Positions 1 through 64,000 of a DNA stretch of 64,000 nt are shown here, one piece after another. Both the position numbers and the translations under genes were made by a program. Every line of letters begins with the position of its first letter. Position 1 is the first letter of the stretch. Origin of the DNA: a virus; the IMG/VR virus record IMGVR_UViG_3300013014_000024, positions 1 to 64,000 of that record. One strand, written 5' to 3'. Below the pieces are notes generated by a model. That model was not told the origin of the DNA. It saw only the letters and a list, made by a program, of their open reading frames with translations, and did not search any database.

Positions 1-2
1 GA

Positions 3-119
3 ATATTCATTATGGGTGAATCATTTAATTCGGGACCAACCGAATTATTTAACTTGGAACCATCCGACATAAATGGAACATTTGTGAGAAATAAAACTAT
101 TAGAGCAATATTAATTTAA
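3..119 (+). CDS. 3' end of hypothetical protein (partial)
   Basis: Open frame 3 from window start to TAA at 117-119, followed by a terminator. Confidence 0.5.
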   Translation: MFIMGESFNSGPTELFNLEPSDINGTFVRNKTIRAILI

Positions 120-123
120 TCCC

Positions 124-147
124 CCCTCCCTTAAAGAGGGTTTTTTT
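124..147 (+). terminator. Rho-independent terminator
   Basis: CCCTC-loop-GAGGG followed by T-run. Confidence 0.7.
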
Positions 148-153
148 ATTTAC

Positions 154-217
154 AAAACACGACCCCTATTCTATAATTTATTCTTATATCTGAAAAAAAA
201 TTTTGGGGAAATTTTTA
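154..217 (+). repeat. Bipartite intergenic repeat, copy 1
   Basis: AAAACACGACCCC, then about 38 nt downstream GAAAAAAAATTTT(G/T)GGGAAATTTTT; same layout at 773-836. Confidence 0.65.
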
Positions 218-250
218 AGATTCTTACTACCTTTGTTTAAAATTCATTTT

Positions 251-541
251 ATGGAACGTGGTACATTTCAAATTAAGGGAAAACCTACAAGATTTACAGT
301 GGAATTATATTTAAAGTATTTTGAATTAGGTGGGAAACCTGACGACAAAAAAATGAATCCATTTATTTCTTCTCGTATTAAAGATATTATGGGATGGAAG
401 GAAGGGGAAGGAACTGTTAGTCTTATGTGGGCATTTTCTCCTGAGAAAAAAGTTGCCAAGAGACATGAATATTATATTGCAATGGTTAAAGCAAAAGAAC
501 TTGCTTGGGAAATTCATAATAGTTGTGCTCCCATTCAATGA
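251..541 (+). CDS. hypothetical protein
   Basis: ORF 203..541; ATG at 251 preferred. Confidence 0.6.
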   Translation: MERGTFQIKGKPTRFTVELYLKYFELGGKPDDKKMNPFISSRIKDIMGWKEGEGTVSLMWAFSPEKKVAKRHEYYIAMVKAKELAWEIHNSCAPIQ

Positions 542-582
542 GGGTTTTTTTATTTCATGGGTTATTCATATATTTAAATCTT

Positions 583-774
583 ATGAAAAAGATATTATTG
601 TTGTGTATTGTTTTTTTGATATGTTCATGTAATCCGAAGATGCATATTGTTGGAGCGGGGATGAGGTATCATAATTTATCACAGAACAAATATCAACCTA
701 AGAAGGAAAGGAAAAAGATTAATATTGGGAAATCACCTGTGTCACCTTTTTGGTTTATAATTGGTAGGTTCTAA
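583..774 (+). CDS. small putative lipoprotein
   Basis: MKKILLLCIVFLICSC lipobox-like signal. Confidence 0.6.
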   Translation: MKKILLLCIVFLICSCNPKMHIVGAGMRYHNLSQNKYQPKKERKKINIGKSPVSPFWFIIGRF

Positions 775-836
775 AACACGACCCCCATTATTAATTTACC
801 CCCTCAACGAGAAAAAAAATTTTTGGGAAATTTTTT
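773..836 (+). repeat. Bipartite intergenic repeat, copy 2
   Basis: Matches 154-217 with the same spacing. Confidence 0.65.
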
Positions 837-848
837 GTATTTATTAGT

Positions 849-1190
849 ATGAAAAAATTGACTGAACAAGATATGAACCGATTGGTTAAAAAAATCCTCA
901 AAGAAGATGAGGATATTAATATGGAAGTTCTCAGAAAATCGGTGGAAGATTATAAGCAAAGGAGTGGTCAGTCAATGTCCAAAAAAACAGGGGAACCATT
1001 AAGAACTAACGAAGTTCCTTTTCACGGTTATTATAATATTAAGGATACTGACCTACCACTTAATGTAAGGTCTTTTTTTAATGACTTCAAAAAAAAATTG
1101 GGGGTTTTTAATATAAAACCATCCAAAATAAGGAAAGAAAAAATTCTTGAGGTAATTGACCAAATTTTAACATTAAACGGTTTTGAATAA
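849..1190 (+). CDS. LTE-leader protein, hypothetical
   Basis: MKKLTEQDMNRLVKKILKE; GTATTTAT upstream. Confidence 0.8.
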   Translation: MKKLTEQDMNRLVKKILKEDEDINMEVLRKSVEDYKQRSGQSMSKKTGEPLRTNEVPFHGYYNIKDTDLPLNVRSFFNDFKKKLGVFNIKPSKIRKEKILEVIDQILTLNGFE

Positions 1191-1207
1191 TATTGTATTT
1201 ATTTGTT

Positions 1208-1504
1208 ATGGAAAAAGGAATTCAGAAATTGTTAAGAAAATTGGTATTGAAAAAATATCCTATGTATTTGGATGTTCAAGTTGTTGCAGGAATTACTGGT
1301 CACCCCTACGCCCATTTGAGGGCTTGTTCTGAAGTATTCCTTATTACTTTTGACCAAGAGTATAAAGAAGATATACATGTTGAAGTTAAAAATTATATTA
1401 ATAATCTTGGAAAATATATGGATGAGAGAATATGTGGAGTTTGGAGAGAAGTTGTTACTGAGGAAGAATGGGAAGAAATGAAATCAGATGAAACCCCTCC
1501 ATAG
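1208..1504 (+). CDS. hypothetical protein
   Basis: ORF with GTATTTAT upstream. Confidence 0.7.
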   Translation: MEKGIQKLLRKLVLKKYPMYLDVQVVAGITGHPYAHLRACSEVFLITFDQEYKEDIHVEVKNYINNLGKYMDERICGVWREVVTEEEWEEMKSDETPP

Positions 1505-1527
1505 TGAGGGGTTTCATCTGATTTCAT
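1478..1527. terminator. 22-bp perfect inverted repeat / terminator
   Basis: ATGAAATCAGATGAAACCCCTC-CATAGT-GAGGGGTTTCATCTGATTTCAT. Confidence 0.7.
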
Positions 1528-1549
1528 ATAATATTTTTATATTTGTAAT

Positions 1550-1744
1550 ATGCACCCGAATAAAAAAGATAGTGTTTTTGATATGTACGAACATAAAAAG
1601 ATTATGTTAGAGTATTGTATTAATGCGGAAGAATTTAAAAAGACCATGAACGAGTTTTCTACTGTAATGGCTCGTGCTGATATGGGTGGAAGTGAGGGTA
1701 TTCATAAACCGACCTCCGGTAACCCCGACCGACTTCGTCGGTAG
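1550..1744 (+). CDS. hypothetical protein
   Basis: ORF directly after TATATTTG promoter. Confidence 0.6.
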   Translation: MHPNKKDSVFDMYEHKKIMLEYCINAEEFKKTMNEFSTVMARADMGGSEGIHKPTSGNPDRLRR

Positions 1745-1817
1745 TCAATCCCCCCGCCCCCTTTTTTCTGAAGAAAATTTTTAGATTTTTTTTGTATTTA
1801 TTGTAAATAAAAAAATT

Positions 1818-2363
1818 ATGAGAAAGATAGTAAGACTAACAGAATCAGATTTGATTCGTATAATTAAAAAAATATTAAAAGAAGACTGTGAAGATGGGAG
1901 TTGTGTACCTTCAAACCCAGAAGGTGGAGATTGGGATGATATGTTTAAAAAAAGTAAGGAATCCTACCAAGAATATCTAAGAAAAAATGATGAACTTGAT
2001 GGTGAGTTATTTGATGAGTTGTATGACGACATATCAAAAGGTACATTTTTTTCTTTTGAAAATTATGATAGGTGGACTAATGAAATTGGTGAAGGATTAA
2101 TCGATAATGAGGCAAAAATAGTTAAAACATTTCCAACAATTGATACCATATCTAGTTGGAGGGATTGGGTTAATTCTAAATGGTTTAAAACCACACATTT
2201 ATCCTTTTCAAAAAAGGCAACAAAAAACCCAATCATGATATATGTTGGAGGAAAAGAAAATGGGGGTTATGTCGAACATCCGGAAGCTTCAATTGTATTT
2301 AAAAAATCAATGTTTGATAAATATATTAATACATTTGGACCCTTGATTGTTAAGAAAAAATAA
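1818..2363 (+). CDS. LTE-leader protein, hypothetical
   Basis: MRKIVRLTESDLIRIIKKILKE. Confidence 0.85.
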   Translation: MRKIVRLTESDLIRIIKKILKEDCEDGSCVPSNPEGGDWDDMFKKSKESYQEYLRKNDELDGELFDELYDDISKGTFFSFENYDRWTNEIGEGLIDNEAKIVKTFPTIDTISSWRDWVNSKWFKTTHLSFSKKATKNPIMIYVGGKENGGYVEHPEASIVFKKSMFDKYINTFGPLIVKKK

Positions 2364-2371
2364 ATTATTAA

Positions 2372-2701
2372 ATGAAAAAAGTATTTTATAGTTTTGAGGG
2401 ATTGCCAGGGCAATGGGTAAGTTCAGAAGACAAATCATACCCCGAATCATATTTTTCTGATAAGAAGTATGACGAATATGTTTTCCATGATTTTTTTGAA
2501 ATGGATAATACTATTGGACTTGAAAATACTATATTTGGTACAAGAGGTTTGCCGATAGGACATCCCAAAAGGACATCTCGTTCCTTTGACCAATATTACA
2601 AATCATATGGTCCCGCCATTGTTAGGGTGATTAATTCATATGACGATAGATTGCAAGAGGAAATTTTATGGATAAAGAAAAAAATAAATATTTTAAAATA
2701 A
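2372..2701 (+). CDS. hypothetical protein, related to C-terminal part of 1818..2363
   Basis: Shared FYSFE...FD.Y...(F/Y)GP.IV pattern; C-terminal LQEEI.WIKK motif. Confidence 0.75.
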   Translation: MKKVFYSFEGLPGQWVSSEDKSYPESYFSDKKYDEYVFHDFFEMDNTIGLENTIFGTRGLPIGHPKRTSRSFDQYYKSYGPAIVRVINSYDDRLQEEILWIKKKINILK

Positions 2702-2736
2702 AGTAGGGGGTTTTTATTTAATTATATTTATAATAC

Positions 2737-3738
2737 ATGAAGATTATTATCAGTGAAAATCAATACAATTTAATTTTGGAAAGCAAGGAATTGGTTTCCT
2801 CTTTTGATAAATCAATTTCTAATTTGGCTAAAGCAAATTATTTTGGTTCAAATTTTTTTAATCTCGGAACTGAAGGTAGACCTTGGTGGGCATTTCTTGT
2901 GTTTGATAAACAAAATAGAAAAAAAATATTGAAATCAATAAATGATTGGAAAATTAATAATGATGTTGATATTAGTATATCTGATGAAAATTCATTAAGA
3001 AATAATAACCATAGGCATGGTATTTCCTTGTATAATGATATTAAAAACACTCCATCGGTGAGAGAGATGATAAGTTCTTCTCAATTGCAGAATCCCGATT
3101 CAATTGCGGTTTTCATTAGTCCAAAGAAAGAAATTGTTGATACCACAGGAAAAGTTTTTTATCATACTTCAAACACTCCTGATTTAGATAAAATTGGACT
3201 TAAACCATTTTCTCCCAATATGAAATATACAAAAAATATATATTTTTGGGATGATATTGCAACCGCTAGATTCTATGGTGCAAACAACGCAATTGATTAC
3301 TTTTATATATATAAAGTTAATTTGGATGGATATGATGTTTTTAAAGATACTGAAGAATCATATGACGCTTATTTTATTAATTTACCAGTAAGTCCCAATC
3401 GAGTTGAATTAGTTGAATCCCACAACAAATTTGATGAAAAAAAGGTAAATGCGTATGAAAAGAAAAACAAAGAAATAGAAGAAAAAATTAAAAGATTTGG
3501 TATAAAGTCTTCAAAAATTTTACCTTATATTAAATACGTAAAAAAAGGATTTGATATGTGTGATAGTTTTGATAATGGAGACGAGTATGGGGAATATATC
3601 ATTAATTCTGCTTTAGAAATTTTATTTAAAGAAATATCCGAAGATTTATCTTCTGATTTTGGTTTTAAGGTTCAAGATTTATGTGGTGAATGGTTTTTTC
3701 ATAAGTTAGTTATGGAGTTTGAAGATGAATGTTTTTAA
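2737..3738 (+). CDS. ISE-leader protein with possible ADP-ribosyltransferase-fold domain
   Basis: MKIIISENQ leader; FYHTS..IGLKP..IYF..IYKV pattern. Confidence 0.55.
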   Translation: MKIIISENQYNLILESKELVSSFDKSISNLAKANYFGSNFFNLGTEGRPWWAFLVFDKQNRKKILKSINDWKINNDVDISISDENSLRNNNHRHGISLYNDIKNTPSVREMISSSQLQNPDSIAVFISPKKEIVDTTGKVFYHTSNTPDLDKIGLKPFSPNMKYTKNIYFWDDIATARFYGANNAIDYFYIYKVNLDGYDVFKDTEESYDAYFINLPVSPNRVELVESHNKFDEKKVNAYEKKNKEIEEKIKRFGIKSSKILPYIKYVKKGFDMCDSFDNGDEYGEYIINSALEILFKEISEDLSSDFGFKVQDLCGEWFFHKLVMEFEDECF

Positions 3739-3844
3739 TGCCCCTCCATTGATAGTATTGATGGACTGACACTAATGGTGTTTCATTATCCTCACAATAA
3801 AATGTGGGGATTTTTTTATTAGAACATTTTCTTATCTTTGTAAT

Positions 3845-4252
3845 ATGATACACGATAAATTAAAGAAAATTATTTTTAATAAATTATATAAGGACTTATC
3901 TCATGTGGAAATTATCCCATATGAGGATTCAATATGGTTTATTGATAGGGAGAATAAGTATTGGTATTTTGAATATCAAAGGCCAGATATATTGTGGTGG
4001 AGATTTGGATATTTCAATGATTTCTTTACATTGTTTTCATTGGAACGTGAAGAATTCCAATGGGTTCTATCTGAGTGGGTGGAAGAGGTGTTAAATTGCA
4101 AGGTAAATACAACTGCAACTCATGCGCCATCCTCAATCCCAAAGGTGGAAGAGGTGTTAAATTTCAAGGTAACCAAACCCAATTTTGCAAGTACAAATTT
4201 GTTAAATCTGGTTGATAATGTTTTGGATTGTAGGGTAAATAAAACTTTCTAA
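3845..4252 (+). CDS. repeat-array protein, paralog A (frame continues past TAA to 4306)
   Basis: Paralog of 7725..8429; VEEVLNCKV repeats; TATCTTTG promoter. Confidence 0.8.
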   Translation: MIHDKLKKIIFNKLYKDLSHVEIIPYEDSIWFIDRENKYWYFEYQRPDILWWRFGYFNDFFTLFSLEREEFQWVLSEWVEEVLNCKVNTTATHAPSSIPKVEEVLNFKVTKPNFASTNLLNLVDNVLDCRVNKTF

Positions 4253-4306
4253 CTTGGTGTTGATGCTTTTAAAAAGGTGGAAGACGTTTTAAATGTAAAT
4301 AAATAA
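4078..4306 (+). repeat. 66-nt period in-frame repeat/variable-spacer array (4 units)
   Basis: GGTGGAAGAGGTGTTAAATTGCAAGGTAA-like at 4078, 4144, 4210, 4276. Confidence 0.85.
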
Positions 4307-4310
4307 AGAT

Positions 4311-4526
4311 ATGGATATTCATTATAAATTTTGGAGACAGAATATCTATAAAAATAGATGCCAGTTACAGGTTGGGTCCACATTTATTTTTAAGGGAAAT
4401 TACTGTGAGGTAATAAAAATGAGATTTAATTATTTTGTCTATAAAAAACAAATAGATGGTCTGACTTTTAGTATGGACTACCAAGATTATCTAAAAACCC
4501 CATCTGCTAAGGGTAGAAAATTATAA
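4311..4526 (+). CDS. hypothetical protein
   Basis: ORF in gene run. Confidence 0.6.
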   Translation: MDIHYKFWRQNIYKNRCQLQVGSTFIFKGNYCEVIKMRFNYFVYKKQIDGLTFSMDYQDYLKTPSAKGRKL

Positions 4527-4547
4527 AGTTTTTTGTATTTATCTGAT

Positions 4548-4877
4548 ATGAAATATGTTATTACAGAATCTCGTATTGATGAATTGGTTCAAAAATATAT
4601 AACCAATTATGTTGGTCCGTTGGAAAAACATACATCTCCCTCATTTGGTCAAACATATATTTGGTATACCAACTTAAATGGTGGTATGGTATTTGAAATT
4701 AGTGATAGTCTTTATCATGGTGTTGGATTGGGAGTTTTTGAACCTATGTGGAATACAGTTAAGGGGGTGTTTTCATTGTCTGATAATGATACAGATAAGT
4801 CATTTATGGTATGGATGTCAAATTATCTCGGAAAAAAAGAATATATTGAAGGAGTTTATACCTTTGAGAAAGATTAA
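4548..4877 (+). CDS. ITE-leader protein
   Basis: MKYVITESR; GTATTTAT upstream. Confidence 0.8.
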   Translation: MKYVITESRIDELVQKYITNYVGPLEKHTSPSFGQTYIWYTNLNGGMVFEISDSLYHGVGLGVFEPMWNTVKGVFSLSDNDTDKSFMVWMSNYLGKKEYIEGVYTFEKD

Positions 4878-4883
4878 ATTAAT

Positions 4884-5189
4884 ATGAAATACCTTATTAC
4901 AGAAGACCAATATGATAGACTAGTTCAATCTCCTAATAAGCTTTGGATATTAAGAAGATATGATTTGGTTAAGAAAACATCTATTGAAGTCTTGAAGTAT
5001 GTTAATCCTTGTAAGTTTAATAATTTTGATGATTATGAATCTGTTTTTTATAATCATTTAATGGACGATATTCATGAAGAATATTATCTGATTGATGATT
5101 TTGATTATGCTGGAGTCGTAAAAGAATTGGAGGAGCTATTTTATGTTGATGTCACTGAAAAATACTACGATGGTAGAAGAAGATGTTGA
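4884..5189 (+). CDS. ITE-leader protein
   Basis: MKYLITEDQ. Confidence 0.8.
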   Translation: MKYLITEDQYDRLVQSPNKLWILRRYDLVKKTSIEVLKYVNPCKFNNFDDYESVFYNHLMDDIHEEYYLIDDFDYAGVVKELEELFYVDVTEKYYDGRRRC

Positions 5190-5233
5190 TGGGTTTTTTG
5201 TTTTTATCAGTATTTATAATAAATTAATTTGTT

Positions 5234-6127
5234 ATGGGTAAAATAGTAAGGTTAACAGAATCTGATTTAGCTAAAATTATAAGTAGAATACTTAAGGAGT
5301 CAGACCCAAAAGTAGGAACTGGGAAAAAACCAAAGGATTCCGACCGAAGATTGTATACTGATGAAAACCCTAAGGATACTGTTACGGTAAAGTTCAGAAC
5401 CAAACAAGATATTATTGATACCTTGAGTAAAGATAGTTTCAAATCCAAATCACACGCCAGACAATCTCAAATTATTAATTTAATTCATCAAAGACTTAGA
5501 GTCGCTTTAGAAATAGCAAAAGACCCTGAGGTTAAAGATAGACTTAGAACCGCATTTGAATACATCAAAACTCGTAAAGAAAATTCCAAAAAGAAAACTG
5601 AGGAAATGAAAGAGGGTGAAATCACTGAAAAGTGCTGGAAAGGTTATACTCAAAAGGGAATGAAGACAATGTTTGGCAAAAAATATCCAAACTGTGTAAA
5701 AAAAGAATCTGTTGGAGAAACCGATGAGGCATCAAGTCCTGCACAACAAGCAGCAATTGCAATCAATATGAAGAAGAAGGGTATAAAACCCAAAAATGAA
5801 ACTTTATATGAAGATGACTATGGTTCAGTTGAAGAAACCAACTTTGTTGTTGGTGACTTATTGACTGAAGCGGAATATCAAGGTAGAAAAGTTCAACTTG
5901 GTAAAGTTATGCAAGGAGATGTGAAGAAGTCTAAGGTATATGTTAAAAACGATAAGGGTAAGGTTGTAAAAGTTAATTTTGGTTTTGGTGGAAGCTCTGC
6001 TCACGGTAAGAGAATGACAATCAAAAAAAATAATCCTGAACGTAGAAAATCGTTTAGAGCAAGACATAATTGCGATAATCCTGGACCAAGATGGAAACCA
6101 AGATATTGGTCTTGCAGAGCGTGGTGA
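5234..6127 (+). CDS. LTE-leader multi-module protein with basic C-terminal domain (DUF6321-like)
   Basis: MGKIVRLTESDL; CWKGY module; RRKSFRARHNC..YWSC..W. Confidence 0.75.
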   Translation: MGKIVRLTESDLAKIISRILKESDPKVGTGKKPKDSDRRLYTDENPKDTVTVKFRTKQDIIDTLSKDSFKSKSHARQSQIINLIHQRLRVALEIAKDPEVKDRLRTAFEYIKTRKENSKKKTEEMKEGEITEKCWKGYTQKGMKTMFGKKYPNCVKKESVGETDEASSPAQQAAIAINMKKKGIKPKNETLYEDDYGSVEETNFVVGDLLTEAEYQGRKVQLGKVMQGDVKKSKVYVKNDKGKVVKVNFGFGGSSAHGKRMTIKKNNPERRKSFRARHNCDNPGPRWKPRYWSCRAW

Positions 6128-6223
6128 TGAAATTGTATCTTATATTCGGAATATTAGTAAGGTTGCTAGTGTTGAAAATGATTTTAATATATATCCATAG
6201 TATTTATATTAAAATAAAATAAT

Positions 6224-6862
6224 ATGAAGCACTTATTAAATAACATGACGGAATCTGAAAAGAATGCAATCCGTGAACAACATACAGGTGGAATGAAAGT
6301 ATCTATAGATAATTTCTCAAAACTAGTTGAATCAAAACTTGGTAATGTAAAACCATTGGTTAATGAACAAGGATGGATGAAAACCATTAAAAATTTGGTA
6401 TCACCTGAATTAAAAACATTAAGTAAAAGTAAAGGTATGAATCATATTAACGCACCTGAATATATTAAAAACCTTATGTCAAAATATAGCTCTGTTAAAA
6501 TGACAGATTATGTTAGGTCATTGTTAAAACCTGTTCAGGATGAGGTTGCGGTTATAATGAATGATATTAAAAGAATGAAGCAATTTAAAAATCCTGTAAA
6601 GGCCGGAGAATATGACTATGTTGATTTTCTTATAGGTAATGCCTCTCAAATACCTAAAAAATTAAATGTTGCACCGGGACAACCGATTTATTTAGACTAT
6701 ATATATCAAGAAATAAGTGAGTTAAAAACTTATTTTGATGAAATCAAGGAAAAAAATCTATTAACCCAACAAGGATTGGTTATTTTAAATGATATGAGTA
6801 AAAATATTGATGATGCTATAGAAAACATACACACCGCACTCAGTAAAATGGCTGTAAAATAA
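6224..6862 (+). CDS. leader-bearing hypothetical protein
   Basis: MKHLLNNMTESEKNAIREQH. Confidence 0.8.
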   Translation: MKHLLNNMTESEKNAIREQHTGGMKVSIDNFSKLVESKLGNVKPLVNEQGWMKTIKNLVSPELKTLSKSKGMNHINAPEYIKNLMSKYSSVKMTDYVRSLLKPVQDEVAVIMNDIKRMKQFKNPVKAGEYDYVDFLIGNASQIPKKLNVAPGQPIYLDYIYQEISELKTYFDEIKEKNLLTQQGLVILNDMSKNIDDAIENIHTALSKMAVK

Positions 6863-6870
6863 TATTATTT

Positions 6871-7653
6871 ATGAAAATAATAATTACAGAAACTCAATAT
6901 AAACTTTTAATGGGTGAACAATTGCAAATTGCTCAACCTAGTAACCCTTCGGATTATTTGGGGAAAGGAAGACAATTTGAAAAAACAAATAAAATCCAAG
7001 ACCCATTAAGAATACCTTTAAATAAAGGGTCAAATCTAAACGAAATAATGGAAAGTTTCAGAGAAAAACTATTTTCACCCGCAGGAGTGGCGATTGAGGT
7101 TTTTTTAACATCGTTAGGTTGGACTGCACCCGCAGTTATGACAGCATATGGAGCTCTATTATCATTTGACATTTATAAAGCTGTAATTGGAGAAACAGAC
7201 TGGTTTAATATTGTTGTTGATGTTATCGGCATTGTAACTTCTGGTGCATTTTCAGGACTATTCGCGCCACTTATGAGAGGAGCGAAAAAAAGATTCAATT
7301 CAATATCCGAAGTCTTTAAATGGTTAAAAACAAATAAAATTTGGGCATCATTAAAACCATATTTATCAAAAATTATATCTGAATTATCGAATGTTGGTAA
7401 ATGGTTGTCAACAGGAATAAAATGGATTGCAGATAACACTGGATTAACTTTTCTTTTAAAATGGTCTTCTAAGATTTTAAGTTTTTTTAATAATATTTCA
7501 AAAGAAATTTTAAATTCTATAAGTGAAGTAACTTCAGAAGTTGTGGGTTCAATTATAAATAATAATAAAGTGGCTCAATCTGCAGGAACTGCCTCAAAAG
7601 CAGGAACTATTCAGTTGGCGCTTAATAAAGGTTCAAGTTATTTGGAAAAGTAA
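6871..7653 (+). CDS. ITE-leader protein with hydrophobic/amphipathic helices
   Basis: MKIIITETQ; Gly/Ala-rich hydrophobic segments. Confidence 0.8.
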   Translation: MKIIITETQYKLLMGEQLQIAQPSNPSDYLGKGRQFEKTNKIQDPLRIPLNKGSNLNEIMESFREKLFSPAGVAIEVFLTSLGWTAPAVMTAYGALLSFDIYKAVIGETDWFNIVVDVIGIVTSGAFSGLFAPLMRGAKKRFNSISEVFKWLKTNKIWASLKPYLSKIISELSNVGKWLSTGIKWIADNTGLTFLLKWSSKILSFFNNISKEILNSISEVTSEVVGSIINNNKVAQSAGTASKAGTIQLALNKGSSYLEK

Positions 7654-7724
7654 CTAAATATAACTAACCCCTCACCCAAAATGAGGGGTTTTTTTATTTC
7701 AAAAACAATTATTATCTTTGCAAT

Positions 7725-8429
7725 ATGATACACGATAAATTAAAGAAAATTATTTTTAATAAGTTATATAAGGATTTATCCAAAGCTGAAATAATTGACT
7801 ATAATGATTCAATATGGTTTATTGACAGGGAGAATAAGTATTGGTATTTTGAATATGAAAAAGTGGGAAGGTTGTATTGGAGATATGATTTCTTTCCTAA
7901 TTTTTTTTCTGTATTCTCTTTGGAAAGGGATGAATTTGAATCTATTATGTCAGAATGGATAGAAGAGGTGTTAAATTGTAAGGTACATGCAAAAAGTAGT
8001 GGTTTGTTGTGTAATAACAGTTGGGTGGAAGAGGCATTAAATTACAAGGTAAACAAAACTACAGGAAATTATGGTGTCTCAACTCAGTGGGTAGAAGAGG
8101 TGTTAGATTGCAAGGTGGATACAATCCAACCTCATAAGTTATACAGAGAAAGAACGGTAGAAGATATGTTGAATATAACTTTAATTAGAGGTCAAAATCT
8201 GCGTAATGTGGATGAGGTATTAGATTATAATGTAACTAGAACTGCATCCACTGGTCACCAAATTGGTAAGGTTAATCAGGTGTTAAATTACAAGGTAGAT
8301 ACAACACATGTTTCAATATCTAATGAAGCGACAAAAGTGGAATGGGTGTTAAATAAATTAAATATGGATTTTAACGATGATATTTCAGATTGGGATTGCA
8401 CCCTAATGGATGGATTGGAAGATGAATGA
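7725..8429 (+). CDS. repeat-array protein, paralog B
   Basis: MIHDKLKKIIFNKLYKDLS identical to 3845 start; 7 VEEVL repeats. Confidence 0.85.
   Translation: MIHDKLKKIIFNKLYKDLSKAEIIDYNDSIWFIDRENKYWYFEYEKVGRLYWRYDFFPNFFSVFSLERDEFESIMSEWIEEVLNCKVHAKSSGLLCNNSWVEEALNYKVNKTTGNYGVSTQWVEEVLDCKVDTIQPHKLYRERTVEDMLNITLIRGQNLRNVDEVLDYNVTRTASTGHQIGKVNQVLNYKVDTTHVSISNEATKVEWVLNKLNMDFNDDISDWDCTLMDGLEDE
7958..8360 (+). repeat. in-frame repeat/variable-spacer array (7 units)
   Basis: Units at 7958, 8024, 8090, 8156, 8207, 8270, 8336. Confidence 0.85.
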
Positions 8430-8484
8430 TATATTAACCCCACTTATTGGTAGGGTTTTTTATTTATTTGGGTATTTATTCTTA

Positions 8485-9009
8485 ATGAAATATATCATAA
8501 CAGAAGACCAGTTAGAAAAAGTAAAAGATAAAATTCTTAAATTATCATTTGATTTATTTGATAATAATTGGGATGATTTACAAGTTTTTTTAAAAAGAAA
8601 AGGTAATCCACCTTATATTCTTATTGGTACAGTTGAGTTAACTGATAGAAGAGATGTTGAAACTCTCGGTTCAGTTGTTGAAATATGGGGTAATCTAAGA
8701 GCCAATCACACTTCACTTCGTTCTTTGGGGAACCTAACAAAAGTTAGTGGTAATGTGAGTTTTTTTAAATCACCTATCCAATCTCTTGGAAATCTAACAT
8801 ATGTTTTTGGTAAAGTTGGTTTAAATTTAGCAGGTACAGATATCAAATCTCTTGGAAACTTAACCTTTGTTGCCGATGATTTAAATTTGAAAGGGACCCC
8901 ATTCTCAAGAGCCGCCAATCTCAATACAAGACAAGATATCTTAAATAAAGTTTTTGTTGGCGGAACAGTATTTTTGGACATGGAGGCGTTCAGAGGTTCT
9001 ATGAAATAA
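8485..9009 (+). CDS. ITE-leader protein with LRR-like repeats
   Basis: MKYIITEDQ; repeated SLGNLT.V.G.L. Confidence 0.8.
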   Translation: MKYIITEDQLEKVKDKILKLSFDLFDNNWDDLQVFLKRKGNPPYILIGTVELTDRRDVETLGSVVEIWGNLRANHTSLRSLGNLTKVSGNVSFFKSPIQSLGNLTYVFGKVGLNLAGTDIKSLGNLTFVADDLNLKGTPFSRAANLNTRQDILNKVFVGGTVFLDMEAFRGSMK

Positions 9010-9101
9010 ATTAAAAGTGTTGCGTTCCCTTATGATGGAAACAATTATGATTAACAAATAGTGGGTTTTTCATTTTTATGTGAAATAATATATTTATTTT
9101 T

Positions 9102-9980
9102 ATGGCGAAAATACTCACACTACAAGAATCTCAACTAATTAATATGGTAAAAACTATTGTTGAACAAGTTAATCAGGATTTGAGCAAATATGATGATAAT
9201 GATTTTACCGATTTATTTATTTTCTTATTTAGAAATTGGCTTGGAGATAAATTGGGTGAAGAAGTTAAGAAATATCCTTTTTCTTTTTTGTTAAAAAAGT
9301 TTGGTCAAGAGTTTTTGATACAAACTTTTGGTGATAAATATAGGAGATATTTTGGTGAAGTAGATGTTAATTTTAATAGATTTAGAATACCACATTATGG
9401 AAAATACTTGGCAGAAATTGGTGCATATACTCTTCCATCATTAAGAAGCGAAGAAAAGTTTACCGAACAATACAAAAGACATATTCCACGTTTAATTAAA
9501 CAATTGGAAATACCTAGTTGGGTTAGAGTTGAACTTAAAGAAGATGAACCATATGAGGTTGAAGTAAATTTGTATGTTGATTATCCTTCTTATTTAAAAA
9601 AGGACCCATCCTCCTTAAATTTAGACCAATATGGATTACAAAAAAAGTTAATACAGCTTTTTGAAGATTATTTGGGTATAGAATATGGTAACGTTGCTCA
9701 TGGAAAACTTAATCTTAGTCTTGATATATTATCTGAAAATGAAGAAGCTTGGATTAAAAACGTTTTAAACAAAGAAATCAAAAAACACATTAAGGCAATG
9801 CCTGACGGTAAGTATGTTCATTCAATCAGATTTGAACCAAAAGTTACTGGTAACTCTAATATGAAAATAATATATAAAGAAAACGCACACAGAGAAACTC
9901 ATTTATATGCGTTTAGAAATAAAGTTAGGGAATACCTTAAAGAGTTGGGATACACTAAAATAAATGTTGAGAACGCTTAA
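9102..9980 (+). CDS. leader-bearing hypothetical protein
   Basis: MAKILTLQESQLINMVKTIVE. Confidence 0.8.
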   Translation: MAKILTLQESQLINMVKTIVEQVNQDLSKYDDNDFTDLFIFLFRNWLGDKLGEEVKKYPFSFLLKKFGQEFLIQTFGDKYRRYFGEVDVNFNRFRIPHYGKYLAEIGAYTLPSLRSEEKFTEQYKRHIPRLIKQLEIPSWVRVELKEDEPYEVEVNLYVDYPSYLKKDPSSLNLDQYGLQKKLIQLFEDYLGIEYGNVAHGKLNLSLDILSENEEAWIKNVLNKEIKKHIKAMPDGKYVHSIRFEPKVTGNSNMKIIYKENAHRETHLYAFRNKVREYLKELGYTKINVENA

Positions 9981-9982
9981 TT

Positions 9983-10330
9983 ATGAAATACATTATATCA
10001 GAATCTCAGGTTAAAAACTTAATAAAAAAATATTTTAAGAAGGACCTTTCTAATAACATAGAAATGATAACTGATTACTGGGATTTACCTATTGAATTTA
10101 GACACATGATGAGTAAAAATGCTGGAAATCATTTTCTTAATATGTTTGGACCTATGTTTTTGATTAAAGCCGGTGGTAAAGAATATTTGGCTCAAGATAG
10201 GATTGAAAAATGGTTAATTGCGGACACGAGTGACGCTGAAATTAGTGAGGAAAAATTAATGAATCTTCTTGGAATTGATACATTAGGTTTATCCATGCAA
10301 GAACTTATTGATGCTTACATTGACGAGTAA
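9983..10330 (+). CDS. ISE-leader protein
   Basis: MKYIISESQ. Confidence 0.8.
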   Translation: MKYIISESQVKNLIKKYFKKDLSNNIEMITDYWDLPIEFRHMMSKNAGNHFLNMFGPMFLIKAGGKEYLAQDRIEKWLIADTSDAEISEEKLMNLLGIDTLGLSMQELIDAYIDE

Positions 10331-10357
10331 TTTTACTTGCAATCATATTTATATTTT

Positions 10358-10639
10358 ATGAGATATATTATATCCGAATCTAGATTGAGTACCATAATGG
10401 TTAAATTTCTTGATGACTACCTTTCAAAATATGAAGTCATAGAGGCAAAGGACATCCTCAGTTGGGGTACAGGTCAGGACAATCAAATGGTATATGATAA
10501 GGATAATGAATTACTGTTTGTTCGTGAATCTTTATATCAATTAATAAGAGATGTTTTTGGTGTGGAACATCACGACTACGTTGAATTCATTAAATCTTAT
10601 ATGGCCAATATGGGATATTTTGTTAAAAGAATTGTTTAA
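10358..10639 (+). CDS. ISE-leader protein
   Basis: MRYIISESR. Confidence 0.8.
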   Translation: MRYIISESRLSTIMVKFLDDYLSKYEVIEAKDILSWGTGQDNQMVYDKDNELLFVRESLYQLIRDVFGVEHHDYVEFIKSYMANMGYFVKRIV

Positions 10640-10640
10640 T

Positions 10641-10928
10641 ATGGAATACACAATATCAGAAGAACGATTAACAAAATTGATTATGAAAATAATTAAACCC
10701 ATGGAAATTGAGGGTCTTTACAGAGTACAAATTAATTTTACAAAAAAATCAACTGACCACATTGTTGTTGCCCTTTTCTTTGATATTGTTAGGGACTCTG
10801 GTTTTTTCAAAAAAATAGATAATGATGTTACTAATAGACTTGAGGATTTATTGGGTATAGACCCATTAGTAGTAACAATTCCTTATAGTGAAGATAAATA
10901 CCATTTAAATGAACCTAGAAATATATAG
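10641..10928 (+). CDS. ISE-leader protein
   Basis: MEYTISEERL. Confidence 0.75.
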   Translation: MEYTISEERLTKLIMKIIKPMEIEGLYRVQINFTKKSTDHIVVALFFDIVRDSGFFKKIDNDVTNRLEDLLGIDPLVVTIPYSEDKYHLNEPRNI

Positions 10929-10930
10929 TA

Positions 10931-11185
10931 ATGGATACTACTCAAATAAAAAATCAATTTAGTAAATACATAAGAAAAATAATATTACCAAAATATGAAG
11001 ATATTATTGATTTTGAAATTATCATCAAAGATGATTTTGGTGATAAACTTTTTGTTGACTTTATTTTTCAAATGGACGGAACTGAATATGAAATAGAACA
11101 GGAAATTATTGAAGATTTTCACACTATGATAGATTTATTTGGTATGGATAAAATAAACTATGGATTTAAATTTGATACCTTATGA
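10931..11185 (+). CDS. hypothetical protein
   Basis: Coupled ORF. Confidence 0.7.
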   Translation: MDTTQIKNQFSKYIRKIILPKYEDIIDFEIIIKDDFGDKLFVDFIFQMDGTEYEIEQEIIEDFHTMIDLFGMDKINYGFKFDTL

Positions 11186-11505
11186 AAGATAAAAAAACAG
11201 CCGCTGACTCAGTAAAGAAATTTATATCTGTATTTTATAAAGATATGAATATTGAAGAGATTAGTGTTGCCTATAACATGTATAATCTTCCATATATCAT
11301 TGTTTGGTATAATCAGGAAGACCCAAACGTTAGAAATGATAGTAGAGTGTTCAGAGAAACTATAATTAAAGATATTAACGACTATTTGGGTTATAAATTA
11401 TCTCCTGACCCACCCTCAACTATGGGTATTCCACCTTTTATGCTAAAAAAGTATGAAAATTCAGATTTTTACATTGATGTTCGGTCAAATAATGTTGCTT
11501 ATTAA
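11182..11505 (+). CDS. hypothetical protein
   Basis: ATGA overlap with previous gene. Confidence 0.7.
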   Translation: MKDKKTAADSVKKFISVFYKDMNIEEISVAYNMYNLPYIIVWYNQEDPNVRNDSRVFRETIIKDINDYLGYKLSPDPPSTMGIPPFMLKKYENSDFYIDVRSNNVAY

Positions 11506-11549
11506 AAATTTTAACTAAACAAAATGTATTTATATGTAAACAATACATT

Positions 11550-11885
11550 ATGAAAAAGTTATTCGCATTTTTGAAATCATTATTTAGTAAAATTGATGTT
11601 TTAGAAGAAAAGGCAAATAAATTTGTTGATGAGACAACATTATTATCTGCCGAACAAAAAAAGAAAGCTAAAAAAACATTAAGCGACATTGATAAGATTG
11701 AAGAAAATCTTGAAGATGTAGTTGAGACAGCTGAAATTGCCGCAGATAAAGTTATTGATGTTGTAGAACATAAAAACATTGGAGCGGTTGGAGAAGCAAT
11801 AAACTCAGTTAAAGATGTTATTGCCGAAGCAAAAGATGTTCAACAAGACGCTCAGGATGTTGCCGATTTAGTAAAAAAAAAATAA
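11550..11885 (+). CDS. helical hypothetical protein
   Basis: ORF with RTATTTAT upstream. Confidence 0.75.
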   Translation: MKKLFAFLKSLFSKIDVLEEKANKFVDETTLLSAEQKKKAKKTLSDIDKIEENLEDVVETAEIAADKVIDVVEHKNIGAVGEAINSVKDVIAEAKDVQQDAQDVADLVKKK

Positions 11886-11964
11886 AATACTCTGCACGTA
11901 ATTAAAAAAAATGAATATCATAAGGTATTCATTTTTTTTTTATATTTGCATAACATTACATAAT

Positions 11965-12156
11965 ATGAATTTAACAAATGAACAAAGGGCTCTTATATAC
12001 AATGAAGGTATTAGGAGATATAATTTAATTGAAGAACAGATTAGAGAAATAAAAAGTAAATCTTTTGAAGTTTCAGAAGAGGACCAAAAGATTATTGAAC
12101 AATTGAAAGTCAAAATGAATATTATCTTTAACCAAACACAAAAACTACATCAATAA
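11965..12156 (+). CDS. small coiled-coil protein
   Basis: ORF after TATATTTG. Confidence 0.65.
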   Translation: MNLTNEQRALIYNEGIRRYNLIEEQIREIKSKSFEVSEEDQKIIEQLKVKMNIIFNQTQKLHQ

Positions 12157-12162
12157 TTTATT

Positions 12163-12390
12163 ATGAGTATTTTTAAAAAAATTGATACTTTACAAAAAGT
12201 TCCATGTAAAAAATGTAATTTTTGTTTTAAGATGAGATTAGTTGAAATGGGATTTATTTCTGAAGAAAAAATAGAAGTTACTGACTATAAATTTGGATTA
12301 TGGACTGTAAATATTCTATCTGAAATAGGTGAAAAAATATCAACATTTGCCATCAGAAAAGAAGAAATGAATAATACTTGTATTTTGTGA
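12163..12390 (+). CDS. FeoA-domain protein
   Basis: RLVEMGF...IEV...FAIRKEE FeoA pattern. Confidence 0.65.
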   Translation: MSIFKKIDTLQKVPCKKCNFCFKMRLVEMGFISEEKIEVTDYKFGLWTVNILSEIGEKISTFAIRKEEMNNTCIL

Positions 12391-12419
12391 TTTTTACTAT
12401 TATATTTAAAAAAAAAATT

Positions 12420-12851
12420 ATGAGCAGAGTAAAAATTTCAACAGAAAAAGGGGATATGATTGCAGAATTATATGACAATGAAACCCCAATCACAGTAAAA
12501 AACTTTTTAGACCTTATTGGTAAAAAATTCTATGATGGATTGAACTTTCATAGGGTTATTCCTGGATTTGTTGCTCAAGGAGGGTGTCCAAATGGGATTG
12601 GTAATGGTGGACCTGGTTATACTATTGAGTGTGAGGTATCATCACCAAAGCAATTCCACGATAAAGGTGTTCTTTCTATGGCACATGCAGGTAGAAACAC
12701 AGGTGGTTCACAATTCTTTATTTGCCACAGTAGACAAAACACACAACATCTTGATGGAAATCATACTTGTTTTGGTAGAATAGTTGATGGTTTAGAAATA
12801 ATAGACCAAATACAACAAGGAAATAAAATAAATTCAATAGAATTAATTTAA
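12420..12851 (+). CDS. cyclophilin-type peptidyl-prolyl isomerase
   Basis: FYDGLNFHRVIPGFVAQGG, LSMAHAG, GSQFFI. Confidence 0.95.
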   Translation: MSRVKISTEKGDMIAELYDNETPITVKNFLDLIGKKFYDGLNFHRVIPGFVAQGGCPNGIGNGGPGYTIECEVSSPKQFHDKGVLSMAHAGRNTGGSQFFICHSRQNTQHLDGNHTCFGRIVDGLEIIDQIQQGNKINSIELI

Positions 12852-12895
12852 TGTTAAACTCCTTATTTACGTAAGGGGTTTAATATTTATAAGAT

Positions 12896-13435
12896 ATGAA
12901 AAAAAAATTATTAATAATTACAGGAATAATACTTTCAATATTTTTGATTGGAGCACTTTATTTAACGGTATCTGCGGAGGAAGATTATGGGTATTTTAAT
13001 CAAGTTGAATTATTTGAATCAAATGGTAATACAATTACAAACAACAGATTGCCTTCATATTATGACACAATATTGAGTGTTGGATTGTCATCACAAGGTA
13101 TCATGGGCTCATATGTTGTTATTGACAAATTAAGTGATGAAGCTAAAGAACAATTTAATGGTGAATTAAAAGCTCATGTTCGTTTTTTTGATGGAGTGTA
13201 TTATTTATACATTGACGAAATGAGTAGGGGCGAGGCGATTAAAGTAATTTCACATGAAATTATTCACATATATCAGTATAACTCAGGACAATTGTTTTAT
13301 GAAAATGGTGAAATAACTTGGAATTTAAAAAAATATGATTTGTCTTCCCTTGATTATGATAATAGGCCTTGGGAAAAAGAAGCCTTTGACAACGAAGATA
13401 TGTTATCAAAAAAAATATTTGAAACTCTTTATTAA
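12896..13435 (+). CDS. membrane-anchored HExxH metallopeptidase-like protein
   Basis: N-terminal TM; SHEIIHIYQ...PWEKEA. Confidence 0.75.
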   Translation: MKKKLLIITGIILSIFLIGALYLTVSAEEDYGYFNQVELFESNGNTITNNRLPSYYDTILSVGLSSQGIMGSYVVIDKLSDEAKEQFNGELKAHVRFFDGVYYLYIDEMSRGEAIKVISHEIIHIYQYNSGQLFYENGEITWNLKKYDLSSLDYDNRPWEKEAFDNEDMLSKKIFETLY

Positions 13436-13461
13436 AAGAAAACCACCTTACGGTGGTTTTT

Positions 13462-14643
13462 TTATTTTACTTTGAATTTAATTTCTGTTGTTAAGTTCTT
13501 ATCTGTGTTATTAACTTTGTGGTATAAATCCCAATCTTTAATTGATTTGTTTTCTGATTTTGTCATGTCATAAAGTTTTGATATTTTTTTAATCATGTTA
13601 TTTGCAACAAATTTAAATAATTTTTCTTCATTTTTAAAAAAATATTTAGTATTATTAAATTTTTGTATTTTTCTGAGAAATTTTTGAAAGTGTTCTCCCT
13701 TTTTACCCTGCAAACCAAGCATTTTTTCTATAATGTTTGAAGTCATTAGGTTAACATAAGACTGAGCTTTATTATTAATTAAGTTAACATAAACTATTCT
13801 TAATATCTCATCTATTTTTTCTTCATCATTTGAACCCATATTATGGTTCATTTTTTTTCCGATTTTATCTATGTTAGGAATAAAGTCCTTTAATTCCTTT
13901 CTTAGTTTTTCATATGAAAAATTTTTGGCTTCGTCTAACATTTTATATGTTTCATTATCTTTCAAGAAATTTAAAAAATTTTTTTGACTAACCTTACCTG
14001 ATTTAATTGCCATTGCAATTTCAGTTGGTCTAACCACATTTTCTGTCGCATGTGTAAAATATAAAAAATGTAAAAATTTATCTATTGGTTCAATTCCAAA
14101 AGATATACTTTGTGCAGCTTGATATGTTGCTCTTTCAGATGCGTCATCATATCCGGATTTATGAGAATCATACGCATGCATTAATTCATGAGATAGAGAA
14201 TTAAGAATATCCAATTTATCTTTCTTAATTAGATTAACCAATTCTTCAAATTTCCAATTCTGTGGAACTAAAAATTTAAATTTAATTATAAATTCATCAA
14301 ATGAAGTAACAATTGTTAACTTTTCACTATCATTATAAGAAGTACTTTCAAATGGAGTTGCAAATCCCAATATCACGTAATCTTTTTTGGAGGTGTTATT
14401 CCACTTATTTATTTCAAAATAAACTTTTACAGAATCTATATCCAAATCACTTATCTTGTAATTTACATTAAAATCAAATTCATATTCTTTTTCATTTTCG
14501 TCAAAAGTATTTTGGTCTAATTCTCTAATTATATCATCATATAACTTTTCGGCCGTTTCCAATATTCCTTCAGGAACTCCTAATCTTTCTAGTAAAACTT
14601 TTTTAATAGATAATCTTAATTCTGATTCTTTTAATATTTTCAT
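13462..14643 (-). CDS. leader-bearing HExxH metallopeptidase-like protein
   Basis: MKILKESELR..VLLE; SHELMHAYD. Confidence 0.7.
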   Translation of the reverse strand: MKILKESELRLSIKKVLLERLGVPEGILETAEKLYDDIIRELDQNTFDENEKEYEFDFNVNYKISDLDIDSVKVYFEINKWNNTSKKDYVILGFATPFESTSYNDSEKLTIVTSFDEFIIKFKFLVPQNWKFEELVNLIKKDKLDILNSLSHELMHAYDSHKSGYDDASERATYQAAQSISFGIEPIDKFLHFLYFTHATENVVRPTEIAMAIKSGKVSQKNFLNFLKDNETYKMLDEAKNFSYEKLRKELKDFIPNIDKIGKKMNHNMGSNDEEKIDEILRIVYVNLINNKAQSYVNLMTSNIIEKMLGLQGKKGEHFQKFLRKIQKFNNTKYFFKNEEKLFKFVANNMIKKISKLYDMTKSENKSIKDWDLYHKVNNTDKNLTTEIKFKVK

Positions 14644-15278
14644 TATAAACTTAATTTTAACTTGATTAATTTTTTAAATTCTACCTGACTAACTTCATTA
14701 TTTAACATACCATCAGGTTTTGATTGGTCGTTATTGAAAATATAGTAATAATATTTCTTTTGATTTTTTATGTAAATAACTTTCCAACATTTCTCAGGTA
14801 TTGATAACTTGCCTATTTTTTTAACTTCCCCAATATTACCACACCAAACTCTAATTGAATCATATTTCAATGCAGATTCTCTTGTAAACGTCTCCAATGA
14901 TTTCCAATCACCGGCGTTTAATGAATGATATTGTGGTGACATATTAGAAAAATAAAAACATTCGTTCATTACCAATTCTCCGTCACATAAATTGTCCGCC
15001 GCTGGTGACATATGTCCTCTATCAAGTCCACTTCCTTTATAATACATAGCCAAATCAGTTTCTTTTGGTAATAAAGGGTCAGGAACAAATCTGTCATTTC
15101 TTTTTAATGGAGTTGGACAGGAAACTTGTTTTTTTGTAACCCACCATTGTACTAATACTGGATACGCTTTAGATTTTGAGTAAATTGTCGTAAACTTATT
15201 ATGTGTTAATCTAACAGTGTCTTGACTAAATGATAAAAAAGTCAATAATAATAACGGAATAATAATTATTTTTTTCAT
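14643..15278 (-). CDS. secreted DNA/RNA non-specific endonuclease (NucA/EndA-like)
   Basis: Signal peptide; DRGH, FSNMSPQ, LN.G.W..LE. Confidence 0.9.
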   Translation of the reverse strand: MKKIIIIPLLLLTFLSFSQDTVRLTHNKFTTIYSKSKAYPVLVQWWVTKKQVSCPTPLKRNDRFVPDPLLPKETDLAMYYKGSGLDRGHMSPAADNLCDGELVMNECFYFSNMSPQYHSLNAGDWKSLETFTRESALKYDSIRVWCGNIGEVKKIGKLSIPEKCWKVIYIKNQKKYYYYIFNNDQSKPDGMLNNEVSQVEFKKLIKLKLSL

Positions 15279-15315
15279 AATAATAATTATTTAATTAGAT
15301 AGAATATTTATGTAT

Positions 15316-15819
15316 ATGAACAGGAGATTTATATTAACAGAAGAAGAAAAAACAAGTATTAGAAATCAATATTTTTTTGAACAATCAGAATCATCTAAAA
15401 AAGAAGAAAGGTTATTCTGTCACAAAGGAAATACAAAGAGTTTAGACGAAATTGTTGGTGGAGATGATGTAGAGGATTATATTGAAGGTGTACAACTTAG
15501 AAAGTCGGGAATTAACGCACTTACAGACGTTCTTGAGCTATTAAAAACAGCAAGATTACATCCTAAAATTACTGATGGTGGTGAAGATTTGGCGTTTAAA
15601 CTTGTTAACAATCTTAAATCATATAAGCCTTACAATTATTTTGACGAAACAAAGAAAGAATGTAATAAATCAATGGATAAAATTATTGAACTTTACAAAG
15701 AAAACAAACACGGTGAAGAACTTGTTAAAGATATTGAAAAAGTTTTTGAAATGGACCACGTATCAAACAGAGCCAAAGAATATATCAAACACGGCTTGGC
15801 AATGATTAAAGGCCAGTAA
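15316..15819 (+). CDS. LTE-leader protein
   Basis: MNRRFILTEEEK. Confidence 0.8.
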   Translation: MNRRFILTEEEKTSIRNQYFFEQSESSKKEERLFCHKGNTKSLDEIVGGDDVEDYIEGVQLRKSGINALTDVLELLKTARLHPKITDGGEDLAFKLVNNLKSYKPYNYFDETKKECNKSMDKIIELYKENKHGEELVKDIEKVFEMDHVSNRAKEYIKHGLAMIKGQ

Positions 15820-15897
15820 TTGAATTTGTCTCATTTATTTTATAATATTAATGTCCCATATGGGACATTTTTTTTTAATAACTATTATATATAAATC

Positions 15898-16149
15898 ATG
15901 TCAAAAAATAAGGAATCAATAATAAAATTTGTGAAAAAAATATGTAAAAAGTATTATCCTAATTTAATATTAATAAATGAAATTGAATGTGGTGAAAAAA
16001 GTAGATTTCACAATTCAACAAGTTCTTGGATTACAGATTACTATTATATTTTTATTTGCGTTAAACATACTTTGGAATATAATATTTCTGATATTGAATA
16101 TTTTATTGAGTCTATGATGGGTTCGGAAGTTATAATAACGGAAATATAA
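15898..16149 (+). CDS. hypothetical protein
   Basis: ORF. Confidence 0.6.
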   Translation: MSKNKESIIKFVKKICKKYYPNLILINEIECGEKSRFHNSTSSWITDYYYIFICVKHTLEYNISDIEYFIESMMGSEVIITEI

Positions 16150-16198
16150 TTAATCAAAGATTTTTTATTAGAATGAGGTATTTATAATAAAATTGTTA

Positions 16199-16507
16199 AT
16201 GGATAATTCATCAATATGGGCAGTAATGATTACAGCAATTACCGTTTTAGGCTCCACAAGCGGATGGAGATATTGGGAAAAAAGAGCAATGAGAAAAGAA
16301 AAGGATGAAGATTTTATGAAGAACGATTGCAGAGATAGAATCATAAAACTTGAAACCTTATTATCAGACGGTAGTAAAGAAAAAGATGAAATGAGACAAT
16401 TAATATTACAATTAACTGAAAAAGTTGCCGCATTATCAGTTAAAGTTGAATTCTTGCAAAAAGAAAATAATGAATTGCATAGTAGAATAAATTCCGGAGC
16501 AATATAA
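16199..16507 (+). CDS. TM + coiled-coil protein (holin-like)
   Basis: One N-terminal TM then coiled coil. Confidence 0.6.
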   Translation: MDNSSIWAVMITAITVLGSTSGWRYWEKRAMRKEKDEDFMKNDCRDRIIKLETLLSDGSKEKDEMRQLILQLTEKVAALSVKVEFLQKENNELHSRINSGAI

Positions 16508-16510
16508 ATT

Positions 16511-17554
16511 ATGAAGAAAGTAATAAAACTGACTGAGGAAGATTTAAAAAAAATTGTTAAAAAAGTTTTGAATGAGCAATCTAAGTTTCTCATACCCACA
16601 TATTCACCTTTAAACCCAAATGCAAATAAAGAAAATATTAACCCAAAAAACTTGAAACTAGGTGACGGAGGAAGAAATAATCCAAAACAAATTAATGATG
16701 TAAAAGAATTACAGTCAAAATTATTTAAATTAGGATTTTTAAAAACTAAATCGATGACCCCAACAGGGTATTTTGGTACTCTAACAAAAGCAGCATTAAA
16801 AAGATACGAAAGTAAGAATTCACTAAAAGTTGAACCTAAACAAGAAAAATATACATGTGTTGGAATTTCAAAAGAAGAATGTTCAAAAATAAATTCTAAA
16901 CAAGACACAATAATTAGCACTGGTGACGATAAAAGGTGTGCTGCGTATATGATAAAATGTTTATCAACATACAATGAAGAATTGGTTAAGCGTAAATCAA
17001 ATGCATGGTTTGCTTTTCAAAATATGAAAGCTAAAGGTGTTGAAAAATACAACATGTTTGGAACTGATGATATTAAATGGAATGAAATTTATACCAATTT
17101 AGTTAAAAACAAAGTAAGTCCTCAGATATGTGATTGTTATAAAGATGACCACATGGATGGAAAATGCAAAGGAAATATTCCTCAAATAGTTACAAATAGT
17201 TATCCACAAAGAACTTCATTTAATTATAAAAATTTACAGCTTGGAGATATTGTAGGGATGTATTATAATGCATCAACAAATAAAGGGCAAGCATTCTGTC
17301 AGAGAATTAAATTACAAGGTTTACAGAACGACGGTAATGTGAAAGTGAAAGGTAAATTCACTTTTAACACTCATGTTGGGTTTGTCACAGCAATTAAGGA
17401 TGGTATGCCGATAATATTACACAACATTGGCAACGAAACCCAAGGTTTACATCATGCAACCCCGGCTAATAAATTATTAAGTAAAAATGATGCTATGATA
17501 GTTTGGGTTGTGTCTGATAATGAAGTGTCAAAAAATATTAACTCTACTAAATGA
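16511..17554 (+). CDS. LTE-leader protein with peptidoglycan-binding and CHAP/NlpC-like domain
   Basis: VKELQ..L...G.FG..T..AL; CAAY...GDIV...HVGFV. Confidence 0.7.
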   Translation: MKKVIKLTEEDLKKIVKKVLNEQSKFLIPTYSPLNPNANKENINPKNLKLGDGGRNNPKQINDVKELQSKLFKLGFLKTKSMTPTGYFGTLTKAALKRYESKNSLKVEPKQEKYTCVGISKEECSKINSKQDTIISTGDDKRCAAYMIKCLSTYNEELVKRKSNAWFAFQNMKAKGVEKYNMFGTDDIKWNEIYTNLVKNKVSPQICDCYKDDHMDGKCKGNIPQIVTNSYPQRTSFNYKNLQLGDIVGMYYNASTNKGQAFCQRIKLQGLQNDGNVKVKGKFTFNTHVGFVTAIKDGMPIILHNIGNETQGLHHATPANKLLSKNDAMIVWVVSDNEVSKNINSTK

Positions 17555-18555
17555 AAAGAATTATAAAGTTAACAGAGGAGGATTTAGGTGAAATAATTAA
17601 AAGAATTTTATCTGAACAACCTGACGAAAAAATGCCAGGACATATAGAAAGATTTGGGTACAAGTCCAATAACCCAAAAAGTATTGGCCCTGCAATCGAA
17701 GCTCAAGATAAATACTTTAAAGAAATAAATACTGGTGTTAATAATTTCATTAAAAGTTTTGGTATTATAAGTTGCGTACCATATACAATGGTTCCACTAG
17801 TTGTTTATGTGATGATAAATAAAAAATACATAATTTCAAAATTAGGAATTACTGAAAAAGAATTAATAATGTTTTTAAAAGCATCTATTGGAATTATCGG
17901 TAGGGAATCTAATTTTACCAAATTTATTAGTTTTAGTAAAGGTCAGTTTGAAATCACCCCAAGGTATTTTAAAAAAAATGTGTACAATTTTTTAAACAGA
18001 TATGAATGGGCAAGAAAACACAAGTTGGGTGGTAGAACAGGTAGTTATGGTCCGGCACAAATACGTTTATCAACATGGAATAATCTTAATATGGAAAAAT
18101 TGTTCAACATAAATGGAGACCAAATATATACTGTAATTGGCGCCGGAATGGGGGCAATAGTTAATCTAGTAAATAATTATAAATTAGCAAAAACGGTAGG
18201 ATATTCATCATCAAAAGCAACAAACACTCCTGGAACAGGTAACGGGGCGTTAGATATTTCAATAGCCGCACATAATATCGGAAAACCAATTAAATGGTGT
18301 AAAACAAATGATAAAAATTATGCAGCACCATGTAATGCAAAAGACCATAAATATTTACCATACCCTAAGAAACAACCAAATTTAATTTTAACGGTATTAC
18401 CTCAAGAAATACCAAACTATATTCCGAACAAAATGACTGAAAAGTATAAAGGAGAATATGAGGGAGTCCCATTAACTACTCACAATTATGTTAAAGAAGT
18501 CGCAGGGTATATGTCAAATTATGAATGTTTAAATGGTATTGAAAAAATCAATTAA
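17551..18555 (+). CDS. LTE-leader protein with lytic transglycosylase-like domain
   Basis: GRESNF...SYGPAQI...AAHNIG. Confidence 0.65.
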   Translation: MKRIIKLTEEDLGEIIKRILSEQPDEKMPGHIERFGYKSNNPKSIGPAIEAQDKYFKEINTGVNNFIKSFGIISCVPYTMVPLVVYVMINKKYIISKLGITEKELIMFLKASIGIIGRESNFTKFISFSKGQFEITPRYFKKNVYNFLNRYEWARKHKLGGRTGSYGPAQIRLSTWNNLNMEKLFNINGDQIYTVIGAGMGAIVNLVNNYKLAKTVGYSSSKATNTPGTGNGALDISIAAHNIGKPIKWCKTNDKNYAAPCNAKDHKYLPYPKKQPNLILTVLPQEIPNYIPNKMTEKYKGEYEGVPLTTHNYVKEVAGYMSNYECLNGIEKIN

Positions 18556-19276
18556 ATTTTCCTGTTATATATGTAAATGGCTTATGTATTTTTAGTCTTT
18601 TTTTATCTATGTCAGATACCGAATGATAACAATGAGTATAATTACCATCTTTAACTAAAACCTCAATAGAAGACCCCCCATCAAATATAAGGGCATCTAT
18701 CATCCCTTCAGACTTACCCATGATAGAAATATCTTTAATACTAACTAAACCATTTCTTCCTGAATGTATTAATATTAAATTACCATCTTTGTCTTTACCT
18801 AATAAAGTTCTGTATGTTTTCCATTTAGAAAGTCTTGATTTAAAAATTGATTCGTTTAAAACACCATTCTTTATTCCTATGTATTTTGTTTGAGTAGAGT
18901 ATAAAGACGAAGGTCTACTATATAAAGTTATTGTTGGGTTACCTCCGTTTGAAGTAAAATATCCTCCCATCTTTACTTTTTTATTTATTAATTTCCCATT
19001 AACTAAAACTTCTCCAATTGGGGATTGATTTGTGAAAAAATTAGAATTTAGATAAAAATCAACATTTTCGTCATTTTTACTATCTACTTTATAGCTCATT
19101 TTATTTTTGAAAATTTTTACAATAAAAATATCTCCGGTTCCAAAAGATATTTTTTTTACAGTACATCTTTTAGAAGTGTGTAAAAAATCATTCTTAATTG
19201 ATTTATCAGATGAATTTGCAAAAATTCCTACAAATAAAATAAATGTTAAAATGAATAACGATATTTTTGTTTTCAT
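18548..19276 (-). CDS. phosphodiester glycosidase (NAGPA-like) family protein
   Basis: Signal peptide; NSNFF, RT.LG, ALIFDGGSS. Confidence 0.75.
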   Translation of the reverse strand: MKTKISLFILTFILFVGIFANSSDKSIKNDFLHTSKRCTVKKISFGTGDIFIVKIFKNKMSYKVDSKNDENVDFYLNSNFFTNQSPIGEVLVNGKLINKKVKMGGYFTSNGGNPTITLYSRPSSLYSTQTKYIGIKNGVLNESIFKSRLSKWKTYRTLLGKDKDGNLILIHSGRNGLVSIKDISIMGKSEGMIDALIFDGGSSIEVLVKDGNYTHCYHSVSDIDKKRLKIHKPFTYITGKFN

Positions 19277-19316
19277 GATGCAAATATATGAAAACAAATT
19301 TAAATTAGAAAAAAAA

Positions 19317-19604
19317 TTAAACATCCCATCTTACCATACACTTAATAGATGCTTCAGGAAAAATGAGATATACGATGTCTTGGATTAGGTAATCAGCTAA
19401 AGACCTATCCAAGACTTCTTCATTTATGGAATCTCCCAAAATAATCACAGACTCAACCAATATAGAATTAGTCGTTATAGACGGATTTAAGGTATGTATT
19501 TTGATTTTAGAACCTTTACCATACATCAACTCCACTTCCTCCTTTTTAAGGACGTTAAGGTACTTCTCAATGATGTTTATATACCTTTGTTTTGGAGTTT
19601 TCAT
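19317..19604 (-). CDS. hypothetical protein
   Basis: ORF. Confidence 0.65.
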   Translation of the reverse strand: MKTPKQRYINIIEKYLNVLKKEEVELMYGKGSKIKIHTLNPSITTNSILVESVIILGDSINEEVLDRSLADYLIQDIVYLIFPEASIKCMVRWDV

Positions 19605-19676
19605 ATTGAAATATAATAAAATACTAATTTATTTCATATATACCTTTTGAAGATAAATATTGATATATTTATTTAT

Positions 19677-19967
19677 ATGATATTATCAGAGCAAGAAAAA
19701 GAAGATATTCGTAAGAAATATGAAGGAAATTATTCAAATGAAATTTTAATTCATTTGAGGAGGAATTACCCTGTTTATGAATTCAATATGAAATTTATGG
19801 ACTCTCCAGTCAAACAGATTTTAGTGGATGACAAATTGTATATGCTTTCTCAAAATAAGAAGTATTTGGTTAATAAAATATCTTCCGTATTAGAAGATAC
19901 ATTCACATCAGTAGAAAAACCTATCTTAAGAAGAACGGTAAAATTTTATTTAGATATGTTAAGATAA
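19677..19967 (+). CDS. LSE-leader protein
   Basis: MILSEQEKEDIRKKY. Confidence 0.75.
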   Translation: MILSEQEKEDIRKKYEGNYSNEILIHLRRNYPVYEFNMKFMDSPVKQILVDDKLYMLSQNKKYLVNKISSVLEDTFTSVEKPILRRTVKFYLDMLR

Positions 19968-20068
19968 AATTTGATTGGTTCAAAAATACTTCATACATTT
20001 GTAAAAGAATTGAGGCCCATAGGTAATGAAAGATACTCAGGTTACTCAATTCAAGTTTTTTCACATAT

Positions 20069-20161
20069 GGTTGTGGTAGCTCAGTTGTGAAGCATGACTT
20101 CACATAGGTAGAGCATCGGTGTGAAAGCCGTGTGCCAGTGGTTCGATTCCACTCCCAACCA
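20069..20161 (+). ncRNA. tRNA-like RNA with hairpin inserted in D-loop, degenerate GAA loop
   Basis: Acceptor stem and AGTGG-TTCGATT-CCACT T-arm intact; TGTGAAG/CTTCACA insertion. Confidence 0.65.
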
Positions 20162-20224
20162 CAGAAATTTCTTTAATAAATTTGACAGGTTGTAAAATCT
20201 CTCGTATATTTGTAAAAGAAATAA

Positions 20225-20527
20225 GGACAGAGGAATTTTTTTTGGTTGTTTCCCTATACTCACCAAAGTTACTTTTTCTCCTCTCTAAATATTAAAAATA
20301 TAACTTGAATAAATGCGGGCGGACCTACAGATTGGTAATCTAACTCCTTCCGAAATTGGAAAAACATAACCAGGTCTTTTTTGTATAGGTTTTTGTTCAG
20401 ACTTTAAATTGAATAAAAAGGAGAGCGTCCTTCTCTAACGGCACCGTTTAAATTGCCGAACCTTTAAAATTAAACACACATTGTCCTGACGGGGACTAAA
20501 AAAAGGGAGGCGACGGTCTCCCTTTTT
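20225..20527 (+). ncRNA. candidate ~300-nt structured ncRNA
   Basis: TTTG-N20-TATATTTG promoter upstream, AGGACA/TGTCCT closing stem, terminator at 20500-20527, no ORF. Confidence 0.5.
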
Positions 20528-20562
20528 TGTTATATTTATTGGTAAGTAAATTACCAAATACT

Positions 20563-20817
20563 ATGAAAAAATTTCTATCGTCAATGTTTAGCGATGACAA
20601 TTCAATTAACGAAAAAGCCGTTATCGGAGTTATGTCATTTATTATGATGTCTATGTTTGCTCTTGCAGATATTATTACAGGTGCCATAGGTAAGGATTTA
20701 GTTATAAATGAATTTATTTATGACTCATTCAAATGGTTAACAATAGCCTGTTTTGGTATTGCAAGTGTTGATAAGTTCATCAACAAAAAAGACACAGGGG
20801 AAAATCCTGAAAGTTAA
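20563..20817 (+). CDS. 2-TM membrane protein (holin-like)
   Basis: Two hydrophobic helices. Confidence 0.65.
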   Translation: MKKFLSSMFSDDNSINEKAVIGVMSFIMMSMFALADIITGAIGKDLVINEFIYDSFKWLTIACFGIASVDKFINKKDTGENPES

Positions 20818-20886
20818 TTTAAGTCCCCCTCTTTATTGTAGGGGGATTTTTATTTTTTTTGAGTATTTATAATAAAATAAAAATTT

Positions 20887-21339
20887 ATGAAAAGAATAGT
20901 AAGATTAACTGAATCTGATTTAGTCAGATTGGTTAAAAGAGTAATTAAAGAACAAGATGATAGTTTTTTTGACGAACTTGAAAATGATTTAGATAATGAC
21001 AATTTTGAATCCGATTTTTCATATGATAGTGAAAGAAATGACATTCGTAGTATGGGAAAATCAGGAAATTTAAAACACGAATCTAATAAAGATTTTGTTG
21101 TTTTAGATGGATTTAATTCTAAATCAGTACAAAAAGCAATTTCAAAGTTACCTAAAACCGTTAAATTTATTAATTTTAGTAATTGTGAAAATGCTGATTT
21201 TAGTGGAGTTAATTTATGTGAATATCCAGAATTAGTATTTGTAAACGTTAAAGGAACTCCAAACAATTTTGAAGAAACTCAAGAAGATTGTTATGAAACA
21301 CTTGGCAATGGTTATAGTTTTAATAGTGATAAGGATTAA
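20887..21339 (+). CDS. LTE-leader protein with short LRR-like region
   Basis: MKRIVRLTESDLVRLVKRVIKE. Confidence 0.85.
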   Translation: MKRIVRLTESDLVRLVKRVIKEQDDSFFDELENDLDNDNFESDFSYDSERNDIRSMGKSGNLKHESNKDFVVLDGFNSKSVQKAISKLPKTVKFINFSNCENADFSGVNLCEYPELVFVNVKGTPNNFEETQEDCYETLGNGYSFNSDKD

Positions 21340-21414
21340 TAATCAATAATGTTTATATTTTAAGTCCCCTCTTTATTGGAGGGGATTTTTATTTACATTA
21401 GATATTTATTATTA

Positions 21415-22548
21415 ATGAAAATTATTATTACTGAAAGTCAGTATCTGACTCTTTTAATTGAAGAAAAAAAATCTAAAGAGATTGAAGGGTGCACGGTATT
21501 TAAAGACATCAATCTAAGAGAGTTTTGTAAATCTGTAGAATCACATATATCAGAAAATCTTTCAGAATATTCTCCCTATATGGAATCTTTGATTAAAACG
21601 TATTTTTCGAGTAACAAGAGAATATCCAAAATCCAAATGGAAGAATTAAATAATGAGTCTGACATTGTAAAAAATGGATTAGATGAAATTGACGAAGTTG
21701 TTAAAGATTTATCAAAGAATTGTCCGAATGCAGAAAATATCGCAAAAGAGTTGAGAGAAAAATGGATGTCTAAATACAACGTTTATTTCAAAGATGGGAA
21801 CGGTAATTATCACTTAATCAATAGATTAAATACCAATTATACCGCTATGGCGGTTTTGGTGACCTTTTTCTATGAAGATTTAATAGAACAAGTAAGAACT
21901 TGGACTACAAGACAAAAAACACCAAGTAAATTTTTTATAGAAAATTGGGTCGACCATTTTTTTTATCCAAATGTTCAACTTATTGACCCTAGAAAAGGAA
22001 TTGAAAATGATAAAGTGGGTGAAAACAAAAAATTAGTCAAGACTCCGAATAAAATTTTACTATTAAATAAAATTTTAAACCCACAAGAATTCAAAGTCGA
22101 AAAATCAGAATATCATGATAATTTCATGAGAGCCCTTGTACAAGTAAGGGAAAAAGGTTTTCAAACTGAACAATTATTTGAAAATATGTTAAAAGATAAT
22201 AAAATTGTTTATAAAAAATATAACTATGACTATTCTTTTGTTGATATGATTTTAGGTATTGATTTTCTTATAAAACAAATGAGAGATAATTCAGATTATT
22301 GGGTTCCAGTACAAGTTAAAAGTACGTTTAGAGAAAAATACAACTTGATTGATAAATTTAAATGTACAAAAGTTATCAAACCCGAACTTTCGAAGGTTAA
22401 TGATAAGTATGATTTTGAAATAGGCGGAATTAGAGGATTTGAAGAATATTTTTGTAAGGAACACAGTTATTGTAGAAAAAAAGAAAAGGAAAAAGTTTAT
22501 GCTCCTCTATCAGTAGACTATTTCTCTTCAAGAGAAGGAAAAATATAA
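21415..22548 (+). CDS. ITE-leader protein with PD-(D/E)XK-like C-terminal motif
   Basis: GIDFLIK...VPVQVKS. Confidence 0.65.
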   Translation: MKIIITESQYLTLLIEEKKSKEIEGCTVFKDINLREFCKSVESHISENLSEYSPYMESLIKTYFSSNKRISKIQMEELNNESDIVKNGLDEIDEVVKDLSKNCPNAENIAKELREKWMSKYNVYFKDGNGNYHLINRLNTNYTAMAVLVTFFYEDLIEQVRTWTTRQKTPSKFFIENWVDHFFYPNVQLIDPRKGIENDKVGENKKLVKTPNKILLLNKILNPQEFKVEKSEYHDNFMRALVQVREKGFQTEQLFENMLKDNKIVYKKYNYDYSFVDMILGIDFLIKQMRDNSDYWVPVQVKSTFREKYNLIDKFKCTKVIKPELSKVNDKYDFEIGGIRGFEEYFCKEHSYCRKKEKEKVYAPLSVDYFSSREGKI

Positions 22549-22567
22549 TTTTTCATATCTTTGTAAC

Positions 22568-22777
22568 ATGCCATTCGAAAAAAAATTAGAATCAAAACCC
22601 GTTAAATGGGAAGTCGTTTATGAGGACGAAGAATCTATTTCCATTTGGAGATATGATACAAGGAAAACTACATTTGGACCTGTTGAAGTAGAGTATAAAT
22701 GGAAACGCTCATTCAAACCTTGGAATAATAAGAAAAAAACGATGGGTGAAATAGTTAAGGATATGAAAAATAAATAA
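22568..22777 (+). CDS. hypothetical protein
   Basis: ORF after TATCTTTG. Confidence 0.7.
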   Translation: MPFEKKLESKPVKWEVVYEDEESISIWRYDTRKTTFGPVEVEYKWKRSFKPWNNKKKTMGEIVKDMKNK

Positions 22778-22782
22778 AAAAT

Positions 22783-23595
22783 ATGATGATGGACGAAACC
22801 ATATTAAGGAAAAAAATAAAAATTTTATTAGAATCTTACAAGTCTTCATACAGTATACCTGCACTCATAAGACACCAATTAGAATTGATATATAAACCTC
22901 TCGGAATGTGGGGGAAAGCACCTAATCCTGATGATAATTGTCAAACAGGTTTTGGGGTGATAAATATATTTCCACATTCAGAAAATGACAAATGGTCAAT
23001 ACTGAATCGTTTTGATACAAATTTTAAAGTCAAAGAAAGATTAGAATTCTTATTTTCTGAAAATAACAAACAAACTTTAAACCCAATTTCATTTGAAAGT
23101 TGGATTGAAGAAAATAGAAACGATTTGTTTGGTCCTGACGGAAAGTATACAGAAGAATTGGTGGATTTGAATATGCATACAATAATGATTGGTAATAAGA
23201 ATGAAGATTTCGCTGTTGAAGTACTAAAAGGACGATTTCCAAACACAAAAATTATAAGGTATTGTTCTGGAGATTTTAGAGACACTATACAAGGTATTGA
23301 TATAAGAATTGATTATAAACCTACTCCATATAATGTACAGGTCAAACCACTTATAAGTGTTAGTTCATATATAGATTCAGAGGGGAATATTTTTTTTGAG
23401 GTGACTTGTTATTTGAATACTAGTAAATATTCTGAAAAGAATGTGGACGTTTTTATGTTTGTTAATCCAATGACAAATCAGTTCATTTTATTTAAAAATA
23501 AAAAAGATAAAATTACTCAAATAGAAAATAACTTAATAAGATTTTACGAACGTCCAGTGTATACCAACATAACCGTAGAAACAGAAGAAAAATAA
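22783..23595 (+). CDS. leader-bearing protein with PD-(D/E)XK-like motif, related to 21415
   Basis: Shared (L/I)NR..TN and GID....VQVK motifs. Confidence 0.65.
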   Translation: MMMDETILRKKIKILLESYKSSYSIPALIRHQLELIYKPLGMWGKAPNPDDNCQTGFGVINIFPHSENDKWSILNRFDTNFKVKERLEFLFSENNKQTLNPISFESWIEENRNDLFGPDGKYTEELVDLNMHTIMIGNKNEDFAVEVLKGRFPNTKIIRYCSGDFRDTIQGIDIRIDYKPTPYNVQVKPLISVSSYIDSEGNIFFEVTCYLNTSKYSEKNVDVFMFVNPMTNQFILFKNKKDKITQIENNLIRFYERPVYTNITVETEEK

Positions 23596-23641
23596 ATAAC
23601 TTTTATGATACAAAAAAAGGTCAGATTATTCTGACCTTTTT

Positions 23642-24016
23642 TTATTGATTTAACTGTTTTTCATAGTTCCTCAATAAAAATGTAATATTTTCTTTTCCTA
23701 CAGGATTTGCCGAATGTACATTCCATTTAGGAATCGGTAATTCATTTTTTAAACAATAATTACACACCCATTTTGCCGCATCATAACCTGTTTTTTCATT
23801 AAACTCTGTTTCTTGTGGATTTGGCGGATTTTCATGACCTCCATTATTAAAAAAATATTTGGTGTGTTCTTTTGATAAATCGTGGTCAAAAGAAATTTCA
23901 TCAGGCATCCCGTTTAGTAGAATGTAATCAACAAATTCTTCGTAAGACCTAACAATATCCCAACCCTCAGTCTTTGGAGTTCTTATGTCGTCTAAATATA
24001 GTTTTTTGTATTCCAT
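23642..24016 (-). CDS. cyclic-phosphate-processing receiver-like domain protein
   Basis: LYLDDIR.P, ISFDHDL, TGYD, VHSANPVG. Confidence 0.8.
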   Translation of the reverse strand: MEYKKLYLDDIRTPKTEGWDIVRSYEEFVDYILLNGMPDEISFDHDLSKEHTKYFFNNGGHENPPNPQETEFNEKTGYDAAKWVCNYCLKNELPIPKWNVHSANPVGKENITFLLRNYEKQLNQ

Positions 24017-24218
24017 TTTCATTTTTTTTTACTGATTCGTTACCAATTTCTTGGTATGCGTCCCATAGTTGCCCTAAAGCGTATTCTAACTTAAATTTTA
24101 TTTCTTTATTTTTTTTGGATACAGGATGTTTTACACAATGGTCTTCCAAATTACACATTAATACATGTAACCTATCCATTAACTCCAAATAGTGACCATC
24201 ATTTATTTTATTTTTCAT
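23967..24218 (-). CDS. hypothetical protein
   Basis: ORF in operon. Confidence 0.6.
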   Translation of the reverse strand: MKNKINDGHYLELMDRLHVLMCNLEDHCVKHPVSKKNKEIKFKLEYALGQLWDAYQEIGNESVKKNENGIQKTIFRRHKNSKD

Positions 24219-24889
24219 GGATAATCAATTTGTTTTGTTTCAACATCAAAATCAACAACAATTGGTTTGTTTTCATACTCATATCTTTCATTAAGAACAG
24301 ATGCGTTTAAGAATTCAACACCATTAAAGTTTTTTTGACCATAAGCCCAATGTATATGACCACAAACATGAATTTTAGGTTGAACTTCCATGATTCTGTG
24401 AAACAAATCCTGACAACCAACTTGTTGACCTGAGATTGTATGGTCTAACATGCCAAAAGCAGGTCCGTGAGTTATCAATACATCTGTGTTTGGAGGTATT
24501 TTAGACCATTTTTCAGCCAATTTTTCCCCTCTTGGAAGATTGAATGCCCAATTATAGAATTCAGGTTGCCAAGGACTACCATAGAACTTTACCCCATCAA
24601 TTACAACCTCACTATCAAAAAGATAATGAACTCCCTTTTCTTTGAACTCATCTGCAATGTCAGTATGTAATTCAAATCCAAAGTCATGATTTCCTGCAAT
24701 GAAGATTTTGTGAGTAAAATCAGTATTACTGAACCAATCCAAAAAATTAACAATTTCGTGACTCTTACCCACACTAGTACAATCACCAGCATGGACAAGA
24801 ACATGACCACTTCCAAGTATATTACCATAGGCATTACTTGTGAGATGCTTGTGTTTGTTGTGAGTGTCGCTGATGAATGTTATTTTCAT
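24215..24889 (-). CDS. metallophosphoesterase (MPPED-like)
   Basis: ISDTH, HAGD, AGNHD, THGP, GHIH. Confidence 0.9.
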   Translation of the reverse strand: MKITFISDTHNKHKHLTSNAYGNILGSGHVLVHAGDCTSVGKSHEIVNFLDWFSNTDFTHKIFIAGNHDFGFELHTDIADEFKEKGVHYLFDSEVVIDGVKFYGSPWQPEFYNWAFNLPRGEKLAEKWSKIPPNTDVLITHGPAFGMLDHTISGQQVGCQDLFHRIMEVQPKIHVCGHIHWAYGQKNFNGVEFLNASVLNERYEYENKPIVVDFDVETKQIDYP

Positions 24890-25068
24890 AAAATGTCGTT
24901 TTTTTCGTCTTCTGTCCAATTTAAAAAATCTTCTCCTTTGTAATCATGGTGGTTTTTTAACATGTAGTCAATTCCACCAGCCCATAACCATACGAGAGAT
25001 AATACTAACGCTAAGATAAACAATATAATTCCAATCATAAAATAATTTTATTTGTATTTAAATATCCA

Positions 25069-25701
25069 CTAATCCCACCAATGTTTAGCGCCGCTACCAT
25101 CAAACCATTTATACCACAAATCAGTTTTCTTTCTATCCTCATCACTTGTTGATTCCACCAATTTAACATACTCACTATGGTCTTGACCTTCAAGGATTCT
25201 CCAAATCTCTTTCCATTCTTCTTTTTCAATCTCGTCCGCTCTATTATAGACATTTCTGTTATGTTCTTTTTCTTCAGAATTTGGTTCAATGAGTTGAAAA
25301 TAATCGGGATTATCTTTAACCTCTTCAAAATCCCAATCAATATCTTTAATTTTACCCAATTCTTTTTCTGCCATTTCAATGTATGAATCAGAACGAAGAT
25401 GACCAAGTAATTCAATAACTCGTTTCATTTTTTGAACTTTCTTCATTCTTGAATCATCTACCTCATGACCATGATATTCAATGGTATTGACAGTTTTTTC
25501 AAGAGAGCGACCAAGCATTTGAAGATTAAATGAATAATCCCAAGACCTAAATTCCCAAAGTGATTTTCTAAAAAACCAAAGGTTCTCAAAAAACATTGGA
25601 ATCTTGTATCTGAATAATTCATAAACTTTATAGATTGGTTTTTGATGCCAAACCAATCTTTTTAGTGACTTTCCGAAACTGTCTGCAAATAATATTTTCA
25701 T
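25069..25701 (-). CDS. hypothetical phage protein
   Basis: ORF ending WWD. Confidence 0.75.
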   Translation of the reverse strand: MKILFADSFGKSLKRLVWHQKPIYKVYELFRYKIPMFFENLWFFRKSLWEFRSWDYSFNLQMLGRSLEKTVNTIEYHGHEVDDSRMKKVQKMKRVIELLGHLRSDSYIEMAEKELGKIKDIDWDFEEVKDNPDYFQLIEPNSEEKEHNRNVYNRADEIEKEEWKEIWRILEGQDHSEYVKLVESTSDEDRKKTDLWYKWFDGSGAKHWWD

Positions 25702-25862
25702 TTTTTTCTTCTTTTAAAAAAGTTAGATAATTTTTTTGTTGGTTCTATCTCAGTGTATTTACCATTAGATTTGTCATCATATGTAGGAGCTCTCCAAACC
25801 TCAAACGCCATCCAAACAAATGTACATAAAAAAAATATTCCAATAATTTTTATTTCTTCCAT
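25698..25862 (-). CDS. small membrane protein
   Basis: 54-aa ORF MEEIKIIGIFFLC...; promoter upstream; ATGA coupling. Confidence 0.55.
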   Translation of the reverse strand: MEEIKIIGIFFLCTFVWMAFEVWRAPTYDDKSNGKYTEIEPTKKLSNFFKRRKK

Positions 25863-26007
25863 ATAGCAAATATACAAAAAAAATAAGACCCGTCAAATAA
25901 ATTTGCGGGTCTTTTGGAAAGGATATATGAGAACACTCCGGGAGTGATAGCGATAATAAATATTAAAAAAAATCAAAAAAATCAACTTGCTGACATCACA
26001 GGAAGTA

Positions 26008-26043
26008 TTATTTTAATAAATTATAAAATTCGTTAAAGTGTTT
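26008..26043 (-). pseudogene. displaced C-terminal remnant of endolysin
   Basis: Reads KHFNEFYNLLK* versus lysin end QEFQKFYKLLF*. Confidence 0.65.
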
Positions 26044-26690
26044 TACAAAAATTTAAATATATATCCTTTAGTTTGTTTCCGTTTACCATTTGCAACTAAA
26101 CTAGCTTTAGAATTATATTTTATATCTATTCCTAAATGTCTAAGAGCATCATTTAAAGAATTAAAAATTCCAATTTCTTCACCACTAACATAAGTTATAA
26201 CTAATGTTTTTTTTGCTTGTCCAGATTTAATTGCACCTAAAATACGATTACGTATAGATTCCTCAGACGCTTTTCTTCCCTTTTTATATATTCCTCTTTT
26301 AATTTTTATTTCTTCACTTTGTTTTTTTCCATATTGAGGATTTTTACTACCTAGTTTTTGTTGTCTTAATTTTTCTTTGGTAAAAGACGTTCTTTTACAA
26401 TTCCAAATTCCATCTCCACCATCTGTCATATTACATAATAAACCAGTATTTAAATCTTTTCTACCATATAATTTTATAAATTCCTGTTCTTTAACTGATG
26501 CCTCATCTTTTGTTATATTATCAAATAAAATATCAACCTCAATATTTGTTTTTTTATAAATTTTTTTCCAAATTTCATTCCTTTTTTCCACATCGTATGC
26601 ACGTAAATAATTTTTTTTATTACCAATACCGATGTAAAATGGTTCATTTTTATCTAGTCTTATATGTCTATATACATACCAATTGTTCAT
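26043..26690 (-). mobile_element. free-standing GIY-YIG homing endonuclease with NUMOD motifs
   Basis: WYVYRH..FYIGIG, LCNMTDGGDG, KNPQYGKK. Confidence 0.85.
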
Positions 26691-26702
26691 AATTATATGT
26701 AT

Positions 26703-27539
26703 TTAAAATAATAATTTATAAAATTTTTGAAACTCTTGAATACGTTGACTCAACCCAATAGTGCCGCCATTAACACATTTAGATACTGCTGTTATAGCTT
26801 CAGTTGAAGAACCTAAATCACATTTTGGTAAACATCTTTGGAAGAACCAAGCAGCGCTCAATAATGGATATTTTGTTGATACCAAATCAGGATTTGAAAT
26901 AACATCTTCATTTATTGCTTTACCAAAAGCGTTATAGTTATCTTTACCAGTAAGTTGTAAGTGTCCCCTCCCTCTAAATCTATAACCTTCTTTTGTTGCC
27001 TCCGAGCCATTTCCCATTCTACCACCATAAACCCTTGAACCTATTTTTTCAGCTTGTCTTGCGTATGATTCTGCTAAATTTCCAGGAAAATATTTTGAGA
27101 ACGTATTTTTTAAACCGGTGGATGAATAATTCAAATTTTCTTGAACTATTTTAAATCCGCCAGATTCATGACTACATTGAGCCAAAAAATGTGCCAATCT
27201 TAATGGTGTATTAATTTTAAATTTTGATGCCGTATCAGGTATTTGTGCAATAACTGAGTCAGGTATATGACCTTTTAAATTTTTTAGTTTTAACCCACTA
27301 ACACTTGATATTGAAGAAGTTTGAGGTTGTTTTGGTTCGGTTATAATTTGTGGTGGTGGACCAAACATTTTATTCCATGTTTCACTACCCACAATACCAT
27401 CAGGATTTGCGTCATTATCTATTTGCCATTTTTTAACTGCTTTAGCAGTTCCCTGACCAAATACACCATCTGCGGTTAACCCTAATTTTGCTTGGAGTTT
27501 TTTTACGTCATCTCCTTGTGACCCTACTTTAAATAACAT
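26703..27539 (-). CDS. endolysin: peptidoglycan-binding domain + GH19 chitinase-like domain
   Basis: ADG.FG..T..AV..WQ; AHFLAQCSHESGGF, YRFRGRG.LQLTG, VNGG. Confidence 0.9.
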   Translation of the reverse strand: MLFKVGSQGDDVKKLQAKLGLTADGVFGQGTAKAVKKWQIDNDANPDGIVGSETWNKMFGPPPQIITEPKQPQTSSISSVSGLKLKNLKGHIPDSVIAQIPDTASKFKINTPLRLAHFLAQCSHESGGFKIVQENLNYSSTGLKNTFSKYFPGNLAESYARQAEKIGSRVYGGRMGNGSEATKEGYRFRGRGHLQLTGKDNYNAFGKAINEDVISNPDLVSTKYPLLSAAWFFQRCLPKCDLGSSTEAITAVSKCVNGGTIGLSQRIQEFQKFYKLLF

Positions 27540-27544
27540 ACTTA

Positions 27545-28159
27545 TTAATTTTCTTTGATTATTCCACAAACTAAACACTCTTCCTGTCCGTCACCATCTT
27601 TATCCCCCCAAACGTGGTCGCAATATCTGTGTGCAAAGTATTCGTCTATATCACCATCACCATCCTTATCTATACCGTCCATAGTACCATCACCATCTTC
27701 GTCAATTTCCACTTCGACTTGGGGGGCGACTTGGGGGGAGACTTGGGGGGTATCTTCTGTGGTGAATTGTGGGTCGACTTGGGGGGTACTTTCCATTGCA
27801 TTTTGTATATCTTCAGGTATAATCGGTGTTGGTTCTGGATTTGTTAAATCCATTTGTGAGGTATCTGATAATGAAACACCATCTTCTTCGTCCATTTTTT
27901 GGACCAACATTTTATCTTTATCATTATCTTTAAACCAATAGTCAATTATCTTTCCATAACTACCAATAAAGGCTCCTAATAGTAGGAGAAGTAATTCTTT
28001 CCATTGTTCGGCCATTTCAGTATGCATTGAAATTGCAAAACCAATACCTCCGATTATTCCTAAAAATGTTATTAGAACTGTTATACTAATAAACAATCTC
28101 TTGTTCATTATTGAGGATAATAATTTTTCAAATTCTTTCGGTGATGTTTTCTCTGACAT
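27545..28159 (-). CDS. 2-TM holin-like protein with PQV repeats and DxDGDG motifs
   Basis: Adjacent to lysin; TM helices; DEDGDG, DKDGDG x2. Confidence 0.7.
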   Translation of the reverse strand: MSEKTSPKEFEKLLSSIMNKRLFISITVLITFLGIIGGIGFAISMHTEMAEQWKELLLLLLGAFIGSYGKIIDYWFKDNDKDKMLVQKMDEEDGVSLSDTSQMDLTNPEPTPIIPEDIQNAMESTPQVDPQFTTEDTPQVSPQVAPQVEVEIDEDGDGTMDGIDKDGDGDIDEYFAHRYCDHVWGDKDGDGQEECLVCGIIKEN

Positions 28160-28265
28160 ATCTTATCTTTTATTAATAAATACTTTTATTTTAGGCACAA
28201 AAAAAATATTTATAATGTTTATTACATTATAAATATTTAATCATTTTTAATTGATGAGAGTTTAG

Positions 28266-28661
28266 TTATCTTTTATATCTATCTTCTAATACTTGTAAAC
28301 GAGCTTTAATATCAGCTCTTTCTTGCATTGCATTTTCTTTAACTTCATATATTACGTTGTATAAATCCATTTTCATATCTGACCTAGCTTGCATAGCATT
28401 AGCTCTCAACTGCTCAAGTTCAATTGTAGTCCCTTGTACAGGAATTGCTTTATTTTCTGCATTTACAACTATGGCAACTTTATTTTCTAGCACAGTAATT
28501 TTATCATTCAACACATTTACTTGAGTTAATAGCCATCCGATTGCCGATACACATACTGGAAATAAAATAAAAACTAATTTTTCTACTAAATCGGATTTAC
28601 CTTTATCAATTGCCATTTCTTTTTCTAAATCAATAGTTCTTTGTTCTTGATTTGTTGCCAT
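28266..28661 (-). CDS. TM + coiled-coil protein
   Basis: One TM, coiled coil; in lysis region. Confidence 0.7.
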   Translation of the reverse strand: MATNQEQRTIDLEKEMAIDKGKSDLVEKLVFILFPVCVSAIGWLLTQVNVLNDKITVLENKVAIVVNAENKAIPVQGTTIELEQLRANAMQARSDMKMDLYNVIYEVKENAMQERADIKARLQVLEDRYKR

Positions 28662-28665
28662 TTTA

Positions 28666-29781
28666 TTATTTTTTGTCTTTTTTATCATCTGATGTGGCGT
28701 ACTTAATACCCATAATTGTGCCAACTATTGAGAAGGCGTTTGTAAGTAATACGCTGAACATATTACTCCAAGTTGAACCAATTATTTGAGTATCTTTCTG
28801 TGTAAGAAGTGCAAATGAGTACATTATTGTAGTTATGAATCCAACACTAATAATAACTCCCAATGCACATTTAACGATAATTTTTATGAGTTCGTTTTGA
28901 CTCTTTTTAAGAGTTGCATCTAAATCGTTCAAAGCAACATTTTTCTCCTTTTCGATGGCATCTTTTAGTTTCTCCGATTCCTTTAACTGTAGTTGCAAAT
29001 CTTTTGATAATAAATCAATTTCCTTTTTATTATTTACCGATTCAGTAACGTCAGTCGCAATTTTAATTACATTTGTGACATTTCCTTTACTATCAAAGAC
29101 AGGATTGTATGTTGCTTGTAAATAGATAGTAGAACCATCTACTTTTTTTCTTTCAAATATCCCATCTAAAAATTTACCATTATTTAAGTTCTGCCAAAAC
29201 TTAATATACTCATCGGATTTTGAATATTCATAACTGACAAAAATACTATGGTGTTTTCCAACAACTTGATTTTTTTCATTAGATTTGAAACCCATTGTTT
29301 CTAAGAAAATAGAATTAGCATCCAAAATAAAACCATTCATATCAAAAGTAATAGTGGCAGTACTTTTGTTAATTGCGTCCACTTGTTTTTTACTATTAAC
29401 AATTGCAGTAATGTCAGTAGCAACTTTCATTACTTTAGTAATTGTACCACTCTCATCAAAAATAGGGTTGTATGTCGCCTGTAAGTTGATAAGACTACCA
29501 TCTCTTTTCCTTCTTTCAAATTCTCCTTTATAATACTTACCACTTCTTAATATGTCCCAAAACTTTTCGTACTCCAACGACCTTGCATAATCTTCACATA
29601 CAAAAATACTATGATGTTTACCAACAATTTCCGCGTGCTCATCTTCCCCATATCCCATTGCTTTCAAAAAAATCGCATTAACACCCAAAATTTTTCCAGT
29701 AAGGTCAAAATAAATAAGGGCGTTACTTCTATTAATCGCCTCCATCCTACTCAATAACTCTTCTTTGGATAGATTTTTCAT
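28666..29781 (-). CDS. tandem PAS-domain membrane protein
   Basis: Two BdlA/Aer-like PAS repeats (G.IL..N..FL..MG..VGKHHSIFV..FW..L..G..LQATYNP.FD), coiled coil, 2 TM. Confidence 0.9.
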   Translation of the reverse strand: MKNLSKEELLSRMEAINRSNALIYFDLTGKILGVNAIFLKAMGYGEDEHAEIVGKHHSIFVCEDYARSLEYEKFWDILRSGKYYKGEFERRKRDGSLINLQATYNPIFDESGTITKVMKVATDITAIVNSKKQVDAINKSTATITFDMNGFILDANSIFLETMGFKSNEKNQVVGKHHSIFVSYEYSKSDEYIKFWQNLNNGKFLDGIFERKKVDGSTIYLQATYNPVFDSKGNVTNVIKIATDVTESVNNKKEIDLLSKDLQLQLKESEKLKDAIEKEKNVALNDLDATLKKSQNELIKIIVKCALGVIISVGFITTIMYSFALLTQKDTQIIGSTWSNMFSVLLTNAFSIVGTIMGIKYATSDDKKDKK

Positions 29782-29907
29782 TTTATATCTTGGTTTTACA
29801 TTAATACCAAAGACACGGCAATCCACTGAAATTCTAAATTTCTTAGGTTAGTATCTTGGTTTCTATAAATATCAAGAAAAAACTTATCTTATAATTTTTA
29901 TAATTAA

Positions 29908-30114
29908 TTAATCTTCAACTTTTCTTATAACAATTTCAGTACTGTTGGATAACAACCAAATATCCAACAAAATTATTACAAGATAAACTTCTATTTCTGA
30001 AATAGGATGAGGTATATTATTAAAAAAATTTAATATTAACCAAGAAATTACTTTTACAGATACTAAAAGTCTTACTATTATTAAAATAAGGGCAAAAAGT
30101 GATTTAAAAAACAT
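29908..30114 (-). CDS. small 2-TM protein
   Basis: Hydrophobic ORF. Confidence 0.55.
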   Translation of the reverse strand: MFFKSLFALILIIVRLLVSVKVISWLILNFFNNIPHPISEIEVYLVIILLDIWLLSNSTEIVIRKVED

Positions 30115-30223
30115 AACTCAAGTTTAAAACTATTTATTAAAAAAAACAATAACGATGGTTAATTTAGAGATATTCAAAACAACTATGTTTGTCTTAATCA
30201 AACTCTTGGTAAAAATTTAAATT

Positions 30224-30535
30224 ATGAAAAAAAATACAGATGGTCACTCGTTCAGAAGATTGTTAAGTTCAGTGATGAAAAAAAGATTAGTTATTAGTGC
30301 GATTGTACTTTTAACTTTTTTAGGATTGATATTAGGAATTGGGTTTGCGATATCTTCAAATACAACAATGTCCGAACAATGGAAAGAACTACTTCTTTTA
30401 ATGTTGGGAGCATTTATTGGTAGTTACGGTAAAATTATTGATTATTGGTTTAGTGACACGGATAAAGATAAAATGTTGGTCCAAAAAATGGATGAAGAAG
30501 ATGGAACTACCTTATTAAAAGAAGATAAGAAATAA
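30224..30535 (+). CDS. 2-TM holin-like protein, short paralog of 27545
   Basis: EQWKELLLL.LGAFIGSYGKIIDYWF..DKDKMLVQKMDEEDG shared. Confidence 0.8.
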   Translation: MKKNTDGHSFRRLLSSVMKKRLVISAIVLLTFLGLILGIGFAISSNTTMSEQWKELLLLMLGAFIGSYGKIIDYWFSDTDKDKMLVQKMDEEDGTTLLKEDKK

Positions 30536-30536
30536 T

Positions 30537-31313
30537 CTATAATAATTCTTTAACTTTAAACTTATCAACAAAAGTAGGAAAAGCATCTTTATATGATTCT
30601 TGAGTTTCATCAGTGATTTTGGTTGTGTATTGCCAATTCCAATAAAATTTATCATTAGGTTTGAAACCATAAAATGTATGAACTTTTCTTTGTGTATCAA
30701 CAACATCAACACCTTTCCAGTTTTGTCCAACACAAATAAATCCTGACTGTATATTTTCAACAATATTACTTTCGCCTAAAGTAGCATGTCTATTCTCAAT
30801 CCAAGTTAATCTTTCTATTAATTTTTGATAAAACATATTTGCTTGGCCCCATCTTACCGAAGTAAAAAATATTACAGCATTTGAGTCAAACAATTCTTTG
30901 GTTATTTTCCAAAGTTCATCAGATTTCTCATTAAGACTAGCCCAACATCTGTGATATCCTGATGGATTTTTTGTATCACTCTTAAGAAGAGCCTTTTTTA
31001 ATCCGCAATTATTACCATCTTTTCTTGAAACATTTCCTTCACAAGGAACTATATTAAGTTCAGGAACATCAATAAGGACTCCCTTATTTCCAAGATATTC
31101 TTGGATAATCATAGCTAAAATAGTTGATTTAGGTATATCAACATTGTTCTCATCCCAATTATATCTATTTGAACAGGTTAACAATAAAACTTTATCCAAT
31201 TTTTCTAACTCGGATATTGTTTTTTCCAATTTCTTAAAGTTACCTGTGGACATATTCTTTTCAGTAACCTGATATTTGTCGTATAGTTCTTGCAAATTTG
31301 CCATATTCATCAA
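30537..31313 (-). CDS. flavodoxin-like / NADPH-dependent FMN reductase family protein
   Basis: LLTCSNR, C.G.VS...C, AVIFFTSVRWG..QKLIERL. Confidence 0.75.
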   Translation of the reverse strand: MMNMANLQELYDKYQVTEKNMSTGNFKKLEKTISELEKLDKVLLLTCSNRYNWDENNVDIPKSTILAMIIQEYLGNKGVLIDVPELNIVPCEGNVSRKDGNNCGLKKALLKSDTKNPSGYHRCWASLNEKSDELWKITKELFDSNAVIFFTSVRWGQANMFYQKLIERLTWIENRHATLGESNIVENIQSGFICVGQNWKGVDVVDTQRKVHTFYGFKPNDKFYWNWQYTTKITDETQESYKDAFPTFVDKFKVKELL

Positions 31314-31354
31314 TAAATAGTCTGATTATAACTATTTATAATAAAATAGTATAA

Positions 31355-31672
31355 ATGAAAAAGATAGTAAAATTAACTGAATCAGAATTAGTTCAAATAA
31401 TTAAAAAAATCATAAATGAAGATTTTGAGTCTGATTTTGAAGATGAGTATATTGATGACGAAAATGATGAGATTCAAGATTACGGATTTGATTATGAAGA
31501 AGATGATGATGAAAATGATATAACAAATATGAAAATGAGAAAAAACTTTAAACCTTCACCTGTTCAATACGAAAGAGGTGAGTGGAGAAAAGAGTGGGAA
31601 AAACCATATAGTCCAATAAAACCAAGCGATTTACCGTTAGACAAATATTTAGCCAGTAAGAAAAAGAAATAA
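31355..31672 (+). CDS. LTE-leader acidic protein
   Basis: MKKIVKLTESELVQIIKKIINE. Confidence 0.85.
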   Translation: MKKIVKLTESELVQIIKKIINEDFESDFEDEYIDDENDEIQDYGFDYEEDDDENDITNMKMRKNFKPSPVQYERGEWRKEWEKPYSPIKPSDLPLDKYLASKKKK

Positions 31673-31713
31673 CTTTATTAAAAAACCCACCAATAAGTTG
31701 GGTTTTCAATTAA

Positions 31714-32781
31714 TTAAGCTCTCATATTAGGAACTGGTTCTGGTGGTGGTATAAAATTGTTGTTTAAATTGTTGTTTGTAACGGTAAGTCGGTCAGTAAA
31801 ATCTCCATTAAAAGTTACGGCTAAATTAGCATCAAAAGTTGTGCTTATGGGTGGAGCTATGTATAATGTGGTAGTACCGGGAGTATCCGCTACACTAAGT
31901 TCTCCTTCGGCTATTAAGTTATCATTATAATAATTTTCTTCAAGCCTTATTCTGGATTCATTGTAAATGACACCACAATAATTACAAACTTTAATTCTCA
32001 TATCTTTATCCAAATACTCTGAATTAGTTTTTTCTGAATTAAGAATTTCTTTAATAATTGAATACATATAACCATCAATATTGAGGTTCATAGAATCAAC
32101 TCTATTATCTGACGCAGTCCAAAAAGTTACTCCTTCTTCGTCGCCATCTAATGCTTTAAATGACGCAAACTTATATCCAGTTTTTTTATTAATATAATAC
32201 GCCAAAATACCTCTATTCCAATATTTTGCAAAATATTGTTTTTCGTTTTTAAATGTTGTACACCATTTAGTACCGGCTCCGTATTTTATTGAAGATTCAA
32301 AAGTTAAAGGTAAAACAACAACCCAATTTTCATCATCGTACACCTTTTGTATTTGACTTTCCATTTCTTTTTCAATCTCTAGTAAAGATGAGAGAGAAAG
32401 TGCTGAACTTATATCATCAAATGTTGAGTATTTACATACGTCATTTTCCGGAATTATTCCTTTTTCCATGTGATGAATAAAACTTTTAATGTCTTCAAAT
32501 TGGGATGGAGAATAATATTGAAATAACATATCTCTTATTAAAAATAACTGAGATTTAGAAAGGTTTTTATCGTCAACTCCTACCATTTTTGAGATTTCAC
32601 CTAATTCTCTTATAGAACTTTTGTCTTTTACCACATTATCGTCCCTATATCTTTTTGAGAATAATTTACAAAAAAGTTGTAAATATTTGTTTGTATTAGT
32701 TGGGTCCATCATTTGAAAAATATCAATTAGGGACATGTCTAACTCAGGAAATTGTTTTTTTAAAGTATCTATTCTTGACAT
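31714..32781 (-). CDS. hypothetical protein with YG.GTKWCTT domain
   Basis: Domain shared with 62092..63561. Confidence 0.75.
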   Translation of the reverse strand: MSRIDTLKKQFPELDMSLIDIFQMMDPTNTNKYLQLFCKLFSKRYRDDNVVKDKSSIRELGEISKMVGVDDKNLSKSQLFLIRDMLFQYYSPSQFEDIKSFIHHMEKGIIPENDVCKYSTFDDISSALSLSSLLEIEKEMESQIQKVYDDENWVVVLPLTFESSIKYGAGTKWCTTFKNEKQYFAKYWNRGILAYYINKKTGYKFASFKALDGDEEGVTFWTASDNRVDSMNLNIDGYMYSIIKEILNSEKTNSEYLDKDMRIKVCNYCGVIYNESRIRLEENYYNDNLIAEGELSVADTPGTTTLYIAPPISTTFDANLAVTFNGDFTDRLTVTNNNLNNNFIPPPEPVPNMRA

Positions 32782-32831
32782 ATGTATTTTTTTAAAAAAA
32801 TAATAAATTTAAAGTTTTAAGTCAAATAAAG

Positions 32832-32979
32832 CTGTAAGGGGAGGATTTGAACCTCCATACTGAGATTTAGTAATGAACAAATCTATGACAGCTTGTTGTC
32901 AATCTATATTCATTACCTACTTTCTTTTTTCAGCGCCCCCGTGACTGAATGGTATGTCTGCCAGTTTCACCACCTTACA
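32832..32979 (-). ncRNA. tRNA-like RNA with ~85-nt variable arm
   Basis: TGTAAGG/CCTTACA acceptor, GGAGG-TTCAAAT-CCTCC T-arm, Leu-like D arm, long extra hairpin. Confidence 0.65.
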
Positions 32980-33069
32980 ATTGAAGAGAAGCAGGATTTA
33001 CATTTCTGACAGAGACCATTATGTCAAAAAAGACCTAAATACCGAATGGCTTGCGGTTGCTTCTCTAAG

Positions 33070-33156
33070 CGGAAAGATAGGGATTCGAACCCCAGTTACC
33101 CTTTCAAGTAATTCGGTTTTCAAGACCGACGCATTCGACCGCTCTGCCATCTTTCC
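33070..33156 (-). tRNA. tRNA-Ser(UGA)
   Basis: Full cloverleaf, TCGGT-CTTGAAA-ACCGA, long V arm. Confidence 0.95.
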
Positions 33157-33164
33157 TAATATTT

Positions 33165-33389
33165 TTATAAAGAACTATTATTTCTTCTTGCTTTTTCGGC
33201 TTCACTATACAAACGAATCCAAGTTAATGTTACATCAACAACCATAAGTACGGGTGCCATTACAATAATTGCGAGTGTTTCAAGACCCGGAGTTGCATAT
33301 ACCACATCACCACCATTTCTTTTAACATAACTACGAACCATCCTCCAAATACAATAAAAAACTGAAACCAAATAAATAACTAAAAACAT
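33165..33389 (-). CDS. small membrane protein
   Basis: 2 TM. Confidence 0.65.
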   Translation of the reverse strand: MFLVIYLVSVFYCIWRMVRSYVKRNGGDVVYATPGLETLAIIVMAPVLMVVDVTLTWIRLYSEAEKARRNNSSL

Positions 33390-33461
33390 ATTTTGTAATT
33401 TAGAATAAAGTTAATCAATTACATTTATAAAAACAACTATAATATGTAGTATTTATTAAGG

Positions 33462-34424
33462 ATGAAAGATATTGAAATATATAACAAATACTTAGATAAG
33501 AAAACATTTACAATTGAGAACCCAATGGGACCTCATCTTCCTGGACTTCCTGCAAAAGTTAAAATGAAGATTGTAGGAACCAACAATTATATCACTGTTG
33601 GTAAAGAAACAGAATATCTAACTTATAAAATGACAATTTTACCTACAGGACGATTGAACTCGCTTATCAACTCATTAATGGGAGGTAAAACACATAAGGT
33701 TGTAACAACTTCAACAAGTGATTTCTACCCATTAAGAGTGGAAAGTATGATACAATTAAAAGACTTTTTGTCTTTAATGGGTGAAGAAAGACCTGTAATG
33801 TGTATTGGGATAGAAAATGTTTATAGTAAGGAGATTAATGAAAACATAAAAGAAATACTAACTGAGGATGTTTATGATAATATAACTAATAAAATAGTTC
33901 ATGATATTATCTATCTCGTAAAATACCAAAGAAGTGGAGATTTTGAATTACCTTCGGATATAAGTGGGGGCGAATTTTATAAATTTGATAACTTACTAAA
34001 TAATTTTAATATTGAATTATTTTTAAGAGAATCAGATAAAGTGGATACTTTTGATGCTGATGCGGACTATTATAGAGATGATGATGTAATACAGATAATG
34101 ATAGTTACCAATCCCAATTCAAAAAATACAATACTACAAGACCTTGTTTATGAATTAAATGAATTGGTTAGACATGAACTTGAACATGTTAAACAACATG
34201 AATCAGGATATGAATTCCCTAAAAGTCCTAAATCTTCTCATAAATATTATGGTCAATCTCACGAATTGGAGGCACTTAGAGCCGGATTCAGAAAGAGGGC
34301 AAAAAAAGAAAGAAAAGATTTGGAATTTGTTGTTAGAGACTGGTTTAAAAAAAACCAACACAAGTACACTATGAAACCAAAACAAACTGAAAATATAATT
34401 AATAAAATATTGGGGAAAAACTAA
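33462..34424 (+). CDS. two-domain protein with HExxH motif
   Basis: RHELEHVKQ...ELEA. Confidence 0.7.
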   Translation: MKDIEIYNKYLDKKTFTIENPMGPHLPGLPAKVKMKIVGTNNYITVGKETEYLTYKMTILPTGRLNSLINSLMGGKTHKVVTTSTSDFYPLRVESMIQLKDFLSLMGEERPVMCIGIENVYSKEINENIKEILTEDVYDNITNKIVHDIIYLVKYQRSGDFELPSDISGGEFYKFDNLLNNFNIELFLRESDKVDTFDADADYYRDDDVIQIMIVTNPNSKNTILQDLVYELNELVRHELEHVKQHESGYEFPKSPKSSHKYYGQSHELEALRAGFRKRAKKERKDLEFVVRDWFKKNQHKYTMKPKQTENIINKILGKN

Positions 34425-34426
34425 AA

Positions 34427-35167
34427 ATGGAAGGTATATTTAATGGAGTTTCAAAGTATTTGAAAAGAAAAAAATGGATTTATGGTGGAACTCAATATGT
34501 GTTCAGAACCGTAGAACCAAGAGATTCATATATTAAATGTGAAATAGATTGTGTTTTACCTAAAGAAGGTCAATCATACACTGTATTAAAATTTAGATAT
34601 GATTTAGATACTATTATGGAAGACGTTCATGATATGTTCGGTGAAAAAATTGCTTATCAATCTGATTTTTTTGTTGATGGTAAAAAACCCGAAGATGTTT
34701 ATTTAAGTGAGGAAACAAAAAATAAAATAAGAACTGAACTTAAATCTTTGACTGGATTCAAAAGACAAATGTCTGGTAACAGTCCCATCAATATTAAATT
34801 TTCTTGTGATACAAACGTATTTCCGGCTTTCAATAAAAAAACATATATGGAATCTGATAATATCAGCCTTCCTTTCTTTGTTGACATTTCCAATTTAATT
34901 TATGATGATAGACATGTTACCTTGAAAGACTCTTTTACTTCCGAGGGTAAATCATGGATTGAATCTTTTATGTGGGACAATGATTTTGCCACAGATGTTG
35001 CTGACATATTTTATACTGCATGCGAACCAGATTTTAAATTCTATGACACTGAATTATTCATAAATGCTTCAGGATACGTTAGAAAAATTGATGGAGTTGT
35101 TGCAGGTGATAAGTGGAGTAATTGGTGGGATGAGTCCAGAGTGCCTACTTTTTTTGAAGATATCTAA
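34427..35167 (+). CDS. hypothetical protein
   Basis: ORF. Confidence 0.75.
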   Translation: MEGIFNGVSKYLKRKKWIYGGTQYVFRTVEPRDSYIKCEIDCVLPKEGQSYTVLKFRYDLDTIMEDVHDMFGEKIAYQSDFFVDGKKPEDVYLSEETKNKIRTELKSLTGFKRQMSGNSPINIKFSCDTNVFPAFNKKTYMESDNISLPFFVDISNLIYDDRHVTLKDSFTSEGKSWIESFMWDNDFATDVADIFYTACEPDFKFYDTELFINASGYVRKIDGVVAGDKWSNWWDESRVPTFFEDI

Positions 35168-35170
35168 ATT

Positions 35171-35791
35171 TTACGATACTCTTTTGAGTATTTTGTTAAT
35201 AACTTCAATCAAAATCTGTCCCGAAACTATAACAACACCAGAAGCTAATAATCTTTCAACTATCATTTCTGATGCTCCCAAAAAATTTTGTGTACCGTGT
35301 GCTACGTTGATTAAATCTGTAACTAAAGGAAGTAAAAATGCGTATGAAATAATTTCTTGTACAGAACCTAATGTTAATGAAAGACCTTCTAAAAAAGAAA
35401 CAAAAGAATTTTTTAATTTATCTGACTTTTCTAACACGGATTTAAAATAATCAGATAATCCTTCTTCTTTTATTTTGTTAATTATATTTGACACATTTCT
35501 TTTGTTATTGTAAAATGTAATTGATGCAATACCTGTTAAAATTAGAGCGATTTGGTCATCATTTAATTCAAATGAACCTTCTTTTAAATACCTGTCCAAT
35601 GGAAGCAAAAATCCACCTATTGCAGTTCCCATAGTTAGTAAAAATCTTACATTAAGTCCATATTTTTTCTTAGAGATTGAAGCAATTTTATAAGTAAACG
35701 AATACATTTCTTTCATGTAGTTAGTTAACTTTGAATCTTTCTCTTCTTTAATGATAATTCTTAATTGTTCTTCAGTTATTAAATAATTCAT
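35171..35791 (-). CDS. ITE-leader protein with hydrophobic helices
   Basis: MNYLITEEQLRIIIKE. Confidence 0.8.
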   Translation of the reverse strand: MNYLITEEQLRIIIKEEKDSKLTNYMKEMYSFTYKIASISKKKYGLNVRFLLTMGTAIGGFLLPLDRYLKEGSFELNDDQIALILTGIASITFYNNKRNVSNIINKIKEEGLSDYFKSVLEKSDKLKNSFVSFLEGLSLTLGSVQEIISYAFLLPLVTDLINVAHGTQNFLGASEMIVERLLASGVVIVSGQILIEVINKILKRVS

Positions 35792-35826
35792 ACACAATAA
35801 ATACTTAATAATATATATTTATTATC

Positions 35827-36429
35827 ATGATAAATCCAGAATTAAAAGAAGGTGACAGAATAGTCTGTTATTTAATGGAAGGTGAAATATCAGTTCCTCC
35901 AGGAACTAAAGGAACTGTAACGAAAATACAAAGGGACCCATATGATGAAAACGATAAGCTTATTAGCGTAAAGTGGGATAATGGGAGTACAATGTCATTA
36001 ATATCCTCAGTAGACAAATGGAAACTAGTAAAACAAAAAATCCAAGAACAACCTAACAGAGAAGATGACCCTCACACTCACTTTATGGCTACAAATAGAG
36101 AGTTAAGAAGGTCAATGGACTTACCTTATTTTCTTGAATATTTCAAATTATTACAAAAAAGTGGTATTACCAATATGTTTGGTTCGTCCCCTTTTGTTTA
36201 TATGGATTCTGAACATTTGGATAGGTATTATGGTGAAAAAAGAGGAGATAATGAAGATTTTCAAAATCTCCTTGAGATTCAGGATGAGGCTAGAAGTAAA
36301 TTTTTGAGCGGATTGGTTAAATTTGCTGAGTTAAAAAATATTGAGTTATCCGATGATTCAAAAATCAATTCATTGGCGAGAAAATTGGGTATTAGTTTGC
36401 TTCAATACTATATGACATTTTACCATTAA
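35827..36429 (+). CDS. DUF4314-like domain protein
   Basis: GDRI...VPPGTKGTV..V.WDNGS.MSLI..VD. Confidence 0.7.
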   Translation: MINPELKEGDRIVCYLMEGEISVPPGTKGTVTKIQRDPYDENDKLISVKWDNGSTMSLISSVDKWKLVKQKIQEQPNREDDPHTHFMATNRELRRSMDLPYFLEYFKLLQKSGITNMFGSSPFVYMDSEHLDRYYGEKRGDNEDFQNLLEIQDEARSKFLSGLVKFAELKNIELSDDSKINSLARKLGISLLQYYMTFYH

Positions 36430-36683
36430 AGTTGTTCTACATCCAAATCCTTATCTTCCCACTCATAAATACTATTCTGTGTTTCTAAAATATTGAATTG
36501 TACGTATTCTTCCATTTCTTCCATCAAAGATATTAATTTTTTTCTTTTATCATGAAACTCTTCATCTTTGATTTCTTCAAAATGACTATAGTGTTTGAAG
36601 CAATATTCAATACCTTCATTTTCCATTCTATATCTAACGGCTTTCCAATTATCTAATTGTTCTTCTAATTGTTCTATTTTCAT
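36426..36683 (-). CDS. hypothetical protein
   Basis: ORF. Confidence 0.7.
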   Translation of the reverse strand: MKIEQLEEQLDNWKAVRYRMENEGIEYCFKHYSHFEEIKDEEFHDKRKKLISLMEEMEEYVQFNILETQNSIYEWEDKDLDVEQL

Positions 36684-36688
36684 AATTT

Positions 36689-37819
36689 TTAATTTGATAA
36701 AGGTGCTTTAATACTTGGATGTGATTCGTAACCTATCAATTCAAAACAATCCGGTCTATAACTCATTATTTTTTCATTGAATTTTTTTTCACCCAAGTGT
36801 TCCTTAACTGATTCGTGCATGTACCAATTTCTTTCAGTAATTTTTACTTTAGGTAATTCGTATGGGGTCCTAAGAATTTGTTCTTTTGCTTGTTCGATAT
36901 GATTCGAATATAAATGAACATCTCCTAAGTTACCAATCAATTCATCGGGAACCATGTTTACTTCTTTAGCAATAATCTCTAGTAGTAAACCGTAGGATGC
37001 TATGTTAAATGGTAAACCTAAAAATGTATCTACTGAGCGTTGATTCCACATTAATGAGATTGCTCGTTTAGGAATAGTGTTATCCATATCAACTGTCTCC
37101 TTTATCATATTCCATCCTATGCCGCCTCTATTTTCATAGTCGTACCCTGCAAGAATGATTCTTTCTTTCTCACTCAACTCTCTTGTATAAACTTGAAATC
37201 CATAATGACAAGGCGGTAATACCATTTGGTCTAACTCACCTACATTCCAAGCACTAACCATTAATCTTCTACTATCAGGATTTGTTTTGAGTTCGTTGAT
37301 TAGGTTTGCGATTTGGTCTACCTTTCCATTTACGTAAGCAATTTGTTCTCCATTTGTAAACTTATCTGTGAACTTCCAACTTCTCCATTGCTTACCATAA
37401 ATTGGACCTAATTCACCCCACTTCTTAGCAAACTTATCATCGGTTTTAATTTTATTTATGAATTCTTCTTTAGTCATTTTCCTTACTTCAATATCACTAC
37501 CTTCATATTTAAATGTTTTTTCTACATTGGGGTAAGCATTGCAATAATTCTTATAAGCATCACCATCCCAAATATGACAACCATTATCAACAAGGAATTT
37601 GATATTAGTATCTCCTCTCAAGAACCATAACAATTCAGTCACCATAGTTTTCCAAGCCATCTTCTTTGTGGTTAGTAATGGAAAACCTTCACTCATTTTA
37701 TGACGGATTTGTCTTCCGAATACTGATATAGTACCAGTTCCTGTCCTATCTGTTTTTTCAACACCCCAATGAAGAATGTCTTCAAGTAATGCTTGATATC
37801 TTGCGTCTAAATTATTCAT
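36689..37819 (-). CDS. thyA: thymidylate synthase
   Basis: DRTGTGT, ELLWFLRG, LPPCH, QRSVD.FLGLPFNIASY, GDVHLY.NH. Confidence 0.97.
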   Translation of the reverse strand: MNNLDARYQALLEDILHWGVEKTDRTGTGTISVFGRQIRHKMSEGFPLLTTKKMAWKTMVTELLWFLRGDTNIKFLVDNGCHIWDGDAYKNYCNAYPNVEKTFKYEGSDIEVRKMTKEEFINKIKTDDKFAKKWGELGPIYGKQWRSWKFTDKFTNGEQIAYVNGKVDQIANLINELKTNPDSRRLMVSAWNVGELDQMVLPPCHYGFQVYTRELSEKERIILAGYDYENRGGIGWNMIKETVDMDNTIPKRAISLMWNQRSVDTFLGLPFNIASYGLLLEIIAKEVNMVPDELIGNLGDVHLYSNHIEQAKEQILRTPYELPKVKITERNWYMHESVKEHLGEKKFNEKIMSYRPDCFELIGYESHPSIKAPLSN

Positions 37820-37825
37820 AACTTC

Positions 37826-38596
37826 TTATTGTTTTTTTTTAAAAAAACTTTTTAATAAAGATAATTCTTTTTTTCCATCTGACAAACCAAAATAGTTAGT
37901 TTTTCTACCATTCCAATTTTTACCCATTTCATTAATTGTAGAATTTTCTGAATCTAAATGAACGCCAATTATTTCGGGTATCAACCCTCTATCTTTTCTT
38001 GCCCATTTTTTGGCGAAAAGAACATCGGTTCTATCCGCAGCTCCGTGAAATTCGGGGTATAAGTATATTCCCGAAGCTTTAGGATTCCACATTTGAAAAA
38101 ACCCAATTGGTTCATACCCTTCAGACATATATTCTCCAATCCTAACACCTATTGGAAATGCGGTAGGATGAATATAAACCCAACCCGTATGAGTTTGTCT
38201 TGGACAAGAAATGAACTTAATCCATTCTTCAAAATTTGGACACATCATACGGTCTATTCCGTATATATTTTTTGGCTCCAAAGATATTCTTTCTAAGATT
38301 CCTCTGGTTAATGGAGGTAAGTACATATCAGCATCCAAATGAATTACCCAATCTTTTCTTGATAATTTATTTAGTCCGGCATTAATACCTTTAGCCTTAT
38401 TAAATGAGTCACCATTTTTAGTGAATTCATCGGTTACCAAACATTCAACATTGTAATACTCACATAAATTTTTAGTTTTTTCGTCTTCAGGTGAAGTAAC
38501 AACAATTAAATGATTAAATAATGGCTTGTTAAATGGTAATGTGTGTGATAAAAAATCACTGTAATTTACACACACTATAATTCCTTCTAAATACAT
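37826..38596 (-). CDS. glycosyltransferase (GT-A fold)
   Basis: FNKAKGIN, WVIHLDAD. Confidence 0.75.
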   Translation of the reverse strand: MYLEGIIVCVNYSDFLSHTLPFNKPLFNHLIVVTSPEDEKTKNLCEYYNVECLVTDEFTKNGDSFNKAKGINAGLNKLSRKDWVIHLDADMYLPPLTRGILERISLEPKNIYGIDRMMCPNFEEWIKFISCPRQTHTGWVYIHPTAFPIGVRIGEYMSEGYEPIGFFQMWNPKASGIYLYPEFHGAADRTDVLFAKKWARKDRGLIPEIIGVHLDSENSTINEMGKNWNGRKTNYFGLSDGKKELSLLKSFFKKKQ

Positions 38597-38657
38597 AAAA
38601 TATTGGTTTAATTAATCATAAATAGGGTAGGAATTTAACTCAAATATTAATTTATTA

Positions 38658-38921
38658 TCAATAAATCCCCGCCCTTTTTTCCCAATCTTCCATGAATAGA
38701 GTTAATGCTTTATTTGGTCTACAAGTGTGAGCGTGCTCATGTAGTAATGATTGAAATGTTTCTTTCAGTTGAGTAAACTCTCCATCGGAACTTTTTTTCC
38801 CAATATTGTAGGATTCTTCAAGTGCAACTAAAATTGAGCCTTCATCCAAGAAAGAATTATGGGTCTGATGTTTTTTTAATAATTTTTTAAAATCTGGTTT
38901 CATTCTGTTTCTTTTTGCCAA
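38658..38921 (-). CDS. hypothetical protein
   Basis: ORF. Confidence 0.6.
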   Translation of the reverse strand: MAKRNRMKPDFKKLLKKHQTHNSFLDEGSILVALEESYNIGKKSSDGEFTQLKETFQSLLHEHAHTCRPNKALTLFMEDWEKRAGIY

Positions 38922-40024
38922 AACGGTTTAGAGTATTTAGGTTTTATTAACTTAAAAATTAATTCATTTACTTTATCTCTCTTACCATCCCACATTGCAA
39001 ACATAATTGCATGTAGGTTAGGGTCAACAACTTTTTTAAGATGTTCCGCAAATTCTTTTTTAGAAGGCTCAGGGTCAACGTCACTATACTTACCATATCT
39101 AAAATAATCGTGGGCTTTCCCACAATATTCAGAGACACTAAAATGACCATATTTCAAAGCACTTACCTGTTCTTTAACCCATTTATCAAATTCATCAGGA
39201 ACTTTTTCTACCAATTCCATAACGTCTTTACCATCCTTCAAATATTCCCAAATATCATAGGTAGAAAATCCAGTTAATATTCTATGTAATCTAACATATT
39301 CTTCTCCCTTGATTTTCATTCTAACACCATTTTCAAATTTGATAACAAATCCTTCCGCGTTTTGCAAAATTTTGGACTTTAATTCGGAATAATCCCGAAC
39401 TCCATCATATTTTTTAACAACTTTGAATCCCAAGTTATTATATAGGTTTCTGAATCTTATTCCTTCAAGATGAATATTATCATCGTGTATTCTTAATTCA
39501 TAACCATCTTTATTATCCACAACAGCAAGAAGTATCAAATCTTCAAAATCATATTCGCAAACTATTCTATTTTCAGGATAGATTATTTCAAATAGATAGG
39601 TAAATCCTTTGATTAATTTTTCATATCTATATTTTTTAAGTATTTCCATACCTCTGATTGCTTGTTTAGAAGTGAAAGAACCCTTGGTTGCCAATATCCA
39701 TTCGTTATTGTAATTAAACAATATACCCAAAGACCCATCCATCTTTTCAAATACTTCAAAAGGTTCATTTGGTATTTTGGACTCAACCCATTTATTACCA
39801 ACCAACTCCTCATAGTTAAAGAACTTATCAAAAGCCTTTGCCACAACGTTTCCCTCATTATCTAAAACGAGTCCACGAGTTTTCAAAGTTATATCATCCC
39901 ACTTTCCTTCGTATTGAGTTTTACGAGAGTAGTTGTAGATTGATATAGGTAAAGATGGGTGGTCATTTCTTTCCACCCATCCATCTTTGACATATTGGTT
40001 CAATATTTCTAAATCAAATTTCAT
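38900..40024 (-). CDS. T4 Rnl1-like RNA ligase
   Basis: KFFNYEE, EKMDGSL, ATKGSF, FEIIYP.NRIV, EGFV, K.KGEEY. Confidence 0.92.
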   Translation of the reverse strand: MKFDLEILNQYVKDGWVERNDHPSLPISIYNYSRKTQYEGKWDDITLKTRGLVLDNEGNVVAKAFDKFFNYEELVGNKWVESKIPNEPFEVFEKMDGSLGILFNYNNEWILATKGSFTSKQAIRGMEILKKYRYEKLIKGFTYLFEIIYPENRIVCEYDFEDLILLAVVDNKDGYELRIHDDNIHLEGIRFRNLYNNLGFKVVKKYDGVRDYSELKSKILQNAEGFVIKFENGVRMKIKGEEYVRLHRILTGFSTYDIWEYLKDGKDVMELVEKVPDEFDKWVKEQVSALKYGHFSVSEYCGKAHDYFRYGKYSDVDPEPSKKEFAEHLKKVVDPNLHAIMFAMWDGKRDKVNELIFKLIKPKYSKPFWQKETE

Positions 40025-40230
40025 TATCTTTTTATCTCCATATTGGTGTTAGAAATTGGCAACCTAAATACAGGAAAATTCTTGTCTTCAAATTCATCTT
40101 TTTGCATTACCTCATAAAACCCTTCTTCTCGCACTTTAACGGTAGGAACGTCATTGTAATTCTTTATCAATCCGTCTTCAAAGGTAATCTCTACGGTCTT
40201 TGTCGTTGTGTTAAATACTAATTTTTGCAT
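40024..40230 (-). CDS. hypothetical protein
   Basis: ORF. Confidence 0.7.
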   Translation of the reverse strand: MQKLVFNTTTKTVEITFEDGLIKNYNDVPTVKVREEGFYEVMQKDEFEDKNFPVFRLPISNTNMEIKR

Positions 40231-40241
40231 ATGTGTTTGTT

Positions 40242-40472
40242 TTAAATTTCTTCATATCTTATTGTTGCATCACCGGCAACGTGGTCAAAACTAACCCATC
40301 GCGTAAATCCTTCATGTTTGGGTAATAAATGATGTTCTCTGTGTCCGCAAGAAACACATTCTCTAACAGGAACCCTTACACAATCTCTCCCTAAAGGATG
40401 ATTTGTAACTTTATGTTTTTCTCTTTTATATTTCCAAAAATGTAATCCAAAAAAACAAAAAAATCTCTTCAT
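40242..40472 (-). CDS. small Cys/His protein (DUF1660-like)
   Basis: FCFFGLHFW...C..CG. Confidence 0.6.
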   Translation of the reverse strand: MKRFFCFFGLHFWKYKREKHKVTNHPLGRDCVRVPVRECVSCGHREHHLLPKHEGFTRWVSFDHVAGDATIRYEEI

Positions 40473-40474
40473 TG

Positions 40475-40921
40475 TTAAAGTTTAATTTCAAAACGATTTT
40501 TCATTATTTCCAATTTGTCTTCAGGAACCCCATGAACATTCTTACCACCGTGACGATTTTCAACAATCAAAGATACAACTTTATAGTTATACTTTTCAGC
40601 CAATTTATAATAATCTTCCATTTCCCATTCTTGGGTAAAGGTATTTGAAACCGCAATTTCAGGGTAATACTGTTCATTGAGTTGGTGGTCTCCCATCATA
40701 GTCTCAACTTTATTCTTACACCAAGCATGAGCATCTTTAATCTTTGAGGGGTCAAAATTATAATTCCCTTCTTTATCATAAAAATATTGGTCTGCCTCCA
40801 CAACAGCATACTCGTTCCAAATGTGTATTGCAAAAGATGTTTTACCTGACCCTAGTTACGGAACCCCTCTAATCAGGAATAAAATTCCTGTAGAGGGGTT
40901 CTTAATTTTTTCATTATTCAT
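40475..40921 (-). pseudogene. AAA_33/polynucleotide-kinase-like gene with in-frame TAA-CTA inside Walker A (pseudogene or recoded)
   Basis: LFLIRGVP*LGSGKTS..EADQYF..AH.WC..SNTF..NVHGVP. Confidence 0.8.
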
Positions 40922-40990
40922 AATATTTATTGTTAGAGGTTTTCCTGACTATGAATACAAAAATAGTAATTAATTTATTAAAATCAAAAT

Positions 40991-41881
40991 ATGTTTTATA
41001 GAAATTGTCCTTCTTGTAATAATGTTATAGAATATAAATCAAAATATACTCACGAAAAAGGTTTAAAATCAAACACTGAATGTAAAAAATGTTACCTTAA
41101 AAAAATAATTACACCAGAAAGAAGAAAAAAGATGTCTGAAAATATGAAAGGGGATAAAAATCCAATGTTTGGTAAAACTGGTGAAAAAAATCCTTTTTTT
41201 GGTAAAAATCATACCGAAGAAACTAAGAAAAAAATGAATAGTAATAAGGATTATTCGGTATACAAAACCGATGAATTCAGAAATAAAATGTCAAAAACAA
41301 CCAAAGGAAATAAAAATCCTATGTACGGAAAAAACTTCTATCAAGTATGGGTTGAAAACTTTGGAGAAACAATTGCGAACGAAAAATTAGCTCAATTCAA
41401 ACTAAAGGTATCAACTAATTCTTCAGGAAATAGAAATCCTATGTATGGAAAAATAACTCCACAAGGTTCTGGAAATGGATGGAGTGGATGGTATAATGGA
41501 TGGTTTTTTAGAAGTATTAAAGAATTAACTTATATGATAAAAATCATAGAGAGATTTAACTTATCCTGGAAAACCGCCGAAAGTTCGGAGTATTCAATTA
41601 ACTATATGTTTAACAATAGTTCAAGAACTTACCATCCTGACTTTGTCATTAACAATAAATATTTGGTTGAAATTAAACCCAAAAGACTATGGAATAGTCT
41701 TTTGGTTAATCAAAAAACAATCGCGGCAAAATTGTTTTGTGAAAAAAATGGGTTGATATACAAACTTGTAGATATTACTTCAATAGATGAAAAATTGATA
41801 ATTGAATTATATAATTCAAAAAAAATAAAATTTACAGAACGATATGAAAAAAAATTTCGTGAACGTTTTTTAACAAAATAA
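40991..41881 (+). mobile_element. homing endonuclease (NUMOD3 repeats + PD-(D/E)XK/TnsA-like domain)
   Basis: Repeated KNP(M/F)(F/Y)GK; YHPDF...LVEIKP. Confidence 0.85.
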
Positions 41882-41889
41882 TATTCCGC

Positions 41890-42135
41890 TCATTTGTAAT
41901 AATTTTTTATTTTTCTAAAATTAATCTCAACTAACTTTCCGTCGGGTCTTATTGACCCATAGTGCAAACTACTATCTTCTTCAACCCTAACTACAACATC
42001 GTAGGTTAGGACTTGATTAAATCCATTTTTGTTAGACTCGATTGTATCTATAACAACATATTCATTTTTTTCTAAAACTGCCTCAGAGCAACTTGTAAAA
42101 AAGATAAGACCTAAAATACATAAAAATTTATTCAT
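41890..42135 (-). CDS. putative lipoprotein
   Basis: FFTSC lipobox-like signal. Confidence 0.7.
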   Translation of the reverse strand: MNKFLCILGLIFFTSCSEAVLEKNEYVVIDTIESNKNGFNQVLTYDVVVRVEEDSSLHYGSIRPDGKLVEINFRKIKNYYK

Positions 42136-42146
42136 AATTACTTTTT

Positions 42147-42341
42147 TTAATATCCTTTTTGAATAGTTAATCCGTATGTAAAGTTAAGAAAAGAAATTTG
42201 AATTACAAAAGCCGGAGAGGTAACTCCTGTCTCAAGAAAATAATCTTTAAAATACAACATTGAAACACAGGGTATTATCCAATACATTCCTTTAATTTTT
42301 CTAATTCTATTACTTGCTATAAACCATTTTTTCATCACCAA
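42147..42341 (-). CDS. hypothetical protein
   Basis: ORF in operon. Confidence 0.55.
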   Translation of the reverse strand: MVMKKWFIASNRIRKIKGMYWIIPCVSMLYFKDYFLETGVTSPAFVIQISFLNFTYGLTIQKGY

Positions 42342-42526
42342 GTTTCTATTTCTGTTAAATCTAATTTTTTATTCGGAACCAAACTACATTCTACTGTAAC
42401 CACATCACCGATACCTGTTGGTCTAAAACAATACGTGTAAGAACCATATTCACCATAAATGGTTTTAATGGCTTCATTCCATTCTTTCAATTTAGACATT
42501 TGAGTTTCAGATAATTCAAATTTCAT
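42335..42526 (-). CDS. hypothetical phage protein
   Basis: ORF; YTYCFRPTGIG. Confidence 0.7.
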   Translation of the reverse strand: MKFELSETQMSKLKEWNEAIKTIYGEYGSYTYCFRPTGIGDVVTVECSLVPNKKLDLTEIETW

Positions 42527-42544
42527 CTTAATGTTTTTTTATGT

Positions 42545-42739
42545 TTATAACTCAATATAATATTCAATATCAGATATTATTGTTTTATCTATTGGATATA
42601 TTGCAACTTCTCTAAAATTAAGACTTTCTTTTTGATAAATCAAAAAATGGTAACATCCATTACTAATTTTAAATTCTTCCGCAATAACTTCTTTAATTGG
42701 CCATTGAGACCCCATTACTTCAATATGGTATTTATTCAT
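42545..42739 (-). CDS. hypothetical protein
   Basis: ORF. Confidence 0.6.
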   Translation of the reverse strand: MNKYHIEVMGSQWPIKEVIAEEFKISNGCYHFLIYQKESLNFREVAIYPIDKTIISDIEYYIEL

Positions 42740-43107
42740 AATTTTTGTTTTACTATTTCAATCAACTTTTTTAAGCAAGCAAGTTCTGCTTGTTCGTAGG
42801 TTTCATACTCATCAATACTAAAATTTTCAACTGATGAATATACAATGGCAACATATTTTTTATTATGTTGAATTGTTGAATCAAACTTATACTTCTCTCT
42901 AAACCATCTAAATGCTTGTTGGTATAGTGGTGCTTTTGTATTTTTTGCGGGTATAATTGAATTTCCAACCCATTTCCATCCATTTTCAGACGTTGAAGGG
43001 AAAGTTATGGTTAAATTATTATCTTCATAATACCCAAAGCATGGTTCATCAAACCCTAAACCTTTAAGAGATAATGATTGTTCGTATGGGACAAATTCTT
43101 TATCCAT
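42736..43107 (-). CDS. conserved Bacteroidetes-phage-type hypothetical protein
   Basis: EFVPYE..L.LK.LGFDEPC...APLYQQAFRWFREK. Confidence 0.75.
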   Translation of the reverse strand: MDKEFVPYEQSLSLKGLGFDEPCFGYYEDNNLTITFPSTSENGWKWVGNSIIPAKNTKAPLYQQAFRWFREKYKFDSTIQHNKKYVAIVYSSVENFSIDEYETYEQAELACLKKLIEIVKQKL

Positions 43108-43112
43108 TTTTA

Positions 43113-43781
43113 TTATTTTGAGTTTAACAATCTTTCAACATGGTGGTCTTCTGGCATTTCAGACAATTTTTCTCTATGTCTCAACAAAGGAACAACTTCT
43201 CTATACACATTATAAGGTCTGAACTCAGGATGACCATCCATACCCACGTCCATTCTTTGTCCCCTACCAAACCTCATATGAGTTGGCAAATGGCAGTGTC
43301 CGTGTAAGTGCATTACACCCTTATTAAGACCATCCCAAGAACTTATGGGATAATGCATCAAACGGAACTTAAATTGTCCCATTTCAAGTGTATTGTAGTG
43401 TGAAACGGATTTAAACAAACCCTGGCTACCTTGCCTATTGTTTTCTATGTGGTGGTCGTGGTTCCCCAATACCAAATGTATGTTCTTACATACCAATCTA
43501 TCCCAAAATTCACGTATTTGCTCAAATCCACCGAAAGACCAGTCACCAAGATGTATCAATATATCATCTTGTTCAACAACTTCATTTATGTTATTGACTA
43601 TGGCGGCATTCATTTTTTCTACAGTAGCAAAATCACGAGTTTGAGATATGGGAACTTGTCCGTCTTGAGTTCTCCAAGCGGTTGTACCACGACATATGTT
43701 ATTATGGGAAAAGTGAGTATCGGAGGTTATCCATACATTAACTTCTGGTACATTTTTTGTATCTACAGGTATCTTTATCAT
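43113..43781 (-). CDS. calcineurin-like metallophosphoesterase
   Basis: SDTHF.H, HLGD, GNHD, HYP, HGHCH. Confidence 0.9.
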   Translation of the reverse strand: MIKIPVDTKNVPEVNVWITSDTHFSHNNICRGTTAWRTQDGQVPISQTRDFATVEKMNAAIVNNINEVVEQDDILIHLGDWSFGGFEQIREFWDRLVCKNIHLVLGNHDHHIENNRQGSQGLFKSVSHYNTLEMGQFKFRLMHYPISSWDGLNKGVMHLHGHCHLPTHMRFGRGQRMDVGMDGHPEFRPYNVYREVVPLLRHREKLSEMPEDHHVERLLNSK

Positions 43782-43798
43782 GACACAAAGATAAAAAA

Positions 43799-44056
43799 TT
43801 ATTTCATTGTAACCAAAAAAACTGCATTCTGTTCTCCGGCATGAAGACCTAAAATATTGTAGTCATAATATTCTTCTGCCTCTTGCTCGGTCATTAAATC
43901 TCTTTCTTGTAAAATTTGTAAAATCTTGGATTTACAATATAATATTCTTGGAGAATTACCAAACTCCTCTACTATACCGACAATTGCGTCTTCTAATCCG
44001 TCTAACATTATTGCACCTTCGCAATAAGATTCTATATCGTAGTTATTGATTATCAT
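43799..44056 (-). CDS. hypothetical phage protein
   Basis: DGLEDAIVG...EA.EYYDYNI.G. Confidence 0.75.
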   Translation of the reverse strand: MIINNYDIESYCEGAIMLDGLEDAIVGIVEEFGNSPRILYCKSKILQILQERDLMTEQEAEEYYDYNILGLHAGEQNAVFLVTMK

Positions 44057-44194
44057 AATAAAAAAAAAACAAGTGAATTCAAAAATAAGATAAGTAAATT
44101 ACCAAGATACTACCAAGAAATTTGAATTTCACTTGTTATACACAATATTAGTTATTTTATTCCATTACGTCAATATTTATTAAAAACATTTAAT

Positions 44195-45325
44195 ATGAAA
44201 CAATGGTCAATAGGATTAATGTCTAACGATGAAAAAAGAAACATCTTAGACCAACATAAAACTCTATACGATGGTTACAGAACCATGCAACCTCAAGTGT
44301 CAAATACACAACCACTTTATACTCAAGATTTTGCTAACGATAAAGTTGGTGTAACCGTAACTAATAAAGGCGATGTTAAGAGATACACGAATATGGGTAT
44401 TAACGAACAAGTTAAAAAAGAATCAATGTGTTCTGAGTGCGGAGGAATGGTATATGAAGGTGAATGTATGGAATGTGGTTATGGGGGTAGAGGAATGGGA
44501 GAAGAAATGGGAGAGGAGACACAACAAGTTAAAAACTTAAAAAAAGTTTATGATATAGACAAAAATAATAAGTTTGATTACGTTGAAGGTGAAATTGATG
44601 AGCTTAGCTCAAGTGAGCTTAAAAGAGGTAAAAAATATAAATATAAACACCCTGAATTTGACGATGATTTAGAATATGAAGATGAGTTTGAAGATAAACA
44701 TGGAGGTGATACCATGTATAAATTCAAATCAAAAGATAATACAACACACATGATGCCAAATAAATCTATTGAATACTTTATGGGTGATTTGGACGAAGAT
44801 GATGCTTTTGATGCAGACGCTTTACAAAATTTGACAGGTCAGGAAGCTCCACATATGTCAGATGATATGGCTCCTGATGGAATGGATGATGACAGCGATA
44901 ACGATAGAAAAATGATGGCGGATGGAGAAATGGAAGAAACATATCAAGGAAATCCTTACGATAATAGAGAAAGAGCATATACTTTCACATCCAAAGGACC
45001 AAAAGATAGTGGAGATACATATTCAATCAAAGCCGATGATATGGACTTGGATGATTCTGAAATTGAAAGACCATTTAATTTTTCATCAAATGGAGCGGTA
45101 AGAGAATTTGACCAAATGGAATCTGCCTTTGATGATGAGGATGATGATTTGGCAATTTTAGATTATAATCAAGATGAAGAAGATGATTATGATGATAATG
45201 ATTCTTGGGAAGAAATTACTTCTGACAAAGATTCATTAGACATTGATGACGATATCAGAGAAAGTGTAAATAAACAAAAAGGTCTGATTTTAGAGATGAT
45301 GAATAGAATGAAAGGAAGAAATTAA
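44195..45325 (+). CDS. highly acidic leader-bearing protein with CxxC..CxxC motif
   Basis: D/E-rich; RTATTTAT promoter. Confidence 0.8.
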   Translation: MKQWSIGLMSNDEKRNILDQHKTLYDGYRTMQPQVSNTQPLYTQDFANDKVGVTVTNKGDVKRYTNMGINEQVKKESMCSECGGMVYEGECMECGYGGRGMGEEMGEETQQVKNLKKVYDIDKNNKFDYVEGEIDELSSSELKRGKKYKYKHPEFDDDLEYEDEFEDKHGGDTMYKFKSKDNTTHMMPNKSIEYFMGDLDEDDAFDADALQNLTGQEAPHMSDDMAPDGMDDDSDNDRKMMADGEMEETYQGNPYDNRERAYTFTSKGPKDSGDTYSIKADDMDLDDSEIERPFNFSSNGAVREFDQMESAFDDEDDDLAILDYNQDEEDDYDDNDSWEEITSDKDSLDIDDDIRESVNKQKGLILEMMNRMKGRN

Positions 45326-45409
45326 AAATAAATCCCCTATAAATTAGGGGATTTTTTTGTTATATATGGATTTTCATCTTTTTTAAGATATTTCTTAATA
45401 AAAAAGTTT

Positions 45410-45703
45410 ATGGAAATCAAAGAAGTAGTTAATTATTTTCTTAATTCTGACAAGAATATTTTAGAGGTTACTTTCAGAACAATAGAAGATGATGAAGAAA
45501 ATGTTAGAATAGATAATATTGATTATAACCTTGTTGAAGAATATGGATATGAATTAGAATCATTCTCTTTATTTGATGAAGACGAAGATAGTGAAGAATA
45601 TAATGAAGATATTGTAGAACTAGATGAAGATGATTTAATTTCATTTTTAAATGAATACTATGAAGTTAATCCAAAGGCAATACCAAAATCCGAACCTTAT
45701 TAA
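45410..45703 (+). CDS. acidic hypothetical protein
   Basis: ORF. Confidence 0.75.
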   Translation: MEIKEVVNYFLNSDKNILEVTFRTIEDDEENVRIDNIDYNLVEEYGYELESFSLFDEDEDSEEYNEDIVELDEDDLISFLNEYYEVNPKAIPKSEPY

Positions 45704-45723
45704 CATATGAAGTATTTATTATC

Positions 45724-45966
45724 ATGGAACTAAATGTAGACACGTTAATTTTAATATACGAGAAATATACCTCTTCTAAAAAAGTAGAAGTAGATGAGCA
45801 AGACGCCGCCGCAGCAGGTGCAAGTACAGGTGGAGCATCAGCAAGTAGTGTACCTAAATGGGCTGATTTATACTCAATAAAAAGAGGTAAAGGTAATATG
45901 CTTGGTAAAGCTGGTGAAAAATGGAGTACTGGACTAAATAGAGGACTTGCCAATCAGATTTGGTAA
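45724..45966 (+). CDS. small hypothetical protein
   Basis: RTATTTAT promoter; repeated W...RG.(G/A)N. Confidence 0.7.
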   Translation: MELNVDTLILIYEKYTSSKKVEVDEQDAAAAGASTGGASASSVPKWADLYSIKRGKGNMLGKAGEKWSTGLNRGLANQIW

Positions 45967-46198
45967 TCAACTTAAGTTCGTAATCCAAATTGTTATTTAT
46001 TAAGTTTGTTCTTGATAAAACTCTACAAACAATTTCATCTTCTTCATCGGTTGGGATTTGAGAATTAAAAACTTTGAGTAGTGCTCGGGAAAAAACTTTA
46101 CCATCTTTCAAAGATTGTACTTTTATTGTACCTGTTGTCATTTTTTTCATGATGTAAAGATGATGTTTAATTTTGAAAAAAACAAATATTTATAAAAA

Positions 46199-47056
46199 AT
46201 GAACAAAAATTATCTATTATATAAAGAAACGGAAAGAATAAAAGTTTTAATGTCCGAACAAATATTTTTGGGTGGTCCTACAATTGGGTTTTCACCTAAA
46301 AATGCCGTAAAAACTATTGACTGGATGAAAACTTGGAACAAGCATGATTGGTTGTCATTTATTGAAGTTACAAGTGGTATATTAGGGATGGTACCTACTC
46401 CCGCAACTCCAATTTTAATGTTTATATCCACAGCTGCGGCGGTATCAAATGCAACAGGATATTGGAAAGAGGGTCATCATTTTGAGGCTGGTTTAATATT
46501 ATCATTTAGTCTTTTAAGTACGGGAGTACTAATTAATCTTTTGAAGAATTCTGAAATTTTTATGAAATTGGGAGCAAAGGGTAGTACGGAGTTAATTGAG
46601 AATGTGGCATCTGGAACCGCATCAAGGGCCGAACAAGAAATGGCTAAGAAATTGGTTAAAGAAATTACTCCAGTTGCGGATAAATTAGCAAAGGAAACTT
46701 CGAAAGAAATTGTTAAAAGATTTATTGCTGAATTACCTAAAAAAAGTTTGATAGAACTTATAAAAATTTTAAGAGGTATATCTAAATTAGGTATCTACGG
46801 AATAAAAGAGGGTGTTGTGATTGCCGGAACTTTCATAACTTATGATAAAATGTATAGGGCTCTTAATTATAAAAACGAAAAAAATTTATCTGAAAGAGAT
46901 AAAAACCAATTGGTCAATTTGTATCAGTTGATTTTTAATAATCAAGATGAAATACAACAATCTATGTTAAGGGAAGTAAAAAAAGCACAACCAAAACTTT
47001 TTGAAAATCCTGATACCATCATACATAATGACACAACATTTAAAATCACATTTTAA
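46199..47056 (+). CDS. leader-bearing protein with hydrophobic helices
   Basis: LYKETERIKVLMSE; hydrophobic hairpins. Confidence 0.8.
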   Translation: MNKNYLLYKETERIKVLMSEQIFLGGPTIGFSPKNAVKTIDWMKTWNKHDWLSFIEVTSGILGMVPTPATPILMFISTAAAVSNATGYWKEGHHFEAGLILSFSLLSTGVLINLLKNSEIFMKLGAKGSTELIENVASGTASRAEQEMAKKLVKEITPVADKLAKETSKEIVKRFIAELPKKSLIELIKILRGISKLGIYGIKEGVVIAGTFITYDKMYRALNYKNEKNLSERDKNQLVNLYQLIFNNQDEIQQSMLREVKKAQPKLFENPDTIIHNDTTFKITF

Positions 47057-47065
47057 AAAAAAAAT

Positions 47066-48418
47066 ATGGAAAAAAAACTGATTACAGAAGTAGAAAAAAT
47101 TAAAAAAATGATGGGATTATTATTAGAAAATACAGGATTTTTTAATGGGATTACTGATGATATGGTGAAAGATATAATGTCAATATCTAAAGTAAGAGGT
47201 TTTAAATCTTGGTTTAAACAAAAGGATGTAAACCTTATGAAGGACCTTGAAAAACTTGAAGGAATTACAAGTGGTAAAATAAAATTAGATACACCGGCAG
47301 ATGTGGCCGCAAAGGACGGAATTATTAAAAGATTAATTCAAAATGAAGCTATCGCGGATTATTTGATACCAGAATTGTTAACCAAACATTTACCGACATT
47401 TAATAATATGAATTTAATCAAAGATGCAATCAAAAAAAACATTAAAAGTGGTGTAAAACCAAATGTCATTCTTAACGGAATACCAAACATAGTTCGAGTA
47501 AGATTTCCGCAAACCGATGATATAGTTAAAAAATATATCGTAAATGACCTGAAAAATTATACGGTATATATTACTGATTATATACCTGGTTCTGAATTTT
47601 TAAGTTCAAAATGGGGAAAACTTAAACAAGGTTGGTCAATTGGTAAAGACGCTAAATCAGGTGGATTAGCGGGAACAAAAAGTTTAATTGTGAGGGTACC
47701 ACCAATCAACTTTATAACAAAAGCAAGTGATAAATATTTCAAAACTTCTTTTAGAAAAAAATTGAACGAAGAAGAAGTAGAAATAGTTCGTAGATTTTTT
47801 TTGACTGGAGTTGCAGATTACCCATTATTAAGGAGGGTTTTTAAATCTTACGGTTTTGTTGGTGCAACAGGAAACTTAGCCAGACAACTTGTAAAAAAAA
47901 TAGCTTATTTAACACTTGTTAAATCGGCTTTAAATTTTTTGTACCAATCATTAGTTGATAATAAAGATAATCTTTCGGAATATGATGAAGAGAATATGCA
48001 CTGGTTTTTTGTAGTTTGTTATAGATTAGTTCATTCTATTGAATTTCCATCTTTAGGATGGGTAAGTCCGGCGGGTTGGCTTGCAGGTCTTTTAGGTTTT
48101 ACACTTAAACCCGCTGTTTATGGTAAGGGTAGAGATGCGATGTTGAAAGAATTTGAAAACTATTTGAAAGGAGGAAATGAAAAAAATTATCCTAAACTTT
48201 GGCATGGATATAAACTCAGTGATATTTATCAAGCAATTATGAATAGTATAAATTCGGAAATAGAAAAAATAGATGTAGAAATAAAACAACTTGAATCTGG
48301 TAAAAATATAGAACCACAAACTTTATCAAGACACGGAGTTAGGATAAATAATAATTCAAAACAAAAGACTAATGATGACGATGCAATAAATAATACTCCA
48401 GGTTGGAAGAAAAAATAA
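47066..48418 (+). CDS. ITE-leader large protein
   Basis: MEKKLITEVEKIKKMMGLLLE. Confidence 0.8.
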   Translation: MEKKLITEVEKIKKMMGLLLENTGFFNGITDDMVKDIMSISKVRGFKSWFKQKDVNLMKDLEKLEGITSGKIKLDTPADVAAKDGIIKRLIQNEAIADYLIPELLTKHLPTFNNMNLIKDAIKKNIKSGVKPNVILNGIPNIVRVRFPQTDDIVKKYIVNDLKNYTVYITDYIPGSEFLSSKWGKLKQGWSIGKDAKSGGLAGTKSLIVRVPPINFITKASDKYFKTSFRKKLNEEEVEIVRRFFLTGVADYPLLRRVFKSYGFVGATGNLARQLVKKIAYLTLVKSALNFLYQSLVDNKDNLSEYDEENMHWFFVVCYRLVHSIEFPSLGWVSPAGWLAGLLGFTLKPAVYGKGRDAMLKEFENYLKGGNEKNYPKLWHGYKLSDIYQAIMNSINSEIEKIDVEIKQLESGKNIEPQTLSRHGVRINNNSKQKTNDDDAINNTPGWKKK

Positions 48419-48425
48419 AATTAAA

Positions 48426-49637
48426 ATGAATAAATTTCAAGTTGGTAAATTATGGTATTCAATAGTTGCAAAGTTCCCAAACTTCATGACTCTATCACAA
48501 TTTGAAGATGGTATGAGTACAAAGGAAGGTAGAAAACAATTTTATGATAACCAAAAAGAAAGATTAAAAAAAAGAGGAATAGATTTAGGAAATGATTACA
48601 CTGCTTATGAAAAAAAATATGGAGGAGGTTCTCCAACACCTACACCATCTCCAACACCAGTAGCCAAAACAGTATGGTCTTGTATTGAAAAGTCAGAAGA
48701 AAAACATGGAGTTAAAGATGAATATAAAACAAAACCTGTTAACAATACACAAAAAAAAATGACCCAACCAAGTGGAAATATATTTTACTATAATATTGAT
48801 TATACGTTTAAAATTGTGTTTAATGACGACAAAAAGAGTGAATTAGATGGTACATGGAAATGTGATGGAAATTCGGATTTTACAATACTAATGGACACTG
48901 GGGAAACATTTACAAGTACAACAGGAAAATGGACAATACCTGAACAAAATAAAACATCATTTTTTGGAAAAAAACTAATTGAAGAAAACATTAAAAATAA
49001 AAATTTTTCATTTAAATCTTTAATTAAGAAACATATTGTTGAAACAAAAGAAAAAAAAGATTCCTCAATTATTGAAAATAACTTAATTAATTCAAGATTA
49101 AAATTTGTTTTAGGTAATGATGATTTTAACAAATTATCAGGACATAAAAAGGTTAAAGTTAGTTTTGAACTATTTGAAGAAATTTCAACTTTATCAAATC
49201 AAGGATTCATTAATGAAGAAAATTTATTGAGTACATTTAAAGGTCTTTTTGGTAATGATGTACATTCTTTACCTGAAACTTTTTATAAACCTTGGATAGA
49301 TACAGTTTTGAAAACTTTGAATATGAGTGATTCATATTTAAAAAAATATTTAATTTCACAATTAACAAAAAATCCATCCGAAGTTTGGAATTCTTTTGAA
49401 GATTGTGAAAAAATGACCAATATGGTTGCAAAGGCTCTATCAGAAACATTAATTTTCCACTTAAAAATGGATAAAGATTTTAGTAGTCTTTCAGAAATTA
49501 GAAATTCTTTGGAAGAAACTATGAGAGAAGAAGTATTTATTAATAAAATAGAAGACAAAATAAGTGATATGATTTGTTCCTCATTTGAGAAATATTCATC
49601 AAAAGCTTCTAATGTTTTGGATAAGTTAAAACAATGA
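48426..49637 (+). CDS. multi-domain hypothetical protein with PT linker
   Basis: SPTPTPSPTP linker. Confidence 0.8.
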   Translation: MNKFQVGKLWYSIVAKFPNFMTLSQFEDGMSTKEGRKQFYDNQKERLKKRGIDLGNDYTAYEKKYGGGSPTPTPSPTPVAKTVWSCIEKSEEKHGVKDEYKTKPVNNTQKKMTQPSGNIFYYNIDYTFKIVFNDDKKSELDGTWKCDGNSDFTILMDTGETFTSTTGKWTIPEQNKTSFFGKKLIEENIKNKNFSFKSLIKKHIVETKEKKDSSIIENNLINSRLKFVLGNDDFNKLSGHKKVKVSFELFEEISTLSNQGFINEENLLSTFKGLFGNDVHSLPETFYKPWIDTVLKTLNMSDSYLKKYLISQLTKNPSEVWNSFEDCEKMTNMVAKALSETLIFHLKMDKDFSSLSEIRNSLEETMREEVFINKIEDKISDMICSSFEKYSSKASNVLDKLKQ

Positions 49638-49714
49638 TAAATCTCAGAGCTAATCGCTCTTTGACTATAAATTAGAAAACAAAAAGGGGGTGTTCTAAAT
49701 TCTAAAAAGAAGGG

Positions 49715-50395
49715 TTATTTACCCTTCTTTTTTGTTTTAACAATCTCGTCAATAATTCCGTATTGAAGAGCTTCTTCAGCATCCAACCACAAATCTCTTT
49801 GAGCATCATTCATAACTTGTTCTGTGGTTTTACCACAAAATTCACCCAAAAGGTCAAACAAAATCTTGTTTACTTTTTCCCACTCAATCATATTGATACG
49901 AGCGTCTTGAATGTTACCTCCAGTACCACCAGAACTTTGGTGTAACATCGTTTTAGAATATTTTAGAGAACTACGTTTTCCTTTGGTTCCCGCTCCGAGG
50001 AGAACCGAACCCATAGAAGCCGCCATACCCGTATTTACCGTTTTAATATCACAAGCGATATATTGCATTACATCTACCATAGACAATCCTGATTTAACAC
50101 TACCACCAGGAGAGTCAATATGCATTGTGATATCTGTTTTGTCTGAAGAATCCAAGAACATTAACTGAGCCTGAACAACAGTTGACATCCTGTCATCAAC
50201 TTCACCCGCAACCCACAGCAAACGGTCTCTCATGAGACGTGAGAATATATCCATCTGAGTTACTCTCATTTCTCTTTCTTCCAAAATGTATGGAGTCATT
50301 GAGTTTTTAATGTGAGCTCCAACATAATGAAGGTCAAGTGAGTTTTTCCCAAGATGTTTTGTGTAATAACTTTGAAATTCATTTCCCAAATTCAT
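49715..50395 (-). CDS. clpP: ATP-dependent Clp protease proteolytic subunit
   Basis: DIFSRL, IDSPGGSV, G.AASMG, MLHQ, RDLWLDAEEAL.YG.ID. Confidence 0.95.
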   Translation of the reverse strand: MNLGNEFQSYYTKHLGKNSLDLHYVGAHIKNSMTPYILEEREMRVTQMDIFSRLMRDRLLWVAGEVDDRMSTVVQAQLMFLDSSDKTDITMHIDSPGGSVKSGLSMVDVMQYIACDIKTVNTGMAASMGSVLLGAGTKGKRSSLKYSKTMLHQSSGGTGGNIQDARINMIEWEKVNKILFDLLGEFCGKTTEQVMNDAQRDLWLDAEEALQYGIIDEIVKTKKKGK

Positions 50396-50427
50396 AATTT
50401 ATATTTTATCAAAGGTATAAAAAATAA

Positions 50428-50916
50428 TTAATTAAAAAAACTCTTTTGGAGGTCATCCCAAACATTTTGTAAAACATAATTATCGTTCATAATAGTAGGA
50501 ACAAATGGTATGTGGTTCATTTTCATTTTGGCTTCTTCAGGAGTTCTATTTGCCTTTTTCAGATTACAACTGAAACAAGATGTTACCAGATTTTCCCAAG
50601 TATTTGCACCTCCTCTTGATTTAGGTATTACATGGTCAAGTGTTAATGATTTTTTTGACCCACAATAAACACATTCGTATCCATCTCTTTTATAAATCCT
50701 TGTTCTGTTTGCTCTATACGCTCTTTTATGAAACTTAATATATGTCAATAATCTTATAACTATTGGTCTCACATATTTCTTAACCCCACTAATCATATCT
50801 TTCATGTCCGATTTAATAATTTCGGCTTTACCTTTATAAACAAGGTTAAATCCCCTCTGTATTGTTGTTACATTGATTGGGCTATAGTCAAAATTTAATA
50901 CAAGTACTTGTTCCAT
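50428..50916 (-). CDS. HNH endonuclease (McrA-like)
   Basis: RD.Y.C.YCG..LTLDHVIPKSRGG..WENLV..C..CN.KK. Confidence 0.92.
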   Translation of the reverse strand: MEQVLVLNFDYSPINVTTIQRGFNLVYKGKAEIIKSDMKDMISGVKKYVRPIVIRLLTYIKFHKRAYRANRTRIYKRDGYECVYCGSKKSLTLDHVIPKSRGGANTWENLVTSCFSCNLKKANRTPEEAKMKMNHIPFVPTIMNDNYVLQNVWDDLQKSFFN

Positions 50917-50945
50917 TTTGATAAAAATAAAGTTTATTTTTGAAT

Positions 50946-50972
50946 AAAAAAAGGGTCAGATAATTCCGACCC
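50946..50972 (-). terminator. terminator after leader ORF
   Basis: GGGTCGGA-ATTA-TCTGACCC-T7. Confidence 0.75.
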
Positions 50973-50991
50973 AATTTTTAATATATCACTT

Positions 50992-51084
50992 TTAACAATA
51001 GTTTATGGTTCGGGACTTTCCACGTCTCGTATTAACCAAGTTCTCATACGTAATCATCATATCCAAAAGACTACATTTTATCAT
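50992..51084 (-). CDS. putative 30-aa leader peptide
   Basis: MIKCSLLDMMITYENLVNTRRGKSRTINYC; ATATTTAT upstream; terminator 20 nt downstream. Confidence 0.5.
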   Translation of the reverse strand: MIKCSLLDMMITYENLVNTRRGKSRTINYC

Positions 51085-51147
51085 AACAATAAATATCCAA
51101 AATATTTTTGGAAAATCAAAATAGTTTATTACATTTGTAATCAATTA

Positions 51148-51183
51148 GGACTTGTAGCTCAGACGGTTAGAGCAGGAAACTCA
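51148..51183 (+). pseudogene. orphan 5' half of a tRNA (CAU type) truncated in the anticodon loop
   Basis: GGACTTG TA GCTC AGACGGTTA GAGC A GGAAA CTCA then breaks off. Confidence 0.75.
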
Positions 51184-51221
51184 ATAAAACTATATAATAA
51201 TATATTTATAAATAAAAATAT

Positions 51222-51887
51222 ATGGAATGTAAATATTGTGAAAAATCTTGCAAAAATCGTAATAGTTTGATAAACCACGAGAGGTTATGTAATTTTAATA
51301 CTAACAGACAAATTATGGTAAGTAATTTAATAAATTACAATATTAAACGAAAGGAGTTAAAACTAAAAGGTACTAATCAATATATTAAATCCGAAAAATT
51401 AGGCTTACCAAAACCAATAGTTTCAGAAGAAACAAAGAAAAAAATATCTCAGAAAAAAAAAGGTATCAAATATTCTGAAGAACAAAAAATTAGATGGTCA
51501 GAAATAATGAAGTTGGCGGTTCAGAAATATCCGGAAAGTTATACTAAAAATAATGTAGTTGGGAGAGTTAAGAATATTGATTATAAAGGTATTAAATTAA
51601 AAGGTAGTTGGGAAGTTTTGGTTGCAAAATGGTTAGATAATAATCATATTGTTTGGGAACACGAAACAAAGTGTTTTGATTACGTTTGGAATGGAAATAG
51701 GAAATATTATCCTGATTTTTATCTACCTGATTTTAACATTTATATAGAAGTAAAAGGATATGAAACAGAAAGAGATTTGGAAAAATGGAAAAATATTCCT
51801 AATTTAGTTGTGTTCAAGTTAAATGAAATAAATCAAATAAAAAATAATCCTTTAGGACTCTTATCGGCTCTCGCTCATAACGAGTAG
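51222..51887 (+). mobile_element. homing endonuclease (Zn finger + NUMOD3 + PD-(D/E)XK)
   Basis: C..C..H; KGSWE; YYPDFYL...IEVKG. Confidence 0.85.
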
Positions 51888-51931
51888 AAACCGTAATTGG
51901 TTACATACAGGTTCAAGTCCTGTAGAGTCCA
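51855..51931 (+). ncRNA. D-armless tRNA-like RNA with CAU anticodon
   Basis: GGACTCT/AGAGTCC, CTCG-CTCATAA-CGAG, ACAGG-TTCAAGT-CCTGT. Confidence 0.65.
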
Positions 51932-51947
51932 CTAAATTTTTTTAAAA

Positions 51948-52322
51948 ATGTCATACAATCATTATCAAAACGAGTTGAATAAAATAGACCGTTCGGTTTC
52001 AAGAATGTTTTTAGTACTAACAATTACCGTGTCATCTTTGGTTATAATGTCGTCAGGATATTATTTATTAAATTTTAATTCAAAAAAAGAAATGAGTGGT
52101 ATAAATACGGTTACAAACAAAGTGGACACCGTATTAGTAAATCAATCTTCAATTGGAAGTAATTTAGAGTTAATTAATCAAAAACTAGATGAGAGTCTCC
52201 TTAATAATGAAATGGTTATGGATTCTATTGTTACAATTAAAAATGGTATTAGTAGGATTAATTATTCTGTAGGTAAAGTGAGCAAAAATATAGACACGAT
52301 TGTTCTTTACATAAAAAAATAA
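51948..52322 (+). CDS. TM + coiled-coil protein
   Basis: One TM. Confidence 0.7.
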   Translation: MSYNHYQNELNKIDRSVSRMFLVLTITVSSLVIMSSGYYLLNFNSKKEMSGINTVTNKVDTVLVNQSSIGSNLELINQKLDESLLNNEMVMDSIVTIKNGISRINYSVGKVSKNIDTIVLYIKK

Positions 52323-52393
52323 TTAATTTTAAATTAATCGTTTAGTTTCAAGGGGTTTATTATTATTTATATAATAAACCCCTTTTTTATTAC

Positions 52394-53449
52394 ATGAAAA
52401 AAAACAAAATACTCTTCATTTTAAAAAGAAGAGAGGATTATAATCCTGATAAACATTCCCATGTCGGTTTAAGTACTGGCTTATATAATTCTGCATCTTT
52501 CATGAATAATATGTTAGTTGATGCAGGATTTGAATCAAATTTAGTTGTTGTTACTGATAACAATGATATTGACAGAGAAGTAACAAAGTATAAACCAACA
52601 CATGTAATTATTGAGGCTCTGTGGGTTGTTCCAACAAAGTTTAATGTTTTAACTGAATTACACCCAAATGTTAAATGGGTGATTCGTTTACATAGTGAAA
52701 TGCCATTCTTGGCAAATGAAGGAATGGCGATTGATTGGATTGGAGACTATGTTAATTTTGAAAACCTTATTATTGGTGTTAATGCCCCAAGAGCATTAGA
52801 CGAAGTTAAATATTTTATCAAATCATCAACAGGTTGGAGTGATTCCCAAGTAGATGAAAAAATAATATACCTTCCTAATTATTATCCTGAAGCGGTTATT
52901 CGTAAAAAATATGAATTAGATAGTGAATATGTTAACATTTCTTGTTTTGGGGCAATCAGACCTTTAAAAAATCACATAATTCAAGCAATAGCCGCAATAA
53001 AATTTGCAGAAAAAATTGGTAAAAAATTAAGGTTTCACATCAATGGAGGCAGAATTGAAATGAAAGGAGAACCTGTCATGAACAATTTGAAAGCCTTATT
53101 TTTGCATGTTTCAGATAGAGGACATCAACTTGTTAAACATGAATGGACACCAAGAGAAGAGTTTTTAAAGATTTGTGCTCAAATAGACATAGGTATGCAA
53201 GTTTCATTCTCTGAGACTTTCAATATTGTCGGAGCCGATTTAATAAGTCAAGGAGTTCCTTTGGTTGGTTCCGTAGAAATACCTTGGATAGAACAAAAAT
53301 TTGCAGCACCTGCAACAGAAACTGAAATTATTTATGAAAAATTGTTACTAACAAATAGGAAATCTAAAAAAAATGTTGAGTCCAATCAATATTTATTAAA
53401 TAGATATACAAATAAATCCAAAAAAATATGGCTGAAGTATTTTAGCTGA
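52394..53449 (+). CDS. glycosyltransferase (GT-B, GT4-like)
   Basis: FGAIRPLKN, SFSETFNIV.AD. Confidence 0.8.
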   Translation: MKKNKILFILKRREDYNPDKHSHVGLSTGLYNSASFMNNMLVDAGFESNLVVVTDNNDIDREVTKYKPTHVIIEALWVVPTKFNVLTELHPNVKWVIRLHSEMPFLANEGMAIDWIGDYVNFENLIIGVNAPRALDEVKYFIKSSTGWSDSQVDEKIIYLPNYYPEAVIRKKYELDSEYVNISCFGAIRPLKNHIIQAIAAIKFAEKIGKKLRFHINGGRIEMKGEPVMNNLKALFLHVSDRGHQLVKHEWTPREEFLKICAQIDIGMQVSFSETFNIVGADLISQGVPLVGSVEIPWIEQKFAAPATETEIIYEKLLLTNRKSKKNVESNQYLLNRYTNKSKKIWLKYFS

Positions 53450-53454
53450 AAATT

Positions 53455-53673
53455 ATGAAAAACGAAAAATCATTTAAAGTTAAGTTTGTTGAATGGAAGA
53501 GAGGGATTTTTTCCATTGCAGAAAAAATGTTTAGTTGTGAGGAAGATGCTGTAAAAGAGTCAGAAAAGTATAATGGTCAAGTTAAAATATATAACTCAAA
53601 AGGTCATTTAATTAAAAACAAACCTGAAAAACAGAAAGAGGATAAAAAACACAATGAAGATTCTTATTGTTGA
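53455..53673 (+). CDS. hypothetical protein
   Basis: ORF. Confidence 0.65.
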   Translation: MKNEKSFKVKFVEWKRGIFSIAEKMFSCEEDAVKESEKYNGQVKIYNSKGHLIKNKPEKQKEDKKHNEDSYC

Positions 53674-53755
53674 TTTTTTTCAAATAATTTATTTATATTT
53701 GTAACGTAGTTTTTAATAGAATCACACTATAACGTTGACATTTACAAATAAAATT

Positions 53756-54109
53756 ATGGCACATCCAAACATTCATGCAAAATCATCTGTTAAAAAATTT
53801 GGTGGAAAACCTGAAGATTATATCCATTTACATGAGTGGTTAGACGAAACAAAGGCTTGGTTTGGTGATTCACTTCATAGAATGTTTAGACATCATAGTG
53901 AAGGCATTTTTGAAATGGAAAAAAGGTTTGGGACTGAGTTTAAAAACTCTGATGGAAAGACCGTATACACTAGATATGTAGGAGAACAACATGTAAAAGA
54001 AGATTGTTACAATTACATTCCTTCCGCAAAAGAATGGGTAGAGAATATTACAAAAAATCAGAGACCCCAATGGATGATGAGGACTGTTAAACTTGAATTT
54101 GAAGATTAA
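53756..54109 (+). CDS. DUF6915-like protein
   Basis: HP..HA.SS..KFGG..DY..H.W.D...RHHSEGIF. Confidence 0.75.
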   Translation: MAHPNIHAKSSVKKFGGKPEDYIHLHEWLDETKAWFGDSLHRMFRHHSEGIFEMEKRFGTEFKNSDGKTVYTRYVGEQHVKEDCYNYIPSAKEWVENITKNQRPQWMMRTVKLEFED

Positions 54110-54126
54110 ATACTATATTTATTACT

Positions 54127-54843
54127 ATGGAAAAAAATTTTATGTCAGAAGAAGATAAAGTGGTGCTTCGCAAGGTTGCAAAATACATTAAATCAAACAA
54201 TATTAATTCTGGAATTATTGAAATAGTAAATGACTTTTATCATGACCCTCAAAGAGCTCTTAATAATGTGGGAAATTTTAGTAATCATTGGGGTGTTGAA
54301 GTACCTAACTTTTTTAAACATTATTTGGGTGAAATAATTGAAAGGGTACTGTCAAAAGTTGATTATTTGGATGAGGATGATGTTAATTATGACAACATAG
54401 AAATTGAAATAATTGCAGATAGTTCTATGTTAGAGGTTACTCGTCATTGGGGTTATGAACAACCTGGGGATAGCCGTGGTTTAACTTGGGGTGATGATAC
54501 TGAAGATACTGAATTAGTTAAAAGACTTATGGATGAAATAAGAGAATCTGGTGCAAGACCTGATAGTAATGGTATATTACAATTAGACTATAGTGGTGGT
54601 GGTGATAGTGGTTATATTGAATCGTCGTTTGTTGATGGTGGAAGAGTTCCTGCAAATATTGAAGATTGGTGTTATGAGGTGCTAGAAAACAATTACGGAG
54701 GTTGGGAAATTAATGAGGGGTCTCAAGGTTACTTTGTTTTTGATACACGAAAAAATACAATTGAGTTAGAGCTTACTTACAATGAATTGACTGAAGAAAC
54801 CGAAAACATTTTATCAGTTTATTTTGGAAAACCAAAAGAATAA
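54127..54843 (+). CDS. DUF6878-like protein
   Basis: YSGGGDSG.IE...GWEINEGSQG. Confidence 0.7.
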   Translation: MEKNFMSEEDKVVLRKVAKYIKSNNINSGIIEIVNDFYHDPQRALNNVGNFSNHWGVEVPNFFKHYLGEIIERVLSKVDYLDEDDVNYDNIEIEIIADSSMLEVTRHWGYEQPGDSRGLTWGDDTEDTELVKRLMDEIRESGARPDSNGILQLDYSGGGDSGYIESSFVDGGRVPANIEDWCYEVLENNYGGWEINEGSQGYFVFDTRKNTIELELTYNELTEETENILSVYFGKPKE

Positions 54844-54866
54844 TATTACATTTGTATTGTATAGAT

Positions 54867-54952
54867 ACCAGGGTGTCGTAAAGGTAGCCGAGGAGGACTT
54901 AAAATCCTTTGGACAGAAAAAGTCCGTGCGGGTTCGAATCCCGCTCCTGGTA
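54867..54952 (+). tRNA. tRNA-Leu(UAA)
   Basis: Cloverleaf, GAGGA-CTTAAAA-TCCTT, long V arm. Confidence 0.9.
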
Positions 54953-54991
54953 CACTTGACTTTTTATATTTTTTAGACTATTTATTATAAC

Positions 54992-55087
54992 ATGAACAAC
55001 AGAGTGAAACATATTGTCATTAATAAACAACAATTTGGTTGTTGGTTTCGCAATATGCTCAAACGTAGTTCATCATTAGTTAGTTAA
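54992..55087 (+). CDS. putative 31-aa leader peptide upstream of tRNA operon
   Basis: MNNRVKHIVINKQQFGCWFRNMLKRSSSLVS; TATTTAT upstream; terminator follows. Confidence 0.5.
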   Translation: MNNRVKHIVINKQQFGCWFRNMLKRSSSLVS

Positions 55088-55109
55088 GTTCCTGAAGACT
55101 TATATACAT

Positions 55110-55148
55110 AACCCCGGACTACAGAAATGAGTTCGGGGTTTTTTTTTT
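55110..55148 (+). terminator. terminator/attenuator hairpin
   Basis: AACCCCGGACT/AGTTCGGGGTT + T-run. Confidence 0.85.
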
Positions 55149-55149
55149 G

Positions 55150-55160
55150 GTTCTTTGAAA
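55150..55160 (+). promoter_or_regulatory. boxA-like antitermination motif (second copy ~56493)
   Basis: GTTCTTTGAA before tRNA-Ile and tRNA-Asn. Confidence 0.45.
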
Positions 55161-55186
55161 TATTGGTTGTAAATTTGTAAAACAAT

Positions 55187-55258
55187 TGTCTCGTAGCTCA
55201 GTGGTAGAGTTCTATTCTGATACGATAGATGTCGTCGGTTCGATTCCGACCGAGACAA
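55187..55258 (+). tRNA. tRNA-Ile(GAU)
   Basis: Cloverleaf, CT GAT AC loop. Confidence 0.9.
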
Positions 55259-55263
55259 CATTT

Positions 55264-55336
55264 GGTAATCAAGCTAACTTAGTAGAAGCGCTAGACTGAA
55301 AATCTAGAAGAGTTGGAGCGTAACCAACGATTACCA
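55264..55336 (+). tRNA. tRNA-Phe(GAA), atypical T-loop
   Basis: CTAGA-CTGAAAA-TCTAG; T-loop AGCGTAA. Confidence 0.8.
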
Positions 55337-55386
55337 CAAAGGTCCGTTCCTTTTTAAAAACCGTTGGTTGTAACATAAGAACAGGA

Positions 55387-55488
55387 TGTTAGGTAGTGGA
55401 TATGTAAGCGGGCTCAAGCTCGGTAAGTCAAAAAGGTTATGATTCTCTTTACGAGACCACGTTGTCGGTTCGAGTCCGACCTTAACAA
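55387..55488 (+). ncRNA. tRNA-like RNA with expanded D region
   Basis: TGTTAGG/CTTAACA, GTCGG-TTCGAGT-CCGAC. Confidence 0.55.
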
Positions 55489-55501
55489 CAAAAAATAAAA
55501 T

Positions 55502-55687
55502 ATGAAAGTAGAAATAAAATTTGATAGTACGGATATATGTCCGTATCTTTACGAAGGTTCAGTACTACAACATGTGAGAGAGACAAAGAAAAATTATATC
55601 GGAATTTTTTCATCATTTGCAGGGTCTTATGAAGTAAAGGTTCCAAAAAAACGAGCTAAAATATTAAAAGATGAAAGCAATACTTGA
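55502..55687 (+). CDS. hypothetical protein
   Basis: ORF in tRNA cluster. Confidence 0.6.
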   Translation: MKVEIKFDSTDICPYLYEGSVLQHVRETKKNYIGIFSSFAGSYEVKVPKKRAKILKDESNT

Positions 55688-55904
55688 ATTTAACTTACCT
55701 GATGACCAACAAGATTTTGAAATGGCTAGTAATGCTATGAAATTTTGGTCTGTATTGTATGAGTTGGACCAAGACCTCAGGTCTAAAACCAAATATGCCC
55801 CTGATAGCTTGCCACAAGACAAATATGATGCATATGAGGAAGTTAGGGAAATGTTGCATGAGCTGATGAGAAATGAAAACATCAGTTTGGATATGGTGAG
55901 ATAA
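55671..55904 (+). CDS. hypothetical phage protein
   Basis: MKAILEFNLPDD. Confidence 0.75.
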   Translation: MKAILEFNLPDDQQDFEMASNAMKFWSVLYELDQDLRSKTKYAPDSLPQDKYDAYEEVREMLHELMRNENISLDMVR

Positions 55905-55917
55905 AAAAATAGATATT

Positions 55918-56133
55918 ATGGAGAGAACATTTAATAGTGATGATTTATCTTGGATTGCACTAAGCTTATTAGAATATAGTCGTTCAATGGAGTATGAAGG
56001 TGATTTCAGTGATTGTGGTAATGAAATTGGGAATATGGTTGGACTTAGATATAAAAATATGACTGAGGGTGAGATTGAAGATTTCATTACGGGAATAAGA
56101 CATGGGATTTCATTAACAAATGGAACTCATTAA
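55918..56133 (+). CDS. hypothetical protein
   Basis: ORF. Confidence 0.65.
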   Translation: MERTFNSDDLSWIALSLLEYSRSMEYEGDFSDCGNEIGNMVGLRYKNMTEGEIEDFITGIRHGISLTNGTH

Positions 56134-56139
56134 AATAAT

Positions 56140-56210
56140 GGTCGGGTGGCCGAGTGGTTAGGCTGAAGTCTGCAAAACTTCCTACCCCAGTTCAAATCTG
56201 GGTCCGACCT
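56140..56210 (+). tRNA. tRNA-Cys(GCA)
   Basis: GAAGT-CTGCAAA-ACTTC; U73. Confidence 0.92.
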
Positions 56211-56217
56211 CAAAAAT

Positions 56218-56303
56218 ACGTGTGTGGCCGAGAGGTTTAGGCAACAGTCTCCAAAACTGTACGGACGAAAGTCCTAACGTGGGTTCGAATCCTACCATAC
56301 GTG
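56218..56303 (+). tRNA. tRNA-Trp(CCA) with long variable arm
   Basis: ACAGT-CTCCAAA-ACTGT; GGAC-GAAA-GTCC V arm. Confidence 0.85.
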
Positions 56304-56503
56304 CAAAAGGTTGATTGGGGAATGGGATATCGCAACCTGATGATGGAGGTTGGAGATTCTCGGAGTTGAAATCATCAAGTAATGCCAATCGTAAAAGGAG
56401 TTGTCCACTCGACCATCTTCTCCTTTCCTAACTTTTGGAAGTATTGTTTATTTTGAGTTATCCGCGGTTTGAGTATAGATACTCAACAATTAGTTCTTTG
56501 AAT

Positions 56504-56588
56504 TGCTTCGTTGCCGTAGTGGCCGAACGGTCCAGACTGTTAATCTGGTGTGTAAAAACCATCGTAGGTTCGAATCCTACCGAAGCAG
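56504..56588 (+). tRNA. tRNA-Asn(GUU) with long variable region
   Basis: CCAGA-CTGTTAA-TCTGG. Confidence 0.85.
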
Positions 56589-56673
56589 CTTTAAATACGG
56601 AGATAAAAAAATAAAACTATACAAAGTATAGTTTTAGGGTTCAACTTACATATTTATATGTAAAGACTTAGTT

Positions 56674-57303
56674 ATGAAACATTGTGTAAAATGTAATAGA
56701 GAATTTGAACCAAAAAAGGGCCTCATAAATTATTGTAGTTTAGAGTGTAGAAACAGTAGAAGTTGGACAGAAAATGACAAAATTAAAAAATCTATTTCAG
56801 CAAAAAATTCAGATAAAGTAAAAATTGCAAATAAAAAAATAGGTTTATTAAATCATGAAAAGGCCACAATAAAAACTATGTGTCTACATTGTCAAGAACT
56901 AATAGTTCACACTAGATGGAAATCAAGAAAATATCACAAAGAATGCTGGTTGAAGTCATCTGGGGGATATAGGGAAAATTCAACTGTAAAACACAAATGT
57001 TTTTATAAAGGGGTTTGTATGGATTCTGGCTCTGAAAAAGAATTTGCCATAAAATGTGATGAACATAATATTGCTTGGGAAAAAAACAATATAATATACT
57101 TTGAATACATAGGGGTTGATGGTAAAAAACATAAATATTATCCTGATTTTTATATAAAAAAAAGTAATAAATGGGTTGAAATAAAAGGAAAATTATATGG
57201 TGAAAAAGATGTAAATTTGGAAAAAAAATTATTGTCAGTAGATAACATTATTTTGATATATTCTAAAGAAATTAAAAAATTTGATTTTGGTCTATTGGTG
57301 TAA
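56674..57303 (+). mobile_element. free-standing endonuclease (Zn fingers + PD-(D/E)XK) in tRNA cluster
   Basis: C..C..YCS..C; DSGSE; YYPDFY...VEIKG; stop lies inside tRNA-Asp. Confidence 0.85.
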
Positions 57304-57361
57304 GGGCTAACATGTCGCACTGTCGATGCGAAGACTCTCGGTTCGAATCCGTGATAGACCG
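57289..57361 (+). tRNA. tRNA-Asp(GUC)
   Basis: TCGCA-CTGTCGA-TGCGA. Confidence 0.88.
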
Positions 57362-57364
57362 CAG

Positions 57365-57618
57365 TGAGTAAGAGATACTCAGAGTCTTTAATCCAAGACT
57401 TAAACAATGGGTAGATGTTTGGTAGTATCAGTCGTAAATGACTACTCATGGGAATAACGTTGATAAACCTATCCTCGCCCAGTAAAGGTTGACAGGTTTT
57501 TATGTGGTAAGACACTAATGAAAAAGACCTAATTCATGAGGTAACTATATGGGTTATCAAACAGATATAGGGGATATGGTTCTCGAACAGTCAGAGAAAC
57601 CCGTTAAAATCTACTCAT
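57365..57618 (+). ncRNA. candidate ~250-nt structured ncRNA
   Basis: ORF-free, TGAGTA/TACTCA closing stem, multiple hairpins, between tRNAs. Confidence 0.4.
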
Positions 57619-57641
57619 CATCAATCTCATGATGGGGACAT

Positions 57642-57714
57642 GCGGAAGTAGCTCATTCGGTAGAGCACAACCTTGCCAAGGTTGGGGTGGCCAGTTCGAG
57701 CCTGGTCTTCCGCT
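57642..57714 (+). tRNA. tRNA-Gly(GCC)
   Basis: CAACC-TTGCCAA-GGTTG. Confidence 0.95.
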
Positions 57715-57764
57715 CAAGGGGTGGTGGGAACCCATGAATATGTGATGAATATATACCCACAAAT

Positions 57765-57838
57765 GCGGATTTCGCCTAGTTGGTATGGCATCACACTTCC
57801 AATGTGAAATAGGGTCGGTTCGAGCCCGATAATCCGCT
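57765..57838 (+). tRNA. tRNA-Gly(UCC)
   Basis: TCACA-CTTCCAA-TGTGA. Confidence 0.9.
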
Positions 57839-57894
57839 CAAGTGGGCCTTTGTGGACGGCCGAAAGGAAAATAGGTTTTTTTCATCCACTATAT

Positions 57895-58019
57895 GGTCAG
57901 GTGGCGGAATTGGTATACGATGAAAAACTGCAATGAGGTAGGTCGAACCTCACATTAAACAAAAAAGGCATCAACGCAGGAGTGCGGAAGCGTTGCAGGT
58001 TCGAATCCTGTCCTGACTA
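57895..58019 (+). ncRNA. tRNA-Leu-scaffold RNA with expanded central region
   Basis: GGTCAGGTGGCGGAATTGGTA...GCAGGTTCGAATCCTGTCCTGACTA. Confidence 0.7.
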
Positions 58020-58144
58020 CAGACTCTCGTCTATTGCTGTGAATAGAACTGACGAGAACCATTGAGGGACACAGACCTTATGAATGGTGGTTTAGGGCGA
58101 AGATAGCACCCCTATCACGAAGAGTACCTAAGCTCTTTAAACAT

Positions 58145-58303
58145 AGTCAGGTGGCGGAATGTTATTAACCCGTTCTAGACGTAAAAATAATGTGGTTAAA
58201 ATCCACTACGGGGTCAATGTAACTTGGTAGACGCTCGCTAGAAGGTGCGGTTAGTCAACGATAAGGTAAAGCTAACATACAGGTTCAAATCCTGTCCTGA
58301 CTA
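58145..58303 (+). ncRNA. tRNA-Leu-scaffold RNA with ~65-nt D-loop insertion
   Basis: AGTCAGGTGGCGGAAT[insert]TTGGTAGACGC...ACAGGTTCAAATCCTGTCCTGACTA. Confidence 0.7.
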
Positions 58304-58556
58304 CACGTTCCGTCTAATCAACGGATAGTTCAATCCTGAACGATGAGAAATGGTGTGATAACCATATGGGTCAGTTCACCCTGAGTGGGGCGGTAAAGGG
58401 TACGGTTGACTGCCGTTAGATTGTATCTACAAAAGTCTATTCCTAACCTGTATGATAGAGAGTTGGTTGTATTAACACACCTTCATCAAAAATGCTAAAC
58501 TCTTTCTTAGGGACAGCCATAATACCTGTAAGTTGGATAAATTAGGGTGTTAGTTT

Positions 58557-58629
58557 GGTCTTATAGTATAATGGATTAATACACTTCGATACGGACGAAG
58601 AAATTTGGGTTCAAATCCTAATAGGACCT
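58557..58629 (+). tRNA. tRNA-Arg(ACG)
   Basis: CTTCG-ATACGGA-CGAAG. Confidence 0.88.
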
Positions 58630-58634
58630 CATAT

Positions 58635-58711
58635 GGTGGATATAGCTTAATTGGTAGAGCACTAGCTTGTGGCGCTAGTTGTTGCGGGTTCGAGTCCCGC
58701 TATTCACACCA
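58635..58711 (+). tRNA. tRNA-His(GUG)
   Basis: G-1, CTAGC-TTGTGGC-GCTAG, encoded CCA. Confidence 0.92.
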
Positions 58712-58738
58712 TTTTTGATTTGCCGCATATTTATCAAT

Positions 58739-59188
58739 ATGGAAAAATTAACATTAACTAAAGAACAATTATTTAAGGCAATGTACTTAAATGAGGAGGA
58801 AAATAAAATTGAAATTAAAAGTAATTCGGGTTTCAAAAATATGGTCTCAGTTTTATTGCATTCACAAACTCAAGTACACATATTTCATTTACAAACTAAA
58901 TCATTTTCTGAACATAAAGCATTACAAAAATATTATGAAGAAATTGATGGTTTAGTTGATGGAATTATTGAAAGTTACCAAGGTAAATACGAAATTATTA
59001 AAAATTATGATTCTGTGAAAACTGAGGATTATAAAAGTCTTGACCAAGTAATTAACTATTTCAAATCATTAGATACTATGATTGAAAAGGTTAGAAAAAA
59101 TGTTAAAGAGTCATTTATTCAAAATCAAATTGATACTGTTCAAGAATTAATATACTCCACATTGTACAAATTAAGATTTTTAAAATAA
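58739..59188 (+). CDS. leader-bearing ferritin/Dps-like protein (DUF5856-like)
   Basis: HIFHLQT.S..EHKAL..YYE....D..IESYQG.Y. Confidence 0.8.
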   Translation: MEKLTLTKEQLFKAMYLNEEENKIEIKSNSGFKNMVSVLLHSQTQVHIFHLQTKSFSEHKALQKYYEEIDGLVDGIIESYQGKYEIIKNYDSVKTEDYKSLDQVINYFKSLDTMIEKVRKNVKESFIQNQIDTVQELIYSTLYKLRFLK

Positions 59189-59242
59189 TATTTGACTAAA
59201 TGGGATTTTCTCAGTATATTTACTTTATATAAAAACATAATT

Positions 59243-59404
59243 ATGAAAAAATTAGTCGCTTTCCTTGCAATTGTATCATTGGTATCATGTGGTGGAGATA
59301 GTTCCACAAATTCAAATGTAGACTCAACTGTAGTTGTAGATACTGTAATTGTTGATTCAACAGTGGTAGATTCAGTATCTGTTGATACTGTAGTTACTCA
59401 GTAA
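59243..59404 (+). CDS. small lipoprotein
   Basis: LVSC lipobox, VDS repeats. Confidence 0.75.
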   Translation: MKKLVAFLAIVSLVSCGGDSSTNSNVDSTVVVDTVIVDSTVVDSVSVDTVVTQ

Positions 59405-59453
59405 TTTTTAATTACTAAAAAGAAATTTAAAACCCATCCTAAGATGGGTTTTT

Positions 59454-60695
59454 TTATTTTAATAGTTTTCTAATTTTGTTGATATCTTTTTGTATTTTAT
59501 ATTCTTCTTTAAAATTGGCTGGATAATATACGGCATTAGGATTTATTTCACGAGATGGAAAATATACAGCATTAGCATCCGGTATTTTACTTGGATAATA
59601 CACTTTATTAGGGTCAATAATGGTTTTTCTTTTATAAGAACCTTTTTTACCGTCTCTTGAATATTTTTTATTATCACCCGAATATTCTTTTTCTCTATAA
59701 TAATCAATTCTACTTCTTTCTTTTGATGAATTATACAAAGTAACAGTTACATCATCATCACCAATTTCACCAATCATTTCGCCTTTAAAAACATCACCAC
59801 TATCTTTTGTATTTTTTAATCCACAATATTCTAAATAAAAATTTTTACCATCAATTTCGTGTGTAATATTTATTTTGTTTTTACAACCATAAGAAAATCC
59901 TTGTTTTGTTATTACCCCATCTACGGGTGATTTAATTTTAGAATTCTTATCTTTTGGTATTACAAGGACATAACCATTACTTGAAACTCCATTTCCAAAA
60001 CCACCATAAATTTTTTCTTCAAATATTATGTCATAACTTTCCGTTTTTACTGAACTTTGGTAATAAGTTTGGTTAGGGTCAATTAATTTTGGTTGATAAT
60101 ATGTTTGGTTAGGGTTAATTACTTTTGGTGTAAACGATGTAGTATCCGATGTTGTATTATTTGTGGATGTGGTACCCGTAGATGTACTATCTGTTGTATT
60201 TGAAACGTGTAGATGATTGTAATGGTTTCCATCTACATTTGTTTGCCATATAACGGCTTTATCGTTTCCCCTCTCAGAGTTCAGAGAATATCTCATAGAG
60301 ACTAAGATATCTTTTAATTTATTACCTAAATCTCTAAATTGAGCGTTTCCATTTGATGGACTAGTTGCATCTCCAGAATCTTGGTTATTTATTTTTCCAA
60401 TATCAACAGCGGTTTTTTGTCCATGTCGGCTTTCAGCTCCTGATGTTGTTCTAGTGTTGTGACCTGTTGATGCGGTTGTTATTGTAACAGTTACACCAGC
60501 TTTAGCTGCGGCAGTTTGTAAATCATCTAAAAGTGCCTTATTAACCGAATCTGAAGCCGCTTTAGTGTCGTAAAATACATTTTTATATCTAACAGTATTT
60601 AATGTGATTGGTTTAATCTCATTTAAAGTAATTATTTTTTTATTTTCTAAAATTGAATTATATATTGAAAGTATATTATTTATTTCATTTATCAT
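59454..60695 (-). CDS. two-domain peptidase-like protein (M15-like + degenerate M23-like)
   Basis: SRH..AVDI..HYNHLHVS; IKSPVDGVI; 12-aa DPN.YY repeats. Confidence 0.7.
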   Translation of the reverse strand: MINEINNILSIYNSILENKKIITLNEIKPITLNTVRYKNVFYDTKAASDSVNKALLDDLQTAAAKAGVTVTITTASTGHNTRTTSGAESRHGQKTAVDIGKINNQDSGDATSPSNGNAQFRDLGNKLKDILVSMRYSLNSERGNDKAVIWQTNVDGNHYNHLHVSNTTDSTSTGTTSTNNTTSDTTSFTPKVINPNQTYYQPKLIDPNQTYYQSSVKTESYDIIFEEKIYGGFGNGVSSNGYVLVIPKDKNSKIKSPVDGVITKQGFSYGCKNKINITHEIDGKNFYLEYCGLKNTKDSGDVFKGEMIGEIGDDDVTVTLYNSSKERSRIDYYREKEYSGDNKKYSRDGKKGSYKRKTIIDPNKVYYPSKIPDANAVYFPSREINPNAVYYPANFKEEYKIQKDINKIRKLLK

Positions 60696-60723
60696 GAATA
60701 TAAATATGTTATAAATAAAAAAA

Positions 60724-60801
60724 GTGGTCAGGGACAAGTGGGAACAACCCTTGGAGTCGACTTCCTTTCACTGCTGCAGGCAGTTACACTTGTATGACCA
60801 C
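60724..60801. ncRNA. candidate structured small RNA
   Basis: GTGGTCA/TGACCAC and ACAAGTG/CACTTGT nested stems. Confidence 0.45.
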
Positions 60802-60924
60802 TACACGTTAAAAATAGATAATGTCTCCTAATTCCCAATCTTCTTGGGAATCTTCTTGTGGTTCCGGGTCAAGTTCTACCTTGGTTTGCAAAATCACTAA
60901 CATACTATACTAACGGATTTTATG

Positions 60925-60996
60925 AGCCCCCGCCCGGAATCGAACCGAGTTATCATGATTACAAGTCATGCGCATCGCCTGCAATGCTTAAAGGGC
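60925..60996 (-). tRNA. tRNA-Thr(UGU)
   Basis: CATGA-CTTGTAA-TCATG. Confidence 0.85.
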
Positions 60997-61005
60997 TTGT
61001 TTTTA

Positions 61006-61203
61006 TTAAGTATCTTGAAAATTTAATTTGTTCATCTCCTCGATACTTTTAAGACCATTTTTCCACTCTCTCCATATTTCAAAATCCTGAAGGTCTTGTA
61101 AGGTTTTTTCGTGTACCAAGACAAAACCTTCAGGTGCCACTCCTACAAATCTACGAACATTTCCCTCTTCTTCCAAAATTTTTTCAATATTTATTTTACT
61201 CAT
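61006..61203 (-). CDS. hypothetical protein
   Basis: ORF. Confidence 0.65.
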   Translation of the reverse strand: MSKINIEKILEEEGNVRRFVGVAPEGFVLVHEKTLQDLQDFEIWREWKNGLKSIEEMNKLNFQDT

Positions 61204-61795
61204 CTTTTTTATTTAAATATTTTAGAATAGATTCTTTAATTCCTGTTTGTTTAATCCCCTCATTATCTTTTTCGGTCAATACAAAGTTATCTAATCCCCA
61301 CTCATGTTCGAACTCCATAGAGTAATATAAACCCGTTTTACCCATGTTTAAATCATCTACAGCCACCCAATTTGTTATCTCAGGATGGTCAACTAAATAT
61401 TGTTTAATTTCAATAGACCTAGATTGTTCTAAATCCCATTGTCTTTCCCAAGGAAACACATTATTGTCATACCACTTACATTCATACGATTTAAGAGTAA
61501 ACGAAATAGGTTTTTTTATAATTCCTTGTGATTCATAGTATTCACCCATTTCTTCAAGATTACAATGAAGTTTCCAATCAGAACTAACAACAATCTCAGC
61601 TCCAGTTTCTTCTAAAATCTCATTTAAAACTTTTACCGCTTTTTTGTTAAAGTTATCAAACCTATATTCAAGTGGAATTTCTCCATTAGACATAGACAAT
61701 TTTCTACCGCCCCATTTTTTTTGTTTTTTATAACGACCACCCCATTCTGTTGATAAACAGATTACTCCGTCATGGTCTAAAAATAGAATTTTCAT
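61196..61795 (-). CDS. HAD-domain protein (Swiss-Army-Knife RNA-repair type)
   Basis: LFLDHDGV, IVVSSDW, EI..YL, WVAVDD. Confidence 0.85.
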   Translation of the reverse strand: MKILFLDHDGVICLSTEWGGRYKKQKKWGGRKLSMSNGEIPLEYRFDNFNKKAVKVLNEILEETGAEIVVSSDWKLHCNLEEMGEYYESQGIIKKPISFTLKSYECKWYDNNVFPWERQWDLEQSRSIEIKQYLVDHPEITNWVAVDDLNMGKTGLYYSMEFEHEWGLDNFVLTEKDNEGIKQTGIKESILKYLNKKDE

Positions 61796-61870
61796 AACAC
61801 AAAAGTAGATATTTATTATTAAAACACCAAAAGTCTTAGGACATAAATTTTAAACCCACACAGATGGAAG

Positions 61871-62095
61871 ATGGAGAAAAACAAGTTTACGTGGCAGAGA
61901 ACGTTTCAAGACAACCTGTCACAAATATTTCTAATGTTAGCACTATTTTTCAACCCATTCGGGTTCGATGCCGTTCAATATTCTATAATATCATGGACAG
62001 GAAGTTTATGGAAAGCCAACTTCGTTTTGTATTGTATTGCGGGATTCTTTTTTGGTCTTTATTTCTACTTTCGCAAGTTATCTAACAAACCTTAA
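61871..62095 (+). CDS. small membrane protein
   Basis: 2 TM; FFNPFGFD. Confidence 0.6.
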   Translation: MEKNKFTWQRTFQDNLSQIFLMLALFFNPFGFDAVQYSIISWTGSLWKANFVLYCIAGFFFGLYFYFRKLSNKP

Positions 62096-63561
62096 AGTGC
62101 TTTAAGTTCACCGTTTTTATATGCTTCAAAATTAGGTCCTTTCATTAAAAAAAATTGGTTTCCTATTTTTCTATATTTCAAAATGCCAGCATTTTTTGCT
62201 GATGCAAAAAAGGATGAAAAATGACCTCTCCATTTTGAGGATTGATGCCAATTATTCATACCTTGTTGGGAGTACCAAACTGAACCATTCTCTGAAACCT
62301 TTCCTTCAAGTTTACCAATCTCAACAAGAAAATCTAACTTTGTTCCAATTTTTCCTTCATCTAACCAATCAACTAACTTTTTAATCAAACCTTTATTTTT
62401 TTCAAAAGTATATCCGTAATGGAGTCTATCAGGTGTCCATACGGGTGTCTTATGAATATGTTGTAAAAGAATTGAATTATTTTCTAAGATTCGTCTAACA
62501 GAATTTAAGATGTAAGTTGCTATTGTAGAACTAATATTAGTTGTGTGATGTACAATAACATTAAAACTACCCCCAAAACCATCAAAACCTAAATCAACTT
62601 TAAATTCTGAACCAACGTCACCAAAGTTATAATTAATCTCTAAACCGTATGACGAATCTCTTTTTCTTAAATTAGCACTAATAATAATTAAATATTCATC
62701 CAACAAACCTTGTTGTTTTTCTTTTCTTTCATATATCTTCAAACCAGAATGAACTATGAAGGTGTTTTCATAATGGTCCATAAGTTCAAATCCGTTTATT
62801 GTTGTCGTTATTATAACATCAGAAATTATAATACTTTCAGTAAAAACATCGTTTGTTGTAAGTGATTGTTTTATTTTATCGACTGTTTCATCTGGATGAG
62901 CATCATCGTGATATTCTTTAATGGTTTTCCACATTTCAGAATATGCATTTTTAAAAAATACTTTTTCTCTACTACTTAAAGTGCTATCGGCAGCATCGTA
63001 GAATGTTTCCTCACCTTGATTACTAATGTGAATTGCAATTTTATATAGATTTTCATCCATATCTTTTTTTGAAATTACATAGTAAAGACCTTGATTACCT
63101 GAAGTATACCTGTTAAAGTAATCATCGTTATTTTTATTTGTTGTACACCATCTTGTTTTTGAACCGTATTTACAAGATGCCGCAAAGTTTTGAGGTTCAA
63201 CAACAACAAATTTATCATCTTCGTATATTTTTTTTGATTTTGGTTTCTCTTTGTTTCTAGTGTATTCACTAATTCTTGAAATCAAATCAAAAAATCCTGT
63301 ATAATCATTTATGTCTTTTTTTTCTAAATTGTTTTGTACTTTATCAAACTTTTGTAATGCCTCAATTACCTCTTCAAGTTCTCTAAATGAATAATTAGAA
63401 TTTAAATTTTTTAAAATAAAATCGGCGTATTTGTAGTTAGTTTGCTTAATGAATTGGTCCGCAAAAACGTTACTAAGACCCTCATCTGAGAATTTTGATT
63501 CGTATTTTTTCATGAGGTCTTCTTTTCTTCCCTCCCTTAATAAAATGGTCATGAATTTCAT
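62092..63561 (-). CDS. large protein with short leader and YG..T.WCTT domain
   Basis: MKFMTILLRE; ASCKYGSKTRWCTT. Confidence 0.8.
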   Translation of the reverse strand: MKFMTILLREGRKEDLMKKYESKFSDEGLSNVFADQFIKQTNYKYADFILKNLNSNYSFRELEEVIEALQKFDKVQNNLEKKDINDYTGFFDLISRISEYTRNKEKPKSKKIYEDDKFVVVEPQNFAASCKYGSKTRWCTTNKNNDDYFNRYTSGNQGLYYVISKKDMDENLYKIAIHISNQGEETFYDAADSTLSSREKVFFKNAYSEMWKTIKEYHDDAHPDETVDKIKQSLTTNDVFTESIIISDVIITTTINGFELMDHYENTFIVHSGLKIYERKEKQQGLLDEYLIIISANLRKRDSSYGLEINYNFGDVGSEFKVDLGFDGFGGSFNVIVHHTTNISSTIATYILNSVRRILENNSILLQHIHKTPVWTPDRLHYGYTFEKNKGLIKKLVDWLDEGKIGTKLDFLVEIGKLEGKVSENGSVWYSQQGMNNWHQSSKWRGHFSSFFASAKNAGILKYRKIGNQFFLMKGPNFEAYKNGELKAL

Positions 63562-63604
63562 ATGATATAAATATGCGAAAAGGGAGATTACTCTCCCTTT
63601 TATG

Positions 63605-63676
63605 TGGTCTCGTCAAGAATCGAACTTGAATCTGGAGATTAGAAGTCACCCGTTCTATCCGTTGAACTACGAGACC
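63605..63676 (-). tRNA. tRNA-Arg(UCU)
   Basis: Cloverleaf, CT TCT AA loop. Confidence 0.9.
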
Positions 63677-63677
63677 A

Positions 63678-64000
63678 TTATTTCCAAAATAATTGTATCA
63701 ACAATATACAAAAACTTAAAGATAAACAAATAATTGTTTTAATAGTAAAACTTTCTTTAAATAAAATAACGGACATAAATGTAAACACAACCATACCAAT
63801 TGAAAATCCTAACAACCTTCCTGGCCATATCTGACCACCAAACCCATCCGCAATAAAACTAACTGATTTAATATATAACCAACTTGTAAAAATACTACTA
63901 AAAAGTATTACCCATAAATATTTTTCATACCAATTATACTTTATTGCAACCTGTAATTGTATAAAGGAACCTATTTGTCCTAATAAGGCAAAAAATATTC
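63678..64000 (-). CDS. multi-TM small transporter-like membrane protein (partial)
   Basis: Open hydrophobic frame to window end, ending LLIQLFWK*. Confidence 0.6.
   Translation of the reverse strand, partial: IFFALLGQIGSFIQLQVAIKYNWYEKYLWVILFSSIFTSWLYIKSVSFIADGFGGQIWPGRLLGFSIGMVVFTFMSVILFKESFTIKTIICLSLSFCILLIQLFWK

Follow-up and report, generated by a model that had tools for sequence, protein, structure and literature searches.

The window analysed here comprises the first 64,000 nt (64 kb) of a 97.7-kb contig (IMG/VR record IMGVR_UViG_3300013014_000024) from an uncultured jumbo phage of ~300 kb, whose host is probably a member of the Bacteroidota. The contig carries a T4-type head module with a portal protein (PF07230; E=4e-74), an S77 prohead protease, and a Gp23 capsid protein (PF07068; E=7e-73), together with a T4-type large terminase (PF03237). 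In a BLASTP comparison, the protease shares 31% identity with T4 gp21 (E=4e-21), with the catalytic residues H85 and S140 aligned. A gene encoding a D/E-rich, scaffold-like protein of 504 aa lies between the protease and the capsid protein. The I-N-E↓A of the capsid protein aligns to L-T-E65↓A of T4 gp23; the counterpart of the T4 site FLTE65↓A reads LINE↓A here as well as in five relatives, and LIYE↓A in a sixth relative.

Many genes of the window begin with a short leader (Table 1). A preliminary description of this DNA had listed 27 genes sharing one N-terminal tag. The quoted N termini are present, and most of the genes stand, with four unsupported and one more doubtful; instead of one tag, however, there are three related leader classes, A, B, and C, to all of which [IL]-T/S-E is common. 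The class A consensus, MKKIVRLTESDLxRIVKRVIxE (also written MKKIVRLTESDL..), has 22 residues and is net basic. The class B consensus is MK[IY]IITExQ, also written MKIIITExQY.., with ITE and [LI]13-x-E15, and that of class C is MKKFLITEEEKxRILGMH. Profiles of the three classes, trained on other phages only, matched 16 genes among the 144 window ORFs (E<0.01). A variant of class B, B' (^M[KREN]Y[ILVT]I[TS]E, or MxYφI[TS]E), has 15 further occurrences in relatives and fits six genes here, the sixth being 4884, already in class B. A broader class B pattern has 12 matches in the contig versus ~0.004 expected by chance in 144 ORFs, which is a rough estimate. The genes 14643(-), 22783, 46199, 47066, 58739, and 63561(-) are weak or unsupported as leader genes.

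Table 1. Leader genes and other located features of the contig (HMM, match to a leader profile; TATTTAT positions are relative to the start codon)
Feature	Leader	Position	Strand	Evidence
Class A leader without first strand	MKKLTEQDMNRLVKKILKE	849..1190	+	HMM E=9e-8; profile A1 E=5.5e-8
Class A leader gene (leader in codons 1 to 22, 1818-1883)	MRKIVRLTESDLIRIIKKILKE	1818..2363	+	HMM E=6e-13; TATTTAT at -23
Class B leader gene	MKIIISENQYNLILE	2737..3738	+	HMM E=5e-7
Class B' leader gene	MKYVITESRIDE	4548..4877	+	Regex M[KREN]Y[ILVT]I[TS]E; TATTTAT at -12
Class B leader gene	MKYLITEDQYDRL	4884..5189	+	HMM E=1e-5
Class A leader gene	MGKIVRLTESDLAKIISRILKE	5234..6127	+	HMM E=2e-13; TATTTAT at -23
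Class C leader gene	..NMTESEKNAIREQH	6224..6862	+	HMM E=1e-9; orthologues in L028 and L032
Class B leader gene	MKIIITETQYKLLMGE	6871..7653	+	HMM E=9e-10
Class B leader gene (internal ATG at 8485 is the true start)	MKYIITEDQLEKV	8485..9009	+	HMM E=0.003; TATTTAT at -12 of 8485
Divergent A-like leader, borderline	MAKILTLQESQLINMVKTIVEQ	9102..9980	+	HMM E=0.025; TATTTAT at -11
Class B' leader gene	MKYIISESQVKNLI	9983..10330	+	Regex
Class B' leader gene	MRYIISESRLSTIM	10358..10639	+	Regex; TATTTAT at -12
Class B' leader gene, weak	MEYTISEERLTKLI	10641..10928	+	Regex only
Possible degenerate A-like leader, weak	MKILKESELRLSIKKVLLE	13462..14643	-	Sequence only; HMM nonsignificant
Class C leader gene	MNRRFILTEEEKTSIRNQY	15316..15819	+	HMM E=5e-9
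Class A leader gene, PG_binding_1 body		16511..17554	+	HMM E=7e-13; Pfam PF01471 E=1.5e-8
Class A leader gene, SLT lytic transglycosylase-like body		17551..18555	+	HMM E=1e-12
Class C leader gene	MILSEQEKEDIRKKY	19677..19967	+	HMM E=0.001
Class A leader gene		20887..21339	+	HMM E=1e-16
Class B leader gene	MKIIITESQYLTLLIEE	21415..22548	+	HMM E=1.5e-8; TATTTAT at -12
Class A leader gene	MKKIVKLTESELVQIIKKIINE	31355..31672	+	HMM E=6e-12; TATTTAT at -22
Class B' leader gene	MNYLITEEQLRIIIKEE	35171..35791	-	Regex; TATTTAT at -12
Class C leader gene, missing from the preliminary list	..LMSNDEKRNILDQH	44195..45325	+	HMM E=2e-5; TATTTAT at -21
Possible C-like leader, weak	MEKKLITEVEKIKKMM	47066..48418	+	Sequence only; HMM E=0.23
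ClpP		49715..50395		PF00574 E=1e-56
Leader gene outside the window		contig 64420	-	
Two-ring AAA+ Clp ATPase (ClpA/B-like)		contig 70414..72426		
S77 prohead protease		contig 85707..86423		PF03420 E=1.5e-21, above cut-off
Conserved leader gene outside the window and the head module		contig 92464..92928	-	
Internal leader copy		contig 92930..93673	-	

L7-T8-E9 is invariant in class A, and of 137 unique leaders of this class collected from other contigs, 129 have E22, as [IVL]20-x-E22. Residues 13 to 22 of these 137 leaders, which the class A search pattern had left free, are 80 to 94% conserved, and conservation drops abruptly from residue 23, right after the [IVL]-x-E that ends at Glu22. Class A thus has two candidate cut sites, [IL]-T-E at residues 7 to 9 and [IVL]-x-E at residues 20 to 22. 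At the invariant residues, synonymous codons vary freely, including TCN/AGT for Ser and AGA/CGN for Arg, and selection therefore acts on the peptide. This bears on the proposal that promoter-plus-leader cassettes are mainly a recombination device for swapping accessory genes, the peptide having little or no role; a similar recombination role was reportedly suggested by Repoila et al. in 1994 (reference 27 of PMC12373910) for the conserved termini of ip genes in T-even phages. Tagged genes do cluster in variable regions, with their bodies swapped freely and a promoter-like motif adjacent. However, the nucleotide sequence is not conserved, codons varying nearly everywhere under an invariant peptide, and internal in-frame copies keep the peptide as well. 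Recombination may supplement a peptide function but cannot substitute for it, and we regard this explanation as very improbable.

The proteins behind the leaders are diverse. All-against-all BLAST found only a few related pairs among the tagged bodies of the window, as the preliminary description had held, and 138 leader proteins fell into 104 unrelated body clusters, 82 of which are singletons. The class A leader also matched 10,018 public protein cluster representatives; in the best 150 of these, the leader is N-terminal in 138, and some proteins have it internally or in two or three copies. There are ~25 leader genes in one third of this genome and ~35 in one complete relative. The S77 gene is found in 18 of 34 leader-bearing records, including five of the six that are at least 90% complete; the S77 search gave no match in one leader-bearing genome that is 93% complete. 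With tblastn, the leader had no match among 50,697 phage records. The leader is associated with a single clade of phages that have S77 proteases. Gene 20887 has 88 relatives at E<=1e-3, most of which retain both leader and body. Genes without the tag, as previously described for the metabolic genes, include those for thymidylate synthase, RNA ligase, ClpP, and the GH19 endolysin.

Among the functions first given to the bodies, peptidoglycan hydrolases were borne out in part, by PG_binding_1 in gene 16511 and an SLT-like domain in gene 17551, whose body has an atlas feature score of 0.94, with SLT in 24 of 30 matches and structural TM scores of 0.59 to 0.70. The HExxH, ART, PD-(D/E)XK, and ferritin labels have no Pfam or PHROG support, and most body labels are unsupported. 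The two peptidoglycan cargos must somehow reach the periplasm, so the leader could be an export or localization signal to the membrane, periplasm, or a phage compartment instead of the capsid. Nevertheless, the leader is charged and amphipathic without a hydrophobic core, unlike Sec and lipoprotein signals, which the phage uses on other genes; the GH19 endolysin, which has no tag, belongs to a separate lysis block; and ejection out of the capsid would also bring enzymes to the wall. Export is thus highly unlikely to be the function of the leader.

The preliminary description had placed RTATTTAT before most tagged genes, and 18 of the 27 tagged genes indeed have TATTTAT in the 50 nt before the start, versus 28 of the 117 others (Fisher P=5e-5). 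Tagged genes without their own TATTTAT lie downstream of another gene in a TATTTAT-led unit. The motif also precedes the protease gene, the scaffold-like gene, and further genes of the late structural block. From this arrangement, we infer that the tagged genes may be late genes, cotranscribed with structural genes from putative promoters of the TATTTAT type.

The bodies behind the class A leaders avoid L-x-E, which is the only clear depletion among the 282 a-x-b pairs scanned. The observed/expected (O/E) ratio is 0.68 (z=-5.3; cluster bootstrap, 0.53 to 0.86), compared with 1.19 in other ORFs. Ratios of 1.1 to 1.3 were obtained for E-x-[LI] and [LI]-x-D/K/N/Q as controls and for ORFs matched in size and acidity. 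The depletion is moderate, with an O/E ratio of 0.86 past residue 45, is weak in class B bodies (0.92; interval, 0.75 to 1.09), and is not significant for I-x-E alone in the bodies. The protease of this clade may retain (L/I)-x-E specificity. The [LI]-x-E motif is short, and it is frequent at such an amino acid composition. A further proposal is that a Clp-type unfoldase and protease would recognize the leader as an N-terminal degron or tag, for the timed turnover of late proteins, and both ClpP and a Clp ATPase are encoded on the contig. It predicts neither the L-x-E avoidance nor coregulation with head genes, and two near-complete genomes with 15 and 11 class A leaders have no phage ClpP, whereas S77 was found in all five tested. 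Little probability remains for a degron.

The leaders are likely to be candidate capsid-loading propeptides similar to the T4 capsid-targeting sequence (CTS), and the two dozen unrelated genes that bear them most likely represent a putative enlarged version of the T4 load-then-cut signal. In the predicted sequence of events, the tagged genes would be transcribed alongside the structural genes from TATTTAT-type promoters, and the N-terminal strand and amphipathic helix of class A would dock the protein during prohead assembly to the scaffolding core, which is very acidic. The S77 protease would then cleave after [IL]-T-E (residues 7 to 9) and/or [IVL]-x-E (residues 20 to 22), freeing within the head mature cargo that would exit together with the DNA when the next cell is infected. 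Shorter relatives of the class A signal would be found in classes B and C. This reading is supported by the S77 protease with its gp21-matching His and Ser and its occurrence in leader-bearing records, the end of leader conservation at [IVL]-x-E, the L-x-E depletion, the capsid site aligned to that of T4, the TATTTAT shared by tagged and structural genes, and the modular, mostly N-terminal placement of the leader on unrelated bodies. It is also supported by the AlphaFold2 model of gene 20887, in which the leader is a free helix and an acidic, disordered linker precedes a separately folded body of ~85 aa, and by the two cargos that bind or cut peptidoglycan, like internal ejected proteins of other phages. 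The core idea of a modular, T4-CTS-like tag cut after (L/I)-x-E, as first put forward, agrees with all of the indirect evidence computed here; most of the effector identities are unsupported.

Several observations weigh against a CTS-like role: the weak or moderate L-x-E depletion in class B, past residue 45, and for I-x-E; the 93%-complete genome without an S77 match; the internal and two- to three-copy leaders, none of which a pure N-terminal signal would need; the 22 conserved residues, which exceed the known need of a cleavage and targeting signal; and the tagged gene at 92464-92928(-). The last three, the gene sharing its operon with conserved ~500-aa genes without a family match, would also suit a retained functional or docking helix (for oligomerization, for binding a partner such as one hub protein of host or phage, or for the tail or baseplate) that is never cleaved off, as would the predicted amphipathic helix and a length of 22 residues versus 10 in the T4 CTS. 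A retained helix, however, leaves unexplained why conservation ends at [IVL]-x-E, why all three classes have [IL]-T/S-E, and why L-x-E is the only pair depleted in the bodies, and the N-terminal bias is more in keeping with a propeptide than with a general interaction module. We consider a retained helix unlikely.

The T4 CTS, MKTYQEFIAE, is carried by IPI, IPII, IPIII, and the Alt propeptide and is removed by the prohead protease gp21. Cleavage by T4 gp21 occurs after L/I-x-E, and 10 N-terminal residues are enough for the head loading of IPIII (PMC9026906); in T-even Ip proteins, the leader is the only common part (PMC12373910). Both T4 and this phage have a short N-terminal leader ending in [LI]-x-Glu on unrelated, nonessential proteins, which are late in T4 and putatively so here; a gp21-family (S77) protease, gp20 portal, gp23 capsid protein, and acidic scaffold; and cargo genes in variable regions. 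The leaders here are nevertheless not homologous to the T4 CTS, with only M-K and the terminal [LI]-x-E in common. The CTS has 10 residues and is not obviously helical, whereas class A has 22, a predicted helix, and two candidate sites. T4 has three to four such genes, with at least 10 Ip types reported across T-even phages, compared with three leader classes and ~25 genes in one third of this genome; multicopy and internal forms and a host that is probably in the Bacteroidota also set this phage apart.

The giant phages phiKZ, 201phi2-1, and SPN3US are likewise jumbo phages with many processed head-internal proteins, in which a gp21-related protease cleaves behind Glu and whose propeptides have several redundant cut sites each (PMC9026906). 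Their sites are of the S/A-x-E type, whereas the unbiased pair scan here pointed to L-x-E, and their propeptides are long and family specific, with no portable, near-identical leader. Encapsulins resemble this system in that a short portable peptide sends unrelated proteins into an HK97-fold shell, but the encapsulin peptides, most often located at the C terminus, attach to the shell protein itself and do not undergo proteolytic removal, and encapsulins are not viruses. T7 gp16, a capsid-internal core protein with an ejected SLT-type lytic transglycosylase domain, resembles the wall-cutting body of gene 17551-18555, but it is a large core structural protein that is not known to have a removable leader or an S77 protease.

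A more far-reaching interpretation, which is conceivable but doubtful, is a clade-wide, multiclass cargo code in which at least three interchangeable leaders address cargo to the prohead. Such a code would extend to about one-tenth of the genes of these ~300-kb phages and to more than 10,000 public protein clusters; copy number or position might differ according to the leader class, and multileader proteins would be polyproteins split into several cargos by the head protease. If this cargo code is true, the injected proteome would be far larger than that of any known phage and readable from sequence, providing a catalogue of thousands of candidate antidefense and host takeover proteins of the first minutes of infection.

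Genes are named here by their start positions in the window, and the tagged ones carry a shared N-terminal leader of one of three classes. Class A reads M-[KR]-[KR]-I-[VI]-[KR]-L-T-E-[SE]-D-L-x-x-I-[IV]-K-[KR]-[IV]-[IL]-x-E, class B begins with M-K-[IY]-I-I-[TS]-E-x-Q, and class C contains [LI]-[TS]-E-x-E-K-x-x-I-x-x-x-[HY], as in MKKFLITEEEKSRILGMH of relatives; [IL]-[TS]-E inside the first approximately nine residues is common to all three. Leader profiles trained solely on sequences of other phages were run against the 144 ORFs of the contig (the whole record) and matched 16 window genes at an E value of <0.01, with 9102 borderline. Six further genes carry the variant M-x-Y-φ-I-[TS]-E, which is also present in relatives. 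The N-termini quoted in the preliminary description were found at the genes to which it assigned them, and most of its list of tagged genes was retained; 22783, 46199, 58739, and 63561(-) (minus strand) were unsupported, 14643(-) and 47066 are weak members, and leader gene 44195 had been absent from the list. It described the metabolic genes as lacking the tag; the thymidylate synthase, RNA ligase, ClpP, and endolysin genes are untagged.

The tag is genuine and modular, and it is very widespread. IMG/VR was scanned with a degenerate DNA pattern covering class A codons 1 to 12, which recovered at least 147 ORFs in at least 118 stretches. Positions 13 to 22, which the pattern left free, are 80 to 94% conserved in the 137 unique class A leaders among the matches listed, 129 of which have Glu22, and conservation collapses at residue 23. 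The 138 full-length leader proteins among the matches listed (median length, 145 residues) fall into 104 unrelated clusters by their bodies (the rest of the protein), 82 of which are singletons. When a profile of 97 leaders was run against 1.84 billion cluster representatives, 10,018 proteins matched at an E value of ≤1e-3 and 1,009 at ≤1e-10, and the match begins inside the first 15 residues in 138 of the best 150 of the 10,018 proteins. Class B behaves likewise, with at least 108 unique proteins, and among the matches listed, residue 13 is Leu or Ile in 103 of 108 and residue 15 is Glu in 52 of 108. Complete genomes have 7 to 15 class A ORFs each, and one of these genomes, G015, has 16 class B ORFs as well; CheckV completeness values imply ~300-kb genomes for nearly all leader-bearing fragments. 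The tag occurs on no characterized phage, and there is no cultured relative among 50,697 deposited phage genomes, in which DNA and protein searches with an 8-kb stretch, one tagged protein, and the bare leader gave no match. A search of the full-text literature for the leader motif strings returned no relevant paper.

Codons vary freely at invariant class A residues: Leu7 is encoded by TTA, CTT, CTA, or TTG, Ser10 by TCN as well as AGT, and Arg18 by AGA, CGA, CGT, or AGG. The tag is a peptide and not a DNA element, and this variation rules out a translation signal or repeat acting at the DNA level and also contradicts the view that the leader is purely a recombination cassette. The leader's composition is unlike that of an export signal, which stands against that alternative. 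Some proteins contain two or three leader copies, every one beginning with KK-I-V-R-L-T-E, and these may be fused neighbor genes or polyproteins meant for splitting. Internal or multiple class A leaders were observed in the gene at contig 92930-93673(-) and in leader-bearing proteins P0001-P0029, P0046, and P0075.

TATTTAT lies 11 to 25 nt upstream of the start codon in 18 of 27 tagged genes versus 28 of 117 other genes (Fisher P = 5e-5), and the other tagged genes lie downstream of another gene within a TATTTAT-led unit. The motif also precedes the protease gene, the scaffold-like gene, and several further structural-block genes. Among the matches listed, it stands ahead of 85 of 137 class A leader genes from other contigs, with the two spacings unchanged. 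TATTTAT is a putative late promoter. Several untagged genes have upstream sequences resembling TAnnTTTG, presumably the Bacteroidota housekeeping promoter form. This second motif, e.g., ttatctttgtaat, was seen directly 5' of untagged genes at window positions 3800-3845, 7680-7725, 22530-22568, 43781-43820(-), and 61795-61830(-), and is a possible mark of early genes, as opposed to TATTTAT at tagged and structural genes.

Scanning 20 tagged proteins against Pfam and PHROG yielded hardly any annotation. In 17551 the body is similar to SLT lytic transglycosylases, and 16511 has a PG_binding_1 domain; the other bodies have no recognizable family. In view of the nearly empty scans, the labels HExxH, ART, PD-(D/E)XK, LRR, and ferritin from the preliminary description were dropped as unverified. 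In an atlas search with the 6871 body, scores stayed at the chance level, near 0.8. AlphaFold2, run on 43 sequences of the 20887 family, gave a low-confidence leader helix, an acidic disordered linker (residues 39 to 61), and a separate, well-predicted body (pLDDT, 84 to 92), and in the family alignment leader and body are conserved and the linker varies in length. Paralogues at 27545-28159(-) and 30224-30535(+), 73% identical over 97 residues, flank gene 28666-29781 in opposite orientations. Untagged paralogues with the TAnnTTTG-type motif lie among the tagged genes at 3845-4252 and 7725-8429 (59% identity over 132 residues). The class C gene 19677-19967 weakly resembles the N-terminal region encoded by the 489-aa gene 62092-63561(-) (25% over 93 residues; E = 4e-6), which is itself related to 31714-32781(-) and contig 68108-69472. 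A tagged gene at contig 92464-92928(-) (L002:12464-12928; phrog_27331), with the body ..YMFFSNLEQIKRQ.. and a Cys-rich C-terminus, directly follows two conserved, uncharacterized genes of ~500 aa. It is kept in relatives L005, L042, L076, and L082, and its leader is cut down to the second half in G015; PHROG scans of its neighbors gave no structural names.

Head, Clp, and additional leader genes (L001 and L002 are segments of the same contig)
Feature	Coordinates	Strand	Remarks
Large terminase	contig 80623-82341		T4-type head module
Portal	contig 82385-84223		PF07230
Peptidase_S77 prohead protease	contig 85707-86423		
Scaffold-like gene	contig 86752-88266 (L002:6752-8266)		504 residues, extremely D/E-rich
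Gp23-type capsid protein	contig 88301-90094		PF07068
ClpP	window 49715-50395	-	PF00574, E=1e-56
Two-ring ClpA/B-like AAA+ ATPase	contig 70414-72426 (L001:6414-8426)	-	
Further tagged members beyond the window	contig 64420 and 92928	-	
Internal class A leader copy, residues 119-146	gene at contig 92930-93673 (L002:12930-13673)	-	

The contig, an IMG/VR virus record of which the window is the first 64 kb, comprises 97,694 bases (G+C content, ~30%) at a CheckV completeness of 32%, implying a genome of ~300 kb. ARAGORN predicted 14 tRNA genes, 11 in one block at 54867-58711 and the others at 33069, 60924, and 63604; given the block, the mechanically called ORFs 55100-55261, 55695-56087, and 57604-57735 are probably not genes. 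By its gene content, the head module past the window end is T4-type. Its S77 protease shares 31% identity with T4 gp21, and its His and Ser align on gp21 H85 and S140, which we take to be the catalytic residues. The closest cultured capsid protein is that of Flavobacterium phage immuto (42% identity), a phage in which a prohead serine protease is annotated and the class A leader was not found. This relationship and the TAnnTTTG-like motifs make a Bacteroidota host likely. The scaffold-like gene has long acidic repeats of the DSDMEDD type, which, with a class A leader charge of approximately +3, suggests that its product may be an electrostatic partner of the leader. The S77 gene is present in 18 of 34 leader-bearing records, among them five of the six with a completeness of at least 90%. 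A Clp degron role for the leader is suggested by the phage's own ClpP and Clp ATPase genes. This reading is weakened by the distribution of ClpP, which occurs in only three of five near-complete relatives and is missing from two leader-rich ones, whereas S77 is present in all five.

The best-supported reading, which we consider fairly probable from the sequence comparisons, is that the leader is a capsid-loading propeptide resembling the T4 capsid-targeting sequence (CTS) in an enlarged, multiclass form. The principle is already known from T4, in which L/I-x-E is the motif after which gp21 cleaves and ten N-terminal residues of IPIII suffice for head loading (PMC9026906), and the leader is the sole part shared by T-even Ip proteins (PMC12373910). 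Two indirect tests addressed the protease motif. In aligned capsid protein N-termini, LINE↓A(S/T) in the contig's phage and five relatives and LIYE↓A in a 412-kb relative lie opposite T4 FLTE65↓AEIGG, indicating that the homologous maturation site still fits the L/I-x-E rule. Observed and composition-expected counts of a-x-b pairs were compared for the leader-free bodies of 168 class A proteins and 1,637 other ORFs of the same loci. Only L-x-E stood out among the 282 testable pairs (observed/expected, 0.68 in class A bodies versus 1.19; z = -5.3; next lowest z, -2.7), with a bootstrap interval of 0.53 to 0.86 when one protein was taken per body cluster. The controls E-x-[LI] and [LI]-x-D/K/N/Q gave 1.1 to 1.3, and L-x-E in size-matched and acidity-matched ORFs gave 1.11 to 1.13. 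Past residue 45 or 60 the depletion is weaker yet persists (0.86 versus 1.14), and in class B bodies it is weak (0.92). Clustered acidic linkers as its cause are opposed by the reversed motif, the Asp version, the acidity-matched ORFs, and the skipping of the first 45 or 60 residues. Avoidance of precisely the gp21 motif is expected of proteins that have to survive inside a protease-filled prohead, and no alternative reason is known to us. A permanent docking helix would fit the leader's length and internal copies, but it explains neither the sharp [IVL]-x-E boundary nor the L-x-E avoidance.

If the capsid-loading reading is true, the leader would be a second, independent sequence solution to the task performed by the T4 CTS, and it could be compared with the CTS that phage engineering employs. 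Testing for L-x-E avoidance offers a cheap search for protease-exposed cargo in other phages. Proteins that enter with phage DNA act ahead of any phage gene expression, and those of T4 specifically inhibit host restriction systems (PMC12373910). On the capsid-loading reading, sequence would be enough to recognize DNA-accompanying proteins across a large group of uncultured jumbo phages, and a portable 22-residue tag on ~10,000 unrelated protein clusters would point to a very large set of candidate antidefense and entry factors.

Follow-up and report, generated by a model that had tools for sequence, protein, structure and literature searches.

Two sister genes with in-frame repeat arrays

The window, that is the whole stretch of 64,000 nucleotides analysed here, belongs to the record of an uncultured giant phage of Bacteroidota and encodes two sister genes, A and B, on the plus strand. 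Gene A (3845..4252, 135 aa; family HMM E=2.4e-69) consists of an N-terminal domain (N-domain, 3845-4077) and a decayed three-unit array, and ends at an in-frame TAA (4250-4252), whilst gene B (7725..8429, 234 aa) comprises an N-domain (7725-7957), a seven-unit array and an acidic C-terminal tail (8372-8426). The common domain is ~78 aa long with 54% protein identity between the genes, bearing out the paralogy proposed in an earlier sequence-only reading of this DNA, and the two genes are 84% identical over the first 175 nt, upstream region included. A plus-strand terminator-like hairpin with a T-run lies just 5′ of gene A (3788..3820), closing the gene upstream of it, and another precedes gene B (7666..7700). 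Both genes have a TATCTTTG box 4 nt 5′ of their ATG (3833..3840 and 7713..7720, plus strand), which we take to be the Bacteroidota -7-type promoter motif TAnnTTTG. The motif is enriched in the record, being found upstream of 18 of 140 ORFs vs 4.7±2.1 at random positions, in 8 of these 18 exactly 4 nt before the ATG, and the gene A mRNA is probably leaderless.

Genes A and B are members of a large gene family of Bacteroidota jumbo phages, with several hundred members or more in large phages, in which single-unit forms are common and the several paralogues per genome differ in their cassette sets. Searches of Pfam, PHROGs and known folds gave no match that would indicate a function or partner of the N-domain. 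Structure prediction, suggested as a check when the arrays were first noticed, was run for gene B with AlphaFold2: residues 1-87, including the N-domain, were modelled confidently (pLDDT ~90), whilst residues 88-186 were not (pLDDT ~30), so that the array-encoded tail is predicted to be disordered.

Array A (4078..4311, plus strand) has repeats at 4078-4113, 4144-4179, 4210-4245 and 4276-4311, with inserts at 4114-4143, 4180-4209 and 4246-4275. Array B (7958..8371, plus strand) has repeats at 7958-7993, 8024-8059, 8090-8125, 8156-8191, 8207-8242, 8270-8305 and 8336-8371, with 30-nt inserts at 7994-8023, 8060-8089, 8126-8155 and 8306-8335 and shorter ones at 8192-8206 (15 nt) and 8243-8269 (27 nt); the latter two are in-frame deletions, as in an array that decays like any ordinary coding sequence. 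The sequence-only reading had placed every one of these repeat starts correctly but had exchanged the sizes, giving ~30 nt to the repeat and ~36 nt to the spacer where the repeat is 36 nt and the insert 30 nt. Its 66-nt period applies throughout gene A (start-to-start spacing 66, 66, 66) and to most of gene B (66, 66, 66, 51, 63, 66), the intervals of 51 and 63 departing from it. The TAA at 4250 that it had reported is indeed in frame, within the insert 4246-4275, and is followed by the decayed fourth repeat (4276-4311), with the frame closing at 4304-4306; the decayed repeats in array B are 8156-8191 and the terminal 8336-8371. Distal repeats had also been described as more degenerate, which is confirmed here and holds across the family too (rho=0.24, p=0.003). 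With their degenerate repeats, in-frame deletions and the TAA of gene A, both arrays give the impression of old copies in decay, not of active ones. No further repeat copies were found in the 97.7-kb record, including its antisense strand, and Tandem Repeats Finder did not detect the arrays because their inserts are unrelated to one another.

The repeat is conserved as nucleotides

Conservation of the repeat acts at the DNA or RNA level. Family-wide, the conserved block is 36 nt long (consensus G GTG GAA GAG GTn TTA AAT nnT AAG GTA nnn ACA AC, 36 bp), running from the G before codon 1 as far as base 2 of codon 12, whilst 30 nt are variable. Across 26 related phage loci, which gave 167 distinct units, the block spans base -1 to base 35 with borders that cut codons, and its third codon positions (0.95-1.95 bits) are as fixed as the first and second. 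Bases 1 and 2 of codon 7 (nnT) are free and base 3 is fixed; base -1 is a G irrespective of the residue encoded, and position 36 shows no constraint. An independent check set of 389 units from 120 database proteins showed amino acids without an NNG codon at residue 22 in 6% of cases vs 25-36% elsewhere, Met and Trp together accounting for 17.5% at this residue, whilst amino acids without an NNY codon were never used at residue 7. Identical residues are encoded by the same codon in 77% of cases in the repeat vs 53% in the N-domain (638 diverged gene pairs), and 315 copies of the 36-bp element (≤7 mismatches over 30 specified positions) were counted in related phage DNA totalling 660 kb. Repeats within one gene carry common synonymous variants (e.g. 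locus L031), from which it follows that concerted evolution occurs; the units are statistically non-independent as a result. The repeat also encodes the final part of the N-domain's last helix, and a related family has a homologous terminal WVExxLxxKV motif encoded by different nucleotides.

Inserts are of fixed length, stop-free and near-random

Insert length is exactly 30 nt in 142 of 145 distinct inserts, 456 of 510 intervals correspond to 22 aa, and family ORFs contain, in sense orientation, every one of the 315 repeat copies in the 660 kb. None of 142 inserts has an in-frame stop, vs 28-63% with a stop when the other frames are read. Sequence is near-random at each of the 30 insert positions (0.0-0.2 bits; 167 units), each of the ten variable residues has an entropy of 4.0-4.2 bits without residue preferences, and few of the 145 distinct inserts resemble one another. 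That entropy, together with the pLDDT of ~30 for residues 88-186 and no match to a Pfam repeat family, rules against a solenoid-type protein repeat (e.g. LRR). Ordinary old tandem protein repeats, as the sequence-only reading had recognised, would have spacers alignable to each other and fixed across relatives; those of the family are neither. With 40.7% GC the inserts are foreign in composition to the phage, whose own DNA has 30.9% and would be expected to yield stop-free 30-mers of 32%, and there was no gradient of insert GC along the arrays.

Comparison of the inserts with host and phage DNA, an early proposal, brought no source for any of them to light. No protospacers were found in 660 kb of related phage DNA plus the own genome, in five large phage records, in ~1,600 sampled Bacteroidota genomes, in phage and plasmid collections, or in four exact-match scans of IMG/VR and one metagenome scan. 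Activity of host Cas1-Cas2 during infection would be expected to leave phage-derived inserts, and none were seen. Variants of shared inserts exhibit a synonymous excess (12 vs 13 where the neutral expectation is 24%; dN/dS ~0.35) in only 25 codons, which hints that the peptides matter and fits a cassette reading better than a pure decoy.

Arrays of sister phages turn over at the N-domain end

Turnover of the arrays in sister phages takes place at the N-domain (‘leader’) end, where a new unit brings a copy of the first repeat with it. Four groups of orthologous arrays contained 15 distinct first inserts vs 6 distinct last, and private inserts fell from 33% at first positions to 17% at internal and 5% at last ones; sharing is widest for the most C-terminal insert, whilst first inserts differ. 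Locus L164 equals L163 plus one unit (a first-repeat variant and a new 30 bp) at the N-domain end, and a one-unit addition at the same end was found in L006. In the window's own lineage, compared at the protein level only (P0001-P0008), whole units have been gained or lost and the first unit replaced. The polar growth suggested from the window is thus seen in sister phages, whilst the window's own arrays look old and decaying. Cas1-Cas2 integration has just this signature, a unit gained at the leader end together with a duplicated first repeat.

Gene content and resemblance to type VI-B CRISPR arrays

A census with Pfam and PADLOC revealed no cas or RT gene among window ORFs of ≥95 aa, in agreement with what had been read from the letters. 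Cas1, Cas13b and RT were likewise not found in the whole record or in 4-5 related records, two of them complete, nor was RVT_1 in the record and four related ones; the sole Cas9 match is a 162-aa HNH nuclease. The family arrays have the near-identical 23-47 bp direct repeats and unique spacers of constant length that generally define CRISPR, and those of sister phages alone also show polarised spacer gain with a duplicated first repeat. CRISPR is further defined by a non-coding transcript processed into crRNAs, whereas here the array is an ORF open through all units.

Type VI-B repeats are 36 nt long with GUUG/CAAC ends, and alternate with 30-nt spacers to give a 66-nt crRNA (10.1101/092577). 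For comparison we retrieved 120 Bacteroidota arrays by our own pattern scan; Cas13b was the neighbouring gene in both of the loci checked among them. Repeat 4078-4113 is the window's best match to the resulting VI-B repeat model, in full register (17.9 bits, E=0.28), and in sister loci (91 kb) all 23 matches with E≤1 were family elements in full register. These matches are sub-threshold (17.9-25 bits, E 0.02-0.4), with ~12 matching columns imposed by the retrieval pattern, and the nearest real repeats have 23 of 30 specified positions in common, 12 of them forced by that pattern. A second element type, which was not used in designing the pattern, resembles VI-B repeats on its antisense strand. 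The element ends, GGUG...CAAC, can pair at positions 1-36 in 95%, 3-34 in 99%, 4-33 in 74% and 2-35 in 8% of elements, and a GGTG start also occurs in some real arrays. Cas13b recognises the inner hairpin of its repeat (PMC8209922); in the phage repeat this hairpin is weak or absent, with four of nine pairs non-standard in model R1, a fold energy of -2.2 kcal/mol for the window element vs -7 to -11 for real repeats, and no covariation.

The phage and VI-B arrays thus have in common a 36-bp repeat, 30-bp spacers and a 66-nt unit, a G.TG 5′ end and GGTA-nnn-ACAAC 3′ end (G.TG...GGTAnnnACAAC ends of the repeat), leader-end growth with repeat duplication, degenerate terminal repeats and the likely host phylum, and VI-B arrays are likewise without an integrase of their own. 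Unlike VI-B, the phage array lies within an ORF, stop-free and translated, and its ‘leader’ is a protein-coding domain; its repeat starts with GGUG rather than GUUG and does not keep the inner hairpin and poly-U loop; and it has no cas13b in cis, no protospacers that we could find, and a match to the repeat model of only 18-25 bits.

Proposed origin and role of the arrays

Taken as a whole, the explanation we favour, with a probability of about one in two, is an array of CRISPR type that a phage gene carries in frame and that host Cas1-Cas2 extends, with the repeat perhaps acting as a mimic or decoy. The gene consists of a folded ~80-aa N-domain followed by a CRISPR-type repeat-spacer array. 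A unit of 36+30 = 66 nt equals 22 codons and can be added without a shift of frame, and the array is therefore translated as a tail, predicted to be disordered, of constant 12-aa and variable 10-aa modules from the N-domain to the C-terminal end. Since the phages lack cas1, cas13b and RT we infer a host integrase, and host Cas1-Cas2 probably extends the array; the type II-C Cas1-Cas2 of the host might act in trans, as Cas1 of type II-C does for the VI-B arrays of Flavobacterium columnare (PMC8092290). Inserts with an in-frame stop would cut off the C-terminal end, which has to remain joined, so that only stop-free ones would survive. Least certain is why the repeat would be kept recognisable, synonymous sites included, perhaps because the phage draws a direct benefit from mimicking the CRISPR repeat of its host. 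As a decoy, such a mimic could engage host Cas proteins or the adaptation complex, in the manner of RNA anti-CRISPRs, with the peptide cassettes as tolerated linker sequence. The selected role would be either this mimicry or the writing of peptide cassettes. For the latter we would suggest, tentatively, that a CRISPR adaptation integrase, most likely host Cas1-Cas2, writes 30-bp DNA into phage genes and that the repeat is maintained for a renewable library of 10-aa cassettes on a conserved domain; each acquisition would be a 22-codon module, a natural form of protein diversification by DNA capture.

Diversification might itself be adaptive, with 30-bp captures becoming 10-aa cassettes in a displayed disordered tail and useful ones kept by selection, a possibility that we regard as real though rather doubtful and that would amount to a DNA-capture analogue of diversity-generating retroelements. 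It accords with ORF continuity through every array, near-random composition at all ten positions (4.0-4.2 bits), paralogues with differing cassette sets and the synonymous excess among shared inserts (dN/dS ~0.35), but this excess amounts to 25 codons only, the window arrays are decaying, the benefit would be second-order (evolvability) and dependent on a host enzyme, and the N-domain has no function or partner match. The hypervariable cassettes accreting at a fixed site that were originally envisaged agree with the repeat constraint, unrelated 30-nt inserts and N-domain-end gain, whilst the source of the inserts was not found. The other idea of that sequence-only reading, a guide array embedded in coding sequence, found no support in the form of a guide or processing function. 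Were the phage's own machinery responsible, for instance an integrase or recombinase that has escaped recognition, and host Cas1-Cas2 not involved, the VI-B likeness would be convergent or coincidental; the sub-threshold similarity to real repeats, the hairpin that is not kept, the want of phage- or host-derived protospacers, and the coincidence of the repeat with the end of the last helix, a motif that the related family encodes in other nucleotides, are all consistent with this. We nevertheless think it unlikely, since no candidate enzyme, neither Cas1 nor RT, was seen, since the exact 36/30 geometry and the leader-distal ACAAC end are those of II-C/VI-B repeats of the likely host phylum, and since the second element type is VI-B-like too.

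Sharp conservation borders out of codon phase (base -1 G, codon 7 nnT, position 36 free) make an ordinary tandem protein repeat, in which 22-aa units, each a conserved structural segment plus a rapidly evolving loop, are homogenised by unequal crossing-over or gene conversion, improbable. The array is translated, close relatives differ by whole units and concerted evolution occurs, as such a repeat would have it; recombination, however, copies only existing inserts, whereas new unique 30-bp inserts adjoin the duplicated first repeat, and the inserts lack residue preferences. A multi-core precursor of modified or cleaved peptides (RiPP-like or a propeptide), with a leader domain and recognition sequences flanking hypervariable cores, would account for the conserved leader and the constant 12-aa and variable 10-aa modules, but leaves nucleotide-level constraint and polar growth unexplained and is very improbable: no ATP-grasp, radical-SAM, YcaO or lanthipeptide enzyme was present among 25 listed of the 31 matched Pfam families. 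A Clp protease is encoded in the window (Pfam match).

CRISPR arrays are usually treated as non-coding, whilst here CRISPR geometry and one-ended growth occur within an ORF kept by selection, and array finders and gene callers will each annotate just half of such a locus. If host Cas1-Cas2 truly extends these genes, the adaptation machinery can edit viral coding sequence, which would constitute a new route of protein evolution and possibly a new counter-defence, as a coding-embedded repeat mimic or an adaptation sink. F. columnare, with II-C and VI-B systems as well as a cas1 deletion strain, is an established model for this kind of question.

Comparison with known systems

The literature searched contained no description of a translated, in-frame CRISPR-type array in phage genes. 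Compact Cas-less CRISPR arrays with a median of six repeats have been reported from huge phages, with use of host Cas proteins proposed (Al-Shayeb et al., 2020; PMC7162821), and the family arrays resemble them in being short (3-9 repeats), in belonging to jumbo phages and in having no Cas1, Cas2 or effector. The huge-phage arrays are, however, ordinary CRISPR with spacers targeting other phages or host genes, whereas here a conserved gene family carries the array in frame, and the searches for targets gave none. Viruses also carry RNA anti-CRISPRs (Racrs) in the form of solitary repeat units and mini-arrays (PMC10651486; reviewed in PMC11656645), which are likewise phage-borne mimics of CRISPR repeats without cas genes, comparable with the single-unit forms common in the wider family. 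Racrs are small non-coding RNAs with repeats closely matching those of the host, whilst the family element is coding and a putative mimic. As in diversity-generating retroelements, the phage protein has a hypervariable C-terminal part, but the phage has neither a reverse transcriptase nor a template repeat, and instead of adenine-directed point changes its variation consists of whole 30-bp inserts.

A family of phage proteins with an in-frame repeat–insert array

The window covers the initial 64 kb of a viral contig from IMG/VR (97.7 kb, 30% GC), and since this length is estimated to be only 32% complete the genome is jumbo-sized. As the sequence-only reading had it, ORF A (3845–4252, 135 aa) and ORF B (7725–8429, 234 aa) are paralogous. 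In each protein the repeats start after approximately 78 residues, at the positions noted there: 4078, 4144, 4210 and 4276 in gene A and at 7958, 8024, 8090, 8156, 8207, 8270 and 8336 in gene B, where two intervals are shortened in frame to 51 and 63 nt. The TAA that it had placed in a spacer of gene A (4250) is indeed in frame, in the third insert, with one further decayed unit beyond, and both arrays of the window are decayed members of a larger family. Tandem Repeats Finder detected no array, Pfam and PHROGs gave no match for either protein, DNA and protein searches of a phage collection gave no match, and an Rfam scan of 3700–8600 returned chance matches only.

A terminator-like hairpin lies upstream of each ORF, and a TATCTTTG box (3833–3840 and 7713–7720) stands 4 nt 5′ of each ATG. 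The motif TAnnTTTG, which we take to be the Bacteroidota −7 promoter motif, occurs ≤40 nt upstream of 18 of the 140 ORF starts in the record, against 4.7 ± 2.1 for random positions, and exactly 4 nt 5′ of the ATG in eight of these 18. This placement suggests Bacteroidota-type promoters and leaderless mRNAs, and on the strength of the motif we infer that the host belongs to the Bacteroidota.

A search of a large protein collection recovered 459 relatives of the same build (132–295 aa, one to eight units), and of 510 unit intervals 456 are 22 aa long. Across 389 distinct units, residues 1–9, 11 and 12 (VEEVLNcKVxTT) are almost invariant, and residues 13–22 have an entropy of 4.0–4.2 bits and a composition resembling that of translated random DNA. 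A profile-guided scan of IMG/VR yielded 31 loci with 60 family genes, frequently in tandem groups of two to five; the longest of their contigs measures 326 kb. For the protein of ORF B, AlphaFold2 predicts residues 1–87 to be folded (pLDDT ~90) and gives the repeat region a pLDDT of ~30. Fold searches with the N-terminal domain (N-domain) against solved structures were uninformative (top Z 4.7), and those in BFVD and the ESM Atlas found uncharacterised phage proteins only. Genes of the MKYLITESQ type at the sister loci are distant relatives of this domain.

The repeat is constrained at the nucleotide level

For nucleotide conservation, 167 distinct units of 66 nt, taken from 26 loci, were compared. 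The proposed division into a ~30-nt repeat and a ~36-nt spacer did not hold, the conserved block being exactly 36 nt and the variable insert 30 nt. Its 5′ border is the final base of the variable codon before it (G in 166 of the 167 units), and it extends to base 2 of codon 12; within it, third codon positions carry 0.95–1.95 bits, with codon 7 being nnT, and position 36 together with all 30 insert positions carries 0.0–0.2 bits in every codon phase. An independent check on the database protein set agrees, since amino acids lacking an NNG codon make up 6% at residue 22 compared to 25–36% elsewhere, Met and Trp together account for 17.5% at this residue, and amino acids lacking an NNY codon are never used at residue 7. 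Conserved residues of the N-domain are encoded by mixed synonymous codons, and among 638 diverged gene pairs identical residues shared their codon in 77% of repeat codons compared to 53% of N-domain codons. Synonymous sites of the repeat are thus conserved, and the phage therefore profits from keeping the element. Concerted evolution does occur within genes, for example at the phage locus L031, so that the units are not independent; as the cause of repeat conservation, however, it leaves unexplained both the borders that ignore codons and the use of the same rare codons ending in G by different lineages.

Arrays of sister phages gain units at the N-domain end

Grouping arrays by common inserts gave four groups of orthologous arrays with 21 array versions. 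In two of the groups all versions share the last insert, and in the other two five of six versions do; across the 21 versions there are 15 distinct first inserts and six distinct last ones. At first positions 33% of inserts are private, at internal positions 17% and at last positions 5% (first versus last, Fisher test, p = 0.045). The comparison across related phages that the sequence-only reading had called for thus shows units differing at the N-domain end, with variable first and shared last inserts, and the greater degeneracy that it had seen in distal repeats recurs in related phage arrays as decay increasing toward the C-terminal end. In the clearest case, seen among contigs that a metagenome scan provided, L164 has the array of L163 and L166 with one additional unit at the N-domain end. 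In this unit the first-repeat variant (...GGTGTCCACAAC), confined to position 1 in the other arrays, is present a second time; L006 has the same kind of additional unit, again with the duplicated variant. L164 and L163 could instead be related by deletion between two identical repeats, but the unique 30-bp insert flanked by the duplicated first repeat must still have originated by insertion.

Source of the inserts and retention of the reading frame

Cas1, Cas13b and reverse transcriptase were found neither in the phage's own record nor in the four to five related records searched, of which two are complete, which bears out the earlier observation that the window holds no cas or reverse transcriptase gene; one ORF of the window with a Cas9 match encodes an HNH nuclease of 162 aa. 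Insert GC is 40.7% compared to 30.9% for the phage, and stop-free 30-mers from phage DNA would give 32%, the insert value being reproduced by sources of ~39% GC; no gradient of insert GC was seen along array position. No protospacer for any insert was found in 660 kb of related phage DNA, the phage's own genome or five large phage records, nor in ~1,600 sampled Bacteroidota genomes, phage and plasmid collections, IMG/VR (exact match) or one metagenome scan. Two marginal genome matches were discarded as protospacers, both falling outside the inserts.

In the 660 kb, each of the 315 element copies falls within a family ORF and on its sense strand, and of 142 inserts none is interrupted by an in-frame stop, compared to 28–63% of inserts in each other frame. 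Where an insert is shared, its variants differ at 12 codons by synonymous changes only and at 13 by residue changes, a small sample for which neutrality would give 24% synonymous. Given this strict maintenance of the ORF and this excess of synonymous changes, a protein that diversifies by peptide cassettes stays a plausible reading.

Weighing the readings

That the array is of CRISPR type and lies in frame within a phage gene is well supported. Growth through a CRISPR-type integrase, probably that of the host, is favoured by polarity, repeat duplication, geometry and the failure to find phage enzymes, and the failure to find protospacers weakens it. As to what the phage gains, a direct pay-off, for instance if the array mimics host CRISPR components or acts as a decoy for them, seems somewhat more likely than selection for evolvability. 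Several other candidates were dropped. A RiPP precursor leaves the nucleotide constraint of the repeat unexplained, and no modifying enzyme is present among 25 of the 31 Pfam families of the window's ORFs. Overlapping ORFs are opposed by TAA in both other sense frames of the consensus and by the lack of a long antisense ORF, whilst a solenoid or LRR fold, frameshift slippery sites, a promoter or iteron, and GC-biased conversion all misfit its pattern of fixed and free positions.

Other features of the record

About 20 of the record's 140 ORFs have at their start a motif of 15–20 aa in either of two related forms, MKxIvrLTESDLxRIIKRvLxE or MKYIITESQl, the remainder of each protein being unrelated to the others. 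They lie at 849, 1818, 2737, 4548, 4884, 5234, 6871, ~8485, 9983, ~10358, ~10641, 16511, 17551, 20887, 21415, 31355 and 35171 (minus strand) of the window and at 64100 and 92464 (both minus strand) of the record, and the shared N-terminus could be a targeting or packaging signal. Pfam families among the window's ORFs include cyclophilin-type prolyl isomerase, metallophosphatase, PAS domains, thymidylate synthase, Clp protease and HNH nuclease domains, in a pooled census that does not pair family with ORF. By ORF length and start only, Pfam-family ORFs are placed at 12420–12851 and, on the minus strand, 28666–29781, 36689–37819 and 49715–50395; scanned singly, 24215–24889 (minus strand) is a PADLOC PDC-S10 match and 50428–50916 (minus strand) a stand-alone HNH nuclease.

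Likeness to CRISPR repeats

Huge phages carry compact Cas-less arrays (PMC7162821), and published work also covers RNA anti-CRISPRs and CRISPR parts on mobile elements; the texts and abstracts consulted describe no array translated in frame, and for VIPR guide-RNA systems (10.64898/2026.10.15.759431) no tie to the phage arrays was seen.

Type VI-B repeats are 36 nt long with GUUG/CAAC ends, 30-nt spacers and a 66-nt crRNA (10.1101/092577). A pattern scan combining these features retrieved 120 arrays, nearly all from Bacteroidota and including B. zoohelcum, S. buccae and F. columnare, and the neighbouring gene was Cas13b by NCBIfam in both of the two retrieved loci examined. The phage element agrees with the retrieved repeats at 16–23 of 30 specified positions, 12 of which are forced by the retrieval pattern. 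The top match in the window to a covariance model made from 74 real VI-B repeats was 4078–4113, in full register and with only 17.9 bits (E = 0.28), and all 23 matches with E ≤ 1 in 91 kb of sister loci were family elements in full register (18–25 bits). The element's inner hairpin is weak, no covariation supports a fold, fold z-scores are non-significant, and structure is reported to be what Cas13b recognises in its repeat (PMC8209922); for these reasons we do not class the element as a VI-B repeat. No common motif was found between the region upstream of the first phage repeat and real VI-B leaders.

Any 36 + 30 array gains 22 codons per unit. The repeat of L113 (B. zoohelcum) is open in the phage's frame (G TTG GAA CTG CTC TCA TTT TGG AGG GTA ATC ACA AC), and the common GTTGTAAC... 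repeat type has TAA and TGA in that frame. At 403–570 (minus strand) of L110, a Bacteroidaceae MAG contig, lies a non-coding array of the ordinary kind, interrupted by stops in every frame; the 36-nt repeat of this array starts with GGTGGAAGCGG, as the phage element does, and ends with GGTAGTTACAAC. A second element type in the phage loci, GGTTGAGAATACCcTACAAATGaAgGTcACAAAcAC, encoding (W)VENTLQMKVTNT, occurs as a single unit at the end of many MKYLITESQ-family genes (L003, L005, L007, L008, L010, L014, L023, L026 and L029) and as one three-unit in-frame array (L024:1089–1257, plus strand). Its antisense is the closest look-alike of a VI-B repeat in these loci (24.5–25.4 bits), with the inner hairpin intact and a GGTGTT start as in Sphingobacteriaceae repeats.

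The ACAAC end of the in-frame phage element is the end motif common to II-C and VI-B repeats (PMC8092290), and in F. columnare a VI-B array is filled in trans by the II-C Cas1 (PMC8092290).
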